Shown here one piece after another: positions 1 through 64,000 of a stretch of 64,000 nt of DNA. This DNA comes from an uncultured Clostridia bacterium (lineage in GTDB: Bacteria > Bacillota > Clostridia > TANB77 > CAG-508). Within the stretch, counting starts at the first letter, position 1. Every line of letters begins with the position of its first letter. The stretch covers positions 905 through 64,904 of the forward strand of contig CALXHG010000002.1 in NCBI GenBank assembly GCA_944388045.1. Direction: 5' to 3'. The notes beneath the pieces were generated by a model. That model was not told where the DNA came from, searched no databases, and worked only from the letters and a program-made list of their open reading frames with translations. A program made the position numbers and the translations under genes.

Positions 1-1
1 A

Positions 2-514
2 GATTATAAAACAATAAATGAAGAATTAAAAAAATATAGTGAAAAATTATCAAATAAAAAACAAATTATTGTAGCAAACAAAATAGATATAATGCAAGAT
101 GATACAGGTTTAAAGGAACTAGAAGAAATGGCAAAAAAAGAAAATCTGGAATTATTCAAAATTTCTGGTGTAACAGGAGAAGGTGTAACAGAATTATTAG
201 ATAGAGTAACAACTGTTTTAAAAACTTTACCAAAAGAGGATATGGTAGAAGAAACGGAAAAAGTAGTATATACATTAGAAGAAGATGATGGCAAACAAGA
301 ATTTACAGTAAGAAAAGAAGGAGATACCTTTATTGTAGAAGGAAAAGCTGTAAATAGATTGATGGGAAGAATTAATATAGATGATAATGAATCAATGTAT
401 TATTTCCAGAAGAAATTAAAAGAATTAGGAATTGAAGCAGAACTAAAGAAACAAGGTATTTGTGAAGGAGATTATGTAAAAATGTTAAACTGGACATTTG
501 AGTGGTATGAGTAA
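2..514 (+). CDS. obg: GTPase Obg, C-terminal part (5' end lies upstream of the window)
   Basis: Frame is open from the window edge (..KKQIIVANKIDIMQDD.. = NKxD box). It continues into a Firmicute-type Obg C-terminal extension (..FTVRKEGDTFIVEGKAVNRLMGRINIDDNESMYYFQKKLKELGIE..). The ORF-track start at 92 is an internal Met. Confidence 0.85.
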   Translation, partial: DYKTINEELKKYSEKLSNKKQIIVANKIDIMQDDTGLKELEEMAKKENLELFKISGVTGEGVTELLDRVTTVLKTLPKEDMVEETEKVVYTLEEDDGKQEFTVRKEGDTFIVEGKAVNRLMGRINIDDNESMYYFQKKLKELGIEAELKKQGICEGDYVKMLNWTFEWYE

Positions 515-647
515 GCATTTTTAATTTACTATATTTTTTAATATCTCCTTTATAATTTTTCTAAGAGATAGAATAAACCTAAAGAATTTAATGTAAGAAA
601 TATAAGAAATATATCAATATAGGAATATATAAAGGAGATGAAAATAA

Positions 648-1499
648 ATGAATATTTTTATAGAAATAATTGAACATACATTACTTGATAGTATAAAACT
701 AATTCCATTTTTATTTTTAACATATTTATTAATGGAATATATTGAACACAAAACAAGTAATAAAGTTAGACAAACTATACAGAAATCAGGAAAACTAGGT
801 CCACTATTTGGTGGACTAGTTGGAATTGTACCTCAATGTGGATTTTCTGTTTCTGCAACTAATTTATATGCAGCAAGAGTAATTTCATTAGGAACATTAA
901 TAGCAGTATATTTAACAACATCTGATGAGATGTTACCAATTTTAATTTCAGAAAATATAGCCATTACAACAATTCTAACAATTTTAGGTATAAAACTAGT
1001 AATAGGAATTTTGGCAGGTTTTGTTATTGATTTTATATTAAGAAAATTAAATAAAAATAAATTAGAAGAAAAAATAGTTGATATATGTGAACATGAACAT
1101 TGTCACTGCGAAGAAGGAATTATAAAATCTTCTATAAAACATACATTAAGTATATTTGTTTACATAGTAATAATAACATTTATATTAAATATTGTTATTC
1201 ATTTAATAGGAGAAGAAACACTAGCACATTTTGCAAGTAAAAATATAATACTTGGACCTGTTGTAGCCGGATTAATAGGATTAATTCCAAACTGTGCATC
1301 ATCTGTTATATTAACACAATTATTTGTAGAAAATGTAATTTCTATGCCAATTCTAGTCTCTGGATTATGTGTTAATGCAGGTGTAGGTTTACTTGTGTTA
1401 TTTAGAATTAATAAAAATTTAAAAGAAAATATAAAAATTACAGGACTATTATATGCAATAGGTGTAATTTCTGGAATTTTACTAGAAATTATAATATAA
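648..1499 (+). CDS. Multi-pass membrane protein, ArsP_2 / putative manganese-heavy-metal permease family (PF11449-like)
   Basis: Two-fold repeated TM architecture with GIVPQCGFS..TTSDEMLPIL and LIPNCASSV motifs. A Cys/His-rich loop (CEHEHCHCEEG) sits between the halves. RBS AAAGGAG precedes the ATG. Confidence 0.6.
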   Translation: MNIFIEIIEHTLLDSIKLIPFLFLTYLLMEYIEHKTSNKVRQTIQKSGKLGPLFGGLVGIVPQCGFSVSATNLYAARVISLGTLIAVYLTTSDEMLPILISENIAITTILTILGIKLVIGILAGFVIDFILRKLNKNKLEEKIVDICEHEHCHCEEGIIKSSIKHTLSIFVYIVIITFILNIVIHLIGEETLAHFASKNIILGPVVAGLIGLIPNCASSVILTQLFVENVISMPILVSGLCVNAGVGLLVLFRINKNLKENIKITGLLYAIGVISGILLEIII

Positions 1500-1538
1500 A
1501 AATTTTTAAAATTTAGTTATTATTAATGTGTAAACCCC

Positions 1539-1644
1539 AAATTTTGATATATTAATAATAAATAACTTTTTAATATGATTGGAGGAAATTCTTATATTTC
1601 CGTATTGAGTTGAAAATTTATGCAACTATTAATATATCAAATTT
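1539..1644 (-). repeat. Long-hairpin repeat family A, apex-less copy (a0), inverted relative to copy a3
   Basis: 1539-1590 matches the reverse complement of the a3 right arm (19927-19985). 1585-1644 matches the reverse complement of the a3 left arm (19786-19846). The ~90-bp G+C-rich apex is absent. Confidence 0.7.
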
Positions 1645-1863
1645 TTATAAAAACAGAAATGTAATAAATTTTATAAAATTACTTGAAATTTTAGCTAATT
1701 TATAGGATAATATATATGTAGGCTTATAAATAATTGAATTATATATTAAACTTAATTATTTTGAAATATCAAAATTTAATAACAAAATATAATATTTTAT
1801 ATAATAAAATGTATGAATATTAACAAAAAGAAAATAAATAATAAAAAATGAAAGGGAAAAATA

Positions 1864-4206
1864 ATGAAATTATTTGATAAATTTTTAAAAAAATTAAATG
1901 CAAGTAGAAATACATTTGCAACATATATATTAACATTAATTTCATTTTATTTAGCAATAGATAGAATTGTTGAAATGCTAATAATGATATTCACAGGGGT
2001 ATCTGTATCATATTGGGGACCATTTATGTATACATTTGCATTAGCATGTCCTGTGTTTGCATATTTGTTTTCTGGAGCATCAGAATTTGCTTCATCTAAA
2101 AATACAAAAGTAACTTTATTTTATGTATATGTTGTTGGACTTTATATAATTGCAATTTCGATGGTAACACAATGGGTAAATCAAGGCTCATGGCTGCTTT
2201 TAATCTCATTGCCTGGATATACTGAACTTGTATCAGATTTTTCAGAATTAATTAGACCAGCATTAACATCACTTGCAATATATTTTCCATTAGTTACATT
2301 TTATAGTGTAATAAAATTTATCCGTCTTGGTGTTGGTGACAGTAAAGACTGGACTAGATCACTTTGGGATTATAAAGGAATTAATTTATCAGATACAAAA
2401 CAAGGACATGGACCATTTACATGTGATATTACAATTTGTAATGATGCAGAAACTGGTAAAAAAGTTGTATTTGGTGAACAAAAAAGATTTCAATCATTAC
2501 TTGTTTGTGGAGGTTCAGGAACAGGTAAAACATCATTAATAATAGAACCATTTGTTGCAAAAGATATTGAGAAAAAAGCTTTTTATTGGGCAAATGCAAA
2601 AGAAATGGGATATACAGCATTAAAAACAGGAATAGCAGTATTAAATAGACCTTATGGAAATGAATATCTAAATGAAAATTTTTCATTAGATATGTTAACA
2701 CCAGCTCAAGGAAAAGAAGCAATTTATAAATCATATATGAATAAAATGATATTAGACTCAAATGGAGAAAATTATTCTTATAAAAATTTGGGAATTACAG
2801 CCATTTCACCAGATTATGAATCAACTTCAAAAATGATGAATATTTGTAGCAATTTCCATATAAAATACAACATAATAGATCCTTCAAATAGAGATTCTAT
2901 AGGTTTAAATCCATTTATATATGATGATGCTAATAAAATTGCTATAACAATTTCATCAGCATTAAAAGCAATGTATGTAAATTCACATCCAGAAATTGAT
3001 GATGTATATAGAGAAGAATTTATAATTCAAGCAATTGAAAATTTAGCAATTATGTTAAAAGAAATGTATCCACGTTTAAATAGTGGTAATTTACCAAATT
3101 TAGATGATATGTTAAAAATGTTAACAAATTATAGTTTGGTACAAAAAATGTGTGAGATTATGTGCCAAGACCAAGAACTTGCAGAAAAATATGAAAGTCA
3201 AATTACATATTTTAAAAGAAATTTCTATTCAAATGGTGTTGGAAGAGCGTTAACAGAACAATATTTATATTTGGCAGTATCTCAATTAGATAATTTGTTA
3301 AGATTACCAGGTGTAAAATCAATATTATGCAATAGACATTATAATATAGACTTTGATAAAGCATTAGCAAATGGAGAAGTTACATTTGTATGTACACGTA
3401 GAGGGGATTTAGGAAGAACAAGTCATAAAGCTTTTGGATTGTTTTTTATTTTAGCAATGCAAAATGCAGTATTAAGAAGACCTGGAAATGAAAAGAGTAG
3501 AATTCCTCATTTCTTTTATATAGATGAATTTCCAGACTTTATATGTAAAGATACAGAAGCAATATTTACATTATATAGAAAATATAAGGTAGCAACTACA
3601 ATAACAGCACAAAACTTATCACAATTAGAGGGAAATGCACCAGATATGAAATATAGAGAAACTATCATTTCAAACTGTGCAAACAAGATTTTCTTAGGAA
3701 ATGCAGATAATACAGAACTAGAATGGTGGCGTAAAGAAATGTATCAAAGAAGAACTTGGAAATGGAAAAATAGTATGGACATGAGTAAACTAGAATATGA
3801 CTCTAAATGGGGTGATGTAAGCTATACTTATGAAGACTATTGGGCTGCAAACAAATTGGGAACAATGCCATTTAAGAGTGCTGCAATAAAACTAAAAGGT
3901 GATAATGGAGCATACCAAATTAATGAAGGAAAATTAGATTTTGTTGGTGCTAAATATAAAGAAGTTCAACCAATAAAAGTATATAATTTTGAAAAATTCA
4001 CTTCTGGATTAATAAATGAAGAAGATAAAGAAAGTAGAAGACAAAAATTTGATCCAAAACATATTAATTTTGTTGATGACAGAAATGAAATTGACCCAAT
4101 TCAAACAGATACAACAGATTCAGGTTTTATATTTGATAATGAAGATGCAGTTGTAGTTAAATTTAAAAAGAGTAAAAAAAATAATGGAAATAGTGAAAAT
4201 AATTAA
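1864..4206 (+). CDS. Membrane-anchored TraD/TraG/VirD4-like (type IV coupling protein-like) P-loop ATPase, orphan
   Basis: About 5 N-terminal TM helices. Then Walker A LLVCGGSGTGKTS, IGLNPF, TRRGDLG, Walker B FFYIDEFPDF and TAQNLSQL, in the motif order of T4CP/FtsK-like ATPases. Good RBS. No other transfer genes nearby. Confidence 0.6.
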   Translation: MKLFDKFLKKLNASRNTFATYILTLISFYLAIDRIVEMLIMIFTGVSVSYWGPFMYTFALACPVFAYLFSGASEFASSKNTKVTLFYVYVVGLYIIAISMVTQWVNQGSWLLLISLPGYTELVSDFSELIRPALTSLAIYFPLVTFYSVIKFIRLGVGDSKDWTRSLWDYKGINLSDTKQGHGPFTCDITICNDAETGKKVVFGEQKRFQSLLVCGGSGTGKTSLIIEPFVAKDIEKKAFYWANAKEMGYTALKTGIAVLNRPYGNEYLNENFSLDMLTPAQGKEAIYKSYMNKMILDSNGENYSYKNLGITAISPDYESTSKMMNICSNFHIKYNIIDPSNRDSIGLNPFIYDDANKIAITISSALKAMYVNSHPEIDDVYREEFIIQAIENLAIMLKEMYPRLNSGNLPNLDDMLKMLTNYSLVQKMCEIMCQDQELAEKYESQITYFKRNFYSNGVGRALTEQYLYLAVSQLDNLLRLPGVKSILCNRHYNIDFDKALANGEVTFVCTRRGDLGRTSHKAFGLFFILAMQNAVLRRPGNEKSRIPHFFYIDEFPDFICKDTEAIFTLYRKYKVATTITAQNLSQLEGNAPDMKYRETIISNCANKIFLGNADNTELEWWRKEMYQRRTWKWKNSMDMSKLEYDSKWGDVSYTYEDYWAANKLGTMPFKSAAIKLKGDNGAYQINEGKLDFVGAKYKEVQPIKVYNFEKFTSGLINEEDKESRRQKFDPKHINFVDDRNEIDPIQTDTTDSGFIFDNEDAVVVKFKKSKKNNGNSENN

Positions 4207-4235
4207 GCAGTGCAAATTAATTTGCACTGCATTTT
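4207..4235 (+). terminator. Rho-independent terminator after the T4CP-like gene
   Basis: Perfect palindrome GCAGTGCAAATT/AATTTGCACTGC followed by ATTTT, immediately after the stop at 4206. Confidence 0.7.
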
Positions 4236-4264
4236 AAAAATAAGTAATATATATTTTATAATTT

Positions 4265-4471
4265 TATAGAAATTTATATATTTTATTTTTTTATTATTCC
4301 TACTCACTTCATTCAAAAAGAATTCATAAGGCTTTCTCATGAGCCTCTTTCACTCCGACCCTCTCGTAAACTCGAGTACCGTGAACATCCCTCATTCGAA
4401 TGCCTAATGAATTCTAATTTTCATTTCGTTCGAACGTCATAATTTAAAAATAAAATATATAAATTTCTGTA
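4265..4471 (+). repeat. Long-hairpin repeat family A, copy a1
   Basis: Outer arms TATAGAAATTTATATATTTTATTTTT (4265-4291) and AAAAATAAAATATATAAATTTCTGTA (4446-4471) are complementary. Inner arms are AAGAATTCATAAGG.. / ..CCTAATGAATTCTAA. Conserved apex lies at 4341-4394. Confidence 0.8.
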
Positions 4472-4504
4472 AGAGATATAAAAAAATAATATTATAAAAA
4501 AATA

Positions 4505-4533
4505 TTGAAAAAATATTGAAAAAATAGTAAAAT
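4505..4533 (+). promoter_or_regulatory. Sigma-A-type promoter candidate for queA
   Basis: TTGAAA-N17-TAAAAT about 25 nt upstream of the queA start. Confidence 0.4.
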
Positions 4534-4555
4534 AAAAAGGAAAGAGGAGAAAAAA

Positions 4556-5581
4556 TTGAAATTAACAGACTTTAATTATGAATTACCAGAAAAATTAATA
4601 GCACAAGTACCAATAAAAAATAGAGATGAATCCAGATTAATGGTTTTAAATAGAAAAAAACAAACAATAGAACATAAAATTTTCAAAGATATAATAGATT
4701 ATTTAGAACCAGGAGATTGTCTTGTAAGAAACAATACAAAGGTTTTACCAGCAAGACTTTATGGAAAAAAAGAAACAGGAGCAAATGTTGAATTTTTATT
4801 ATTAAATAGAATAGAAGAAGACATTTGGGAATGTATAGTAAGACCAGGTAATAAGTTACATGTTGGAACAAAAGTGATATTTGGAGATGGAGAACTTAAT
4901 GCAGATATTTTAGAAGTAATGCCAGGTGGAACTAGAAAAGTTAAATTCTTTTATAAAGGAATTTTTAATGAAATTTTAGATAGAATTGGTTTAATGCCAC
5001 TTCCACCATATATACATGAAGATTTAAAACAAAATGATAGATATCAAACAGTTTATGCAAAATATGAAGGTTCTGCAGCAGCACCAACAGCAGGATTACA
5101 TTTTACAGAAGAGTTATTAAAACAACTTGAAGAAAAAGGTGTAGTTATAGCAAATGTAACATTACATGTAGGAATTGGAACATTTAGACCAGTTAAAGTT
5201 GAAAATATAGAAGAACATGAAATGCATTCAGAACATTTTTATATAAAACAAGAAGATGTAGAAAAAATTAATAATGCAAAAAAGAATGGCAAAAGAGTAA
5301 TTTCTGTTGGAACAACATCTTGTAGAGTTTTAGAAACTATAAGCTCACCAGAAAATGGATTAGTAAAAGTTGCAGAAGGAGATACAAGTATATTTATTTA
5401 TCCGGGATATAAATTTAAATGTATAGATGGATTAATAACCAATTTTCATTTACCAGAATCAACATTATTAATGTTGGTTTCAGCATTAGCAGGGAGAGAA
5501 TATATTATGAAAGCATATCATGAAGCAGTAGAAAAAGAATATAGATTTTTTAGCTTTGGAGATGCTATGTTTATCTATTAA
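4556..5581 (+). CDS. queA: S-adenosylmethionine:tRNA ribosyltransferase-isomerase
   Basis: TTG start after GAGGAG. Full-length QueA-like sequence ([49 protein letters not shown]). Confidence 0.95.
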
Positions 5582-5595
5582 TTGGAGGAATACTT

Positions 5596-8576
<2,981 letters not shown>

Positions 8577-8595
8577 AGAAAATAGGAGGAAAAGT

Positions 8596-9918
8596 ATGGA
8601 ATTATATTATGAGGAATCAAATGAAAGTAAAAAGAAATCTAAAAGCCCAATTATTATAGGAATAATAATAATTTTATTAGTTATTTTAACAATTCTTGTT
8701 ATATGGACTATTTCATATTTACAAAATTCATTATTTAAAGTCAAAATAAATGGTGAATCGAATACTAATTTTAGAGACTTAATTCAAATGGAGCAAACTG
8801 CTGATGGAATAAAAATGTATTTTCCTATAAAAAGTGTTGCGAGTTTTTTAGGTTACACTGGATATACAGGTGATTTCAAAAGCAAATCAGAAGATAGTAG
8901 TAAATGTTATATAGATAATGGTGAAGAAATGGCAATGTTTACTGCTAATTCAGATTCTTTGATTATTTCTACAGATGGAACAACATATGAAGAATATACT
9001 CTGGATGAAAATGTTGTTGAAAGAAATGGGCAATTATATACAACATCTGATGGACTTATAAAGGCATTTCATGTATCATATAACTATAATTCAGGAACAA
9101 ATTCATTAGATATATATACAACAGATTATTTAACAAGTACATATGCTCAAAATTTAAAAATAGATCCAATACCAAAATTATTTAGAGATCGACAAGCAAT
9201 TTTAGAAGGGCTAATAATTGTTGAAACAGGTTCTCAAAAGAAATATGGTGTTTTAAATGTTTCTACACAAAAGTATGTTTTAGAAACAAAATATGATTCA
9301 ATTTCTTATATACCATATTCAACTGATTTTCTAGTTCAAAGTAATGGAAAATATGGAATAATGACAAAAGAAGGAAGAACAAAGATTAGTATTGCATATG
9401 ACGAAATAACACTTATGGATAATAAAAATGGATTATATCTTGTTAAAGAAGATGACTTATTTGGTGTAATAAATAATGAAGGTAAAAATATATTAAGTCC
9501 AAGTTATGAACAAATTGGAGTTGATGGTGAAACATTTGCACAAAATGCTTTAGACAATCAATATATTTTAATCGATACACTTATCCCAGTAAAATATAAT
9601 GGATATTGGGGATTTTTCAATACAGAGGGTGTACAAATAACAGATTTTGAATATACAAATGTTGGCTGTACAACATCTAATCTTGCTAACACTTATCCTG
9701 TTGTTGAAATTCCAAGTATTAAGTTGGTTGTTGTAGAAAAAGATAAGATGTATAATTTAATGGATGCAAATGGAACACTTAGAATAAATGGATTTGTACT
9801 AAATTCTGTTTATTTAACATATGATGCTACATCAGGAAAAAATTCTTATTTTATGACATATGGTGGCAATACAAACAATATTGAAGAAAGATTTAGAACA
9901 TCTTTAAGTAATTCATAA
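8596..9918 (+). CDS. Membrane-anchored WG-repeat (KWG-like) protein
   Basis: Start moved to the ATG after AGGAGG. One N-terminal TM helix. Four or more repeats of the YG(V/I)xNxxGKxxIxxxYDxI type (..KYGVLNV.., KYGIMTKEG.., LFGVINNEG.., YWGFFNTEG..). Confidence 0.6.
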   Translation: MELYYEESNESKKKSKSPIIIGIIIILLVILTILVIWTISYLQNSLFKVKINGESNTNFRDLIQMEQTADGIKMYFPIKSVASFLGYTGYTGDFKSKSEDSSKCYIDNGEEMAMFTANSDSLIISTDGTTYEEYTLDENVVERNGQLYTTSDGLIKAFHVSYNYNSGTNSLDIYTTDYLTSTYAQNLKIDPIPKLFRDRQAILEGLIIVETGSQKKYGVLNVSTQKYVLETKYDSISYIPYSTDFLVQSNGKYGIMTKEGRTKISIAYDEITLMDNKNGLYLVKEDDLFGVINNEGKNILSPSYEQIGVDGETFAQNALDNQYILIDTLIPVKYNGYWGFFNTEGVQITDFEYTNVGCTTSNLANTYPVVEIPSIKLVVVEKDKMYNLMDANGTLRINGFVLNSVYLTYDATSGKNSYFMTYGGNTNNIEERFRTSLSNS

Positions 9919-10073
9919 ATGTAAATAATAAAAACAAATGAAATAATAAAAACAAATGAAATATTATAAAAAATTTAAAAATTTAACAAAAAAGAAATAA
10001 TAGCAATATAATAAATAAAAAAACTAAAGAAAGGAGAATATACTATATTAATATAGTATAAAAGAATAAGAAA

Positions 10074-10331
10074 ATGGCAGTAAAAAGTAGAAACACATGG
10101 TTTTTAATTGTATTAGTTTGTGCAGGACTAGTTATAGGAGGATTAATTGGACAATTAGCATCTCAAATAGATTGGCTAAGTTGGTTATCATATGGTCAAG
10201 AATTTGGACTAGCAGAACCATTAACATTAGATTTAAGTGTTATAAAAATTACATTTGGATTTGTTATAAATATAAATATGGCTAGTATAATTGGAATTGC
10301 AATAGCATTAGTAATATATAGATGGTTATAA
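10074..10331 (+). CDS. DUF4321-like small membrane protein
   Basis: 85 aa with two TM segments and a pattern remembered from clostridial DUF4321 proteins (..GGLIGQL..L.YG..FGL..P..LDL.VI..TFGF...IN.ASIIG..IAL.IYR.L). Confidence 0.55.
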   Translation: MAVKSRNTWFLIVLVCAGLVIGGLIGQLASQIDWLSWLSYGQEFGLAEPLTLDLSVIKITFGFVININMASIIGIAIALVIYRWL

Positions 10332-10467
10332 AATATATATCATAATAAAGAAGAAAATAAAGAGATGGTAAATAAAAAATGATATATAAAAAGTTAATAT
10401 GTAATATGTTTATAAAATTCAATATTAAATAAAAATTATAAACATATTATAAGAGGGGATGTAATAT

Positions 10468-11523
10468 ATGAAGGGTAAAGATATTTTAAAAAATGGTAAA
10501 CATAGTTCAAAAATTTTTATGATTATGTATTTTATTTGTATAGTAACAGTAGTTTTAACTTTTTTATATGGAGCGTATAAAATAGATAAAGAAACAAATG
10601 AAGCAGTAGATTTTACAGAAAATGGTGCAATTGATTTAGAAGTAGGAAAATATGTATATATGAGAGTTGATGGACTAAGTGACTTAATTGCAACATATGG
10701 AACTAGTGATAGTGAATATTCTGATGAAAATGATAAATATTATATTGCAATAAAAGATGGATATTGGTATATTGTAAATTTAGATAATACTACATTAAAT
10801 GAACTTAAAGATATACAAGCTTATACATTAGGTCAAACAGAAACTCCACCAGAATCAGTTACAATATATGGTACAACAGAAGATGTACCACAAGAATTAA
10901 GACAAATTGCAGTTGATATATATAATGAAGGTCTTACAGAAGAGGAAAAAGTTAGTATTGATGAATTTGAACAATGTTATGGTAGTGTTTTATTAAATGC
11001 AAGAAAAACACCAGGAGATTTAACTATTGAAACAATGATAATATTTATTGCATTTATACTTTTTATAGCATTTGTAATTGCACATATTTGTGATAAAATA
11101 ACCAGAAATAAAATATACAAATATTTAAAGAAAAACGAATATGAAGAAGATTTAATACAACAATTAGATGATAATGTAGAAGAAAACTTTTTTGGTGATA
11201 AAGTGATATTTACAAAAGACTTCTTCGTAGATACATATAAATCTGGATTTTGTGCAGTAAAATATTCAGATATAAAGTGGATACATCCTCATACTATAAA
11301 ATATAATGGTATTATAGTATCAAATTGCATTACCTTACATTTAAAAGATGGAAAAACAAATATTCAATGTTTAAATGTTAGAGGCAAAATTAAACCAGAA
11401 TTTGAAAAAGTTTTTGCAAAAATTTGTGATAAAATTCCTCAAGATTCTTTAAAAGGATACACAAAAGAGAATATAAAAGAATTTAAAAATTATAAAAGAG
11501 ATTTACAAAATAAAGTAATATAA
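10468..11523 (+). CDS. Hypothetical membrane protein (two TM segments, cytoplasmic PH-like tail?)
   Basis: Long ORF with RBS GAGGGG and typical codon usage. No family recognised with confidence. Confidence 0.5.
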   Translation: MKGKDILKNGKHSSKIFMIMYFICIVTVVLTFLYGAYKIDKETNEAVDFTENGAIDLEVGKYVYMRVDGLSDLIATYGTSDSEYSDENDKYYIAIKDGYWYIVNLDNTTLNELKDIQAYTLGQTETPPESVTIYGTTEDVPQELRQIAVDIYNEGLTEEEKVSIDEFEQCYGSVLLNARKTPGDLTIETMIIFIAFILFIAFVIAHICDKITRNKIYKYLKKNEYEEDLIQQLDDNVEENFFGDKVIFTKDFFVDTYKSGFCAVKYSDIKWIHPHTIKYNGIIVSNCITLHLKDGKTNIQCLNVRGKIKPEFEKVFAKICDKIPQDSLKGYTKENIKEFKNYKRDLQNKVI

Positions 11524-11613
11524 TTAAAATGTCTAAATTTATTATTGACAAATATTTACGATTTTGATATTATTCAATAGTAATAGGAAAATATCTGATA
11601 GGAGGAAATACAA

Positions 11614-12066
11614 ATGTTAAAATTAATTAAAAATTCAAAGTTTTTATTTATAATAGGAATTCTAATAATAATAATTTCATATTGTACATATTCATATTCT
11701 GCAAGTGTAAATATGAATTTAAATACAAGTAGTACAACAAATGGAGAAACAACGAGTAGTACTACAAATTCATCAAATAATGGAACAAGTTCAACAAATG
11801 ATGAAGATGATGACGAAACATCTAATTCAGGAAATACATCAAGTACAAATACAAACAATAGTAGTTCATCAAGTAATAACTCAAATAATAGTTCAAACTC
11901 TGAAAGTTCTAAAAATAATAATTCAAATTCATCACAATTCACTACAGCTGTTAGCACATCAAGTTTTGATTTACAATTAACTAATATTTTAAGTATATGT
12001 TTAATTGTAGTTGGAGTATTACTAATTTTATTAGGAATTGCAATTTTAATTAGATTAAAAAGATAA
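11614..12066 (+). CDS. Ser/Thr/Asn-rich low-complexity protein with signal peptide and C-terminal TM anchor
   Basis: RBS AGGAGG. N-terminal hydrophobic segment, about 80 aa of S/T/N/D-rich sequence, then C-terminal ILSICLIVVGVLLILLGIAILIRLKR. Confidence 0.5.
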   Translation: MLKLIKNSKFLFIIGILIIIISYCTYSYSASVNMNLNTSSTTNGETTSSTTNSSNNGTSSTNDEDDDETSNSGNTSSTNTNNSSSSSNNSNNSSNSESSKNNNSNSSQFTTAVSTSSFDLQLTNILSICLIVVGVLLILLGIAILIRLKR

Positions 12067-12074
12067 AAAAAATA

Positions 12075-12106
12075 AACCGGTAATTTTGTACCGGTTCTCT
12101 TTTTTT
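12075..12106 (+). terminator. Rho-independent terminator built from two inverted ACCGGT repeat units
   Basis: AACCGGTA-ATTTTG-TACCGGTT hairpin followed by CTCTTTTTTT, 9 nt after the stop codon. Confidence 0.65.
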
Positions 12107-12215
12107 CTAATACCGGTTCTATTTTTTTGATAATTTGGTGCCAATTCTGGATAATTGGGTGCCGGTTCTAAAATTTGCCGATTCTGGATAATTGGGTGCC
12201 GATTCTAAATTTTTT
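12075..12215. repeat. Array of (T/G)(A/G)CCGGTTCT(C)TTTTT-type repeat units (6-7 units, some degenerate: GCCAATTCT, GCCGATTCT)
   Basis: Direct reading of TACCGGTTCTCTTTTTTT, TACCGGTTCTATTTTTTT, GGTGCCAATTCTGG, GGTGCCGGTTCTAAAA, TTGCCGATTCTGG and GGTGCCGATTCTAAATTTTTT. Related units occur at 28824-28850, 37027-37096 and 60324-60340. Confidence 0.75.
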
Positions 12216-12366
12216 ATTTACAATATAAAATTTTTTCATAATGGTTATATACAAAACTTTTGAATTATGATAAAATTATTTCATCTAAAACAAAAAGCAA
12301 GATAGTAGTTAAAAAAATATTATTAATTACTAATTATGCTAAAAAAAGAAAGGAAAGAATCTTATT

Positions 12367-13053
12367 ATGAAAAAAATTGGAAATATATTATGGGGAATAG
12401 TATTCATAATTATAGGAGTAATAATAGGGCTAAATGCTTTAGATATTACACATATTAACATATTTTTTAGTGGATGGTGGACATTATTTATTATAATTCC
12501 ATGTTTTATAGATTTATTTAATGACAAAGATAAAACAGGAGATATTATAGGAATAATTGTTGGAATAATTCTATTATTATGTGCACAGAACATATTAAGT
12601 TTTGCCATAGTTTGGAAATTAGCAATACCTACAATACTTATAGTTTTAGGAATTTCAATTATTTTTAAATCTAGTATAAATAGTAAATTAAATAAGGAAA
12701 TAGATAAATTAAAACAAAAATCTAATGTAGAAAATGAATATTGTTCAACATTTTCAAGTCAAGACATAAAGTTTGAGAACCAAGAATTCCAAGGGGCTAA
12801 TTTAACAGCTGTATTTGGAGGAGTAAGAGCAGATTTAAGAAATGCAGTAATTAATGAAGAACAAGTTATTAATTGCTCAGCTATTTTTGGAAGTATAGAA
12901 ATAATTCCATCAGATGAAATTAATATTAAAGTTAAATCTACATCAATTTTTGGAGGAGTATCTAATAGTAGAAAAAACAAAGAAATTAATAATGAATTAA
13001 AAACAGTATATATAAATGCAATGTGTTTATTTGGAGGTGTTAGTATAAAATGA
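12367..13053 (+). CDS. LiaF-like (DUF2154) cell-envelope stress-associated membrane protein
   Basis: N-terminal 4-TM region (GIVFIIIGVIIGLNAL..GWWTLFIIIPC..). C-terminal repeated FGG(V/S) beta-strand motifs (VFGGVRADLRNA, IFGSIEII, IFGGVSN, LFGGVSI). Confidence 0.65.
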   Translation: MKKIGNILWGIVFIIIGVIIGLNALDITHINIFFSGWWTLFIIIPCFIDLFNDKDKTGDIIGIIVGIILLLCAQNILSFAIVWKLAIPTILIVLGISIIFKSSINSKLNKEIDKLKQKSNVENEYCSTFSSQDIKFENQEFQGANLTAVFGGVRADLRNAVINEEQVINCSAIFGSIEIIPSDEINIKVKSTSIFGGVSNSRKNKEINNELKTVYINAMCLFGGVSIK

Positions 13054-13940
13054 CATTTTGGCAAAAAATAATAAAATATTTAGCAATTGCTTTAGCAATA
13101 TTTTTAATAATAAATATAATTGGAGCAATTTTATCTATAATAGGAGTTATAGGAGGAGTTGCATTTATAACAGATACAATAAAAACTGAAATAATGCAAG
13201 AAAATGATGGACTTTTACAAGATGAGCAAAACTATTCTAAAACACCTCAAGTTATAACAGAAAATATTCAAATAGATAATATTGCAAAACTTGAAATAGA
13301 TGTAAAATATTCAAATCTAGAAATAAAAAATGGAGATACATTTAAAGTAGAAAGCAATGACACTAATGTTAAATGCACACAAAAAGGAAATGAATTAACA
13401 GTTAAAGAAACAGGAAATAACTGGCTTAGAAATAAAGAAGGAAATGAAGTTATAATATATATTCCAGAAAATAAAGAGTTTAACGAAATAGAAATAGATA
13501 CTGGAGCAGGAAATATTCAAATACAAAGTTTAAATGCGAGAGATTTATCATTTAGTATTGGAGCAGGAAAAGTTCAAATTGATAAATTAACAGTTTCTAA
13601 TGAAGCAGAAATAGATGGAGGAGCAGGAAAAGTAGACATTTTATCAGGGCAAATAAGTAATTTAGATTTAGACATGGGAGTTGGCGAATTTAATATATGT
13701 ACAAAATTATTAGGAAATAATAATATTGAACAAGGAATGGGGAAATTAACTATTAAATTAACAGATTCTCAAGAAAATTACACAATAAGAACAAGAAAAG
13801 GAATGGGAACAATTACAATTGATGGCAAAGAAGCACAAAACAATTCAATAAATGGAAATGGACAAAATATATTAAATATAGAAGGTGGAATGGGAGCAAT
13901 AGAAATTACTACAAATAATGAATTAAATCAATATATTTAA
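13050..13940 (+). CDS. DUF4097-like beta-strand-repeat protein (LiaG-like putative adhesin), translationally coupled to the LiaF-like gene
   Basis: ATGA overlap with the upstream gene. One TM helix. Repeated GAGN/GAGK..I motifs (DTGAGNIQIQ, IGAGKVQID, GGAGKVDIL, MGVGEFNI, GMGKLTI, GMGAIEI). Confidence 0.65.
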   Translation: MTFWQKIIKYLAIALAIFLIINIIGAILSIIGVIGGVAFITDTIKTEIMQENDGLLQDEQNYSKTPQVITENIQIDNIAKLEIDVKYSNLEIKNGDTFKVESNDTNVKCTQKGNELTVKETGNNWLRNKEGNEVIIYIPENKEFNEIEIDTGAGNIQIQSLNARDLSFSIGAGKVQIDKLTVSNEAEIDGGAGKVDILSGQISNLDLDMGVGEFNICTKLLGNNNIEQGMGKLTIKLTDSQENYTIRTRKGMGTITIDGKEAQNNSINGNGQNILNIEGGMGAIEITTNNELNQYI

Positions 13941-14036
13941 AATATTTATTATTAGGGGCGGTCTCTATTTAACCTAGGATTATTTAGAGATTGTCTCTTT
14001 TTTACATATAAAATTGAAAGGAGAAACAGAAAATTA

Positions 14037-15188
14037 ATGAGAATTTTACATTTAGCAGATTTACATTTAGGTAAAATATTACAAGAACAACCTTTAATAG
14101 AAGACCAAAAATATATGTTAGAAGAAATAATAAAAAAAGTTCAAGAAGAAAATATAGAAATAATCTTAATTTCTGGAGATATATATGATAGAAGTATACC
14201 GCAAACAGATGCTGTAGATATGTTAGACTATTTTTTAAATAAATTAATAAAAGATTTAAAAAAACAAGTATTTATTATATCAGGAAATCATGATTCTAAA
14301 GAAAGACTTGGATTTGGAAATAAAATTTTTGAAAATGATGGATTATATATTTCTAGTAAATATGAGGGACAAATAAAAAAGGTAGAACTACAAGATGAAT
14401 ATGGAAAATTAAATATTTATTTATTACCATTTATTAAACCAGTTGAAGTAAAAAAATATTTTGAAGATGAAATATTAAGTTATGATGAAACAATAAAAAA
14501 AATAATAGAAAAAGAAAATATTGATGAAACACAAAGAAATATAATATTAACACATCAATTTGTAACATGTATTGGAGAAGAAGTAGAAAGAACAGATTCT
14601 GAAACCATATCTTTAGGTGGAATAGATAATGTAGACATCTCTAATTATGATAAATTTGATTATGTGGCAATAGGACATGTACATAGACCTCAAAGAATCG
14701 GTAGAGATACAGCAAGATATGCAGGAACAATGTTAAAATACTCTTTTTCAGAAGTAAATCATAAAAAAACAATACCTATTATTGATTTTAAAGAAAAGGG
14801 AAATATTAATATAAAATTAGTTGAATTAATACCTTTAAGAGATATGAGAGAAATAAAAGGTCCAATTGAAGAACTAATCAAAAAAGAAAATTATAAAAAT
14901 ACTAATACAGAAGATTATATAAAAGCAATTATTACAAATGAAGAACCTGTTTATGATGCAATTGGACAAATAAGAAAAATATATCCAAATGTATTAAAAC
15001 TAGAAATTCAAAATTCAAAAAGTTCTGTTAGCCCAAATGATGAAAAGGAAAAAGAGTTGCAAAATATAAAAAATAAAAGTGAAGTAGAATTATTTAATGA
15101 ATTTTATAAATTCCAAAATTATACTAAACTTAATGATGAACAGACTCAAGTAATTGAGAATATAGTTAAAGAAATAAAAGGGTATTAA
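14037..15188 (+). CDS. sbcD: Exonuclease SbcCD, nuclease subunit D (Mre11 family)
   Basis: Calcineurin-like phosphoesterase motifs ILHLADLHLG, SGDIYD, GNHDS and GHVH. Adjacent to sbcC. Confidence 0.9.
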   Translation: MRILHLADLHLGKILQEQPLIEDQKYMLEEIIKKVQEENIEIILISGDIYDRSIPQTDAVDMLDYFLNKLIKDLKKQVFIISGNHDSKERLGFGNKIFENDGLYISSKYEGQIKKVELQDEYGKLNIYLLPFIKPVEVKKYFEDEILSYDETIKKIIEKENIDETQRNIILTHQFVTCIGEEVERTDSETISLGGIDNVDISNYDKFDYVAIGHVHRPQRIGRDTARYAGTMLKYSFSEVNHKKTIPIIDFKEKGNINIKLVELIPLRDMREIKGPIEELIKKENYKNTNTEDYIKAIITNEEPVYDAIGQIRKIYPNVLKLEIQNSKSSVSPNDEKEKELQNIKNKSEVELFNEFYKFQNYTKLNDEQTQVIENIVKEIKGY

Positions 15189-15217
15189 TTGTTATAATTT
15201 ACAGTTAAAAATATAAA

Positions 15218-15417
15218 GAATGTTAATATATTAATATTTCATAAATTTTTCAGGTTCAATACGATATTTAAGAATTTGTAATATGATTTATTGAGCCTCT
15301 TTCACTCAGACCCTCACTTCGTGAGTACCGTGAACATCCCTCAATAAATCATAAAACAAATTCTAAAATATCTCCTATCACATTCAAAATTTATTCAATA
15401 TTAATATATTAACATTC
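15218..15417 (+). repeat. Long-hairpin repeat family A, copy a2, in the sbcD-sbcC spacer
   Basis: Outer arms GAATGTTAATATATTAATATT / AATATTAATATATTAACATTC. Inner arms AAGAATTTGTAATATGATTTATTGAG / CTCAATAAATCATAAAACAAATTCTAA. Conserved apex at 15293-15343. Confidence 0.8.
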
Positions 15418-15460
15418 TATACTTAAAATTTAACAATAAATTGTAAAGAAAGGAGTGCTA

Positions 15461-18406
15461 ATGAAACCATTAAATTTAAAATTAAGTGCATTTGGACCAT
15501 ATAAAGATGAAATAAATATAGATTTTAAAAAATTAGGAAATAATGGAATATTTTTAATAACAGGAGATACAGGTGCAGGAAAAACAACTATATTTGATGC
15601 TATTTCTTTTGCTTTATTCGGAGAAGTAAGTGGTTCGAACAGACAAGTTTCTTCTTTAAGAAGTGACTTTGCAAATGATGAAACAGAAACATATGTAGAA
15701 CTTGAATTTTTACATAAAAATAAAAATTATAAAATAAAAAGGACACCAGCATATGAAAGAGCAAAAAAAAGAGGAGAAGGTCTAACCAAAATAAATGCAG
15801 ATTGTTTTTTAGAGTTTGAGAATACAGTTATTTCTGGTACAAAAAATGTAGATTCAAAAATAGAAGAAATATTAGGAATAAATGCGAAACAATTTAAACA
15901 AATAGCAATGCTAGCACAAGGTGAATTTTTAAAAATATTATTTGCAGAAAGTAAAGACAGGACTGAAGTTTTTAGAAGAATTTTTGATACAGATATTTAT
16001 AATCAAATATCTAAAAAATTAATGGATAAAACTAGAGTTGCTAAAGCAGAATTAGAGCAACTAAAAGATTTTTTTGCAATAAATGCATCTAATATAATAT
16101 GGAGTTCAAAAAATTTAGAGAATTTAAATAATAAAGAAATAGATAATAAAGACTTTGAAGACTTGACTAAAAAAGAATTAATAGAAAATAATTTGGAATA
16201 TGAAGAAATAAATAGTGAAAATTCAGAAGAAAAATATGATGATGAAACAAATAAAGAAAATGATAATATACATAAAATCTCTCCAAAAGAAGTAAATGAA
16301 AGTTTAATTGAAGATGTAATAGAAAAATTGCAAAAAGAAATAGAAATTAATAAAACTGAATTCAAAAAATATAATGAAAAAATTAAGATTTTAGAAAAAG
16401 AAATTGAGAGATTAACAGAAGAAATAAGAAAAAAGCAAGAGCAAAATAATCAGATTGATATATATAATAAATTAGAAATTCAAAAAAAGGAATTAGAAGA
16501 AAAAAAAGAAGAAATAAAAGATAAAGAAGAAAAAGTTAAGAAAAATCAAGAAATACTTAGTAAAATTTTACCTATAGAAAAAAGAGTTAAAGAAATAAAT
16601 GCAGAAATAAAAGAAAAGCAGGATTTATTGCAAAGTTTGAAAGAAAAAATTAGTGAAGGAGAAGAAAAAGAGAAAAAATCAAAATCGACAGTAGAATCAA
16701 TTGATAAATTGAGAGTTTTATTGCAAAATTATAATGAATTAATAGAAAAGAAAAATGAATTTGGAATAATAATCAAAAAAATTGATGATATAATTAAAGA
16801 AATTGAAAATGAACATAAAGCTAAAGAAAAATGCCAGAAATTAGAGGTTGATTTAGAAAAGATAACAAGAGAGTTAATAACAAAAGAAATTGAATTTTAT
16901 AGAGAACAAGCCGGAATTTTGGCAGAAAATTTAAAAGAAGATGAACCATGTCCTGTATGTGGAAGCAAAAGTCATCCTTGTTTAGCAAAAAAATCTGAAA
17001 ATGTTTTAACAAAAGAACAATTAGATGATTTGAGAAAAGTTGAAGAAAAAAGTAATAAAGTATTTACAGAAGCGGTAAATAAAGTTACAGAAATAGATGC
17101 TAAAATAGAAACTTTAAAGGTTGGACTAAAATTAGATTTAATAAAATATAAAGAAGATATTAAAAATTTTTCTAAAAGTATAGGACAAAAAGAACATATA
17201 AACAAAAATTTAGATATAAAAAATGGAAATATAGAATTAAAAAATGAAGAAATTAATGATTATAAAAAAATAATAGAAGATAAAATTTCTAAAATAGATG
17301 AAGACATAAATAAAATTTATGAAGATATAAATGAGATTTATAAACAATTTTATAATAAGAAAATTAATATTGTAAAATTTGATTTTGATGTTTTTAAAAA
17401 TGAAATTACAAGCAAAATTCAAAAAGAAAGAGAACAATTATTAAAAGACAAAACACAGTTAGAAGAAAATGAAAAGCAATTTAATTTGTTAGAAAAAAAG
17501 CAGAAACAAGAGCAAAAAGAATATAACAAAGTTTTAAAACAATTAGGTTTTGAAAGTGAAGAAACATATAAAAACCTTGTACTTGACGAAAAACAACTAA
17601 ATAAAATAAAAAAAGAAATTGACCAATATCAAAAAGATTTAACTATTAATAATACAAGAATAGAAGAAATAAAGAAAAAAGTAAAAGATTTTAATAAAAT
17701 AGACTTAACAGAACAAAACAAAGAATTAGCTGAAAAACAAGATATTTTAAAAGATGCAAGAAAAATATTAATGGAACAAAATACAAATTTAAGTAATAAT
17801 GAAAAAATTCTAAAAGATTTAATTAAAAATTCTATAAATTTAAAATCAAAAATAAAAGAATATACTTTATTAGATGATTTATCAAGAACTGCTAATGGAA
17901 CAATTTACGGTAAAAGAAGAATAGAATTTGAACAATTTGTACAAGCTTCATATTTTGAATTAGTAATTTTAGAAGCTAATAAAAGATTAGCAAAAATGAC
18001 TGATAATAGATTTGTTTTAGTAAGAAAAGAAAATTCAGATAAAGTTTATGATAAAATTGGATTAGAATTGGAAGTTATAGATAATTATAGTGGTAAAAAA
18101 AGAGATGTAAAATCTTTATCTGGTGGAGAAGCATTTAAAGCAACACTTTCTCTATCTCTTGGTCTTTCTGATGTAATTCAAAGCTATTCTGGAGGAATTG
18201 TTGTAGATACTATGTTTATTGATGAAGGTTTTGGCTCTTTAGATGATGAATCTAGAGACCAAGCTATTAATACTTTATTACAATTAACAGATACTAATAA
18301 ATTGATTGGAATTATTAGCCATGTTACAGAACTTAAAGAGTGTATTGATAAAAAAATAATTGTTACAAAATCTCAACAAGGAAGTAGTATTAAAGTTGAA
18401 ATTTAA
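15461..18406 (+). CDS. sbcC: Exonuclease SbcCD, ATPase subunit C (Rad50/SMC-like)
   Basis: Start placed at the ATG 6 nt after AGGAG. Walker A GDTGAGKTTIFDAISFALFG, long K/E-rich coiled coil with zinc hook CPVCGS, signature LSGGE, Walker B VDTMFIDEGFGSLD. Confidence 0.9.
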   Translation: MKPLNLKLSAFGPYKDEINIDFKKLGNNGIFLITGDTGAGKTTIFDAISFALFGEVSGSNRQVSSLRSDFANDETETYVELEFLHKNKNYKIKRTPAYERAKKRGEGLTKINADCFLEFENTVISGTKNVDSKIEEILGINAKQFKQIAMLAQGEFLKILFAESKDRTEVFRRIFDTDIYNQISKKLMDKTRVAKAELEQLKDFFAINASNIIWSSKNLENLNNKEIDNKDFEDLTKKELIENNLEYEEINSENSEEKYDDETNKENDNIHKISPKEVNESLIEDVIEKLQKEIEINKTEFKKYNEKIKILEKEIERLTEEIRKKQEQNNQIDIYNKLEIQKKELEEKKEEIKDKEEKVKKNQEILSKILPIEKRVKEINAEIKEKQDLLQSLKEKISEGEEKEKKSKSTVESIDKLRVLLQNYNELIEKKNEFGIIIKKIDDIIKEIENEHKAKEKCQKLEVDLEKITRELITKEIEFYREQAGILAENLKEDEPCPVCGSKSHPCLAKKSENVLTKEQLDDLRKVEEKSNKVFTEAVNKVTEIDAKIETLKVGLKLDLIKYKEDIKNFSKSIGQKEHINKNLDIKNGNIELKNEEINDYKKIIEDKISKIDEDINKIYEDINEIYKQFYNKKINIVKFDFDVFKNEITSKIQKEREQLLKDKTQLEENEKQFNLLEKKQKQEQKEYNKVLKQLGFESEETYKNLVLDEKQLNKIKKEIDQYQKDLTINNTRIEEIKKKVKDFNKIDLTEQNKELAEKQDILKDARKILMEQNTNLSNNEKILKDLIKNSINLKSKIKEYTLLDDLSRTANGTIYGKRRIEFEQFVQASYFELVILEANKRLAKMTDNRFVLVRKENSDKVYDKIGLELEVIDNYSGKKRDVKSLSGGEAFKATLSLSLGLSDVIQSYSGGIVVDTMFIDEGFGSLDDESRDQAINTLLQLTDTNKLIGIISHVTELKECIDKKIIVTKSQQGSSIKVEI

Positions 18407-18435
18407 TTAAAGAAATTTTTGGGTATTGTATAAAA

Positions 18436-18473
18436 CAGAATGAACTTTGGAATACATTCTAAAGTTCATTCTG
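18436..18473. terminator. Hairpin between convergent sbcC and the 108-aa minus-strand gene (bidirectional terminator candidate)
   Basis: 13-bp stem CAGAATGAACTTT / AAAGTTCATTCTG with a 12-nt loop. Confidence 0.55.
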
Positions 18474-18543
18474 CTAGTTATTTTGCAAAAAATTTTGATA
18501 AAACGGATGTAGAATTCTGTAAAATTTAAAGAAACATTGAAGT

Positions 18544-18870
18544 TTAAAAAAGTCTAAGATGTCTAATAAAAGCCAAAGCTTCTTTCCAAAGATTTTCACA
18601 CTCAATATCAGTGTCCCAAGCCTTATAAAACATTTTAATTTTGTCATAAGGTTCAGCTGTCTTAATTTGATAATTTCCATTATTAGCAGGTTTTATAAAA
18701 ATATTGTTTTCATAATCATAATAAAGCCAATTGCCATTTCTAAAAATAACAAAAATTTCATCTTTTTTTTCTACGACAACTTTTGTAATGTGATTATCTT
18801 TTAATGTAATTTCTGTACGTTTTCCATTTCTTAAAATGTCAAAAATCCGTTTTTCTTTAATATTAAGCAT
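18544..18870 (-). CDS. Hypothetical 108-aa protein (one of only two minus-strand genes)
   Basis: ATG preceded by GGAGGT. No family recognised. Contains an in-frame CGG (Arg8, 18847-18849). Confidence 0.5.
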   Translation of the reverse strand: MLNIKEKRIFDILRNGKRTEITLKDNHITKVVVEKKDEIFVIFRNGNWLYYDYENNIFIKPANNGNYQIKTAEPYDKIKMFYKAWDTDIECENLWKEALAFIRHLRLF

Positions 18871-19010
18871 AGAAAATACCTCCTACCAATTGTTAAAAGG
18901 TTGAAAAGAACTAACAATATATTATATTCAAATTTGTACAAGATTATGATAAAAACTTTTAATTTACGGTCAGGCACTTTTATTTTTTTATAACATATAA
19001 TTTTGTATGT

Positions 19011-19036
19011 GAAGAATTATTAGAATTCTTCTTTTG
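19011..19036 (+). promoter_or_regulatory. AT-rich hairpin plus T-run immediately upstream of the sigK RBS
   Basis: GAAGAATT-ATTAG-AATTCTTC followed by TTTTG. The stem carries the AAGAATT/AATTCTT termini motif of repeat family A. Confidence 0.35.
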
Positions 19037-19049
19037 ATTGGAGGTTTTT

Positions 19050-19751
19050 ATGTTTCCCTCACTTTGTTTAAATGGATTTTTTCAATTTTTACAAACAGCA
19101 GTATTTGTTGTTGGTTACATATCTGGAACAAATTTATTCCCAGAACCATTAAGTACAGAAGAAGAAAAATTATATCTTGAAAGATTAAGTACAGGTGATG
19201 AAGAAGCTCGTAATATTTTAATAGAGCATAATTTAAGACTTGTTGCACATGTTTGCAAAAAATATAGTAATTCTAATGTTGACCAAGATGATTTAATATC
19301 AATAGGAACTATTGGGCTAATTAAAGGAATAAATAATTTTAAAACAGAAAAAGGAGCAAGATTATCTACATATGTATCTAGATGTATAGATAATGAAATA
19401 TTAATGTATTTTAGAGCTACAAAAAAACTAAATGCAGAAGTTTTCTTAGATGAACCAATTGGTAAAGACAAAGATGATAATTGCATAACTTTACAAGAAG
19501 TTCTAGAAAATGATGAACGTAGTGTAGAAGATGCTGTAGATTTAAAAATGAAAGTAAAACTTTTATATGAAAAAATGAAATCTATTTTAAAAGATAGAGA
19601 ACGTACTATTATAGAATTAAGATTTGGACTTGATGGGAATAAGCCAAAAACACAAATAGAAATTGCTAAAAAATTAGGAATTTCTCGTTCATATGTATCT
19701 CGAATAGAAACAAAAGCAATTAATAAATTAGCTAAAGAGATTAAACAGTAA
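19050..19751 (+). CDS. sigK: Sporulation sigma factor SigK (pro-sigma-K), uninterrupted
   Basis: Start at the ATG after GGAGG. Pro-sequence, then ..NLFPEPLSTEEEKLYLERL..GDEEARNILIEHNLRLVAHVCKKY..DLISIGTIGLIKGI..CIDNEILMYFRA.. and a region 4 HTH (IAKKLGISRSYVSRIE). FP(E/Q)PLS plus IEHNLRLVAH favours SigK over SigE. Confidence 0.85.
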   Translation: MFPSLCLNGFFQFLQTAVFVVGYISGTNLFPEPLSTEEEKLYLERLSTGDEEARNILIEHNLRLVAHVCKKYSNSNVDQDDLISIGTIGLIKGINNFKTEKGARLSTYVSRCIDNEILMYFRATKKLNAEVFLDEPIGKDKDDNCITLQEVLENDERSVEDAVDLKMKVKLLYEKMKSILKDRERTIIELRFGLDGNKPKTQIEIAKKLGISRSYVSRIETKAINKLAKEIKQ

Positions 19752-19770
19752 TTGTAAAAATGTGATAAAG

Positions 19771-19999
19771 TTCCAGTTCAGTAGGAAATTTTGATATATT
19801 AATAATTGCATAAATTTTTCGACTCAATACGGAAATATAAGAATTTCTAAAATAATTTTATGGCACCCTTTCACTTAGTCCTCGCTACGCTCGACGCGAA
19901 CATTTTCCATAAAATTAATTTAAGAAATTCTAAATTTCCTCCAATCGTATTCAAAATTTACTTATTATTAATATATCAAAATTTCCTACTGAACTGGAA
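19771..19999 (+). mobile_element. Long-hairpin repeat family A, copy a3: MITE-like element with a 9-bp target-site duplication
   Basis: Perfect terminal inverted repeats TTCCAGTTCAGTAGGAAATTTTGATATATTAATAA / TTATTAATATATCAAAATTTCCTACTGAACTGGAA. Flanked by direct TGTGATAAA (19761-19769 and 20000-20008). Divergent apex at 19861-19910. Confidence 0.65.
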
Positions 20000-20149
20000 T
20001 GTGATAAAATTATTTGTTTTAAATTATATAGACAAAATTTAAAGAATATTGTAGAATAGGTTACATAGGAAATTAGAATAAGCAGAAGTGTTTTCTCCGT
20101 TTCCTATGTTTATTATAATGTCAAACAAAAAAGTAATAATAGTTAAGGA

Positions 20150-21043
20150 ATGAGATTAATTATGGAAATACCACAATTTTTAAAGGAAAAAATAGAAAAA
20201 GAATATGGATTAGAAATTTTAAAAAAAATCGAAACAGGATTTATAGAAGAAAAACCAGTTACATTAAGAGTAAATACAATAAAAACAAATGCAGAAAAAG
20301 TAAAAATAGAACTAGAAAAAAATAATATTGAATATGAAATTGTAGAATGGAACGAATCAGCATTTATAATAAAAAATGTAAAAGAGGAAGAAATTAGAAA
20401 ATTAGATATATATAATAATGGAGAAATATATTTACAAAGCTTATCATCTATGATACCAGCAATTATAATAGACCCAAAAGAAAGAGAAAATATATTGGAC
20501 ATGACAGCAGCACCAGGTGGAAAAACAAGCCAAATGGCTGCAATTGCAAATAATAAAGTATTTTTAACTGCATGTGAAAAAAATAAGATAAGATTAGAAA
20601 GATTGCAATATAATATGCAAAAACAAGGGGTTAGAAATATAAATATAATGCAAGAAGATTCTAGAAAATTAAGTAATTATTTTTCTTTTGATAAAATTTT
20701 ACTTGATGCACCTTGTAGTGGAAGTGGAACAGAAAATATTTTTAATTCTAATTTTACAGAAGAACTAATAAAAAGATCTTGTAAAACACAAGAAGAATTA
20801 TTAACAAAAGCATTATCAATATTAAAACATGGTGGAGAAATGGTTTATTCGACATGTTCAATATTAAAAGAAGAAAATGAAGAAATACTAAATAAAGTTC
20901 TAAAAAAGTTTAAAGCACAAATTGTTCCTATTCAAATTCCTAAAGAGATACCAGTTTTGCCAACTTCTATTGATGGAGTTGTAACAATATGTCCAACAAA
21001 ATTATATGAAGGTTTTTTTGTGGCAAAAATTTTACTTGATTAA
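20150..21043 (+). CDS. RsmB/RsmF-family rRNA (cytosine-C5) methyltransferase (NOL1/NOP2/Sun)
   Basis: SAM motif DMTAAPGGKTSQMA and catalytic DAPCSGSGT ... YSTCS. The start could instead be the ATG at 20162. Confidence 0.8.
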   Translation: MRLIMEIPQFLKEKIEKEYGLEILKKIETGFIEEKPVTLRVNTIKTNAEKVKIELEKNNIEYEIVEWNESAFIIKNVKEEEIRKLDIYNNGEIYLQSLSSMIPAIIIDPKERENILDMTAAPGGKTSQMAAIANNKVFLTACEKNKIRLERLQYNMQKQGVRNINIMQEDSRKLSNYFSFDKILLDAPCSGSGTENIFNSNFTEELIKRSCKTQEELLTKALSILKHGGEMVYSTCSILKEENEEILNKVLKKFKAQIVPIQIPKEIPVLPTSIDGVVTICPTKLYEGFFVAKILLD

Positions 21044-21113
21044 AAGTATATCCAATAAATGGTTATATATTAATTAGTTACTAGACAATGGACTTCTTAT
21101 TTTGTTTTGTTAA

Positions 21114-21312
21114 AAAAGTTGATATTATAATATTTAAAGTTCTCCTGTTCATTCCATTCAAAAAGAATTCATAAGGCTTTTTCATGCGCCTCTTTCACTC
21201 CGACCCTCACTTCGTGAGTACCGTGAACATCCCTCATGCAAAAAGCCAAATGAATTCTAATTTTCATTTCAATCAAGCGTCGAAGCTTTAAAATATTATA
21301 ATATCAACTTTT
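21114..21312 (+). repeat. Long-hairpin repeat family A, copy a4
   Basis: Outer arms AAAAGTTGATATTATAATATTTAAAG / CTTTAAAATATTATAATATCAACTTTT. The central ~150 bp is nearly identical to a1. Apex at 21186-21236. Confidence 0.8.
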
Positions 21313-21387
21313 CTTTATTCTATTTTATTTTATTTGAGAACATTACCTCGTAACAATTTAGAAGAAATTAAAAAAATTTAAAAATAT

Positions 21388-21414
21388 TTAGCAAAAATAC
21401 TTGACAAGTGCTAA
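21388..21414 (+). promoter_or_regulatory. CIRCE-like HrcA operator 1, overlapping the -35 box
   Basis: TTAGCAAAA-N9-AAGTGCTAA versus consensus TTAGCACTC-N9-GAGTGCTAA. The embedded TTGACA (21401-21406) is followed 17 nt later by TATTAT. Confidence 0.6.
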
Positions 21415-21441
21415 AAAATGTTATATTATTATATACGTAAA

Positions 21442-21468
21442 TTAGCAAACAAGCAAAAAGAGTGCTAA
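21442..21468 (+). promoter_or_regulatory. CIRCE HrcA operator 2
   Basis: TTAGCAAAC-AAGCAAAAA-GAGTGCTAA, between the promoter and hrcA. Confidence 0.8.
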
Positions 21469-21536
21469 TATAAAATAGAAAATGGATTTAATACAATAAA
21501 ATTGCAATTTCCAAAAAGAAAAGAGGAGGAGAGAAA

Positions 21537-22571
21537 TTGCTAGATGAAAGAAAAAAAAGAGTATTACAAGCCATAGTAGAAGAATATATAAAAACTGCAG
21601 AACCAGTAAGTTCTAATGCAATAATGAATTTGAAAGGCTTGGAATACAGTAGTGCCACAATAAGAAACGAAATGGCAGAACTAGAAAAACTAGGATATAT
21701 AGAAAAAACACACATATCATCAGGAAGAGTACCATCAGAAAAAGGATATAGGTTTTATGTAGATGAATTATTAGAAGATGATAAAATAACAGTAGACGAA
21801 ATAGAATATATAAGTAATAAGCTAGAAACAAAAGTAAACGAATTAGAAGATTTAACACAAATAGCATCTAGCACTATTTCAGAAGTAACACATTACACAA
21901 CGGTATCAATTGGACCAAACACAGATGTACAAAAAATAGAAAGTATAAAATTTGTATTATTACATCCAAGAATGATGATGGCAGTAATATTAACAGATAA
22001 TGGACTAGTTAAAGAAACAATTATTAAATTCGATGAAGACATAACAGAAAATCAAGTAAATACATTAAACTACATGTTTAACAACAAACTAAAAGGAGAA
22101 CCAATAACAAAAATAGACAAACCTCTTGAAAAATATTTGATAGATGAAATGAGGTATAGTGTAAACCTAATCAAACCAATAATAGAGCAAATGAAAAAAG
22201 TTGTAGAAGAAGAAAGAGTACACTTAGAAGGAGCAAAACAATTATTTGAGCTACCAGAATTTAATAGTTTAGAAGTAGCTAAAAACTTTGTAAACATAAT
22301 AGATGAAAAAGAACTCATGGCAGATATGCTAAATAATGGATATGCAAAAGACATAAATGTATATATTGGAGAAGAAAATGAAAAAGAAGAATTAAAAGAC
22401 TTTAGTATAGTAACATTTAAGCATAGAATAGGAAATAAAGATTTGGGAACAATTGGAATAATAGGACCAAAAAGAATGGACTATTCAAAAGTAATATCTG
22501 TTATGAAATATATAAGTAAAAAGCTGAATAATAATTTAGACAACAATTCAAAAGATGAAGATGAAAAATAG
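21537..22571 (+). CDS. hrcA: Heat-inducible transcription repressor HrcA
   Basis: TTG start after GGAGGAG. LDERKKRVLQAIVEEYIKTAEPVSS..ATIRNEMAELE.LGY. First gene of hrcA-grpE-dnaK-dnaJ. Confidence 0.9.
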   Translation: MLDERKKRVLQAIVEEYIKTAEPVSSNAIMNLKGLEYSSATIRNEMAELEKLGYIEKTHISSGRVPSEKGYRFYVDELLEDDKITVDEIEYISNKLETKVNELEDLTQIASSTISEVTHYTTVSIGPNTDVQKIESIKFVLLHPRMMMAVILTDNGLVKETIIKFDEDITENQVNTLNYMFNNKLKGEPITKIDKPLEKYLIDEMRYSVNLIKPIIEQMKKVVEEERVHLEGAKQLFELPEFNSLEVAKNFVNIIDEKELMADMLNNGYAKDINVYIGEENEKEELKDFSIVTFKHRIGNKDLGTIGIIGPKRMDYSKVISVMKYISKKLNNNLDNNSKDEDEK

Positions 22572-22587
22572 AAAGAAGGTCGAGAAA

Positions 22588-23145
22588 ATGGAAGAAGAAA
22601 AAAAGAATGAAAAAGCAGAAGAAAATTTAAATACACAACAATCAACAGAAGAACATAAAGATAATAATGATAAAGAAAAAACACAAGAAAAGAAACCAGA
22701 AGAGGATTATATAATAGACCCAAAACAACATGAACTAGATGAATTAAATGACAGATATAAAAGAGTATTAGCAGAATTTGAAAATTTCAAAAAAAGAAGT
22801 GGAAAAGAAAGAGAAACATTATATAATTCTATATTAGGAGACATTGTAGGTGTTTTTTTACCAATTGTAGACAATTTAGAAAATGCAGTAAAAGCAGAAA
22901 CACAAGATGCAGAATACAAAAAAGGAGTAGAACTTGTACTTAAACAATTTAAAGATATACTTAAAACTAAAGGAGTAGAAGAAATTGAAAGTATAGGAAA
23001 AACATTTGACCCAAGCCAACACGAAGCAGTAAGTAGTATTCAAGACCCAACAAAAGGAACACAAGAAATAGTACAAGAATATAGAAAAGGCTACAAAATT
23101 GGGTCAAAAGTAATAAGACACTCAATGGTAGTTGTAGCAAACTAA
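22588..23145 (+). CDS. grpE: Nucleotide exchange factor GrpE
   Basis: K/E-rich N-terminus, then ..YKRVLAEFENFKKR..LPIVDNLE.A..FDP..HEAV...GYK...KVIRHSMVVV. Alternative in-frame starts at 22555 and 22561 overlap hrcA. Confidence 0.85.
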   Translation: MEEEKKNEKAEENLNTQQSTEEHKDNNDKEKTQEKKPEEDYIIDPKQHELDELNDRYKRVLAEFENFKKRSGKERETLYNSILGDIVGVFLPIVDNLENAVKAETQDAEYKKGVELVLKQFKDILKTKGVEEIESIGKTFDPSQHEAVSSIQDPTKGTQEIVQEYRKGYKIGSKVIRHSMVVVAN

Positions 23146-23219
23146 AAAAAGTTATTAATTTTAAAATAGTTACTCAAAAAAGTAACTAAAAAATTTAAAT
23201 ATATAAAATAGGGGCTTAA

Positions 23220-25094
<1,875 letters not shown>

Positions 25095-25217
25095 AATTGT
25101 AAAATCATTTAATTAAAAATCTTTTATTGAATAATATAAAATGATTTTTACTATATAATAAGAATACAAAGGGCGAGTTTGATACTCGCCCAATTTATGA
25201 AAAAAGGAGTAAAAAAT

Positions 25218-26402
25218 ATGGCAAGCAAAAGGGATTATTATGAAGTCTTAGGTGTTTCTAAAACAGCTACAGACGAAGAAATAAAAAAGGCATATAGAAA
25301 ACTAGCAAAAAAATATCACCCAGATGCTAATCCAGATAATAAAGAAGAGGCAGAAGCAAAATTTAAAGAAGTAAATGAAGCATATGAAACATTATCAGAT
25401 CCACAAAAAAGAAAAGCATATGATCAATTTGGACCAGATGGTCCACAAGGATTTGGTGGATTTGGAGGTTCAGGCTCAGGTCCATTTGGTAGTGGATTTG
25501 GAAACGGAGGATATTATTCATATACATCTTCAGGATTTGATGGATTTTCAGATTTTGGAGATTTAGGTGATATCTTTTCTTCATTTTTTGGAGGAGGAGC
25601 AAGAACAAATTCTAGAACTCAAACAAAAGGTCCTCGTAAAGGTGCAGATTTAAATTTAAGTATGGATATCACATTTGAAGAGGCATTTTTAGGAGTAGAA
25701 AAAGAAATATTAATTACAAGACCTGAAACATGTTCTATTTGCCACGGAACTGGTGCTAGACCAGGAACATCTGTTACAAAATGTTCTGTATGTAATGGTA
25801 CAGGAACAGTTAGACAGGTACAAAATACAATTTTAGGGCAAATACAAACTACAAGAACTTGTACAAATTGTCATGGAACCGGAGAAGTAATAAAAGAGGT
25901 ATGTGATAATTGTAAAGGAAAAGGAACTGTAAGAAAACAAGCAAGAATAAAAGTAAAAATTCCAGCTGGTATAGATGATAATCAAACAGTAGTATTAAGA
26001 GGAGAAGGAGAACCAGGAGAAAAAGGTGGAGCAAAAGGAGATTTATACATAACAGTTAGAATAAAAAAGAGTAGCATATTTACAAGAGATGGTAATACAG
26101 TTATGTGTGAAGTTCCTATTACCATAACACAAGCAACTCTTGGAGCAAGACTAAAAATACCAATGGTAGATGGAAGTGTTGAAGAATATGACATTCCAGA
26201 AGGAACACAAACAGGAACTAAATTTACAATTAGAGATAGAGGATTTAAATCAATAAATTCATCATCAAGAGGAAACTTTGTATTTACAGTTTTAGTTCAA
26301 ACTCCAAAAAGACTAACAAGGGAACAAAGAGATTTATTAGAAAAATTAGCTGTTACAATGAATGAACAGCCACCAATAAAGAAAAAAGGAATATTTGGAT
26401 AA
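25218..26402 (+). CDS. dnaJ: Molecular chaperone DnaJ
   Basis: Start at the ATG after AAGGAG. J domain ([22 protein letters not shown]), G/F-rich linker, four CxxCxGxG zinc motifs. Confidence 0.95.
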
Positions 26403-26403
26403 A

Positions 26404-27564
26404 ATGAAAGATGAAAAAGAATATGGATTAGTTTTAGCAGGTGGAGGAACTAAAGGAGCATATCAAGTAGGTGCATGGAAAGCACTTCAAGAATTAAATA
26501 TTAAAATAAAAGGAATAGTGGGGGCTTCAATTGGTGCATTAAATGGAGCTCTCTTTTTACAAAATGATTATGCCATGGTTTCTAAAATGTATGAAACAAT
26601 TAAAATAAATAATGTAATGAAAATTAGTGGAGTAGATGGAAATAAAAATATATTTGATTTATCAAATATTTTCAATTTAGCATCAAATTATAGAAAGCAA
26701 AACGGAATAGATAATACACCATTAAGGAAAATGATAGAAAAATACATAGATATGGACAAATTATATAATTCACCAATAGACTTTGGGTTAGTTACATATT
26801 CAGTAAAAAGTAGACAACCATTACAAAAATTTAAAAATGAGATTGCCAAAGAAGAGATGGTAAATTATCTATTAGCAAGTTCATGTTTCCCTATTTTTAA
26901 ACCTCAAATTATAAATAATGAAGAATATTATGATGGAGGTTTATATGATAGTGCACCAACAAATATGTTAATAGACAAAGGATATAAAAACATTATTTTA
27001 GTAGATATAGCAGGTGTTGGGCTAAGTAGAAAACTATCAACAAATAAAGGAATATATTTAAAAATTATTAGACCATCAGAAGATTTAGGAGGAACATTTG
27101 ATTTTAATCATACAAGAATAGTAAATAACATAAAACTAGGGTATTTAGATACAATGAGAGCATTTAACAAATTACAAGGACATATATATTATTTTAAAAA
27201 TGAAGAATTTCAAAAAATGCTTGAAGTATTTAATTTAGAAACAATATATGGGTTAGAATATGCAGCACAAATATATAATATGTATAAATATAGAGAATAT
27301 ACATTTGAAGAATTTATAAATGAATTATATAAAAGACATAGAGATGCTGAAAGAAGATATAATAGAATAAAAAATGATAATAATATTTTAAAAATAGGAA
27401 AACAATTAAAAATATTATTTGATAAAGGTCTAGGAATATGCATTGTAAATGATTTATATATGGATAGACCATCATCAAAACTCTCAAATTATTTGTTGAA
27501 TTTTGTAAAGGACTATAGATTAGCTGCAAAATCACTAATTGAACTAAAAAACTATATTAAATAA
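26404..27564 (+). CDS. Patatin-like phospholipase
   Basis: LAGGGTKGAYQVGAWKAL oxyanion motif, nucleophile elbow GASIGALNG, and a DGG motif (YYDGGLYD). Confidence 0.8.
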   Translation: MKDEKEYGLVLAGGGTKGAYQVGAWKALQELNIKIKGIVGASIGALNGALFLQNDYAMVSKMYETIKINNVMKISGVDGNKNIFDLSNIFNLASNYRKQNGIDNTPLRKMIEKYIDMDKLYNSPIDFGLVTYSVKSRQPLQKFKNEIAKEEMVNYLLASSCFPIFKPQIINNEEYYDGGLYDSAPTNMLIDKGYKNIILVDIAGVGLSRKLSTNKGIYLKIIRPSEDLGGTFDFNHTRIVNNIKLGYLDTMRAFNKLQGHIYYFKNEEFQKMLEVFNLETIYGLEYAAQIYNMYKYREYTFEEFINELYKRHRDAERRYNRIKNDNNILKIGKQLKILFDKGLGICIVNDLYMDRPSSKLSNYLLNFVKDYRLAAKSLIELKNYIK

Positions 27565-27568
27565 TTTA

Positions 27569-27673
27569 GGGTCGGTCCCTTTTTGTATTGGGGTCGGTCC
27601 CTTTTTGTATTAGGGTCGGTCCCTTTTTGTATTAGGGTCGGTCCCTTTTGTTGTTGGGGTCGGTCCCTTTTTT
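27569..27673 (+). repeat. Tandem array of five 21-22-bp GC-cluster units, GGGTCGGTCCCTTTTTGTATT(A/G) (family B)
   Basis: Head-to-tail units without spacers, starting 5 nt after the patatin stop. The last two units are slightly divergent (..CTTTTGTTGTTG, ..CTTTTTTAAAA). Confidence 0.9.
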
Positions 27674-27867
27674 AAAAAAAATTTAGAAAACTATAGAAAA
27701 ATAAGAAAAATAATAGTAAAATATGTATATCATTAGTTGTAAAAAGTTAAATAACTAATGTAGAAAAAATTACATGAAAAATAGCTGTATAAATTTAATT
27801 ACAATAAAAGAATAAACAAAAAATTGGAATTTATAAAATTTTAACTAAATAAAAAAGGAGGAATACT

Positions 27868-28227
27868 ATGAGTTTTTTTGGTAATATATTATGGTTTATT
27901 TTTGGAGGATTTTTAAGCGGACTTTCTTGGATTATTGCAGGAGTTTTGTGTTGCATAACTATTATTGGAATCCCTCTTGGATTACAATGCTTTAAATTTG
28001 CTTCCTTGGCTTTTGCACCATTTGGGAAAGAAATTGAATATGGAGGTGGAGCACCTTCGTTTTTAGCAAATGTTATTTGGCTAATCTTTTGTGGTTTGCC
28101 TATGGCAATTGAAAATTTTGTGATTGGCTGTATTTGGTGCATTACTTTTATAGGAATTCCTTTTGGTTTGCAATTTTTCAAGATTGCAAAATTATCTCTT
28201 GCACCTTTTGGAGCAGAAATAAGATAA
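27868..28227 (+). CDS. YccF-like (DUF307) inner-membrane protein
   Basis: Duplicated motif: NILWFIFGG....L.W...G.L.CITIIGIP.GLQ.FK.A.L...PFG.EI occurs twice. Confidence 0.75.
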   Translation: MSFFGNILWFIFGGFLSGLSWIIAGVLCCITIIGIPLGLQCFKFASLAFAPFGKEIEYGGGAPSFLANVIWLIFCGLPMAIENFVIGCIWCITFIGIPFGLQFFKIAKLSLAPFGAEIR

Positions 28228-28400
28228 AAGAGAAAATCTAAAATTCGAATTTTTGTATTGAATTTATTTTACAGCATTTTTTATGTGATTTTGGGGAGAG
28301 TAGCAATGCTATTCTCTCTTAAAGTAATTACTATCTTTATTTACAAAAGGCATTATATGGTATATAATATAAAAAATTAAATCAAAAAGGAGTGAAAAAT

Positions 28401-28820
28401 TTGAGCTTTAAATTCGAAAGAAAAATTAATTATTATGAAACAGATAGAATGGGAGTAGTTCATCATTCTAATTATATAAGATTTATGGAAGAAGCAAGAT
28501 GTGCATGGCTAGAAAGTGAAGATATGCCATTTGAATTATTAGAAGAAAACGGAATAACAATTCCTGTATTAGGAGTAAACTGTAATTATAAATATCATGT
28601 TACATTTGGAGATATAATTATAATAGAACCATTTTTAAAAGAATATACAGGAGTTAGAATGACTGTTGGGTATAATGTAACAGAAAAAAATACAGGAAAA
28701 ATAGTTTTAACAGGTGAAACAAAACATTGTTTTACAAATAAAGAGCTAAAACCAATTAACTTAAAAAAACATGCAAAGAAATTTAGTGATAAATTTGAAA
28801 ATTTATTAGAAAAAATGTGA
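28401..28820 (+). CDS. Acyl-CoA thioesterase, 4HBT/YbgC-like hotdog fold
   Basis: YYETDRMGVVHHSNYIRFMEEAR. TTG at 28401 has better spacing to AAGGAG than the ORF-track GTG at 28392. Confidence 0.75.
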   Translation: MSFKFERKINYYETDRMGVVHHSNYIRFMEEARCAWLESEDMPFELLEENGITIPVLGVNCNYKYHVTFGDIIIIEPFLKEYTGVRMTVGYNVTEKNTGKIVLTGETKHCFTNKELKPINLKKHAKKFSDKFENLLEKM

Positions 28821-28953
28821 TAATTTTGTACCGATTCTCTTTTTTACATTTTTCTTTTGACACAAAAAAATTATGTAATTATTAATAGAGAATAAATAAC
28901 TAGTACAAGATATATAAATAAAAATATATAAAATAAGAAAGGAATGATTTAAA

Positions 28954-29160
28954 ATGAAAGAAACTATAATAAATGTAAAAGGAATGGTATGTAATGGATG
29001 TGAAAACAGAGTTAAGAATGCTCTAAAAACAATAGAAGGAGTTGAAGAAGTAGAAGCAAACTATACAAATGGAATAGTAAAAGTTACATCAAAAGAAGAA
29101 GTAGAAGAAAGTGCATTAAAAGAAAAAATAGAAGATATTGGATTTGAAGTTGAAAATTAA
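28954..29160 (+). CDS. copZ: Copper chaperone CopZ (HMA domain)
   Basis: 68 aa with a GMVCNGCENRV metal-binding loop. Directly upstream of copA. Confidence 0.85.
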   Translation: MKETIINVKGMVCNGCENRVKNALKTIEGVEEVEANYTNGIVKVTSKEEVEESALKEKIEDIGFEVEN

Positions 29161-29219
29161 TATTATTAGATATATAAAATATTGTTTTATACATTTAAAA
29201 TGGAGGAATCTAATAAATA

Positions 29220-31418
29220 ATGAAAAAAATTTTATTATCAATTGATGGAATGACATGTAGTGCATGTTCTAATGGATTAGAAAAATACCTAAATAAGCAA
29301 AATGGAATATATAATGCATCTGTCAATTTAGTAATGGCAAATGCAACTATTGAATATGATGAAAAAATCTTAAATGTAGAAAAACTAGAAAAATTTGTTA
29401 AAGAAGCTGGATTTAAAAGTTTAGGAGAATTCAAACAAATAAAATTCGAAAAAAAGACAAAAACAGAAAAAGTAAAATTTATCATATTTACAATATTGGC
29501 AATAATTTTAATGTATATATCAATGGGACATATGATAAATTTACCTACAATTCCATTTTTAGACCCACATACCAATTCAACTAATTATATGATAAGTTTA
29601 CTTATATTAACAATTGGCTTTATGTGGTATGGATTTGATATATTAAAAAATGGATATAAAAATTTAATTCATAAAACACCAAATATGGATACATTAGTAG
29701 GAATAGGTGTTATAACTAGCTTTTTATATAGTATATATAATATGTACTTAGTGTTGGCTGGAGACCATAGTCAAGTAATGAATCTCTATTTTGAATCTGC
29801 AAGTATAGTAATTTATTTTATAAAACTTGGTAGATATATAGATGGAATGAGTAAAGACAAAACAAAAGAAGCAATTCAAAAATTAGTAGAAATAACTCCT
29901 CAAACTGCAACAATAAAAATAAAAGGTGAAGAAAAACAAGTAACACTTGACGAAATTCATAAAGGAGATATAGTGATATCAAGAGCAGGTGAAAAAATTG
30001 CAGTAGATGGAGAAATAATTACAGGAAAAGCACATTTAGATGAATCATTTATTACAGGAGAAAGTAAACCTGTTTCAAAGGAAACTGGAAGCAAAGTTAT
30101 TGCAGGAAGTTTAAATTATGATGGATATATAGAATATAAAGCAGAAAAAATAGGAAGAGATTCAACAGTATCAGAAATAGTTAGACTTGTTGTAGAAGCA
30201 AGCAATACAAAAGCACCTATAGCAAAAATAGCAGATAAAGTAGCAGGGTATTTTGTACCAGCAGTAATTATAATTGCAATTTTAGCTTTTTTAGGATATC
30301 TAATTATAGGAAAAGATATTCCAACAGCAATAACAACATTTGTTACAATATTAGTAGTAGCATGTCCATGTAGTTTAGGATTGGCAACACCACTTGCTAT
30401 AGTTGTAAGTGAAGGAAAATGTGCTTCAAATGGTATTTTAATAAAGAAAAGTGAAATATTAGAAAATGCACAAAAAGTTGATACTATAGTATTTGACAAA
30501 ACAGGTACATTAACATATGGAAAATTAAAAATATCAAAAATATATAATTTTAGTGTAGAATATGAAAATGAACAATTATTACAATTAGCAGGAAGTATAG
30601 AAAGTAAATCAACACATCCAATTGCAAAAGCATTTACAGATTATTTAGATGAAAATAAAATAAAGTCATTAGAAGTAGAAGAATTTGAAAATATTGCAGG
30701 ACTAGGAATATCTGGTAAAATAAATCAGAAGAAAATATTATTAGGTAATGCAAAAATAATTGAAAAATACAATATACAAAATAAATTTCAAGATTATGAA
30801 AAGAAACTAGCAGATAAAGGAAACAGCATTATTTATATTGTAGAAAATGATAAGATTTTAGGTATTGTGGGTGTAAACGATATTGTTAGAGAAGAAAGCA
30901 AAGATGTAATTAAACAATTATCTGAAATGAAAATAAAAACGATTATGTTGACAGGAGATAATAAACAAACAGCAGTAAAAATTGGAAAAGAAGTTGGAGT
31001 AAGTATTGTAATTTCAAATGTTTTACCAGCTGAAAAAACAGAAACAATAAAAAAATTAAAACAAGAGAATAGATTTGTAATGATGTGTGGAGATGGAATT
31101 AATGATAGTCCAGCACTAGCAAATGCAGATATTGGAATAAGTGTAAATAGTGGAACAGACATTGCAATGGATTCATCTGATGTAATTTTAACAAATAATG
31201 ATTTAAATAGTATTTTGAAATTAATAAATATAAGTAGAAAAACAATTAAAAATATAAAGCAAAATTTATTTTGGGCATTTTTTTATAACTGTTTAATGAT
31301 ACCAATTGCAATTGGAATTTTAAAGCCAATAGGAATTTCTATAAATCCAATGATTGCAAGTATAGCAATGGTACTAAGTAGTATAACAGTAATATTAAAT
31401 GCACTAAGGCTAAGGTAA
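29220..31418 (+). CDS. copA: Copper-translocating P1B-type ATPase
   Basis: N-terminal HMA (GMTCSACSNGLE), TGES, CPC (VACPCSLGLATP), DKTGTLT, GDGINDSPAL. Confidence 0.9.
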   Translation: MKKILLSIDGMTCSACSNGLEKYLNKQNGIYNASVNLVMANATIEYDEKILNVEKLEKFVKEAGFKSLGEFKQIKFEKKTKTEKVKFIIFTILAIILMYISMGHMINLPTIPFLDPHTNSTNYMISLLILTIGFMWYGFDILKNGYKNLIHKTPNMDTLVGIGVITSFLYSIYNMYLVLAGDHSQVMNLYFESASIVIYFIKLGRYIDGMSKDKTKEAIQKLVEITPQTATIKIKGEEKQVTLDEIHKGDIVISRAGEKIAVDGEIITGKAHLDESFITGESKPVSKETGSKVIAGSLNYDGYIEYKAEKIGRDSTVSEIVRLVVEASNTKAPIAKIADKVAGYFVPAVIIIAILAFLGYLIIGKDIPTAITTFVTILVVACPCSLGLATPLAIVVSEGKCASNGILIKKSEILENAQKVDTIVFDKTGTLTYGKLKISKIYNFSVEYENEQLLQLAGSIESKSTHPIAKAFTDYLDENKIKSLEVEEFENIAGLGISGKINQKKILLGNAKIIEKYNIQNKFQDYEKKLADKGNSIIYIVENDKILGIVGVNDIVREESKDVIKQLSEMKIKTIMLTGDNKQTAVKIGKEVGVSIVISNVLPAEKTETIKKLKQENRFVMMCGDGINDSPALANADIGISVNSGTDIAMDSSDVILTNNDLNSILKLINISRKTIKNIKQNLFWAFFYNCLMIPIAIGILKPIGISINPMIASIAMVLSSITVILNALRLR

Positions 31419-31682
31419 AAGAGAAACAAACTTATTCAAATTTTACTTTGTAAAATTTGGCGCACGAACAATAACGCAGACTTTAAAATGTTATAAACAT
31501 ATAAAATGTTAAAAAAGTCCGCTATTGTTTTTGTATAGGAAAAATTGCTTTTTCCTATACAAAAAAAGAGCTCCGCTCAAACGGATGCACTGTCCAAAAA
31601 GTTATTGAATATCTTTCATAAATATGATATAAAATAAAAAGAAAAATATTTAAGATGTAGAAAGAAAGGACTGAAAATTTTA

Positions 31683-32840
31683 ATGAAAGATAATAAAGTT
31701 ACAGATTCAATTATTTATATAGGAGTAGATGATAAAAATATTGATTTATTTGAAAATCAATATTTTGTACCAACTGGAATAACATATAATTCATATGTAA
31801 TCTTAGATGAAAAAATTGCAGTAATGGATACTGTTGATAATAGAGGAACAGAAGAATGGTTATCTAATTTAGAAAAAGTACTTAATGGAAAGAAACCAGA
31901 TTATTTAATTGTTTCTCATATGGAGTCTGACCATTCAGATAATATAGAAAATTTAGCAAATAAATATCCTGAAATGAAGATAGTAGGAAATATGCAAACA
32001 TTTAAAATGATATCACAATTTTTTGATATAGATTTAGGAGAAAGAGCAATTACAGTAAAAGAAGGAGACACATTAAATTTAGGAAAACATACATTACAAT
32101 TTATTATGGCTCCAATGGTACATTGGCCAGAAGTAATGTTAACATATGAAAAAAGTGAAAAAATATTATTTTCAGCAGATGGATTTGGAAAATTTGGAAC
32201 AATTGATGAAGATTGGGAAGATGAAGCAAGAAGATATTATTATAATATAGTTGGAAAGTATGGAATGAATGTACAAGCACTACTTGCAAAAGCCTCAAAA
32301 TTAGATATTCAAAAAATCTGCCCATTACATGGTCCAATATTAGAAGATAATTTAGAATATTATATTAATAAATATGATACATGGAGTAGCTACAAACCTG
32401 AAGAAGATGGAGTATTAGTTGCATATGCATCTATACATGGAAATACTGAAAAAGTAGCAAAGAAATTTGCAGAAATATTAACTAAAAAAGGTGCTAAAAA
32501 AGTAGAATTAGTAGATTTAGCAAAAGAAGATAAATCTAAAGCACTAGCAAATGCTTTTAAATTTGATAAAATGGTTGTTGCTTCATCAACATATAATTTG
32601 GAAATATTCCCATGTATGGAACAATTTTTGAGAATGTTAGCAAGTAAAAATTATCAAAATAGAAAAGTTGGAATAATTGAAAATGGTACTTGGGCACCAA
32701 GCTCAGGAAAACTAATGAATGAGATGCTTTCAAAAATGAAAAATATTACAATTTGCAAAACAATTGTTACAATAAAATCTGCTTTAAAAGAAACAGATTT
32801 ACCAAATTTAGATAAATTAGCTGACCAAATTTTAAATTAA
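31683..32840 (+). CDS. FprA-family flavodiiron protein (metallo-beta-lactamase domain plus flavodoxin domain)
   Basis: Di-iron motif HMESDHSDN (HxExDH), a later PLHGP, and a C-terminal flavodoxin-like VLVAYASIHGNTEKVA. Confidence 0.75.
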   Translation: MKDNKVTDSIIYIGVDDKNIDLFENQYFVPTGITYNSYVILDEKIAVMDTVDNRGTEEWLSNLEKVLNGKKPDYLIVSHMESDHSDNIENLANKYPEMKIVGNMQTFKMISQFFDIDLGERAITVKEGDTLNLGKHTLQFIMAPMVHWPEVMLTYEKSEKILFSADGFGKFGTIDEDWEDEARRYYYNIVGKYGMNVQALLAKASKLDIQKICPLHGPILEDNLEYYINKYDTWSSYKPEEDGVLVAYASIHGNTEKVAKKFAEILTKKGAKKVELVDLAKEDKSKALANAFKFDKMVVASSTYNLEIFPCMEQFLRMLASKNYQNRKVGIIENGTWAPSSGKLMNEMLSKMKNITICKTIVTIKSALKETDLPNLDKLADQILN

Positions 32841-32863
32841 TTTTAATGGATATAATGTGAAAA

Positions 32864-32892
32864 TTGACATAATTTTTTGAATGTAGTATAAT
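32864..32892 (+). promoter_or_regulatory. Consensus sigma-A promoter
   Basis: TTGACA-N17-TATAAT exactly, about 80 nt upstream of the 32973 ORF. Confidence 0.7.
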
Positions 32893-32972
32893 TAACGTAA
32901 ATATGAGGAAATACCTCGTTTTTGAAATTTTACCTGTTCCGATATTTCACAAAAACTAAGGAGAAGAAAATT

Positions 32973-33446
32973 ATGAAAAAGTATTATAATGCGATTCTTG
33001 GGTTGGCAATTGTTAGTGTGATTAGTGTGAGTTTTATGGTGTTTTTTTCGATTGTTACTGGAATTGTTGTATGGGCTATTGGAAATGATGAAACCTCAGG
33101 TGAAGTCATAACTGGGGAAAATTACGTCATACGGGAGGCTATGCTAGAAATAGGTAGCCCTTCTGCTGGTAGAACGTTTAATTATAATATGGATTTACCC
33201 TACTGGAAAATCCAAGTTGATCAATTTAATGTTAATTGTCCAGAAGAGATTTATATAGGTCAATTAGCAAATGCTGATGAAATAAAGCAAAAAACTGCAA
33301 AATTTTTCAGCGGAGTCATGAAAGAAGAAGTAAAAGTCTTAGACTATTATCTAGATTATTGCTGGTGGGAAGAAAACCAAGAATACAAAATTGAAGGTGT
33401 GTTCTTGGTAGGATCTACACCATATATCTTTGAAATGTCCGAATGA
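32973..33446 (+). CDS. Hypothetical 157-aa membrane-anchored protein, visibly G+C-richer than its surroundings
   Basis: Start at the ATG after AAGGAGAAG. One TM helix. Contains an in-frame CGG (33132-33134). Flanked by ACCTGTTCC / GGAACAGGT inverted repeats. Confidence 0.5.
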   Translation: MKKYYNAILGLAIVSVISVSFMVFFSIVTGIVVWAIGNDETSGEVITGENYVIREAMLEIGSPSAGRTFNYNMDLPYWKIQVDQFNVNCPEEIYIGQLANADEIKQKTAKFFSGVMKEEVKVLDYYLDYCWWEENQEYKIEGVFLVGSTPYIFEMSE

Positions 33447-33480
33447 CACTATTAAATAGGAACAGGTAGTAATTTTTGAA

Positions 33481-33524
33481 CACCAAGCAGTCTTTTTAAT
33501 AAAGAGGCTGCTTTGGTGTTTTTA
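33481..33524 (+). terminator. Rho-independent terminator
   Basis: CACCAAGCAG..CTGCTTTGGTG stem followed by TTTTT. Confidence 0.6.
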
Positions 33525-33590
33525 TCTTTTTATAAAAATTTTATTTTAAAAAACTATTATTTGTTGAATTATTATGTTACAATATTAAAT

Positions 33591-34433
33591 ATGAAAATAA
33601 ATAAGTATATAAAATTAGATAATTTAAATAATAACAATAATAATTTAATAAAATACATACCACTTAAATTTAAAATCATATTTTTTATATTAGTAATTTT
33701 AATAATTGTTATAACAATATTCTTAATAAATAAAGTAATTCAAATAAAAAAAATTATGCAAAAATATGAATTATATGATGGCACAAATTTAGATGAAGAA
33801 AAATACCCTGGTTATAAAGAATTAATAGATAATTTGCAAGCAAGTCACCCTAATTGGACATTTACATTATTTTATACAAAACTTGACTGGGAAGAAGTAA
33901 TAGCAAATGAAGGGCATTCAGACACGAGAAAAAAACCATTAAATTTAATTCCAGATTCATCTAAATATCCAGATGACTGGAGATGTGAAATTGACAAAGA
34001 AAAAAGGTTTGATAATGGAACATGGCTTTGTGCCTCTGATAAAGCAATAAAATATCAAATGGATCCAAGAAATATATTAAATGATGATAATATTTTTCAA
34101 TTTGCAGAATTAAAATATACAGAAGGAGCTCAAACAGTAGAAGGAATAAAATCACTTACAGAAAATTCATTTTTAGCCGGAGATAGTATAGCAGAAGCAT
34201 TATTACAAGCAGGAAAAAATGCAAATTTAGATACATTATATCTACAAAAATTTGATGTAGTAAAACAAGATAATATTTTATATACACATCAATATATGCA
34301 AAATTTATTAGCATCAAAATCAGAAGCAAGTAATATGAAAAAAATATATGAAGCTTCTGTAACTGTAGATACAAACTTAAACTTTATAATACCATTAGAT
34401 GAAAATATGCCTGAAGAAGTTTCAGAGTACTAG
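33591..34433 (+). pseudogene. Paralog of the 37162 glucosaminidase-domain gene with an in-frame 83-codon deletion that removes the catalytic domain
   Basis: Aligns with 37162-38253 from the promoter onwards, but ..GKNANLD joins directly to TLYLQKFD.. . The probable start is ATG 33591, not the ORF-track 33513. Confidence 0.6.
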
Positions 34434-34491
34434 AAATTACAGATTTATAAAGTAGTTTTTAATACAAAAATAATAAGGGGAAATAAATGAT

Positions 34492-35335
34492 ATGAAAAAA
34501 TTTGTAAAAATCTTAGGTATTAGTTTACTAGTAATATTGATTGTAGCAATTATACTTTTTGCTGTTGGTTATATTATTATAAAGAACTATATGGAAACAA
34601 TAAAAGGAGTTGTAGTAAAAGTAAATGATAATAGCATGTTAGTTATGGGAATAACAGACAATTTAAGTGGACTTATGTCTGTGGGTTTTACAGACGAAGG
34701 AAACATTGGTTATAAGCAAGGACAAGAAATATCAATAAAATTTGACGGAACCATAATGGAAAGTTATCCTGCACAATTAGGCAATGTTGAAAAAATCAAG
34801 ATAACTCAAGAAAAAAGTGATGTAGAAATACCAGAAAGTATATTAAGATATTGTTATAGTTCAAAAGATAATGTATATGTTACTTTATTAGACTTAACAA
34901 GTAAAGGAATATCAATAATAATAGATGATTTAAATGAATATCCATATGATTTTTTTGAAAATTATATAATTCGTAAAAAAGTAAAAAATGAAAACTATAC
35001 AGGTGTTGGACAAAAAATAGGAGAAGACACTGAAAATTCTACTTCTGGATTTACTCGGTACTGGAACTGAATATATATGGGAAAAATTAGAAAAAATTTC
35101 AGATGTTTCAAAAAAAGATACAATGGAAGAATTAGAATTTGATTTGCCAAATACTACAGATGAAGAAAGCATAAAAACTAGTGAAAGAAGAATTAATTGG
35201 GAACCATTATATGGAGAATTATCACAAGGAGAATATGGAATAACTTTACTTGGAAATAGTTCACCTATTATAAATATAAACTTTACAATTGATGAAAATG
35301 GAAATGTATCATATGGGGAATCTACAATTGAGTAA
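34492..35335 (+). pseudogene. Membrane-anchored hypothetical protein split by a +1 frameshift at CGG 35056-35058 (pseudogene or recoded gene)
   Basis: ORFs 34492-35070 and 35123-35335. The +1 frame is open from 35021. Reading ..TSGFT then GGT ACT GGA.. gives one continuous ~280-aa protein. Confidence 0.6.
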
Positions 35336-35493
35336 AATATCACTTATCTATAATATATAGGTAAGTGCTTTTTATTTAGATAAATTATTTTTATATAAAA
35401 AAATAAAAGTATAATTTTAAAAGTTATTTTTATATACAAAAATAACTTGACAAAACACATGAAAAATTCTATAATAAATATAGGTGATGAAAA

Positions 35494-36690
35494 ATGTTAA
35501 AAAGAGAACTATATTTGAAAAGAATTAGAGACTTTTATGATAGTGACTTAATAAAAATTTTAGTAGGAATTCGTAGATGTGGAAAATCCGTTATTTTAGA
35601 ACAAATAATAGGAGAATTAAAAAATAAAGGAATAAATGAAGATCATATTATATATGTTAATTTTGAATTTATAGAATTTGAAGAACTAACAGATTATAAA
35701 AAGTTAAATAATTATATTAAAGAAAAAATAAAAGACAGTTCAATGTATTATTTATTTTTTGATGAAATTCAAAATGTAGATAAGTTTGAAAAGGTAGTAA
35801 ATTCTTTAAGAGCATCTCAAAAAGTAAGTATATTTATTACTGGTTCTAATAGTAGGCTTCTATCAGAAGAGTTATCTACAATACTTTCCGGAAGATATGT
35901 AAGTTTTAAAATAAATCCTCTATCATATAAGGAAGTACTACAATTAAAATGTTTAGAAAAATCAACAGATGAAACATTTCAAGATTTTATGAAATGGGGA
36001 AGTTTACCCAACAGATTTCAATTTCAAAATGAAGAGGCAATAAAGAACTATTTATATGGAGTTTTTGATTCTATCATATTAAGAGATGTTGTTGAAAGAT
36101 TAAAAATTAGAGATACATCATTATTTAATTTAATTTTACAGTATATTATAGACACAATTGGTAGAGAATTTTCGGCTGAAAATATTATAAATTTCTTAAA
36201 AAATGAAGGCAGGGAAGTTTCAACTTTAACCATATATTCTTATATAGAAGCTTTATGTAAATCCTTGCTAATAAGAAAAGTTTACAGATATGATGTTCAT
36301 GGAAAAGCAGTTTTAAAAACATTAAATAAATATTATGTTACAGATTTAGGAATTGCACAAATAAAAAATAGTAAAACAGAAATAGATAAAAGTTATGCAA
36401 TTGAAAATATTGTATACAATGAATTAATAATAAAAGGATATGAAGTATATACAGGAAAAACAAGAAAGGGAGAAATAGATTTTGTGGCAACCAAGCCAAA
36501 CAAGAAAATCTATATACAAGTAGCTTTTAGTATATCAAATGAAGAAACAAAAAAAAGAGAATTTGGGGCATATGATAATATTAGAGATAACTATCCTAAA
36601 TATGTTATAACTTTAGATAAATTTAACTTTGAGTACAACGGAATAAAACATATTAACTTGATAGATTTTTTACTAGATGATAAATTTTAA
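35494..36690 (+). CDS. AAA+ ATPase of the AAA_14/DUF4143 family (ATPase plus C-terminal nuclease-like module)
   Basis: Walker A GIRRCGKSV, Walker B YLFFDEIQ, ITGSNS, C-terminal GEIDFVA...IYIQVA. About 45% identical by eye to 54774-55973. Confidence 0.8.
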   Translation: MLKRELYLKRIRDFYDSDLIKILVGIRRCGKSVILEQIIGELKNKGINEDHIIYVNFEFIEFEELTDYKKLNNYIKEKIKDSSMYYLFFDEIQNVDKFEKVVNSLRASQKVSIFITGSNSRLLSEELSTILSGRYVSFKINPLSYKEVLQLKCLEKSTDETFQDFMKWGSLPNRFQFQNEEAIKNYLYGVFDSIILRDVVERLKIRDTSLFNLILQYIIDTIGREFSAENIINFLKNEGREVSTLTIYSYIEALCKSLLIRKVYRYDVHGKAVLKTLNKYYVTDLGIAQIKNSKTEIDKSYAIENIVYNELIIKGYEVYTGKTRKGEIDFVATKPNKKIYIQVAFSISNEETKKREFGAYDNIRDNYPKYVITLDKFNFEYNGIKHINLIDFLLDDKF

Positions 36691-36739
36691 AAAGTAAAAT
36701 AGAAACTAAAAATGTACTGAACATAAAAATTTCACATTT

Positions 36740-37096
36740 TATTTTGTGCGGGGTCGGTCCCTTTTTTGTCTGGGGTCGGTCCTAAAATAAACCAATATAT
36801 AAATTGTTTTTTATACCTTGTGTGTCGCAACCTACAAAAGAACTTTAATAAGTAAGTTGCTCCAAATCGCATTCGCTACGCTCATTTGGTCGCTTACGCG
36901 GTATTGCAAAACACTTTATATATTGGTTTATTTTAGGACCGACCCCAGCAACAAAAGGGACCGACCCCAATAGCCAATGCCAAGCACAAAAAAGGACCGA
37001 CCCCAACACAAGGGCGACCTCGACATGGAGAATATCAAAAAGAGAACCGGCACCAAATTGTCCCAACAAGAGAAAGGGCAAAAAGAGAACCGGCAC
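36740..37096. repeat. Family B composite palindrome b1: GC-cluster units plus perfect 32-bp inverted repeats around a 111-bp core
   Basis: IR-L 36762-36793 GGGGTCGGTCCTAAAATAAACCAATATATAAA. IR-R 36905-36936 is its exact complement. Core 36794-36904. Extra GGGACCGACCCC units and two AGAGAACCGGCACC units lie on the right. Confidence 0.85.
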
Positions 37097-37161
37097 CAAA
37101 TTTGCCATAAAAAATCAAAAACTACTATCATTTAAAAAATTATTATGTTATAATACTTAAT

Positions 37162-38253
37162 ATGAAAATAGAAAAATATATAAAATTAGATAATTTAAAT
37201 AATAACAATAATAATTTAATAAAATCTATACCAATCAAATTAAAAATCATATTTTTTATAATTATAATTGTAATAATTTCGATTATAATATTCTTTATAA
37301 ACAAAGCAATTCAAGCAGAAAAAATTAGACAAAAATATGAATTATATGATGGTACAAATTTAGATGAAGAAATATATCCAGGATATAAGGAATTAATAGA
37401 TAATTTAAAAAATACACATCCGAATTGGACATTTACACTTTTCTATACAAAGCTAGATTGGGAAGAGGTAATTTCAAATGAAGGGCATTCTGACTTTAGA
37501 AAAAATCCATTAAATTTAATACCAGAATCATCAAATTATCCAGAAGACTGGAGATGTGAGAAAGATAAAGACAAAAGATTTGATAATGGTACATGGATGT
37601 GTGCTTCAGATAAGGCAATAAAGTATATAATGGATCCAAGAAATATATTAAATGAAGAAAATATATTCCAATTTGCTGAATTAAAATACACAGAAGGAGC
37701 GCAAACAGAAGAAGGAATAAAATCTCTAACAGATGGAACATTTTTAGAAGGTGATGAAATTGCTCAAGCATTAATTCAGGCTGGAAAAAACGCAAATTTA
37801 GATTCTTATTTTATTACAGCAAGACTAATACAAGAACAAGGCAGAAAAGGTACAACTTTATCAAAAGGATATGAATACAATGGAAAAACAGTATATAATC
37901 CATTTAATATAAGAGCAACTGGAAATTCAAAAGAAGAGATATTACAAAATGCAGCACAATATGCATATGAACAAGGATGGGATTCTTTAGATAAAGCTCT
38001 AATTGGTGGAGTGGAGTTTGTTAAAACAGGATATATAAATGTTGGACAAAATACATTATATTTACAAAAATTTGATGTTGTAAAACAAGGTGATAGCCTA
38101 TATACACATCAATATATGCAAAATTTATTAGCAGCAAAATCTGAAGCAAGTAATATGAGAGAAATTTATGAAGCTTCAAATACTGTTGATACAAATTTGA
38201 ATTTTATTATACCAATATATGAAAACATGCCAACGCAAATTTCAGAGGAATAG
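37162..38253 (+). CDS. Membrane-anchored mannosyl-glycoprotein endo-beta-N-acetylglucosaminidase-domain protein (peptidoglycan hydrolase)
   Basis: N-terminal TM helix. Glucosaminidase-type segment ..YFITARLIQEQG....YNPFNI.A......A..YA...GW.....I.GG..F....Y...GQNTLYLQKF. An extended -10 TGTTATAAT ends 7 nt before the ATG and no SD is present, so the mRNA may be leaderless. Confidence 0.7.
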   Translation: MKIEKYIKLDNLNNNNNNLIKSIPIKLKIIFFIIIIVIISIIIFFINKAIQAEKIRQKYELYDGTNLDEEIYPGYKELIDNLKNTHPNWTFTLFYTKLDWEEVISNEGHSDFRKNPLNLIPESSNYPEDWRCEKDKDKRFDNGTWMCASDKAIKYIMDPRNILNEENIFQFAELKYTEGAQTEEGIKSLTDGTFLEGDEIAQALIQAGKNANLDSYFITARLIQEQGRKGTTLSKGYEYNGKTVYNPFNIRATGNSKEEILQNAAQYAYEQGWDSLDKALIGGVEFVKTGYINVGQNTLYLQKFDVVKQGDSLYTHQYMQNLLAAKSEASNMREIYEASNTVDTNLNFIIPIYENMPTQISEE

Positions 38254-38270
38254 AAAGGAATTGAATTTAT

Positions 38271-38762
38271 ATGAAAGTTATTTTTTTAGATATTGATGGT
38301 GTATTAAATTCAGACGAATATATTCATAAAGCAAGAAAATTAGGCTTTAAAGGAATAGAAGAAGAAATTGATATAGAAAAAGTAGAATTATTAAAAAAAG
38401 CTGTAGAACAAACTGGAGCCAGAGTTGTTTTAAGTTCTTCTTGGAGATTAACAAATAATTTGTCCAAAGTTAGAGATTTATTTGCTAGATATGGAATTTA
38501 TTTAGATACAACACCTTTTATTGACAATAAGAGAGGAATTGAAATAAAAAAATGGTTACAAGATAACCAAGGAGTAGAAGATTATGTAATTTTAGATGAT
38601 GTAATTTTCGATTCTTTTGATGATTTATTATTAAAAAAATTAATAAAAATATCTAATGGTAATGGACTAAATTTAGGGGAAGGATTATCTGCAAAAGATG
38701 TTGAAGATGTAATAGAAAGACTTGGAAGAAATAAAATTAAAACATTTGAAGAAGAAAGATGA
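38271..38762 (+). CDS. HAD-like small phosphatase-fold protein
   Basis: N-terminal KVIFLDIDGVLNS (DxDG nucleophile motif), ..VLSSSWR.., ..ILDD. Confidence 0.55.
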   Translation: MKVIFLDIDGVLNSDEYIHKARKLGFKGIEEEIDIEKVELLKKAVEQTGARVVLSSSWRLTNNLSKVRDLFARYGIYLDTTPFIDNKRGIEIKKWLQDNQGVEDYVILDDVIFDSFDDLLLKKLIKISNGNGLNLGEGLSAKDVEDVIERLGRNKIKTFEEER

Positions 38763-38824
38763 AGTTGATGTTTAGAACATTTTAATCAAAGAGAAAAATA
38801 TTAAAGAAAATAGGAGGGACAAAA

Positions 38825-39547
38825 ATGATTGAAATAAAAAATGTTTCAAAATCTTATGTGAAAGGAAAAAAGTCAGTAGATAACTTAAATCTTGAAATTA
38901 AAAATGGAGAAATATTTGGTTTTTTAGGACCAAATGGAGCAGGAAAAACAACAACAATAAGAATGATAACAGGAATACTAAATATTGACGAGGGAGATAT
39001 TTTAATAGATGGAAAAAACATCAAAAAAGAGCCATTAGAAGCAAAGAAAAATTTTGGATTTGTGCCAGACAGTCCAGATATGTTCCTAAAGCTAAAAGGA
39101 ATAGAATATTTAATGTTTATGGCAGATGTATATGATGTACCACAAGAAAAAAGAAAAGAGAAAATTGAAGAACTAACAAAAAAATTTGAAATATATAATC
39201 AACTAAATAATCAAATACAAAGTTATTCACATGGTATGAGGCAAAAAATAGTAATCTGTGGTGCATTACTTTCAGAACCTAAAAACTGGATATTAGATGA
39301 GCCAATGACTGGTCTAGATCCGAAATCATCTTATGATTTAAAAGAAATGATGAGAGAACACGCAAAGTCAGGAAAAACAGTATTTTTCTCAACACATATA
39401 TTAGAAGTTGCAGAAAAATTATGTGATAGAGTTGGAATTATCAATAAAGGAAAATTAGTATTTGTAGGAACATTTGAAGAAATGAAGCAAAAATTCAAAG
39501 AAAACGCATCATTAGAGGACTTATTCTTGGAAATAACAGAAAAATAA
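38825..39547 (+). CDS. ABC transporter ATP-binding protein
   Basis: Walker A GPNGAGKTT, signature YSHGMRQK, Walker B ILDEPMTGLD. Confidence 0.9.
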   Translation: MIEIKNVSKSYVKGKKSVDNLNLEIKNGEIFGFLGPNGAGKTTTIRMITGILNIDEGDILIDGKNIKKEPLEAKKNFGFVPDSPDMFLKLKGIEYLMFMADVYDVPQEKRKEKIEELTKKFEIYNQLNNQIQSYSHGMRQKIVICGALLSEPKNWILDEPMTGLDPKSSYDLKEMMREHAKSGKTVFFSTHILEVAEKLCDRVGIINKGKLVFVGTFEEMKQKFKENASLEDLFLEITEK

Positions 39548-39568
39548 TATGGGAAAGGAAGAAAAAAT

Positions 39569-41230
39569 ATGGATAAAGTAATAAAATTAACAAAAATATT
39601 TTTAAAAAATTCCTTTTCTAATATGGATGCTAGAATGGGAATTTCAACAAAATCAAAAAGCAAAATTATAGTTTATGGATTATTATTTTTATATTTTGCA
39701 GGATTGATTATATTTCTAGGATATAACTTATTAGATGGACTAATTGCAATACATCAAGAAACAATATTTGTAGGTATGATATTATTTATGATATTTGGAC
39801 TAGCAATTGTTCAAACAATATTTTCAAGTATAAATATTTTATACTTCACAAAAGATAGTGAATACTTATTACCACTTCCATTAAAGCCATATCAAATTAT
39901 ACTTGCAAGAACAAATGTAATGATAATTGCTGAATATTTAATTATATTTTTAGTAGGATTTATCCCTCTTGTAATGTATGGAATATTAACTGGGGCTGGA
40001 ATCATATATTACTTAATAATGACTTTAGCAGTTATTTTATTACCTATATTACCAGTATTATTGATTAGCATGCTTGTTATGTTTATTATGAGTTTTGCAA
40101 AACTTACAAAAAATAGAAACAAATTTCAGTTATTTGCTATGCTATTAATTTTAGCAATTATTATGGCTATTTCCATTTCAACTAGTGGAATGAAACAAGA
40201 TTTAACAAATGAAGAAATGGCACAAATGGTAGTACAGGCAAATGGAATGATAGAATTAGTAAAAGGATATATTCCAACTGTAGATTATTTAATTGAAGCA
40301 TTAACAACAAACTCTTTATTTACAGCAATAGTAGAAGTATTAAAAACATTAGGAATTACAATACTAGGATTTATTGTTTATATGTTAATTGCTCAAAAAA
40401 TATATTTTAAAGGTTTAGTAGGAAATTTATTTGGAGGGGGAGCATCTAACACCAATAAAGAAATAAATCAAAAAGAATATAAAAATAGTAAATTATATAA
40501 AAGTTATGTAGGAAAAGAATTTAAAAATATGGCAAGAAATCCAGTATTTTTAATGCAATGTTTAATACCAGCAGTATTAATACCAATTATAATGGTTGTA
40601 GTAGTTTTTGCTGGATTTAATAGTGATGGAATGGGATTAGAGCAAATAAAACAAATGGTACAACAAATACCTACAAATACATTTTTTATTGCTTGTATCA
40701 TTTTGTGTGTTATACAATTTTTTACAATGTTTATATATGTTTCAATTACAGCAATATCAAGAGATGGAGAAAATGCAGTATTTATAAAATATATACCTGT
40801 ATCATTATATAAGCAATATATTTATAAAATAATTCCAAATATTATAATGAATATTGTAACAATATTAGTTACACTTGGAATGGCAGAATATCTTTTAAAT
40901 TTACCTGTTATAACTTTAATTGCATTATTTGTAGTTGCAACTATAATGGGAATATTGCAAAGTATAGCAATGATTATTGTAGATTTAAAAAGACCAAAAT
41001 TAAACTGGGATTCTGAATATGCAGTTGCAAAACAAAATTTAAATTTAGTTTTTCCAGTATTACTTTCAATGATTAATATTGCAATATTAATAGGTTTACT
41101 ATTTTTATTAAATAATATTAATGTATATATTGGAATTGGAATAGTAGGAATTTTATATATAATAGCAACATTTATAACAAATAAGTATCTTTATAATAAG
41201 CAATATGAATTAGCAGATAAAATAATATGA
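39569..41230 (+). CDS. Polytopic membrane protein, putative permease partner of the ABC ATPase
   Basis: 553 aa with about 12 hydrophobic segments, 21 nt downstream of the ATPase gene. Confidence 0.6.
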   Translation: MDKVIKLTKIFLKNSFSNMDARMGISTKSKSKIIVYGLLFLYFAGLIIFLGYNLLDGLIAIHQETIFVGMILFMIFGLAIVQTIFSSINILYFTKDSEYLLPLPLKPYQIILARTNVMIIAEYLIIFLVGFIPLVMYGILTGAGIIYYLIMTLAVILLPILPVLLISMLVMFIMSFAKLTKNRNKFQLFAMLLILAIIMAISISTSGMKQDLTNEEMAQMVVQANGMIELVKGYIPTVDYLIEALTTNSLFTAIVEVLKTLGITILGFIVYMLIAQKIYFKGLVGNLFGGGASNTNKEINQKEYKNSKLYKSYVGKEFKNMARNPVFLMQCLIPAVLIPIIMVVVVFAGFNSDGMGLEQIKQMVQQIPTNTFFIACIILCVIQFFTMFIYVSITAISRDGENAVFIKYIPVSLYKQYIYKIIPNIIMNIVTILVTLGMAEYLLNLPVITLIALFVVATIMGILQSIAMIIVDLKRPKLNWDSEYAVAKQNLNLVFPVLLSMINIAILIGLLFLLNNINVYIGIGIVGILYIIATFITNKYLYNKQYELADKII

Positions 41231-41284
41231 TTTTTATAGATAACTTACAATTTTTCCGCAAGCTTAAAACTTTTTTCAAAAAAA

Positions 41285-41365
41285 GGGAATGTACTACTTA
41301 CATGAGTAAAATACAAAAAATATTTGTAAAAATATTACACAAATAAAAAATAATGTGATAAAATA
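41285..41365 (+). repeat. Left copy of the duplicated yebC promoter region (direct repeat of 44996-45079)
   Basis: About 80% identity over ~80 bp (..ACATGAGTA.AA..CAAA.AATATTTGTAAAAA..), including the extended -10 TGATAAAAT (41356-41364 and 45070-45078). Confidence 0.7.
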
Positions 41366-41562
41366 ATTTAGGATTTTTGTTTAAGATAAGGAGGTAAGAG
41401 TATGTCTCGGACACAGTAAATGACACAATATTGAAAATTCTTTCCTTACAGCCTCAACGGTTTCGAAAAACGAATAAATGCTTTTGGCACAATTTTGGCA
41501 CAATTCGTTAAACAAAGAACCATAAAGAACAATAATTAAAATGATTAATATAGAAAAAAAGT

Positions 41563-41614
41563 AAACCATAATCTTTATAATATTTATAAAAAGATTATGG
41601 TTTAAATCTTTTTT
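41563..41614 (+). terminator. Rho-independent terminator
   Basis: AAACCATAATCTTT / AAAGATTATGGTTT stem followed by AAATCTTTTTT. Confidence 0.65.
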
Positions 41615-41928
41615 AGATATCAACAAAACTATACAAATATAAATTGTATATTGTTAAAGTTTAAAATTTAGAAGAATATAATTGTTGTTTAAAACAAAAA
41701 TATATTTTAAAAGTTTAATATCAATGAATTAAAACTAAATAAAAGTTTATAATAAATGATATAATTTATAAAAAAATTAAACTAATTGTCGGAAAAAAAT
41801 TGATTTTGTCCTACAATTAATAAAATATATGTCTATAAAACCAAAGAAGTAAAAAATGCAAATATATATGGAAGAAAATAGAAAAGCATGATATAATATG
41901 GAAGTAAAAAATATAAAGGAGAAAATCA

Positions 41929-43402
41929 ATGGAAGGTTCTAAAATTAATTCTATATTAACTATTGAATATATGTGTAATGAAAAAGAAAATCAATTTTTT
42001 GATAGAAAAAGTGCTAAAAAAGATATAAAAGAGTTGGCAAATCATATAGCCGGATTTGCTAATGCTAGTGGTGGAACTTTAGTTATAGGAATTTCAGATG
42101 ATGGAAAGTTAGAGGGATTTGAAGAATGTCCTGAAAAGTATAATAAATTTTTAAAGATTACTTCTGGAGATTATCTAAAAACTATGCCTAAATTTGAAAA
42201 CGAAACAATAAACATAATAAATTACAAAGGTAATAAAGACAAGATTTTATTAATACACATTAGTCCTAGTATAAATACTTTAATAAGAAATGTAAAAGAT
42301 GAAGTGTATTTAAGACAAGGAGATTCAACAAATAAATTATCTTCTGAACAAGTTAAAATAATAGAATTAGATAGACATGAAATATCATTTGAGGAACAAT
42401 TAAATACTAGGTCGAGTATAGATGATATAGATTTAGATATGGTAGAAATATATAAAAATGCAATAAGTGCAAATGAACAAGATTTATTAGATATTTTACG
42501 TGCTAGAAGATTTTTAATAAAAGACGATATAACAAGAAAGGAATGTCTTACTAATGCTGGAACGCTACTTTTTGCAAAAGATCCATCATTATTTTTTCCA
42601 ACTGCTAGAGTTAGAGTAATAAAATTTGAAGGTAAAGAAATGCAGACAGGAGCAGATTTAAACATAGTAAAGGACAAAACTTTTGCTATGCCAATATATA
42701 AACAAATTAAAGAATCTCAAAAATTTGTAGATACACAACTTAGAGAATTTACACATTTAGGTACTGATGGTGAATTCGTAACAGTACCTGAATATCCTAA
42801 ATTTGCGTGGGAAGAACGGAATAACTAATGCTGTGACTCACAGAAACTATGCAATTAGTGGGGAGCATACAAAAATATTTATTTATGACGACAGAATGGA
42901 GATTGTGAGTCCGGGTGACTTACCAGGAATCGTTACTATAAACAATATTAAAGAAAAACGTTATGCACGTAATCCTATAATATCAAGAACATTAACAGAA
43001 CTTGGAGTTGTTAAGGAATTAAACGAAGGTGTTTCAAGAATTTATAGGGAAATGAGCGAGTTTTTTCTGGAAGATCCAATATACATAGAAGAAAAAGGTG
43101 TTTCATTAAAGTTAATATTAAAAAACAATATAGTAATGAGAAGTAAAAGAAAGAATGAATTACTGTTAAAAAATACAAAAATTAATTCCGTATGGAATAA
43201 TTTAAATGCAATGGAACAAAAGGTATTACAAATTATATTTGATAAAGGAGATGTTAAACCTTCTCAAATATGTGAAATTATAAATAGGGATAAAAGAACT
43301 GTTCAAAGAGTATTAAAGAGTTTAGTTGACAATAATTTAATAGAATGGTTTGGAACATCTATTAAAGATCCTAAAAAAGTTTATAGAATCAAAAATAATT
43401 AA
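41929..43402 (+). pseudogene. AlbA_2 (Schlafen-like) plus HATPase_c_4 plus wHTH putative transcriptional regulator, split by a +1 frameshift at CGG 42817-42819
   Basis: N-terminus: E....FDRKSA.....LA..I.GFANASGGTLVIGISDDG. The junction ..EYPKFAWEE | GITNAVTHRNY rebuilds the family motif (..A.REA..NA..HR.Y). The C-terminus is wHTH-like. Confidence 0.75.
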
Positions 43403-43410
43403 TTTTGCAT

Positions 43411-43465
43411 TTTGTCGCACCTTTGTCGTATGTTTGTCGCACCTTTGTCGTATGTTTGTCGCAAG
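43411..43465 (+). promoter_or_regulatory. Five phased TTTGTCG repeats (11-bp period); candidate operator or iteron
   Basis: TTTGTCGCACC TTTGTCGTATG TTTGTCGCACC TTTGTCGTATG TTTGTCGCAAG, between the regulator stop and the phosphoesterase gene. Related (A/T)TTGTC(G/C) pair upstream of the regulator at 41785-41811. Confidence 0.5.
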
Positions 43466-43511
43466 AACAGATATAAAATAGTACAATATATCAAAAAATA
43501 GGAGAATAATA

Positions 43512-52115: not shown

Positions 52116-54161
52116 ATGGTAGATTTAAATAAAGATGTAAAATATGTAAAAGGAGTTGGACCCAATAGAATTCAGCTTTTAAATAAATTAAAAATATATA
52201 CATTAAAAGATTTAATAACATATTATCCAAGAGATTATGAAGACAGAAGTAAACCTCAAAATATATGTGACTGTGAAGATGGTACAGAAGTTTTAATTGA
52301 GGCAATGCCAATAAGCAAAATAACAGAATACAGAAAAGGCAAAATGATAATTAGTAGATTAATTGTAAGAGACCAAACAGGTACATGTTATATTACATGG
52401 TATAATCAAGGATATTTAAAAAACAGATTTATACCTATGAAGTTTTACCGTTTTTTTGGCAAAGTGAGTAAAAAAGGGAATAGACTAGAAATGAATTCTC
52501 CTGTTTTTGACGAAATAGAGCAAACCAAAAATACAGGAAAAATCATTCCAATATATCCATTAACATATGAACTAAAGCAAAGCACTTTAAGAAGAATTAT
52601 AGAAAATGGCTTAGCAGAAGTAGACGGAAAGTTAGAAGAAACGCTACCAGAATATCTTTTAAAAGAAAACAATTTATTAGACATAAATACAGCAATAAAT
52701 AGAATACATTTTCCTATAGATTTTTCCGATTATAACAAATCTCGTGATAGATTAGTTTTTGAGGAATTACTAACAACTCAATTAGCTTTATTAAAATTAA
52801 AAAATAATTATGAAAGAGAAAAAAATGGTATAGAATTTAGTAAAGAAGTAAAAATGTCAGATGTAATAAATATTTTGCCATTTAAGTTAACAAAGGCACA
52901 ACTAAGAGTTCTTGAAGAAATTGATAATGATATGGAAAGCCAAAGACCTATGAATAGACTTTTACAAGGAGATGTAGGGTCAGGAAAAACAGTTGTTGCA
53001 ATGATTTCTGCATATAAAGCTGTAAAATCTGGATATCAAGCAGCAATAATGGCACCAACGGCAATTCTTGCAAGTCAACACTTAGAGGGTTTCCAGTCAA
53101 TTTTATCTCAATTTGGAATTAGATGTGAGCTTCTAATTTCTAGTATTACTAAAAAGAAAAAAACAGAAATTTTGGAAAAATTGCAAAATGGAGAAATAGA
53201 TATTTTAATAGGAACACATGCACTATTAGAAGAAAATGTAGTATTTAAAAATTTAGGACTTGTTGTAACAGATGAGCAACATAGGTTTGGAGTAAAACAA
53301 CGTGCAACAATTGCAACAAAAGGCAAAAATCCAGACACAATCGCAATGTCTGCAACACCAATTCCACGTACACTAGCTTTAATATTATATGGAGATTTGG
53401 ATATATCTATTATAGACGAATTACCACCAAACAGAAAGAAAATAGAAACATTTGCAGTTAGAAAAGGAATGACAGAGAGAGTAAATCAGTTTATTAGGAA
53501 GCAAATAGATGATGGTAGACAAGCATATATAGTTTGTCCATTAGTTGAAGAGAATGAAGAATTAGGATTAAAATCTGTAATAGAATTAGAAGAAAAATAT
53601 AAAAACGAAACATTTAGTAGTTACAAAGTTGCATATTTACATGGAAAAATGAAAGCAAAAGAAAAAGACGAAATAATGGAAAAATTCAAAAATGGAGAAA
53701 TACAAATATTAATTGCAACAACAGTAATAGAAGTAGGTGTAAATGTACCAAATGCAAGTATAATGGTAGTAGAAAATGCAGAAAGATTTGGACTTGCACA
53801 ATTACACCAATTAAGAGGAAGAGTAGGAAGAGGAGAATATCAATCATATTGTATTTTAAAATTTGATGGAAATAGTGAAACAATAAGACAAAGAATGAAA
53901 GTAATGTGTGATACAAATGATGGATTTATAATATCAGAAAAAGATTTAGAACTAAGAGGTTCTGGAGACTTTTTTGGAACAGAACAACATGGTATACCAG
54001 AATTTAAAATTGCAAATTTATTTGAAGATATGGGAACACTAAAAAAAGTTCAAAAAATTGCAATGCAAATAATGGCAGATGACCCACTACTAGAAAAAGA
54101 AAAAAATGCAAAATTAAATGAATTAATAAAATCAAAATTTAGTTCAAGAATTGAGATTTAA
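52116..54161 (+). CDS. recG: ATP-dependent DNA helicase RecG
   Basis: Wedge domain, then helicase motifs GDVGSGKT, TDEQHRFGV, MSATPIPRT and QLHQLRGRVGRG. Confidence 0.9.
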   Translation: MVDLNKDVKYVKGVGPNRIQLLNKLKIYTLKDLITYYPRDYEDRSKPQNICDCEDGTEVLIEAMPISKITEYRKGKMIISRLIVRDQTGTCYITWYNQGYLKNRFIPMKFYRFFGKVSKKGNRLEMNSPVFDEIEQTKNTGKIIPIYPLTYELKQSTLRRIIENGLAEVDGKLEETLPEYLLKENNLLDINTAINRIHFPIDFSDYNKSRDRLVFEELLTTQLALLKLKNNYEREKNGIEFSKEVKMSDVINILPFKLTKAQLRVLEEIDNDMESQRPMNRLLQGDVGSGKTVVAMISAYKAVKSGYQAAIMAPTAILASQHLEGFQSILSQFGIRCELLISSITKKKKTEILEKLQNGEIDILIGTHALLEENVVFKNLGLVVTDEQHRFGVKQRATIATKGKNPDTIAMSATPIPRTLALILYGDLDISIIDELPPNRKKIETFAVRKGMTERVNQFIRKQIDDGRQAYIVCPLVEENEELGLKSVIELEEKYKNETFSSYKVAYLHGKMKAKEKDEIMEKFKNGEIQILIATTVIEVGVNVPNASIMVVENAERFGLAQLHQLRGRVGRGEYQSYCILKFDGNSETIRQRMKVMCDTNDGFIISEKDLELRGSGDFFGTEQHGIPEFKIANLFEDMGTLKKVQKIAMQIMADDPLLEKEKNAKLNELIKSKFSSRIEI

Positions 54162-54179
54162 TATTGGGATTGTGGGCTT

Positions 54180-54280
54180 GGGGTCGGTCCCAAAACAAAA
54201 AAGGGACCGACCCCAGCAACAAAAGGGACCGACCCCAACGCAAAAAGGGACCGACCCCAACACAAAAAGGGACCGACCCC
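54180..54280. repeat. Family B GC-cluster array: one forward and four reverse units
   Basis: GGGGTCGGTCCC-AAAACAAAAAA-GGGACCGACCCC hairpin right after the recG stop, then three more GGGACCGACCCC units at 22-bp spacing. Confidence 0.9.
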
Positions 54281-54308
54281 AGCAAACAAGAAAAGGAAGT
54301 AGATAAAA

Positions 54309-54500
54309 ATGTTACAAATTATAGTAAAATTAATTGGAGCAATTATTGTATTAACAGGTGTAGTAGTTATATATGATGCACGTTTAATTACAAAAAAATA
54401 TTTTGGATTTGGAGATAAAAATGAAGCGACTACAGGATTAAAAATGTTGGGAACAATAATTTCAACTGTAGGAGGATTAATAATATTCTTTATTGGCTAA
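54309..54500 (+). CDS. Hypothetical small 2-TM protein
   Basis: 63 aa with an RBS-like AAGGAAG upstream. Confidence 0.4.
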   Translation: MLQIIVKLIGAIIVLTGVVVIYDARLITKKYFGFGDKNEATTGLKMLGTIISTVGGLIIFFIG

Positions 54501-54773
54501 TAATATGCTAATAATAGTCTAATATAAGATAAAACAGGAAGAACACTATTAAAATTGACAGAAAGTAGGAAAATATTAGACAATAAAGAAACAGCAATAG
54601 TCTGTGAATAATACAAAATCAAAATAATATATAAATTATCTTTTATGTTCATAACAATAGCAATACAGTCGAGCAATTTAGAGAAAATAAAAAAGTTTCG
54701 ATTGTACTCGAACAATTTGACAAAATGTAAAGAAAGTGATAGAATAGACTGTAGAAAGAAAGGAAAGATAAAT

Positions 54774-55973
54774 ATGATAAAACGTGAAATGTATTTAAAA
54801 AAATTAAGAGCATCATATGATAGTGAATTAATAAAAATTATAATTGGAGTCAGACGCTCTGGAAAATCTGTATTAATGAAGCAGATAATAGATGAACTAA
54901 AAGAAAAAGGAATAAGAGAAGATCATATTATTTATATAAATTTTGAAGATTATGATTATATTGATTATACAAACCCAAAAGAATTTAATAAATATGTAAA
55001 AGATAAAATAAAAGATAAAGATAAATATTACTTGTTTTTTGACGAAATACAAAATGTTGAGGATTTTCAAAGAGTAATAAATTCTTTTAGAGCAACTTTA
55101 AATGTTAGTATATTTATAACTGGTTCAAATAGTAAAGTCTTATCTGGAGAATTATCAACATATCTAGCAGGGAGATATATTAGTGTAAAAATTATGCCAT
55201 TTACTTTCTCTGAATATTTTGAATTACAAAAAAGTAAACACATAGAAAAAAATAAAGATGAAGCATTTTTAGAATATGTTGAGTGGGGAGGAATGCCCCA
55301 AATATACAATTCAACAAATGAACAAGAGAGAAAAATGTATTTAAGAGATTTATATAATACAGTTATATTAAAAGATATTGTAGAAAGAAACACAATAAAA
55401 GATGTTAACCTTTTAAATAGAGTAATTCAATTTATAATGGAAAATATAGGTGGTGTTATTTCTGCAAATTCTATAACTAAATTTTTAAAAAGTGATAATG
55501 TTACATCAAGTTTAGACACAATTTTAAACTATATAGAATATATAACTAATTCCATGATTGTAAGTAAAGTTAATAGATATAATATAAGAGGAAAATCAGT
55601 AATGACTTTACTTGAAAAATATTATTTAGCAGATTTAGGAGTATTGCAATTAAAAAGTACTTCAATAGAAAAGAAAACAGGAGGGAGACTAGAAAATATA
55701 GTATATAATGAACTAATAGCCAGAGGATATGATGTTTATATAGGGAAAACAAATCATGGAGAAATTGATTTTGTTGTAGATAATTTTGGAGATAGATTTT
55801 ATATACAAGTAGCAGATTATTTATCAAGTGACGAAGTAATAGAAAGAGAATTTGGAGCATATAGAAGTGTAGCAGATAATTTCCCTAAATATGTTATTAC
55901 GATGGATAAAATTAATTATAGTAGAGATGGAATTATTCATAAAAACATAATAGATTGGTTATTAGAAAAATAA
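54774..55973 (+). CDS. AAA+ ATPase of the AAA_14/DUF4143 family, second paralog
   Basis: Start at the ATG after AAGGAAAG. Walker A GVRRSGKSV, YLFFDEIQ, ITGSNS, GEIDFVV...FYIQVA. Confidence 0.8.
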   Translation: MIKREMYLKKLRASYDSELIKIIIGVRRSGKSVLMKQIIDELKEKGIREDHIIYINFEDYDYIDYTNPKEFNKYVKDKIKDKDKYYLFFDEIQNVEDFQRVINSFRATLNVSIFITGSNSKVLSGELSTYLAGRYISVKIMPFTFSEYFELQKSKHIEKNKDEAFLEYVEWGGMPQIYNSTNEQERKMYLRDLYNTVILKDIVERNTIKDVNLLNRVIQFIMENIGGVISANSITKFLKSDNVTSSLDTILNYIEYITNSMIVSKVNRYNIRGKSVMTLLEKYYLADLGVLQLKSTSIEKKTGGRLENIVYNELIARGYDVYIGKTNHGEIDFVVDNFGDRFYIQVADYLSSDEVIEREFGAYRSVADNFPKYVITMDKINYSRDGIIHKNIIDWLLEK

Positions 55974-55976
55974 AAA

Positions 55977-56010
55977 GGCTGGTGGAGCTTGTGGCTCCAG
56001 CAGTCTTTTT
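55977..56010. terminator. G+C-rich hairpin between convergent genes
   Basis: GGCTGGTGGAGC-TTGT-GGCTCCAGCAGTC followed by TTTTT. Confidence 0.55.
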
Positions 56011-56071
56011 CCCCATTAAGAAATGCAAAGTTTTTATGACTGAAAACTAATTTTTTGCCGAGACATAAAAA

Positions 56072-56416
56072 TTAGTCTCTAGGCATAAAATAAACAATTT
56101 CTACGAGAAAGTCTTCGCCATTGTCAATGCTGAGGGTGTTATATTTGTTTTTCTCGTTTAAAATATAGATTTTATGCCCTGTAACATCGAAAAACCTCAA
56201 AATTTCTTTTGAGTACGAATTGCGGATAGTTCCGCTACAACATCCTTTTATGTGGATTATAGCGAATCTATGTAAGAAAGTTCCTGTTTTGAAAGTATAA
56301 TTCCTGTCCTTCATTAAAAGGACAGCTACTCTCATATCCCGTGCAGTTAGATACACTGCAACAAGGAAGAGTAGTATAATTGCGACTAATGCAATTATTA
56401 TTATTTTTGTGTACAT
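56072..56416 (-). CDS. Hypothetical 114-aa membrane-anchored protein, G+C-richer than its surroundings
   Basis: ATG at 56416 preceded by AAGGAGGA. One TM helix. In-frame CGG at 56339-56341. Confidence 0.45.
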   Translation of the reverse strand: MYTKIIIIALVAIILLFLVAVYLTARDMRVAVLLMKDRNYTFKTGTFLHRFAIIHIKGCCSGTIRNSYSKEILRFFDVTGHKIYILNEKNKYNTLSIDNGEDFLVEIVYFMPRD

Positions 56417-56552
56417 TAAACTATCCTCCTTATAGTTATCACAATTGTGAATGTACGGATTGAACCTAATGGGGAAAGGTTCAATAAATCGGAATATTAA
56501 CATAATATCATAAATTTAATATAAAGTCAATCTAAAAAGTTAAAAATTTCTA

Positions 56553-56580
56553 TTGACAAAAAGATTCAGCTTGGTATAAC
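56553..56580 (+). promoter_or_regulatory. Sigma-A promoter with extended -10
   Basis: TTGACA-N16-(TGG)TATAAC, about 370 nt upstream of the 56950 gene. Confidence 0.5.
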
Positions 56581-56949
56581 TAAATCGAAATATGTCGAAA
56601 GAAAAAGAGGGGAAACAAAAAAATGAAAAACCTTGAAAGCCTTGTGGCTGTACACACATGTATATATTATAAAATAAATAGATTTCAACAAAAGATGAGC
56701 ATAAAGCTATTTGGCAATATGTTATTTTTTGTGTATTTAAAATATACAAAAATAATATATTGTTGAATAGTATTTTTATACAAATAATATACACAAATAG
56801 CATATAATAAATATACTCAACAATATACAGCAAACATATTCAAAAAAAGTTTGTTAATTAATAAAGTTATTTAATTTATTAATATAAATACAAATATAAA
56901 TGAAATTATATAGAAGTACAATATTCATTTATATAGATGGGAGGAAAAG

Positions 56950-57888
56950 ATGAGCACCAAAAAAGAACCAAAGAACAGAAAAAAGAAACACAAATTAATA
57001 ACAAAAGGACATGGAAATGAGCCAACAGTAATAGAATTTAATTTAAGTAAAGCAGTAATTTTGCTAATAATAATAGGAGTAGTAATAGCAGGATTAGTAA
57101 CAAAAGAAATAGTAACAACAATAATAAAAGCAAGACAAAATAAAGTATTAGCAGAAGAAGCAACAAGTAGTGAAAATGCAGTATATGTACAAAGTTCAGA
57201 TGGAATACAAGTACCAGTACCAAAAGGATATGTGGCATCACAAATACCAGGAGAGACATCAGTAAATGGAGGATTTGTAATATATGAAGATAATTATAAT
57301 GGACAACCAATAGATTGGAATTCAATATTAGTAGAAACAAATAGTTTATCAGCAAATTCTTTAAATGCAAGTAATGCAATAAATAGTACAACACCACAAG
57401 CAACAAATGATGCATATTTAGACTATAGCAACAATCCATATAAAGACGAAGATGACTATGAAGAAGGAGAAGATGAATGGCAAACAAATGGACCAGAAGA
57501 TGGAGAAGATTCAGATTCAACAGTAAAAATATATACATATGGAGCAATAATACAAAACAAAGATAAAAGTGGAAAGCTAATAGAAAATGGAGGAGCAGAA
57601 TTTACATTATCATTAGGTGGAAATGCACAATATTTTAAAAAGACATCAGATGGAGTATATTTCTTAGTAAACTCAACAGATAGTGATGGAGGAGCACCAA
57701 CCCAAACATTAGTAGTAGGAGCAGATGGAACATTAAAAATATATGGATTAGCAACAGGAAATTACACATTAACACAAACAAAAGCACCAAAAGGATATAA
57801 TAAAGCATCATCAACAGCAGCAATAAATATAGTAGATGCAGAACCAAAACAGAAAAATATAAATTATTATATTTATGTTCTGGTTTAA
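56950..57888 (+). CDS. Membrane-anchored surface protein with a C-terminal SpaA/Cna-B-like (prealbumin-fold) domain
   Basis: RBS GGGAGGA. TM helix. ..VPVPKGYVASQ..GGFVIYED.. module shared with 58173. C-terminal ..GAEFTL......DG.L.I.GLATGNYTLTQTKAPKGYN. Extreme A-ending codon bias like dnaK and yebC. Confidence 0.55.
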   Translation: MSTKKEPKNRKKKHKLITKGHGNEPTVIEFNLSKAVILLIIIGVVIAGLVTKEIVTTIIKARQNKVLAEEATSSENAVYVQSSDGIQVPVPKGYVASQIPGETSVNGGFVIYEDNYNGQPIDWNSILVETNSLSANSLNASNAINSTTPQATNDAYLDYSNNPYKDEDDYEEGEDEWQTNGPEDGEDSDSTVKIYTYGAIIQNKDKSGKLIENGGAEFTLSLGGNAQYFKKTSDGVYFLVNSTDSDGGAPTQTLVVGADGTLKIYGLATGNYTLTQTKAPKGYNKASSTAAINIVDAEPKQKNINYYIYVLV

Positions 57889-58172
57889 ATTATATATATA
57901 TAAAGATTTTAACAAATGAGAATAGTTTAAAACTATAAGCAACTTAAAATAGAACAAAAATATATTAATTTTTTTGAGTCAAACTTTAATTTATTTAATT
58001 AACTAAACTATTGACAAAAATATTAAAAATGATATAGGATTATATTATAACAAAAGAAAAATTTTACCCAATGATTAAAGTAAGATTAAAGAAAATTTTA
58101 TTAAAGAATTTCATTTAATTCAAAATTTTCTAATATCTTTTAAGCTTTAAGAAAGGAATTAAAATTATAAAA

Positions 58173-59561
58173 ATGAATAAGACAAACAAAAAAATAAATC
58201 CAAAAGAACAAGGAGCATTAAATGTAATAACTATTATTATTACAGTAGCAATTCTTGTATTATTATCTGGTATAACTATAGCCGCTTTAGTAGGTAATGG
58301 AGAAAATGGTATTTTAGCTAGAGCTCAGCAATCTAGGCTTATGAATGAAATTGCAATAGAAAAAGAAAAAATAGAAACTGCAGTACAAAGTACAATAGGT
58401 ACAAAATATGCTGGGAAAATTGATGGTCCAGCTTTATATAATGAACTAAAAAATAACATGAAAGAAAATATAGAATGGAACATATGTGGAACAACTAATT
58501 ATATCACTTTTGTTGATAGTGAAAGAATATATTTAGTAACAGACAGAGGAGAAGTTTTGGCATTTGAAGACCCAGATTTTGAAGTTGGAGTAATCATGTC
58601 AGAAAATACAACATATACAGACCCTGATGGACATACTGCAATAATTCCTGCTGGTTTTTGCCTAGTAAGAGGCTCTGTAAAAATATCTGATGGATTGGTT
58701 ATATCTGATGTTGCATATGATGACATATTTAATTCTGAAGGTGGAAATCAATTTGTATGGATTCCAGTAGATGGCGAAAATTTAAAATATGAAAGAGATA
58801 CCACAATTGGAAAAGATTTATCTTATAAATATTATGAATATACAGACTGGAAAGATGAAGGAGTAAACACAAGCAGTGTTTCAAAATATAAAGGATTTTA
58901 TGTAGCAAGATTTGAAGCTGGAATACCAGAAAACACAATTTTTACAAATCAAGAAAATGATAATACTTATATAGAAACAGGAAAAAATATAGGTAGTTAT
59001 ACACCTGTAAGTAAAAAAAATACAAAATCTTGGAATTTAATTAATCAAGTTAATGCTAAAGCAGTATCAGAGAGAATGTATAGGAATAGCAACTCTGTAA
59101 AAAGTTGCTTAATAGACAGTTTTGCATGGGATACTATTACAAAATGGTTATCAAATTCTGGCTATAATATTACAAACAGTACTGACTGGGGTAATTTTAT
59201 GGATTCCAAATTTGACTATTTAGGATTATGTGCAAAACATAATTACAGTGAAAATAAATGGAAAGTATCTAAAAAGTGGGAAGAAACAAATGCAATAAAC
59301 TCTGGAGAAATGACAGAAATTCCAACAGGTTCTACAGAGAGAAATTTTGCAAATAATATATATGATTTTGCAGGTAATATGTGGGAATGGACAACAGAAA
59401 ATGGAAAACATGCTGGTCCATCAAATACGTATGGAGTACTAAGAGGAGGAGGCTTTTTTACAGAAAGTGGTACAACAGCTGTAGGACAAAGAGATGGTTT
59501 AAACAGAGACATATATAGTGCTGTTAATGTTGGTTTTAGAGTTGTTCTATATTTAAAATAA
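58173..59561 (+). CDS. Pilin-like N-terminal anchor plus FGE-sulfatase (SUMF1/formylglycine-generating-enzyme-like) domain protein
   Basis: N-terminus ..ITIIITVAILVLLSGITIAALVGNGENGILARAQQSR (pseudopilin-like but lacks the G/FTLIE cleavage site). C-terminus GFYVARFEAG..NIYDFAGNMWEWT..GVLRGGGF..VGFRVVLY. Confidence 0.6.
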   Translation: MNKTNKKINPKEQGALNVITIIITVAILVLLSGITIAALVGNGENGILARAQQSRLMNEIAIEKEKIETAVQSTIGTKYAGKIDGPALYNELKNNMKENIEWNICGTTNYITFVDSERIYLVTDRGEVLAFEDPDFEVGVIMSENTTYTDPDGHTAIIPAGFCLVRGSVKISDGLVISDVAYDDIFNSEGGNQFVWIPVDGENLKYERDTTIGKDLSYKYYEYTDWKDEGVNTSSVSKYKGFYVARFEAGIPENTIFTNQENDNTYIETGKNIGSYTPVSKKNTKSWNLINQVNAKAVSERMYRNSNSVKSCLIDSFAWDTITKWLSNSGYNITNSTDWGNFMDSKFDYLGLCAKHNYSENKWKVSKKWEETNAINSGEMTEIPTGSTERNFANNIYDFAGNMWEWTTENGKHAGPSNTYGVLRGGGFFTESGTTAVGQRDGLNRDIYSAVNVGFRVVLYLK

Positions 59562-59704
59562 GTAAAAATAAATTTCTATTTTGCTTTTTACAATATAAAT
59601 TTTTTAAAACTAAGAAATAATTTGTATAATGAAGTATAAATTAAAAAAAATGAGATAAACTAATTTTTAGATATAAATTTTTATAAAAATCGTTGATTAA
59701 ACAG

Positions 59705-59733
59705 TTGCAAAAATTTAATTTATATGCTAAAAT
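59705..59733 (+). promoter_or_regulatory. Strong sigma-A promoter of the candidate ncRNA
   Basis: TTGCAA-N17-(TGC)TAAAAT. Confidence 0.6.
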
Positions 59734-59739
59734 AAATAT

Positions 59740-60023
59740 AACAAAAAGTTAATAAATATCAGCCCTGCGTAGTGCGTGTAGGCAGAATTTTTAGAACCTA
59801 CAAGTTTAAAAAGGGACCAAATCTTTGGGTATGGCGTGCAAGCTTACACTTTTGCAAATTTAAATTTAGCTTTAAGTAGTAAGAAGCCCACAAGTACTCA
59901 AGTAGGACCCACCTGTCGAAGACAGGTCCTTAAAAATTCCACTAACTTACGGCTAATGTGGGGAAACAAAATAATTCAATAACGAAGTAAGGTGAAAAAC
60001 AGTTAACTGTTTTTCACCTTTTG
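59740..60023 (+). ncRNA. Candidate structured ncRNA of unknown class (~280 nt), bounded by a promoter and a terminator
   Basis: No ORF. The local G+C is clearly above the intergenic background. Possible closing helix 59763-59782 / 59946-59963. Internal hairpins include ACCTGTC-GAAG-ACAGGT. Terminator GGTGAAAAACAG-TTAA-CTGTTTTTCACC plus TTTT (59991-60023). Confidence 0.5.
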
Positions 60024-60038
60024 CCATTCTGTTTTGTT

Positions 60039-60340
60039 GGGGGCGGTCCCTTTTTCTATTAGGGTCGGTCCCTTTTTCTATTGGGGTCGGTCCTAAATCA
60101 TACCAATATATAAAATATTTTGCAATACCGCGTAAGCGACTAAATGAGTGTAGCGAATGCGATTTGGAGCAACTTATTTATAGCAATTCTTTTGTAGGTT
60201 GCGACACACAAGTTATAAAAAATTTTTTATATATTGGTATGATTTAGGACCGACCCCAATAGAAAAAGGGACCGACCCTAGCCAAACTGCCCAAAAAGGG
60301 ACCGACCCCAATGTTATAGGACAAAAAGAGAACCGGCACT
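60039..60340. repeat. Family B composite palindrome b2: GC-cluster units plus 33-bp inverted repeats around a 109-bp core, inverted relative to b1
   Basis: IR-L 60083-60115 GGGGTCGGTCCTAAATCATACCAATATATAAAA and IR-R 60225-60257. The arms pair perfectly for ~54 bp. The core 60116-60224 is ~90% identical by eye to the reverse complement of 36794-36904. Confidence 0.85.
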
Positions 60341-60474
60341 TTTTTTCCCAACCCAAGACAAAATTATAAAGAATTTCTTAAAACTCTTTATTTTTTTATA
60401 AAAATATAATATAATGTACTCGCAACTTGTAAAATAACAAAAATAGGGATTTTTCACGAAAGGAAGTAAAAATA

Positions 60475-64000: not shown

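Follow-up and report, generated by a model that had tools for sequence, protein, structure and literature searches.

Long-hairpin repeats of uncultured gut Clostridia are probably MITEs of an IS66 subgroup

Five long-hairpin repeats crowd into about 20 kb of a 64,000-nt stretch of DNA from an uncultured Clostridia bacterium (hereafter the window), and they raise the question of what such elements are, how they spread and why their arms change from copy to copy while staying complementary. A preliminary description of the window had reported these five loci, and all of them (c1–c5) proved to be real and in place in the window sequence; the remainder, from 22 to 64 kb, was searched and holds no sixth copy. 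That all lie downstream of + strand genes is true and uninformative, since every gene of the stretch is on the + strand. The copies and their parts are as follows (P2 is the variable stem within the apex).

1539..1644, (-) strand: c1, apex-less copy, consisting of the middle layer only (TTGATATATTAATA arms and bubble B)
4240..4495, (+) strand: c2, type-B copy, inverted repeat; apex 4341-4394; P2 = CTCG-TAAACT-CGAG
15191..15446, (+) strand: c3, type-A copy; apex 15293-15343; occupies the entire sbcD-sbcC spacer
15191-15204 and 15433-15446: degenerate terminal repeats of c3, GTTATAATTTACAG and ACAATAAATTGTAA, aligned end to end with copies bearing GTTACAGTTCA repeats
19762..20008, (+) strand: c4 with its target duplication; element 19770-20000
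19770-19785 and 19985-20000: terminal repeats of c4, GTTCCAGTTCAGTAGG and CCTACTGAACTGGAAT
19762-19769 and 20001-20008: perfect 8-bp target duplication of c4, GTGATAAA on both sides
19861-19910: divergent apex of c4, GGCACCCTTTCAC..GAACATTTTCC
21114..21312, (+) strand: c5, type-B copy; apex 21186-21236

Three copies reach further than first outlined. The loci at 4265-4471, 15218-15417 and 19771-19999 stand, and their extents were revised: the inverted repeat of c2 spans 4240-4495, c3 extends from ~15191 to 15446 between terminal inverted repeats, and c4, whose limits were only slightly off, runs from 19770 to 20000 with its terminal inverted repeats. The outer ends of the hairpins had been missed; AAGAATT/AATTCTAA, then taken for the termini, lies inside the element as a conserved motif, ~21 bp below the apex. 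A decayed outer shell, GTTACTAG...CTCGTAAC, is possible for c5 and would stretch that copy to 21077-21353. Alignment with c4 shows that c1 is missing both the inner hairpin with its apex and the outer terminal repeats, and its orientation is opposite to that of the other copies. In c4 the inner hairpin is flanked by two AATTTC direct repeats, to which the c1 junction (ATATAAG-AATTTC-CTCC) corresponds, and c1 is best read as a c4-type copy after internal deletion between them. Orthologs of c1 and c2 exist in L069, that of c2 being 94% identical.

As single strands, c2–c5 fold into long hairpins of -57 to -82 kcal/mol (z = -9.1 to -14.1), and none of 200 shuffles folded as well. By copy, the z-scores were -4.5 (c1), -11.3 (c2), -14.1 (c3), -12.1 (c4) and -9.1 (c5). 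The apex 20-mer occurs three times in the window against 0.01 expected, and conservation of the apex was borne out by apex-bearing copies across MAGs. The database comparison proposed for the apex yielded a host range: a scan covering one genome per species identified about 100 further apex-bearing copies at 81 independent intergenic sites in about 35 gut Clostridia MAGs. Some copies are internal to operons (sbcD-sbcC, fabH-fabD, accB-fabZ). Orthologous sites are filled in one genome and empty in another (L020 vs L052, L052 vs L060, L068 vs L109; the empty sites are in L052, L060 and L109). In metagenomes the k-mer depth of c4 is 30-100x that of its flanks, which corresponds to about tens to ~100 copies per genome equivalent. 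P2 varies between 11 and 20 nt in steps that are not multiples of 3, and up to 178 nt are tolerated if paired; lengths of 11-20 nt break any frame, so a conserved peptide is ruled out and the element has no coding capacity. The repeats had been called unrecognised, and Rfam indeed gave no match at the gathering score or with lax filters, where sub-threshold matches were chance hairpins only; comparison with plasmids, phages and the literature gave no match to the family either. We conclude that this is a previously undescribed family of non-coding mobile DNA, common in uncultured gut Clostridia.

To what kind of mobile DNA it belongs is indicated by its ends. Intact copies measure ~230-260 bp, end in GTTACAGTTCAG...CTGAACTGTAAC and are flanked by 8-bp target duplications. 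The terminal repeats GTTACAGTTCA...TGAACTGTAAC lie ~100 nt either side of the apex and were seen in ~22 copies, among them c4 (16 nt) and, in degenerate form, c3; recognisable ones are kept by 10 of 101 apex-bearing copies under exact matching and by ~22 of 101 under relaxed matching (10-22%). Duplications match at 8/8 positions in c4, L082 and L039, and at 7/8 in two copies of L027 and a mini-element of L021; flanking 8-mers match on average at 4.9/8 positions, compared with 2.5/8 in an offset control. Near-identical relatives of c4 carry perfect terminal repeats with an 8/8 duplication (L082 5148-5379, TATAATAT). No target duplication is visible in c2, c5 and many others, whose outer arms are different or decayed, so part of the family may be old or have spread by another route. 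Mini-elements with ends include the 76-bp L021 copy (7/8 target duplication) and a 48-bp one in L228. Ends-only mini-elements were observed at lengths as short as 26-76 bp.

The same terminal inverted repeats and 8-bp duplications bound elements of 2.0-2.6 kb that encode IS66-family transposases. A DNA pattern search retrieved three of these (L178, L227 and L135; 2.06-2.57 kb), which carry the same 16-mer at both ends; two have perfect 8-bp duplications (AAATTTAT, CGGAAATC). Their transposases match Pfam DDE_Tnp_IS66 (E ~1e-18 to 1e-20) and NCBIfam transpos_IS66 (E ~1e-46 to 1e-51), with scores of 158-176 that fall just below the NCBIfam curated cut-off of 180. Homologues at 47-48% identity, obtained by protein search alone (L235-L238), are bounded by exactly GTTACAGTTCAGACC...GGTCTGAACTGTAAC, and a variant end, GGTCTGAATAGTAAC, occurs in further transposase homologues and in MITE subfamilies. 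The matching IS (L178, L227, L135 and L235-L238) fall into one subgroup that has a single transposase and a divergent XRE-type HTH gene. Direct repeats of 8 bp are characteristic of IS66, whose canonical terminus is GTAAGCG (PMC11946415); the terminus here is GTTACAG, which points to a distinct IS66 subgroup. MITE and IS have in common only 15-17 nt of terminal repeat, their interiors being unrelated. Among 114 genome loci of 8 kb there was no autonomous partner IS or matching transposase, and the L178 IS, the only one tested, was absent from four metagenomes rich in the window organism. A match of the apex to Rfam or to an IS end had been named as telling against a new element; the apex matches nothing, and the resemblance to an IS family lies in the outer ends. 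Collectively, these findings establish family membership, mobility, terminal repeats, target duplication and a link to IS66-type elements. Small size, terminal repeats, a fixed 8-bp duplication, multiple copies with polymorphic sites and IS-shared ends were all found, and we consider it probable that the repeats are non-autonomous MITEs of an IS66 subgroup, ~230-260 bp when intact.

Movement as single-stranded DNA hairpins by an HUH/Y1 transposase, in the style of IS200/IS605 PATEs or REPIN/RAYT, would make the unpaired bubbles recognition features. Conserved unpaired bases within variable stems would suit such a route, as would a strand bias that follows gene direction, hence probably replication direction. 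We hold it to be very improbable, as the target duplications are consistently 8 bp, DDE (IS66) elements have the very same terminal inverted repeats, and a Y1 gene, looked for near the elements, was adjacent to none. A second possibility is that the copies are concentric composites of independent elements, namely an IS66-type shell (S1), a middle layer with bubble B (S2) and an inner apex hairpin (S3), of which S1 alone would be an IS66-type MITE. Several layer combinations do exist (S1 alone in L021 and L228; S2 alone in c1; S2+S3 in c2, c5 and type C; S1+S2+S3 in c3 and c4), apex types are interchangeable on the same S2, in some MAGs an outer apex-like pair encloses a whole reversed element where P2 would be (L005, L033, L058), and some copies are centered in other inverted repeats (L022, L113). 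However, S3 was seen only together with S2, S2 by itself is rare (one site), and neither S2 nor S3 has a definable end or target duplication. Long palindromes are moreover expected to decay by central deletion, and c1 is more simply a deletion between its AATTTC direct repeats. Composites are therefore an unlikely account of the family.

The MITE reading leaves the complementary arms to be explained. Pairing was scored in 41 non-redundant inner hairpins drawn from ~35 genomes: 94.9% of cells are paired, against 76.7% in shuffled and 35-50% in slid controls; double-sided changes affect 19 of 31 pairs, and the covariation score was reached by none of 500 shuffles. The compensatory changes described for the arms and apical stem are thus genuine and much wider than the window reveals. 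They had been taken to imply selection on a folded RNA or single-stranded DNA; the covariation holds, and the RNA inference is not supported. One-sided G-U intermediates occupy only 3 of 1263 cells, compared with 211 double-change cells, and mismatches in the arms are strand-symmetric (G:T 242 vs A:C 251). The complementarity, moreover, extends over 100 to >200 nt in each arm. Transcription or processing had been proposed as a check: the element-to-flank depth is equal in RNA and DNA runs, RNA depth following DNA copy number without enrichment. Nor do the copies look like terminators, a possibility also put forward for checking, since c3 and c4 have no GC-rich stem with a U-tract or other terminator-like site, and copies sit inside operons. 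A DNA-level cause (palindromic transposon inheritance with templated quasi-palindrome correction) fits at least as well.

Nearly the whole element is a palindrome, with 100 to >200 nt of complementarity per arm, interrupted by three conserved non-complementary bubbles at fixed spacing.

Apex bubble: GAGCC-TCTTTCAC-TCAGACC / TACC-GTGAACA-TCC-CTCA, around the variable stem P2
Motif bubble, AAGAA/TTCTAA: invariant A-A mismatch
Bubble B: TCGGCTCAATAC / CTCCAATCACATTCG

The bubbles are strand-asymmetric, being C-rich on the + strand and purine-rich with GGA motifs on the minus strand (AGGGAUGU, UUGGAG), and the stems drift between them. The elements are oriented relative to genes with a 38:7 bias (84%). 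Such a bias is unusual for neutral DDE insertion.

These features could mean that the transposon carries a functional structured RNA as cargo, namely the inner hairpin (P1, apex and P2), acting in cis in mRNAs (on processing, stability or translation) or as a minus-strand small RNA; the covariation would then stem from RNA-level selection. The stems of this hairpin vary freely while its unpaired nucleotides and the lengths of its helices stay the same, P2 accepts 11-178 nt if pairing, which is sensible only for a folded strand, and the orientation bias is relative to transcription. The purine-rich GGA-containing bubbles of the minus strand fit as well, as does an excess of + strand A:C (minus-strand G-U) over G:T mismatches (20:5 in the 41 inner hairpins, 47:6 in all copies), and c3 and c4 carry a promoter-like minus-strand site, TTGAAT-16-TAGAAT. 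Only ~20 of 99 copies have that site, however, and its mirror image scores at least as well; the strand favored by wobble (minus) is opposite to the one usually co-transcribed (plus). With at least five different apex types sharing one scaffold, no Rfam match even under lax filters, virtually no G-U intermediates and no RNA enrichment over DNA copy number, we find a structured-RNA cargo doubtful. There is likewise a small chance that bubbles and orientation bias mark a functional folded module, either a protein-binding RNA or a single-stranded DNA hairpin. Such a module could regulate or titrate an RNA-binding protein, or serve as an RNase III/mRNA-processing signal, spread on an IS66-type MITE; in reduced Clostridia genomes the family would then count as a modular RNA element that is mobile and acts in cis or in trans, beyond a purely selfish repeat.

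For the MITEs themselves we propose that a DDE transposase of the IS66-family subgroup acts in trans, recognising the terminal inverted repeats GTTACAGTTCAG(ACC), and that its staggered cut in AT-rich intergenic DNA would generate the 8-bp duplication. Transposition by a DDE enzyme requires no 100-bp palindrome and hence does not account for the palindromy or the conserved bubbles. The stems may be kept complementary mainly at the DNA level, through inheritance from a palindromic master and correction of quasi-palindromes by replication template-switching. Selection on the sequence and spacing of the bubbles would let them escape this homogenisation, most likely, we speculate, because they are protein contact points on a folded strand or cruciform. 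Copies within the three operons would be co-transcribed as ~100-bp RNA hairpins, and post-insertion selection on these could produce the orientation bias; c1 and the mini-elements would be central-deletion derivatives.

This high-copy family shapes intergenic regions of widespread uncultured low-GC Clostridia from chicken, ruminant and other animal guts, and its link to a poorly characterised IS66 subgroup gives a transposase together with a minimal substrate, a tractable pair. The repeats break metagenome assemblies and are usable as lineage markers. They also call for caution in comparative RNA discovery, because palindromic mobile DNA can acquire abundant 'compensatory' changes with no selection at the RNA level. 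Concrete leads that can be tested are the orientation bias and the conserved bubbles.

Compared with IS66-family IS, the window elements have identical terminal inverted repeats over 15-17 nt (GTTACAGTTCAGACC), and 8-bp duplications and AT-rich sites are common to both. They lack the transposase and HTH genes, are ten times shorter, have a near-perfect palindrome as interior, and their terminal repeat differs from the canonical GTAAGCG (PMC11946415). The resemblance in kind to ERIC, Correia and RUP elements noted at the outset was upheld by a MITE with terminal repeats, 8-bp duplications and filled or empty sites. ERIC/IRU, Correia (NEMIS) and RUP are short, non-coding, multi-copy intergenic elements that form a single long hairpin, are often co-transcribed and show insertion and internal-deletion variants; Correia and RUP insert at TA targets, and the IS families to which they are tied are different ones. 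The window elements, in contrast, are unrelated in sequence, have no database match, combine 8-bp duplications with IS66-type ends, and have arms of 100 to >200 nt with central bubbles better conserved than the termini. REPIN/RAYT elements and IS200/IS605 PATEs are also abundant hairpins with compensatory change; they lack terminal inverted repeats and target duplications and rely on a Y1 HUH transposase, whereas both features occur in the window elements, whose match is to a DDE family. Integron attC sites share a conserved structure with varying stems, unpaired conserved bases, a center of variable length and a position downstream of genes in one orientation. Unlike attC sites, the window elements adjoin syntenic housekeeping genes rather than cassettes and are accompanied by no integrase, their unpaired bases are conserved as sequence, and they carry terminal repeats and target duplications.

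The hairpin repeats are shown to be palindromic DNA elements that are mobile, have no coding capacity, end in IS66-type repeats and leave 8-bp footprints; they make up an abundant and new MITE family that belongs to a subgroup of IS66 and resides in uncultured gut Clostridia. The five repeat loci claimed in the preliminary description were located in the window, as follows:

c1, 1539-1644, minus strand, apex-less copy
c2, 4240-4495, hairpin with apex
c3, 15191-15446, hairpin with apex
c4, 19770-20000, hairpin with apex of another type
c5, 21114-21312, hairpin with apex

Single strands of c2-c5 each fold into one long hairpin of -57 to -82 kcal/mol (z-scores of -9.1 to -14.1 against dinucleotide shuffles), and c1 forms a weaker fold (z = -4.5). 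The window has a G+C content of ~25%; a 20-mer of the apex, the conserved centre of the hairpin, occurs three times in it (0.01 expected), and neither this 20-mer nor the arms were found again in the other 43 kb. The + strand holds every gene of the repeat region, and the repeats are surrounded by genes of ordinary housekeeping function, namely queA, tgt, sbcD, sbcC, hrcA and those for a sigma factor and an RsmB/F-like methyltransferase. The sbcD-sbcC spacer (within 14037-18406) is wholly filled by c3, a ~250-bp near-perfect palindrome, as it is in the closest relative (L014; L-numbers denote loci outside the window, from MAGs or metagenomes). sbcD and sbcC are the genes for a nuclease that cleaves DNA hairpins. 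Between c1 and c2 lies a gene for a 780-aa TraG/VirD4-like coupling-protein homologue (1864-4236), followed, immediately before c2, by a terminator-like hairpin (GCAGTGCAAATTAATTTGCACTGC) and a T-run. The window also carries:

59759-59968, + strand, 6S/SsrS RNA gene (Rfam RF00013, 82 bits, full-length model)

One plan is common to all copies, from the centre outwards:

P2, variable stem-loop within the apex, usually 11-20 nt and occasionally 61-178 nt
Apex, 5' side GAGCC-TCTT-TCAC-TCAGACC, 3' side TACC-GTGAA-CATCC-CTCA
P1, stem below the apex, ~20 bp, constant in length and wholly different in sequence between subfamilies
AAGAA/TTCTAA, invariant motif with an A-A mismatch
Bubble B, second asymmetric bubble, TCGGCTCAATAC versus CTCCAATCACATTCG on opposite sides
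Outer arms, further complementary arms beyond bubble B
Ends, terminal repeats, in intact copies

The arms are complementary over 23 to >200 nt per side. The first pairs of P2 covary (CTC/GAG, CTT/AAG, CAAAAGC/GCTTTTG), pairing within the apex is possible only for TTCAC/GTGAA and GAG/CTC, and the unpaired segments are all C-rich and G-poor on the + strand. Among bystander copies, which were not selected by their apex, at least five apex types, that of c4 included, sit on one scaffold, and no part of the element is conserved as universally as bubble B. Hairpins with other apices and a retained bubble B were seen at L028 3211-3364, L104 ~2400-2590, L055 3735-3963 and L046 2875-3079; some occupy the orthologous site of a canonical copy elsewhere. 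Variant apices in related MAGs include GGCACCTCTCAAAGCGAGATTTGAGATTCTCC, GAGCCTCTCGC..GCGCTTCCTCA and CACCCTTCCAAAC..GTTTGAAC. Palindromes longer than 400 bp occur in L005, L033, L035, L058 and L077 (CAZBMU01) and in L004, L012 and L055 (CALXJV01). Their outer arms, near-identical within a copy and different between copies, include a second apex-like pair in opposite orientation as well as G+C-rich hairpins with T-runs after them, which resemble terminators on either strand.

Several readings of the apex were rejected. An in-frame SLFHSDP...STVNIP in some copies suggested peptide coding, but P2 length variation breaks the frame. TCAGACC is common to apex and terminal repeat in one subfamily only; apex type is independent of terminal-repeat type, and we therefore take this likeness as coincidence rather than as a sign that the apex is an internal copy of the terminal repeat. 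Comparison by eye with attC, CIRCE, the LexA box, the k-turn and hammerhead-like structures gave no fit.

An exact match to 18 nt of the apex, searched in one genome per species, returned at least 113 loci. True copies, in which the 5' half of the apex is present as well, number ~100 among the matches listed; the ~35 MAGs that contain these bear the labels uncultured Clostridia, Clostridium or Eubacteriales and derive from the guts of chicken, sheep, cattle and other animals. The few matches in Acidobacteriota and similar taxa were attributed to chance. Once orthologous positions are merged, the copies represent at least 81 independent sites, and in metagenomes holding the window organism the k-mer depth of the c4-type element is 30-100x that of its flanks. 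Rfam searches of 22.5 kb, and of one element alone, returned only chance hairpin matches at the gathering score and at lax E-values (mir-753, for example, scored 39 bits where the cut-off is 62). A plasmid or phage origin was rejected: PLSDB plasmids and GenBank phages gave no blastn match to the hairpin element, and one viral-contig match, in a coding region, was ascribed to chance. Element sequence strings retrieved nothing similar from the searchable literature, only unrelated primers.

The window is syntenic with one BRZ_ER__bin71 contig at 93-98% identity. A 613-aa ORF between queA and tgt (5596-7437, + strand; weak match to Ppx/GppA domain III) is missing from the 94%-identical contig of that bin, which has 137 nt instead (L069 6480-6617), and is thus an indel separating close relatives. 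On the 3' side of sbcC, 518 nt (18407-18925) cannot be aligned with the 841 nt of a close relative (L079 1750-2591), both flanks being 95-98% identical.

At orthologous intergenic sites, an element present in one MAG is missing from another (fabH-fabD in L020 versus L052, accB-fabZ in L052 versus L060, and L068 versus L109), and some sites are occupied by a different hairpin element. Alignment of full-length copies revealed terminal inverted repeats, GTTACAGTTCA(GACC)...TGAACTGTAAC, which lie ~100 nt from the apex on each side and are themselves enclosed by direct repeats of 8 bp:

c4, 19762-19769 and 20001-20008, target duplication GTGATAAA, 8/8
L082, target duplication TATAATAT, 8/8
L039, target duplication TATAAAAA, 8/8
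L027, two copies, target duplication 7/8 each
L021, 76-bp mini-element of terminal repeats only, target duplication 7/8

For copies with exact GTTAC...GTAAC ends, flanking 8-mers match at a mean of 4.9/8 positions, against 2.5/8 in an offset control. Terminal repeats are recognisable in 10 (exact) to ~22 (relaxed) of the 101 apex-bearing copies among the matches listed; in many others, c2 and c5 among them, the outer arms are peculiar to the copy and no duplication is visible. At L192 ~6933 and L209 ~4000 (minus strand) one terminal repeat directly adjoins another (GTTACAGTTCAGACCTGAACTGTAAC), an arrangement that may represent either an "empty" element of 26 bp or the product of joined ends. 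The terminal-repeat pair has a 48-bp version at L228, and MITEs of ~150 bp with these ends lie in GC-rich DNA at L165 and L220.

The compensatory changes noticed earlier in the stems are real. Across 41 non-redundant inner hairpins, standard pairs fill 94.9% of cells, versus 76.7% after shuffling and 35–50% with the partner column slid; 19 of 31 pairs show two-sided changes, and none of 500 shuffles reached the observed score. Selection at the RNA level, which had been read from this covariation, is unsupported: the same hairpins hold 211 double-change cells and 3 one-sided (G-U) cells, and over whole arms G:T and A:C mismatches are equally frequent (242 and 251). On the + strand of the inner hairpin A:C exceeds G:T (20:5 in the 41 sequences, 47:6 over all copies), an excess driven by a few recurrent positions. 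This distribution is not that of a selected RNA helix on the usually transcribed strand. The stems would be complementary since the copied master is itself a palindrome. Replication template switching corrects imperfect palindromes (quasi-palindrome mutagenesis) and would add to this complementarity; this would give rise to double changes that lack both G-U intermediates and a strand bias, matching the data. The bubbles, conserved non-complementary patches, would escape such homogenisation. Their sequence and spacing are kept across subfamilies with unrelated stems, which suggests selection on unpaired nucleotides in a folded strand or cruciform, where they would most simply be protein contact points. 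P2 can span 11 or 178 nt with the flanking conserved halves undisturbed, which argues that the folded form, not the linear duplex, is relevant.

Contigs of a chicken-gut metatranscriptome cover the elements. In these unstranded contigs the element-to-flank depth ratio, 30-100x, equals that found in DNA-like runs from this community, and RNA accumulation was accordingly rejected. A minus-strand promoter (TTGAAT-16-TAGAAT), present in c3 and c4, was also discarded: it occurs in only ~20 of 99 copies and scores no better than its mirror position. No terminator-like structure was found in c3 or c4, which fits the elements' tolerance inside operons.

Among the matches listed, the apex + strand is the coding strand at 38 tandem-gene sites and the opposite strand at 7 (p = 3e-6); copies also lie between convergent (15 sites) and divergent (13 sites) genes. 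For a near-palindromic DDE element, such a bias must act through the asymmetric bubbles. Post-insertion selection on co-transcribed RNA is one possibility, as the minus-strand version would bring SD-like GGAG/GGAGG and GAGGGAUG motifs into mRNAs; a replication-strand effect is another. Contexts were judged from 8-kb loci, a scale at which replication and transcription are inseparable as causes. Beyond the MITE reading, interest centres on this orientation bias and on the asymmetric bubbles with their conservation.

When metagenomes were scanned for the 16-nt terminal repeat, most hits were chance single matches, and three elements (2063, 2397 and 2571 bp) had the repeat at one end and its inverted copy at the other; perfect 8-bp duplications (AAATTTAT, CGGAAATC) flank two of the three. 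Their ORFs of 543-667 aa encode IS66-family transposases (Pfam DDE_Tnp_IS66, E = 1e-18 to 1e-20; NCBIfam transpos_IS66, E = 1e-46 to 1e-51, slightly below the curated cut-off). An independent check started from homologues retrieved purely by protein similarity (47-48% identity), whose contigs were then inspected. All four were bounded by exactly GTTACAGTTCAGACC...GGTCTGAACTGTAAC, ~2.25 kb apart, and carry a divergent XRE-type HTH gene. Of three further homologues, two have the variant end GGTCTGAATAGTAAC, which is found in MITE subfamilies too (e.g., L039, L070), and the third has CTCTGAACTGTAAC as its end. The divergently transcribed XRE-family gene encodes 111-113 aa in L235 (1-2284), L236 (1-2251) and L238 (178-2428), and an operator-like palindrome (ATGTACATATATGTACAT) lies between it and the transposase gene.

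No autonomous copy was found in 900 kb of genome loci around the listed copies, and these loci contain no terminal-repeat pair >700 bp apart and no multi-copy ORF. The IS at L178 is absent from four metagenomes containing the window organism. Together with the scarcity of terminal repeats, these results suggest that most copies may be old and immobile or, alternatively, that the hairpin core may have a history partly independent of its IS66-type shell. The shell of terminal repeats (S1), the middle layer with bubble B (S2) and the inner apex hairpin (S3), of which S2 and S3 make up the core, occur in these combinations:

S1 alone, L021 and L228
S2 alone, c1
S2 and S3, c2 and c5
S1, S2 and S3, c3 and c4

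These fit nesting or central deletion alike. In some MAGs, an apex-like pair of opposite orientation surrounds a whole element, which takes the place of its P2. For c1, deletion is the simpler reading: in c4 an AATTTC direct repeat stands on each side of the inner hairpin, and the c1 junction coincides with one of this pair.

A divergent XRE gene is an uncommon organisation for IS66. IS66 elements generate 8-bp direct repeats and have the canonical terminus GTAAGCG (PMC11946415); the terminus seen here is not the canonical one, which indicates a distinct subgroup. The MITEs have a terminal repeat of 15-17 nt in common with the IS66-type elements described here and nothing else, their interior showing no similarity to the IS interior or to the XRE operator. 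The likeness in layout to ERIC, Correia and RUP elements, drawn in the preliminary description, is apt.

What the first reader, a model, noticed from the sequence alone, without database searches (positions are those of the whole stretch)
59705..60023. Orphan ~280-nt transcription unit with no ORF: candidate structured ncRNA
A near-consensus promoter (TTGCAA-N17-TGCTAAAAT) and a strong terminator (12-bp stem plus T-run) bracket a segment that is clearly G+C-richer than neighbouring intergenic DNA. It has no coding potential. The ends can pair: 59763 CCCTGCGTAGTGCGTGTAG with 59946 CTTACGGCTAATGTGGGG, allowing G-U pairs and bulges. This closes a ~200-nt domain that contains several local hairpins (GTAGG..CCTAC, TGCAA..TTGCA, ACCTGTC-GAAG-ACAGGT). 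The size and the long closing helix are compatible with a 6S-like RNA, but I cannot confirm any class.
Basis: partly seen in the sequence, partly recalled or inferred. Interest (0 to 1): 0.6.

Follow-up and report, generated by a model that had tools for sequence, protein, structure and literature searches.

The report
Ordinary 6S RNA gene (ssrS)
The ORF-free, GC-richer transcription unit is this gut Clostridia genome's single copy of 6S RNA, a well-known small RNA that mimics an open promoter and holds back RNA polymerase, so it is a routine annotation and not a discovery.

Summary
Window 59759-59968 (+) matches Rfam RF00013 (6S/SsrS) over the whole model (1-187) at 82 bits, against a gathering score of 46.4 (E 1e-14). 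It is the only copy in the 1.79-Mb genome. A match is present in 17 of 18 same-genus genomes and in 11 of 12 genomes from other families of the order. In 26 aligned homologues, 98% of cells in the closing stem, central bubble and apical stem structure are paired, and 19 of 36 pairs carry compensatory changes. That exceeds all 500 shuffles and all slid controls. No ORF is conserved. An extended -10 promoter precedes the gene in 24 of 26 homologues. RNA-library contigs from three independent bird or chicken gut studies cover only the 6S body, while the flanking genes have zero cover. Two small local oddities exist. This copy lacks the T-run that follows the closing stem in all 25 relatives and uses a separate hairpin terminator about 20 nt downstream. 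Its apical stem also carries an insertion of about 25 nt. This scan has already found and resolved the same RNA as ordinary 6S on other genomes. RNA polymerase binding and product-RNA synthesis are inferred from homology and were not tested. Interest is low.

The parts
59705..59733 (+). Sigma-A-type promoter: -35 TTGCAA (59705-59710), 17-nt spacer, extended -10 TGcTAAAAT (59725-59733)
   Evidence: The same architecture is present in 24 of 26 homologues. The block is identical in CALYAA01 while the DNA upstream of it has diverged.
59740..59762 (+). Predicted A/T-rich 5' leader of about 20 nt. The transcription start is inferred at about 59740-59741, 7-8 nt after the -10. The leader is probably trimmed to give the mature 5' end.
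   Evidence: Inferred from promoter geometry. The distance from the -10 to the closing stem varies from 4 to 59 nt among homologues. B. subtilis pre-6S-1 has an 11-nt leader removed by RNase J1 (PMC10578484). RNase J is encoded in this genome. The ends were not mapped.
59759..59968 (+). 6S RNA (ssrS) body, 210 nt
   Evidence: RF00013 at 82 bits against a gathering score of 46.4, model positions 1-187 of 187, E 1.3e-14. RNA contigs of X1, X2 and X4 lie inside it.
59763..59776 (+). Closing stem, 5' arm. It pairs with 59950-59963.
   Evidence: helix 1 has 12 pairs, 5 of them with compensatory changes, and 97.7% of cells are paired.
59777..59812 (+). 5' strand of the central bubble. It holds the near-invariant block at 59788-59802. 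C59801 is the predicted template position for the start of product RNA.
   Evidence: T30, T32-34, A37-C40 and A42-A44 of the first sequence are invariant in 26 homologues. In the cmscan alignment this block aligns to the consensus CCCCuGAgCCgAa block. The start site is inferred by analogy, not shown.
59813..59909 (+). Internal and apical stem-loop arm. It includes an insertion of about 25 nt near the apical loop (about 59850-59880) that is shared only with G003 and G004.
   Evidence: Helices 2-6 have 14 of 19 pairs with compensatory changes. The insertion is visible in alignment A1. The extra hairpin alone is no more stable than shuffles (z = -0.02).
59911..59927 (+). Small hairpin in the 3' strand of the central bubble (ACCUGU-CGAAG-ACAGGU)
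   Evidence: Present in all 26 homologues. The pairs are mostly invariant and one varies among U-G, U-A and C-G.
59950..59963 (+). Closing stem, 3' arm
59969..59988 (+). A-rich 3' spacer between the 6S body and the terminator. It stands where all 25 relatives have a T-run.
   Evidence: 2 T in the first 12 nt here against 6-10 T in every relative. The spacer has diverged in CALYAA01. The X4 RNA contig reaches 59975.
59989..60022 (+). Stand-alone intrinsic terminator: 14-bp stem with a TTAA loop, or a 12-bp stem followed by TTTT
   Evidence: -18.7 kcal/mol, z = -6.0. One compensatory G-C to U-A change against CALYAA01. Within the 286-nt predicted primary transcript it folds independently of the 6S body.

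Best explanation
Window 59759-59968 (+) is the genome's single canonical 6S RNA gene (ssrS). It is transcribed from its own extended -10 sigma-A promoter at 59705-59733 and ended by the hairpin at 59989-60022. The primary transcript is predicted to be about 285 nt and is probably trimmed to a rod of about 205-210 nt. By homology, the rod consists of a closing stem, a large central bubble and an apical stem, and it mimics an open promoter. It occupies the active site of the housekeeping RNA polymerase holoenzyme when growth slows and so dampens sigma-A transcription. On nutrient upshift the polymerase would use the conserved 5' bubble strand as a template. The predicted start is opposite C59801, which gives a GTP-initiated product RNA beginning 5'-GUAGGUUC. 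That short product RNA would refold 6S and release the enzyme. What is shown here: family membership, structure with covariation, conservation, single copy, the independent transcription unit, and presence in RNA libraries. What is inferred: the exact 5' and 3' ends, processing, polymerase binding, and product-RNA synthesis with its start site.
For: There is a full-length RF00013 hit at 82 bits against a gathering score of 46.4. It is the only hit in the genome. It is found in 17 of 18 same-genus genomes and 11 of 12 same-order genomes from other families. In 26 homologues 98% of cells are paired, 19 of 36 pairs have changes on both sides, 0 of 500 shuffles reach these values, and slid controls give 38-48% paired. 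The 5' bubble block is invariant, including the C at the predicted template start. The promoter is conserved in 24 of 26 homologues. The footprint against CALYAA01 shows an identical promoter, 2 differences in 210 nt of 6S, a compensatory change in the terminator, and diverged flanks. RNA-library contigs from three studies lie inside the 6S body, with 0-1 mismatches and zero cover on the flanking genes: X1 59784-59936, X2 59774-59936, X4 59785-59975. No ORF is conserved. For the mechanism in model organisms see PMC3299989, PMC3753640 and PMC10578484.
Against: Nothing contradicts the assignment. There are caveats. The RNA evidence consists of assembled contigs, which cannot give ends, strand or abundance. 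The single-sequence fold is only modestly better than shuffles (z = -2.05). The 3' end differs from that of all 25 relatives. Polymerase binding and product RNA were not observed. The mapping of the template start relies on my recollection of the E. coli and B. subtilis start sites applied to the cmscan alignment.
Confidence: 0.96

Rival explanations
1. It is a 5' leader or riboswitch-type cis-regulator of the downstream PBP1A gene (60475-63078).
For: It is on the same strand as PBP1A and upstream of it. The terminator T-run is short, so some read-through is conceivable.
Against: About 450 nt, including a mobile repeat element, separate it from PBP1A. PBP1A has its own conserved upstream block in CALYAA01. 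None of the 25 homologues from the sampled genomes has PBP1A within 1.5 kb. No riboswitch or leader family matches even at E <= 1. The 6S model fits over its full length.
Confidence: 0.01
2. It encodes a small protein: the 35-aa ORF at 59772-59879 or the 48-aa ORF at 59836-59982.
For: These ORFs exist, and a 35-aa GTG-started ORF recurs in a few very close homologues.
Against: The ORFs start with GTG or TTG and no ribosome-binding site was seen on reading the sequence upstream of them. Three homologues have no ORF of 25 aa or more, and the others have unrelated ones. The substitution pattern preserves base pairs, and the indels are not constrained to multiples of three.
Confidence: 0.01
3. It is a 6S-derived RNA with altered function. 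The lineage-specific loss of the 3' T-run, the retained 3' trailer and terminator hairpin, and the apical insertion would make it behave differently from canonical 6S, for example with different stability or decay, as seen for B. subtilis 6S-2.
For: It is the only one of 26 homologues without the T-run. The separate terminator is conserved with a compensatory change in CALYAA01. The apical insertion is shared with only two other genomes. B. subtilis 6S-2 carries a putative terminator hairpin that takes part in its decay (PMC10578484).
Against: The core that defines function is intact and nearly invariant: the closing stem, both bubble strands and the internal stem. Apical regions and ends are the known variable parts of 6S RNAs. 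The RNA contigs end at or before 59975, short of the terminator hairpin.
Confidence: 0.02

Closest known systems
Rfam RF00013, 6S / SsrS RNA
   Same: It matches the covariance model over its full length, well above the gathering score. It has the closing stem, central bubble and apical stem architecture, the conserved 5' bubble template block, and the ACCCACCUG block on the 3' side.
   Different: At 210 nt it is longer than the 187-position model because of a 27-nt insertion at the apical loop. It has no T-run directly after the closing stem.
Bacillus subtilis 6S-1 RNA (bsrA)
   Same: It is a Firmicute-type 6S with its own sigma-A promoter and a short single-stranded 5' leader. In B. subtilis that leader is 11 nt and is removed by RNase J1 (PMC10578484), and RNase J is encoded here. 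The predicted product RNA starts with G opposite an invariant C, as for 6S-1 C40 (PMC3753640).
   Different: This genome has one 6S gene, not two paralogues. The leader is predicted to be about 20 nt. The neighbouring genes differ and vary within the genus. Nothing has been tested experimentally.
Bacillus subtilis 6S-2 RNA (bsrB)
   Same: Like 6S-2, which is described with a putative terminator hairpin (PMC10578484), this gene has a discrete terminator hairpin 3' of the closing stem.
   Different: 6S-2 product RNA starts with ATP (PMC3753640), whereas a G start is predicted here. No paralogue relationship was shown.

Membership tests
6S RNA (Rfam RF00013) | Covariance-model score at or above the curated gathering score over the full model | tested here: met
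   82 bits against 46.4, model positions 1-187 of 187, E 1.3e-14 for the 64-kb window.
6S RNA (Rfam RF00013) | Rod-shaped fold with a long closing stem, a large asymmetric central bubble and an internal or apical stem | tested here: met
   Seen in the cmscan structure line, the MFE fold and the RNAalifold consensus of 26 homologues.
6S RNA (Rfam RF00013) | Structure maintained by compensatory substitutions in relatives | tested here: met
   19 of 36 pairs have changes on both sides, 98% of cells are paired, 0 of 500 shuffles reach these values, and slid controls give 38-48%.
6S RNA (Rfam RF00013) | Independent, widely conserved gene present in one copy per genome, or a few | tested here: met
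   One hit in its own genome. Hits in 29 of 31 genomes of the genus and order, counting G000. It has its own promoter and terminator.
6S RNA (Rfam RF00013) | Accumulates as a stable small RNA | tested here: inconclusive
   Contigs from RNA libraries of three studies cover only 59774-59975 with 0-1 mismatches, and the flanking genes have zero cover. Contigs cannot show strand, ends or abundance.
6S RNA (Rfam RF00013) | Template site in the 5' bubble strand for product-RNA synthesis | tested here: inconclusive
   The invariant block includes C59801, which aligns to the consensus template region. No product RNA was observed, and the start site is inferred by analogy (PMC3753640).
6S RNA (Rfam RF00013) | Binds the housekeeping sigma RNA polymerase holoenzyme and inhibits transcription | not testable with these tools
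   This needs a gel shift or co-purification.
Riboswitch or cis-regulatory leader | Match to a curated cis-regulatory family and conserved linkage to a downstream gene | tested here: not met
   No such family matches at E <= 1 in 59500-60480. The downstream genes are not conserved among the homologues.

The most novel reading that the evidence does not exclude
In this species-level lineage the 6S gene has lost the U-tract that directly follows the closing stem in every other sampled relative, and it has acquired a separate downstream terminator and an enlarged apical stem. The RNA might therefore be made as a longer form of about 265-285 nt with different processing or decay from canonical 6S.
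Probability: 0.25. Interest if true: 0.15.

Novelty: already known. Interest (0 to 1): 0.08.

Why it matters
It matters little beyond annotation. The call adds the ssrS gene to an uncultured, very low-GC gut Clostridia genome and shows that the family model works for this lineage. It also removes this stretch from the list of unexplained structured RNAs. The alignment of 26 homologues gives a clean covariation data set for 6S in this order. The altered 3' end is a minor curiosity about 6S transcription termination and maturation.

Tried and rejected
(1) A permissive Rfam scan of 59500-60480 at E <= 1 gave only 6S for the finding. The plant miRNA-precursor hits at 60047-60301 are all far below their gathering scores and only reflect the long perfect inverted repeat of the neighbouring repeat element.

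(2) The consensus terminator scan did not call the 59989-60020 hairpin on the + strand because only 4 T follow it. It called the hairpin on the - strand with a poor tail. I accept it as the + strand terminator on the basis of the fold statistics and the compensatory change.

(3) Synteny: tblastn with the two flanking proteins against the 25 homologous loci (±1.5 kb) found nothing, so gene context adds no support.

(4) Small-ORF reading: rejected.

(5) The apical insertion folded alone is no more stable than shuffles (z = -0.02), so I make no structural claim for it.

(6) The X12 run mainly carries a 92%-identical relative and many copies of the repeat element, so its depth over 60029-60287 cannot be interpreted for this locus.

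(7) Sequencing-run shares of 0.2-0.39 are read only together with the laid contigs.

(8) One multi-sequence fold call failed on a length limit and one paper look-up failed on a term format. Both were repeated correctly.

Full report
OBSERVATION. The stretch was read directly. A -35 TTGCAA (59705-59710), a 17-nt spacer and an extended -10 TGcTAAAAT (59725-59733) are present. The promoter scan lists them at 9 of 12 matches with the TG extension, but it finds 6 such sites in this AT-rich region against 4.9 expected, so the site is not significant by itself. The hairpin at 59989-60020 is real. It can be read as a 14-bp stem with a TTAA loop, or as a 12-bp stem followed by TTTT. It folds at -18.7 kcal/mol, z = -6.0, and 0 of 200 shuffles are as stable. 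Because only four T follow, the consensus scan did not call it on the + strand. G+C is 0.36-0.41 across 59750-59999, against 0.10-0.15 in the spacer upstream. Only GTG- or TTG-started ORFs of 31-48 aa lie inside.

IDENTITY. A scan of the whole window against Rfam 15 at gathering thresholds gives exactly one hit: RF00013, 6S/SsrS RNA, at 59759-59968 on the + strand. It scores 82 bits against a gathering score of 46.4, covers model positions 1-187 of 187, and has E 1.3e-14. It also shows the 5' bubble strand, the internal and apical stem, and the conserved ACCCACCUG block on the 3' side. A 27-nt insertion sits at the apical loop. The MFE fold of the 210 nt reproduces the closing helix and the apical arm. 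Within the predicted 286-nt primary transcript, the 6S body and the terminator fold as separate modules (z = -3.4).

CONSERVATION AND COVARIATION. The window lies in a 1.79-Mb genome of 40 contigs, and 6S is found there once. Among 30 relatives, 17 of 18 same-genus genomes and 11 of 12 genomes from four other families of the order have a match. 27 of the 31 genomes, counting the window's own, score over the cut-off. One of the two genomes without a match is only 74% complete and the other is 95% complete. I aligned the 26 full-length homologues (A1). RNAalifold recovers 36 pairs, 19 of which have compensatory changes. Counting that structure gives 98.0% of cells paired, against 90.2% in shuffles and 38-48% when the partners are slid by 1-3 columns. 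There are 74 cells with double changes against 17.7 expected, and 0 of 500 shuffles reach any of the five measures. The structure was derived from the same alignment, so it has some advantage over the slid controls, but the margin is very large. The 5' bubble strand carries an invariant block (T30, T32-34, A37-C40 and A42-A44 of the window sequence). The 3' bubble has an invariant ACCCACCUG followed by a small hairpin that is present in all 26 sequences.

TRANSCRIPTION UNIT. 24 of 26 homologues have TGnTAnnnT with a TTGnnn -35 at 16-17 nt. This lies 4-59 nt upstream of the 6S match, and in one family (f5) it lies 4 nt upstream. The closest public relative is an uncultured Clostridia MAG, CALYAA01, found through a 38-nt exact word. 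Its footprint is clear. The -35 to -10 block is identical while the DNA upstream of it has diverged. The 6S body differs at 2 of 210 positions. The spacer after 6S has diverged. The terminator stem carries one compensatory G-C to U-A change. The inverted-repeat element downstream is absent. Similarity returns at the region upstream of PBP1A. With the -10 ending at 59733, the start is inferred at about 59740-59741, which gives a single-stranded A/T-rich leader of about 20 nt. In B. subtilis an 11-nt leader of pre-6S-1 is removed by RNase J1 (PMC10578484). An RNase J gene scoring 672 bits, over the cut-off, is present in this genome. Processing here is inference.

EXPRESSION. Eleven of the listed public runs are on record as RNA libraries. 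I laid the contigs of four runs from four studies on 59400-60500. In three of them the only contigs lie within the 6S body: X1 at 59784-59936 (0 mismatches, depth 48.7), X2 at 59774-59936 (0 mismatches) and X4 at 59785-59975 (1 mismatch). The upstream gene, the spacers, the repeat element and the start of PBP1A all have zero cover, which serves as the silent-stretch control. X1 is only guessed to be RNA. Contigs give no strand, ends or level. This is therefore moderate evidence that the 6S body is present as RNA in bird and chicken gut samples, and nothing more. X12 carries a 92%-identical relative that spans 59614-60022.

MECHANISM (inferred from the family). 6S RNAs bind the housekeeping holoenzyme in competition with promoters. 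They are released when the polymerase copies the 5' bubble strand into a short product RNA (PMC3299989, PMC8414754). In B. subtilis efficient synthesis needs a GTP start opposite C40 of 6S-1 (PMC3753640). In the cmscan alignment the window block 59788-59801 aligns to the consensus CCCCuGAgCCgAa block. From my own knowledge, E. coli product RNA starts at the last position of that block. That places the start opposite C59801, which is invariant in all 26 homologues. The predicted product RNA is G-initiated and begins 5'-GUAGGUUC. This is a prediction and was not tested.

DIFFERENCES FROM RELATIVES. In all 25 relatives the closing stem is followed within a few nucleotides by a T-rich run, with 6-10 T in 12 nt and a longest run of 4-8. 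The window has 2 T in 12 nt and instead uses the separate hairpin about 20 nt further on, as does CALYAA01. The window, G003 and G004 also share an insertion of about 25 nt near the apical loop. Folded alone, that insertion is no more stable than shuffles. The neighbouring genes are not conserved. Neither the FGE-domain protein nor PBP1A is found within 1.5 kb of 6S in the other 25 loci.

RIVALS. A leader or riboswitch of PBP1A, a small ORF, and a functionally altered 6S derivative were considered. The first two are rejected on context, the lack of any family match and covariation. The third remains a small possibility that only end mapping can settle.

COMPARISON AND VERDICT. This is a member of the 6S/SsrS family. 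It meets every feature that can be tested by computation, while polymerase binding and product-RNA synthesis remain untested. Any standard Rfam-based annotation would call it. This scan has already met the same RNA on other genomes, and follow-ups there also concluded ordinary 6S (notes e1-746046 and e1-1085463). I did not recheck those loci. Novelty: already known. Interest: low.

Noticed in passing
window 60039-60340: This is a long inverted-repeat element built from GC-cluster units (GGGTCGGTCCC-type) around an AT-rich core. It is a dispersed repeat, with at least 20 near-full-length copies at 75-94% identity and many units of about 55 nt across the 1.79-Mb genome. It is absent at this site in the close relative CALYAA01, so it looks like a MITE-like mobile insertion between the 6S terminator and the PBP1A promoter.
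   Followed up: partly
window 59964-60022, and L002-L026 3' flanks: The window's 6S is the only one of 26 homologues without a T-run directly after the closing stem. It and CALYAA01 use a separate hairpin terminator that shows one compensatory change between the two.
   Followed up: partly
L006 (G027), L010 (G006), L014 (G022), L008 (G030), just 3' of their 6S genes: GC-cluster units of the same kind (GGGACGGTTC, GGGCCGTCCC and GGGGCGGCG types) also sit just downstream of 6S in several relatives from other genera and families. The repeat family therefore appears widespread in the order.
   Followed up: no
window 58173-59561 and 60475-63078: The flanking genes are a pilin-like protein with an FGE/SUMF1-type C-terminus and a PBP1A with a Thr/Pro-rich repetitive tail. 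Neither is linked to 6S in the other sampled genomes.
   Followed up: partly
L005 (G023), about 40-70 nt upstream of its 6S: The first 25 nt or so of the 6S 5' arm (AAATTCCTGCGGTGTTCGAGAATAAGGC...) appear twice in tandem upstream of the G023 6S gene. This is a local partial duplication of the 5' end.
   Followed up: no
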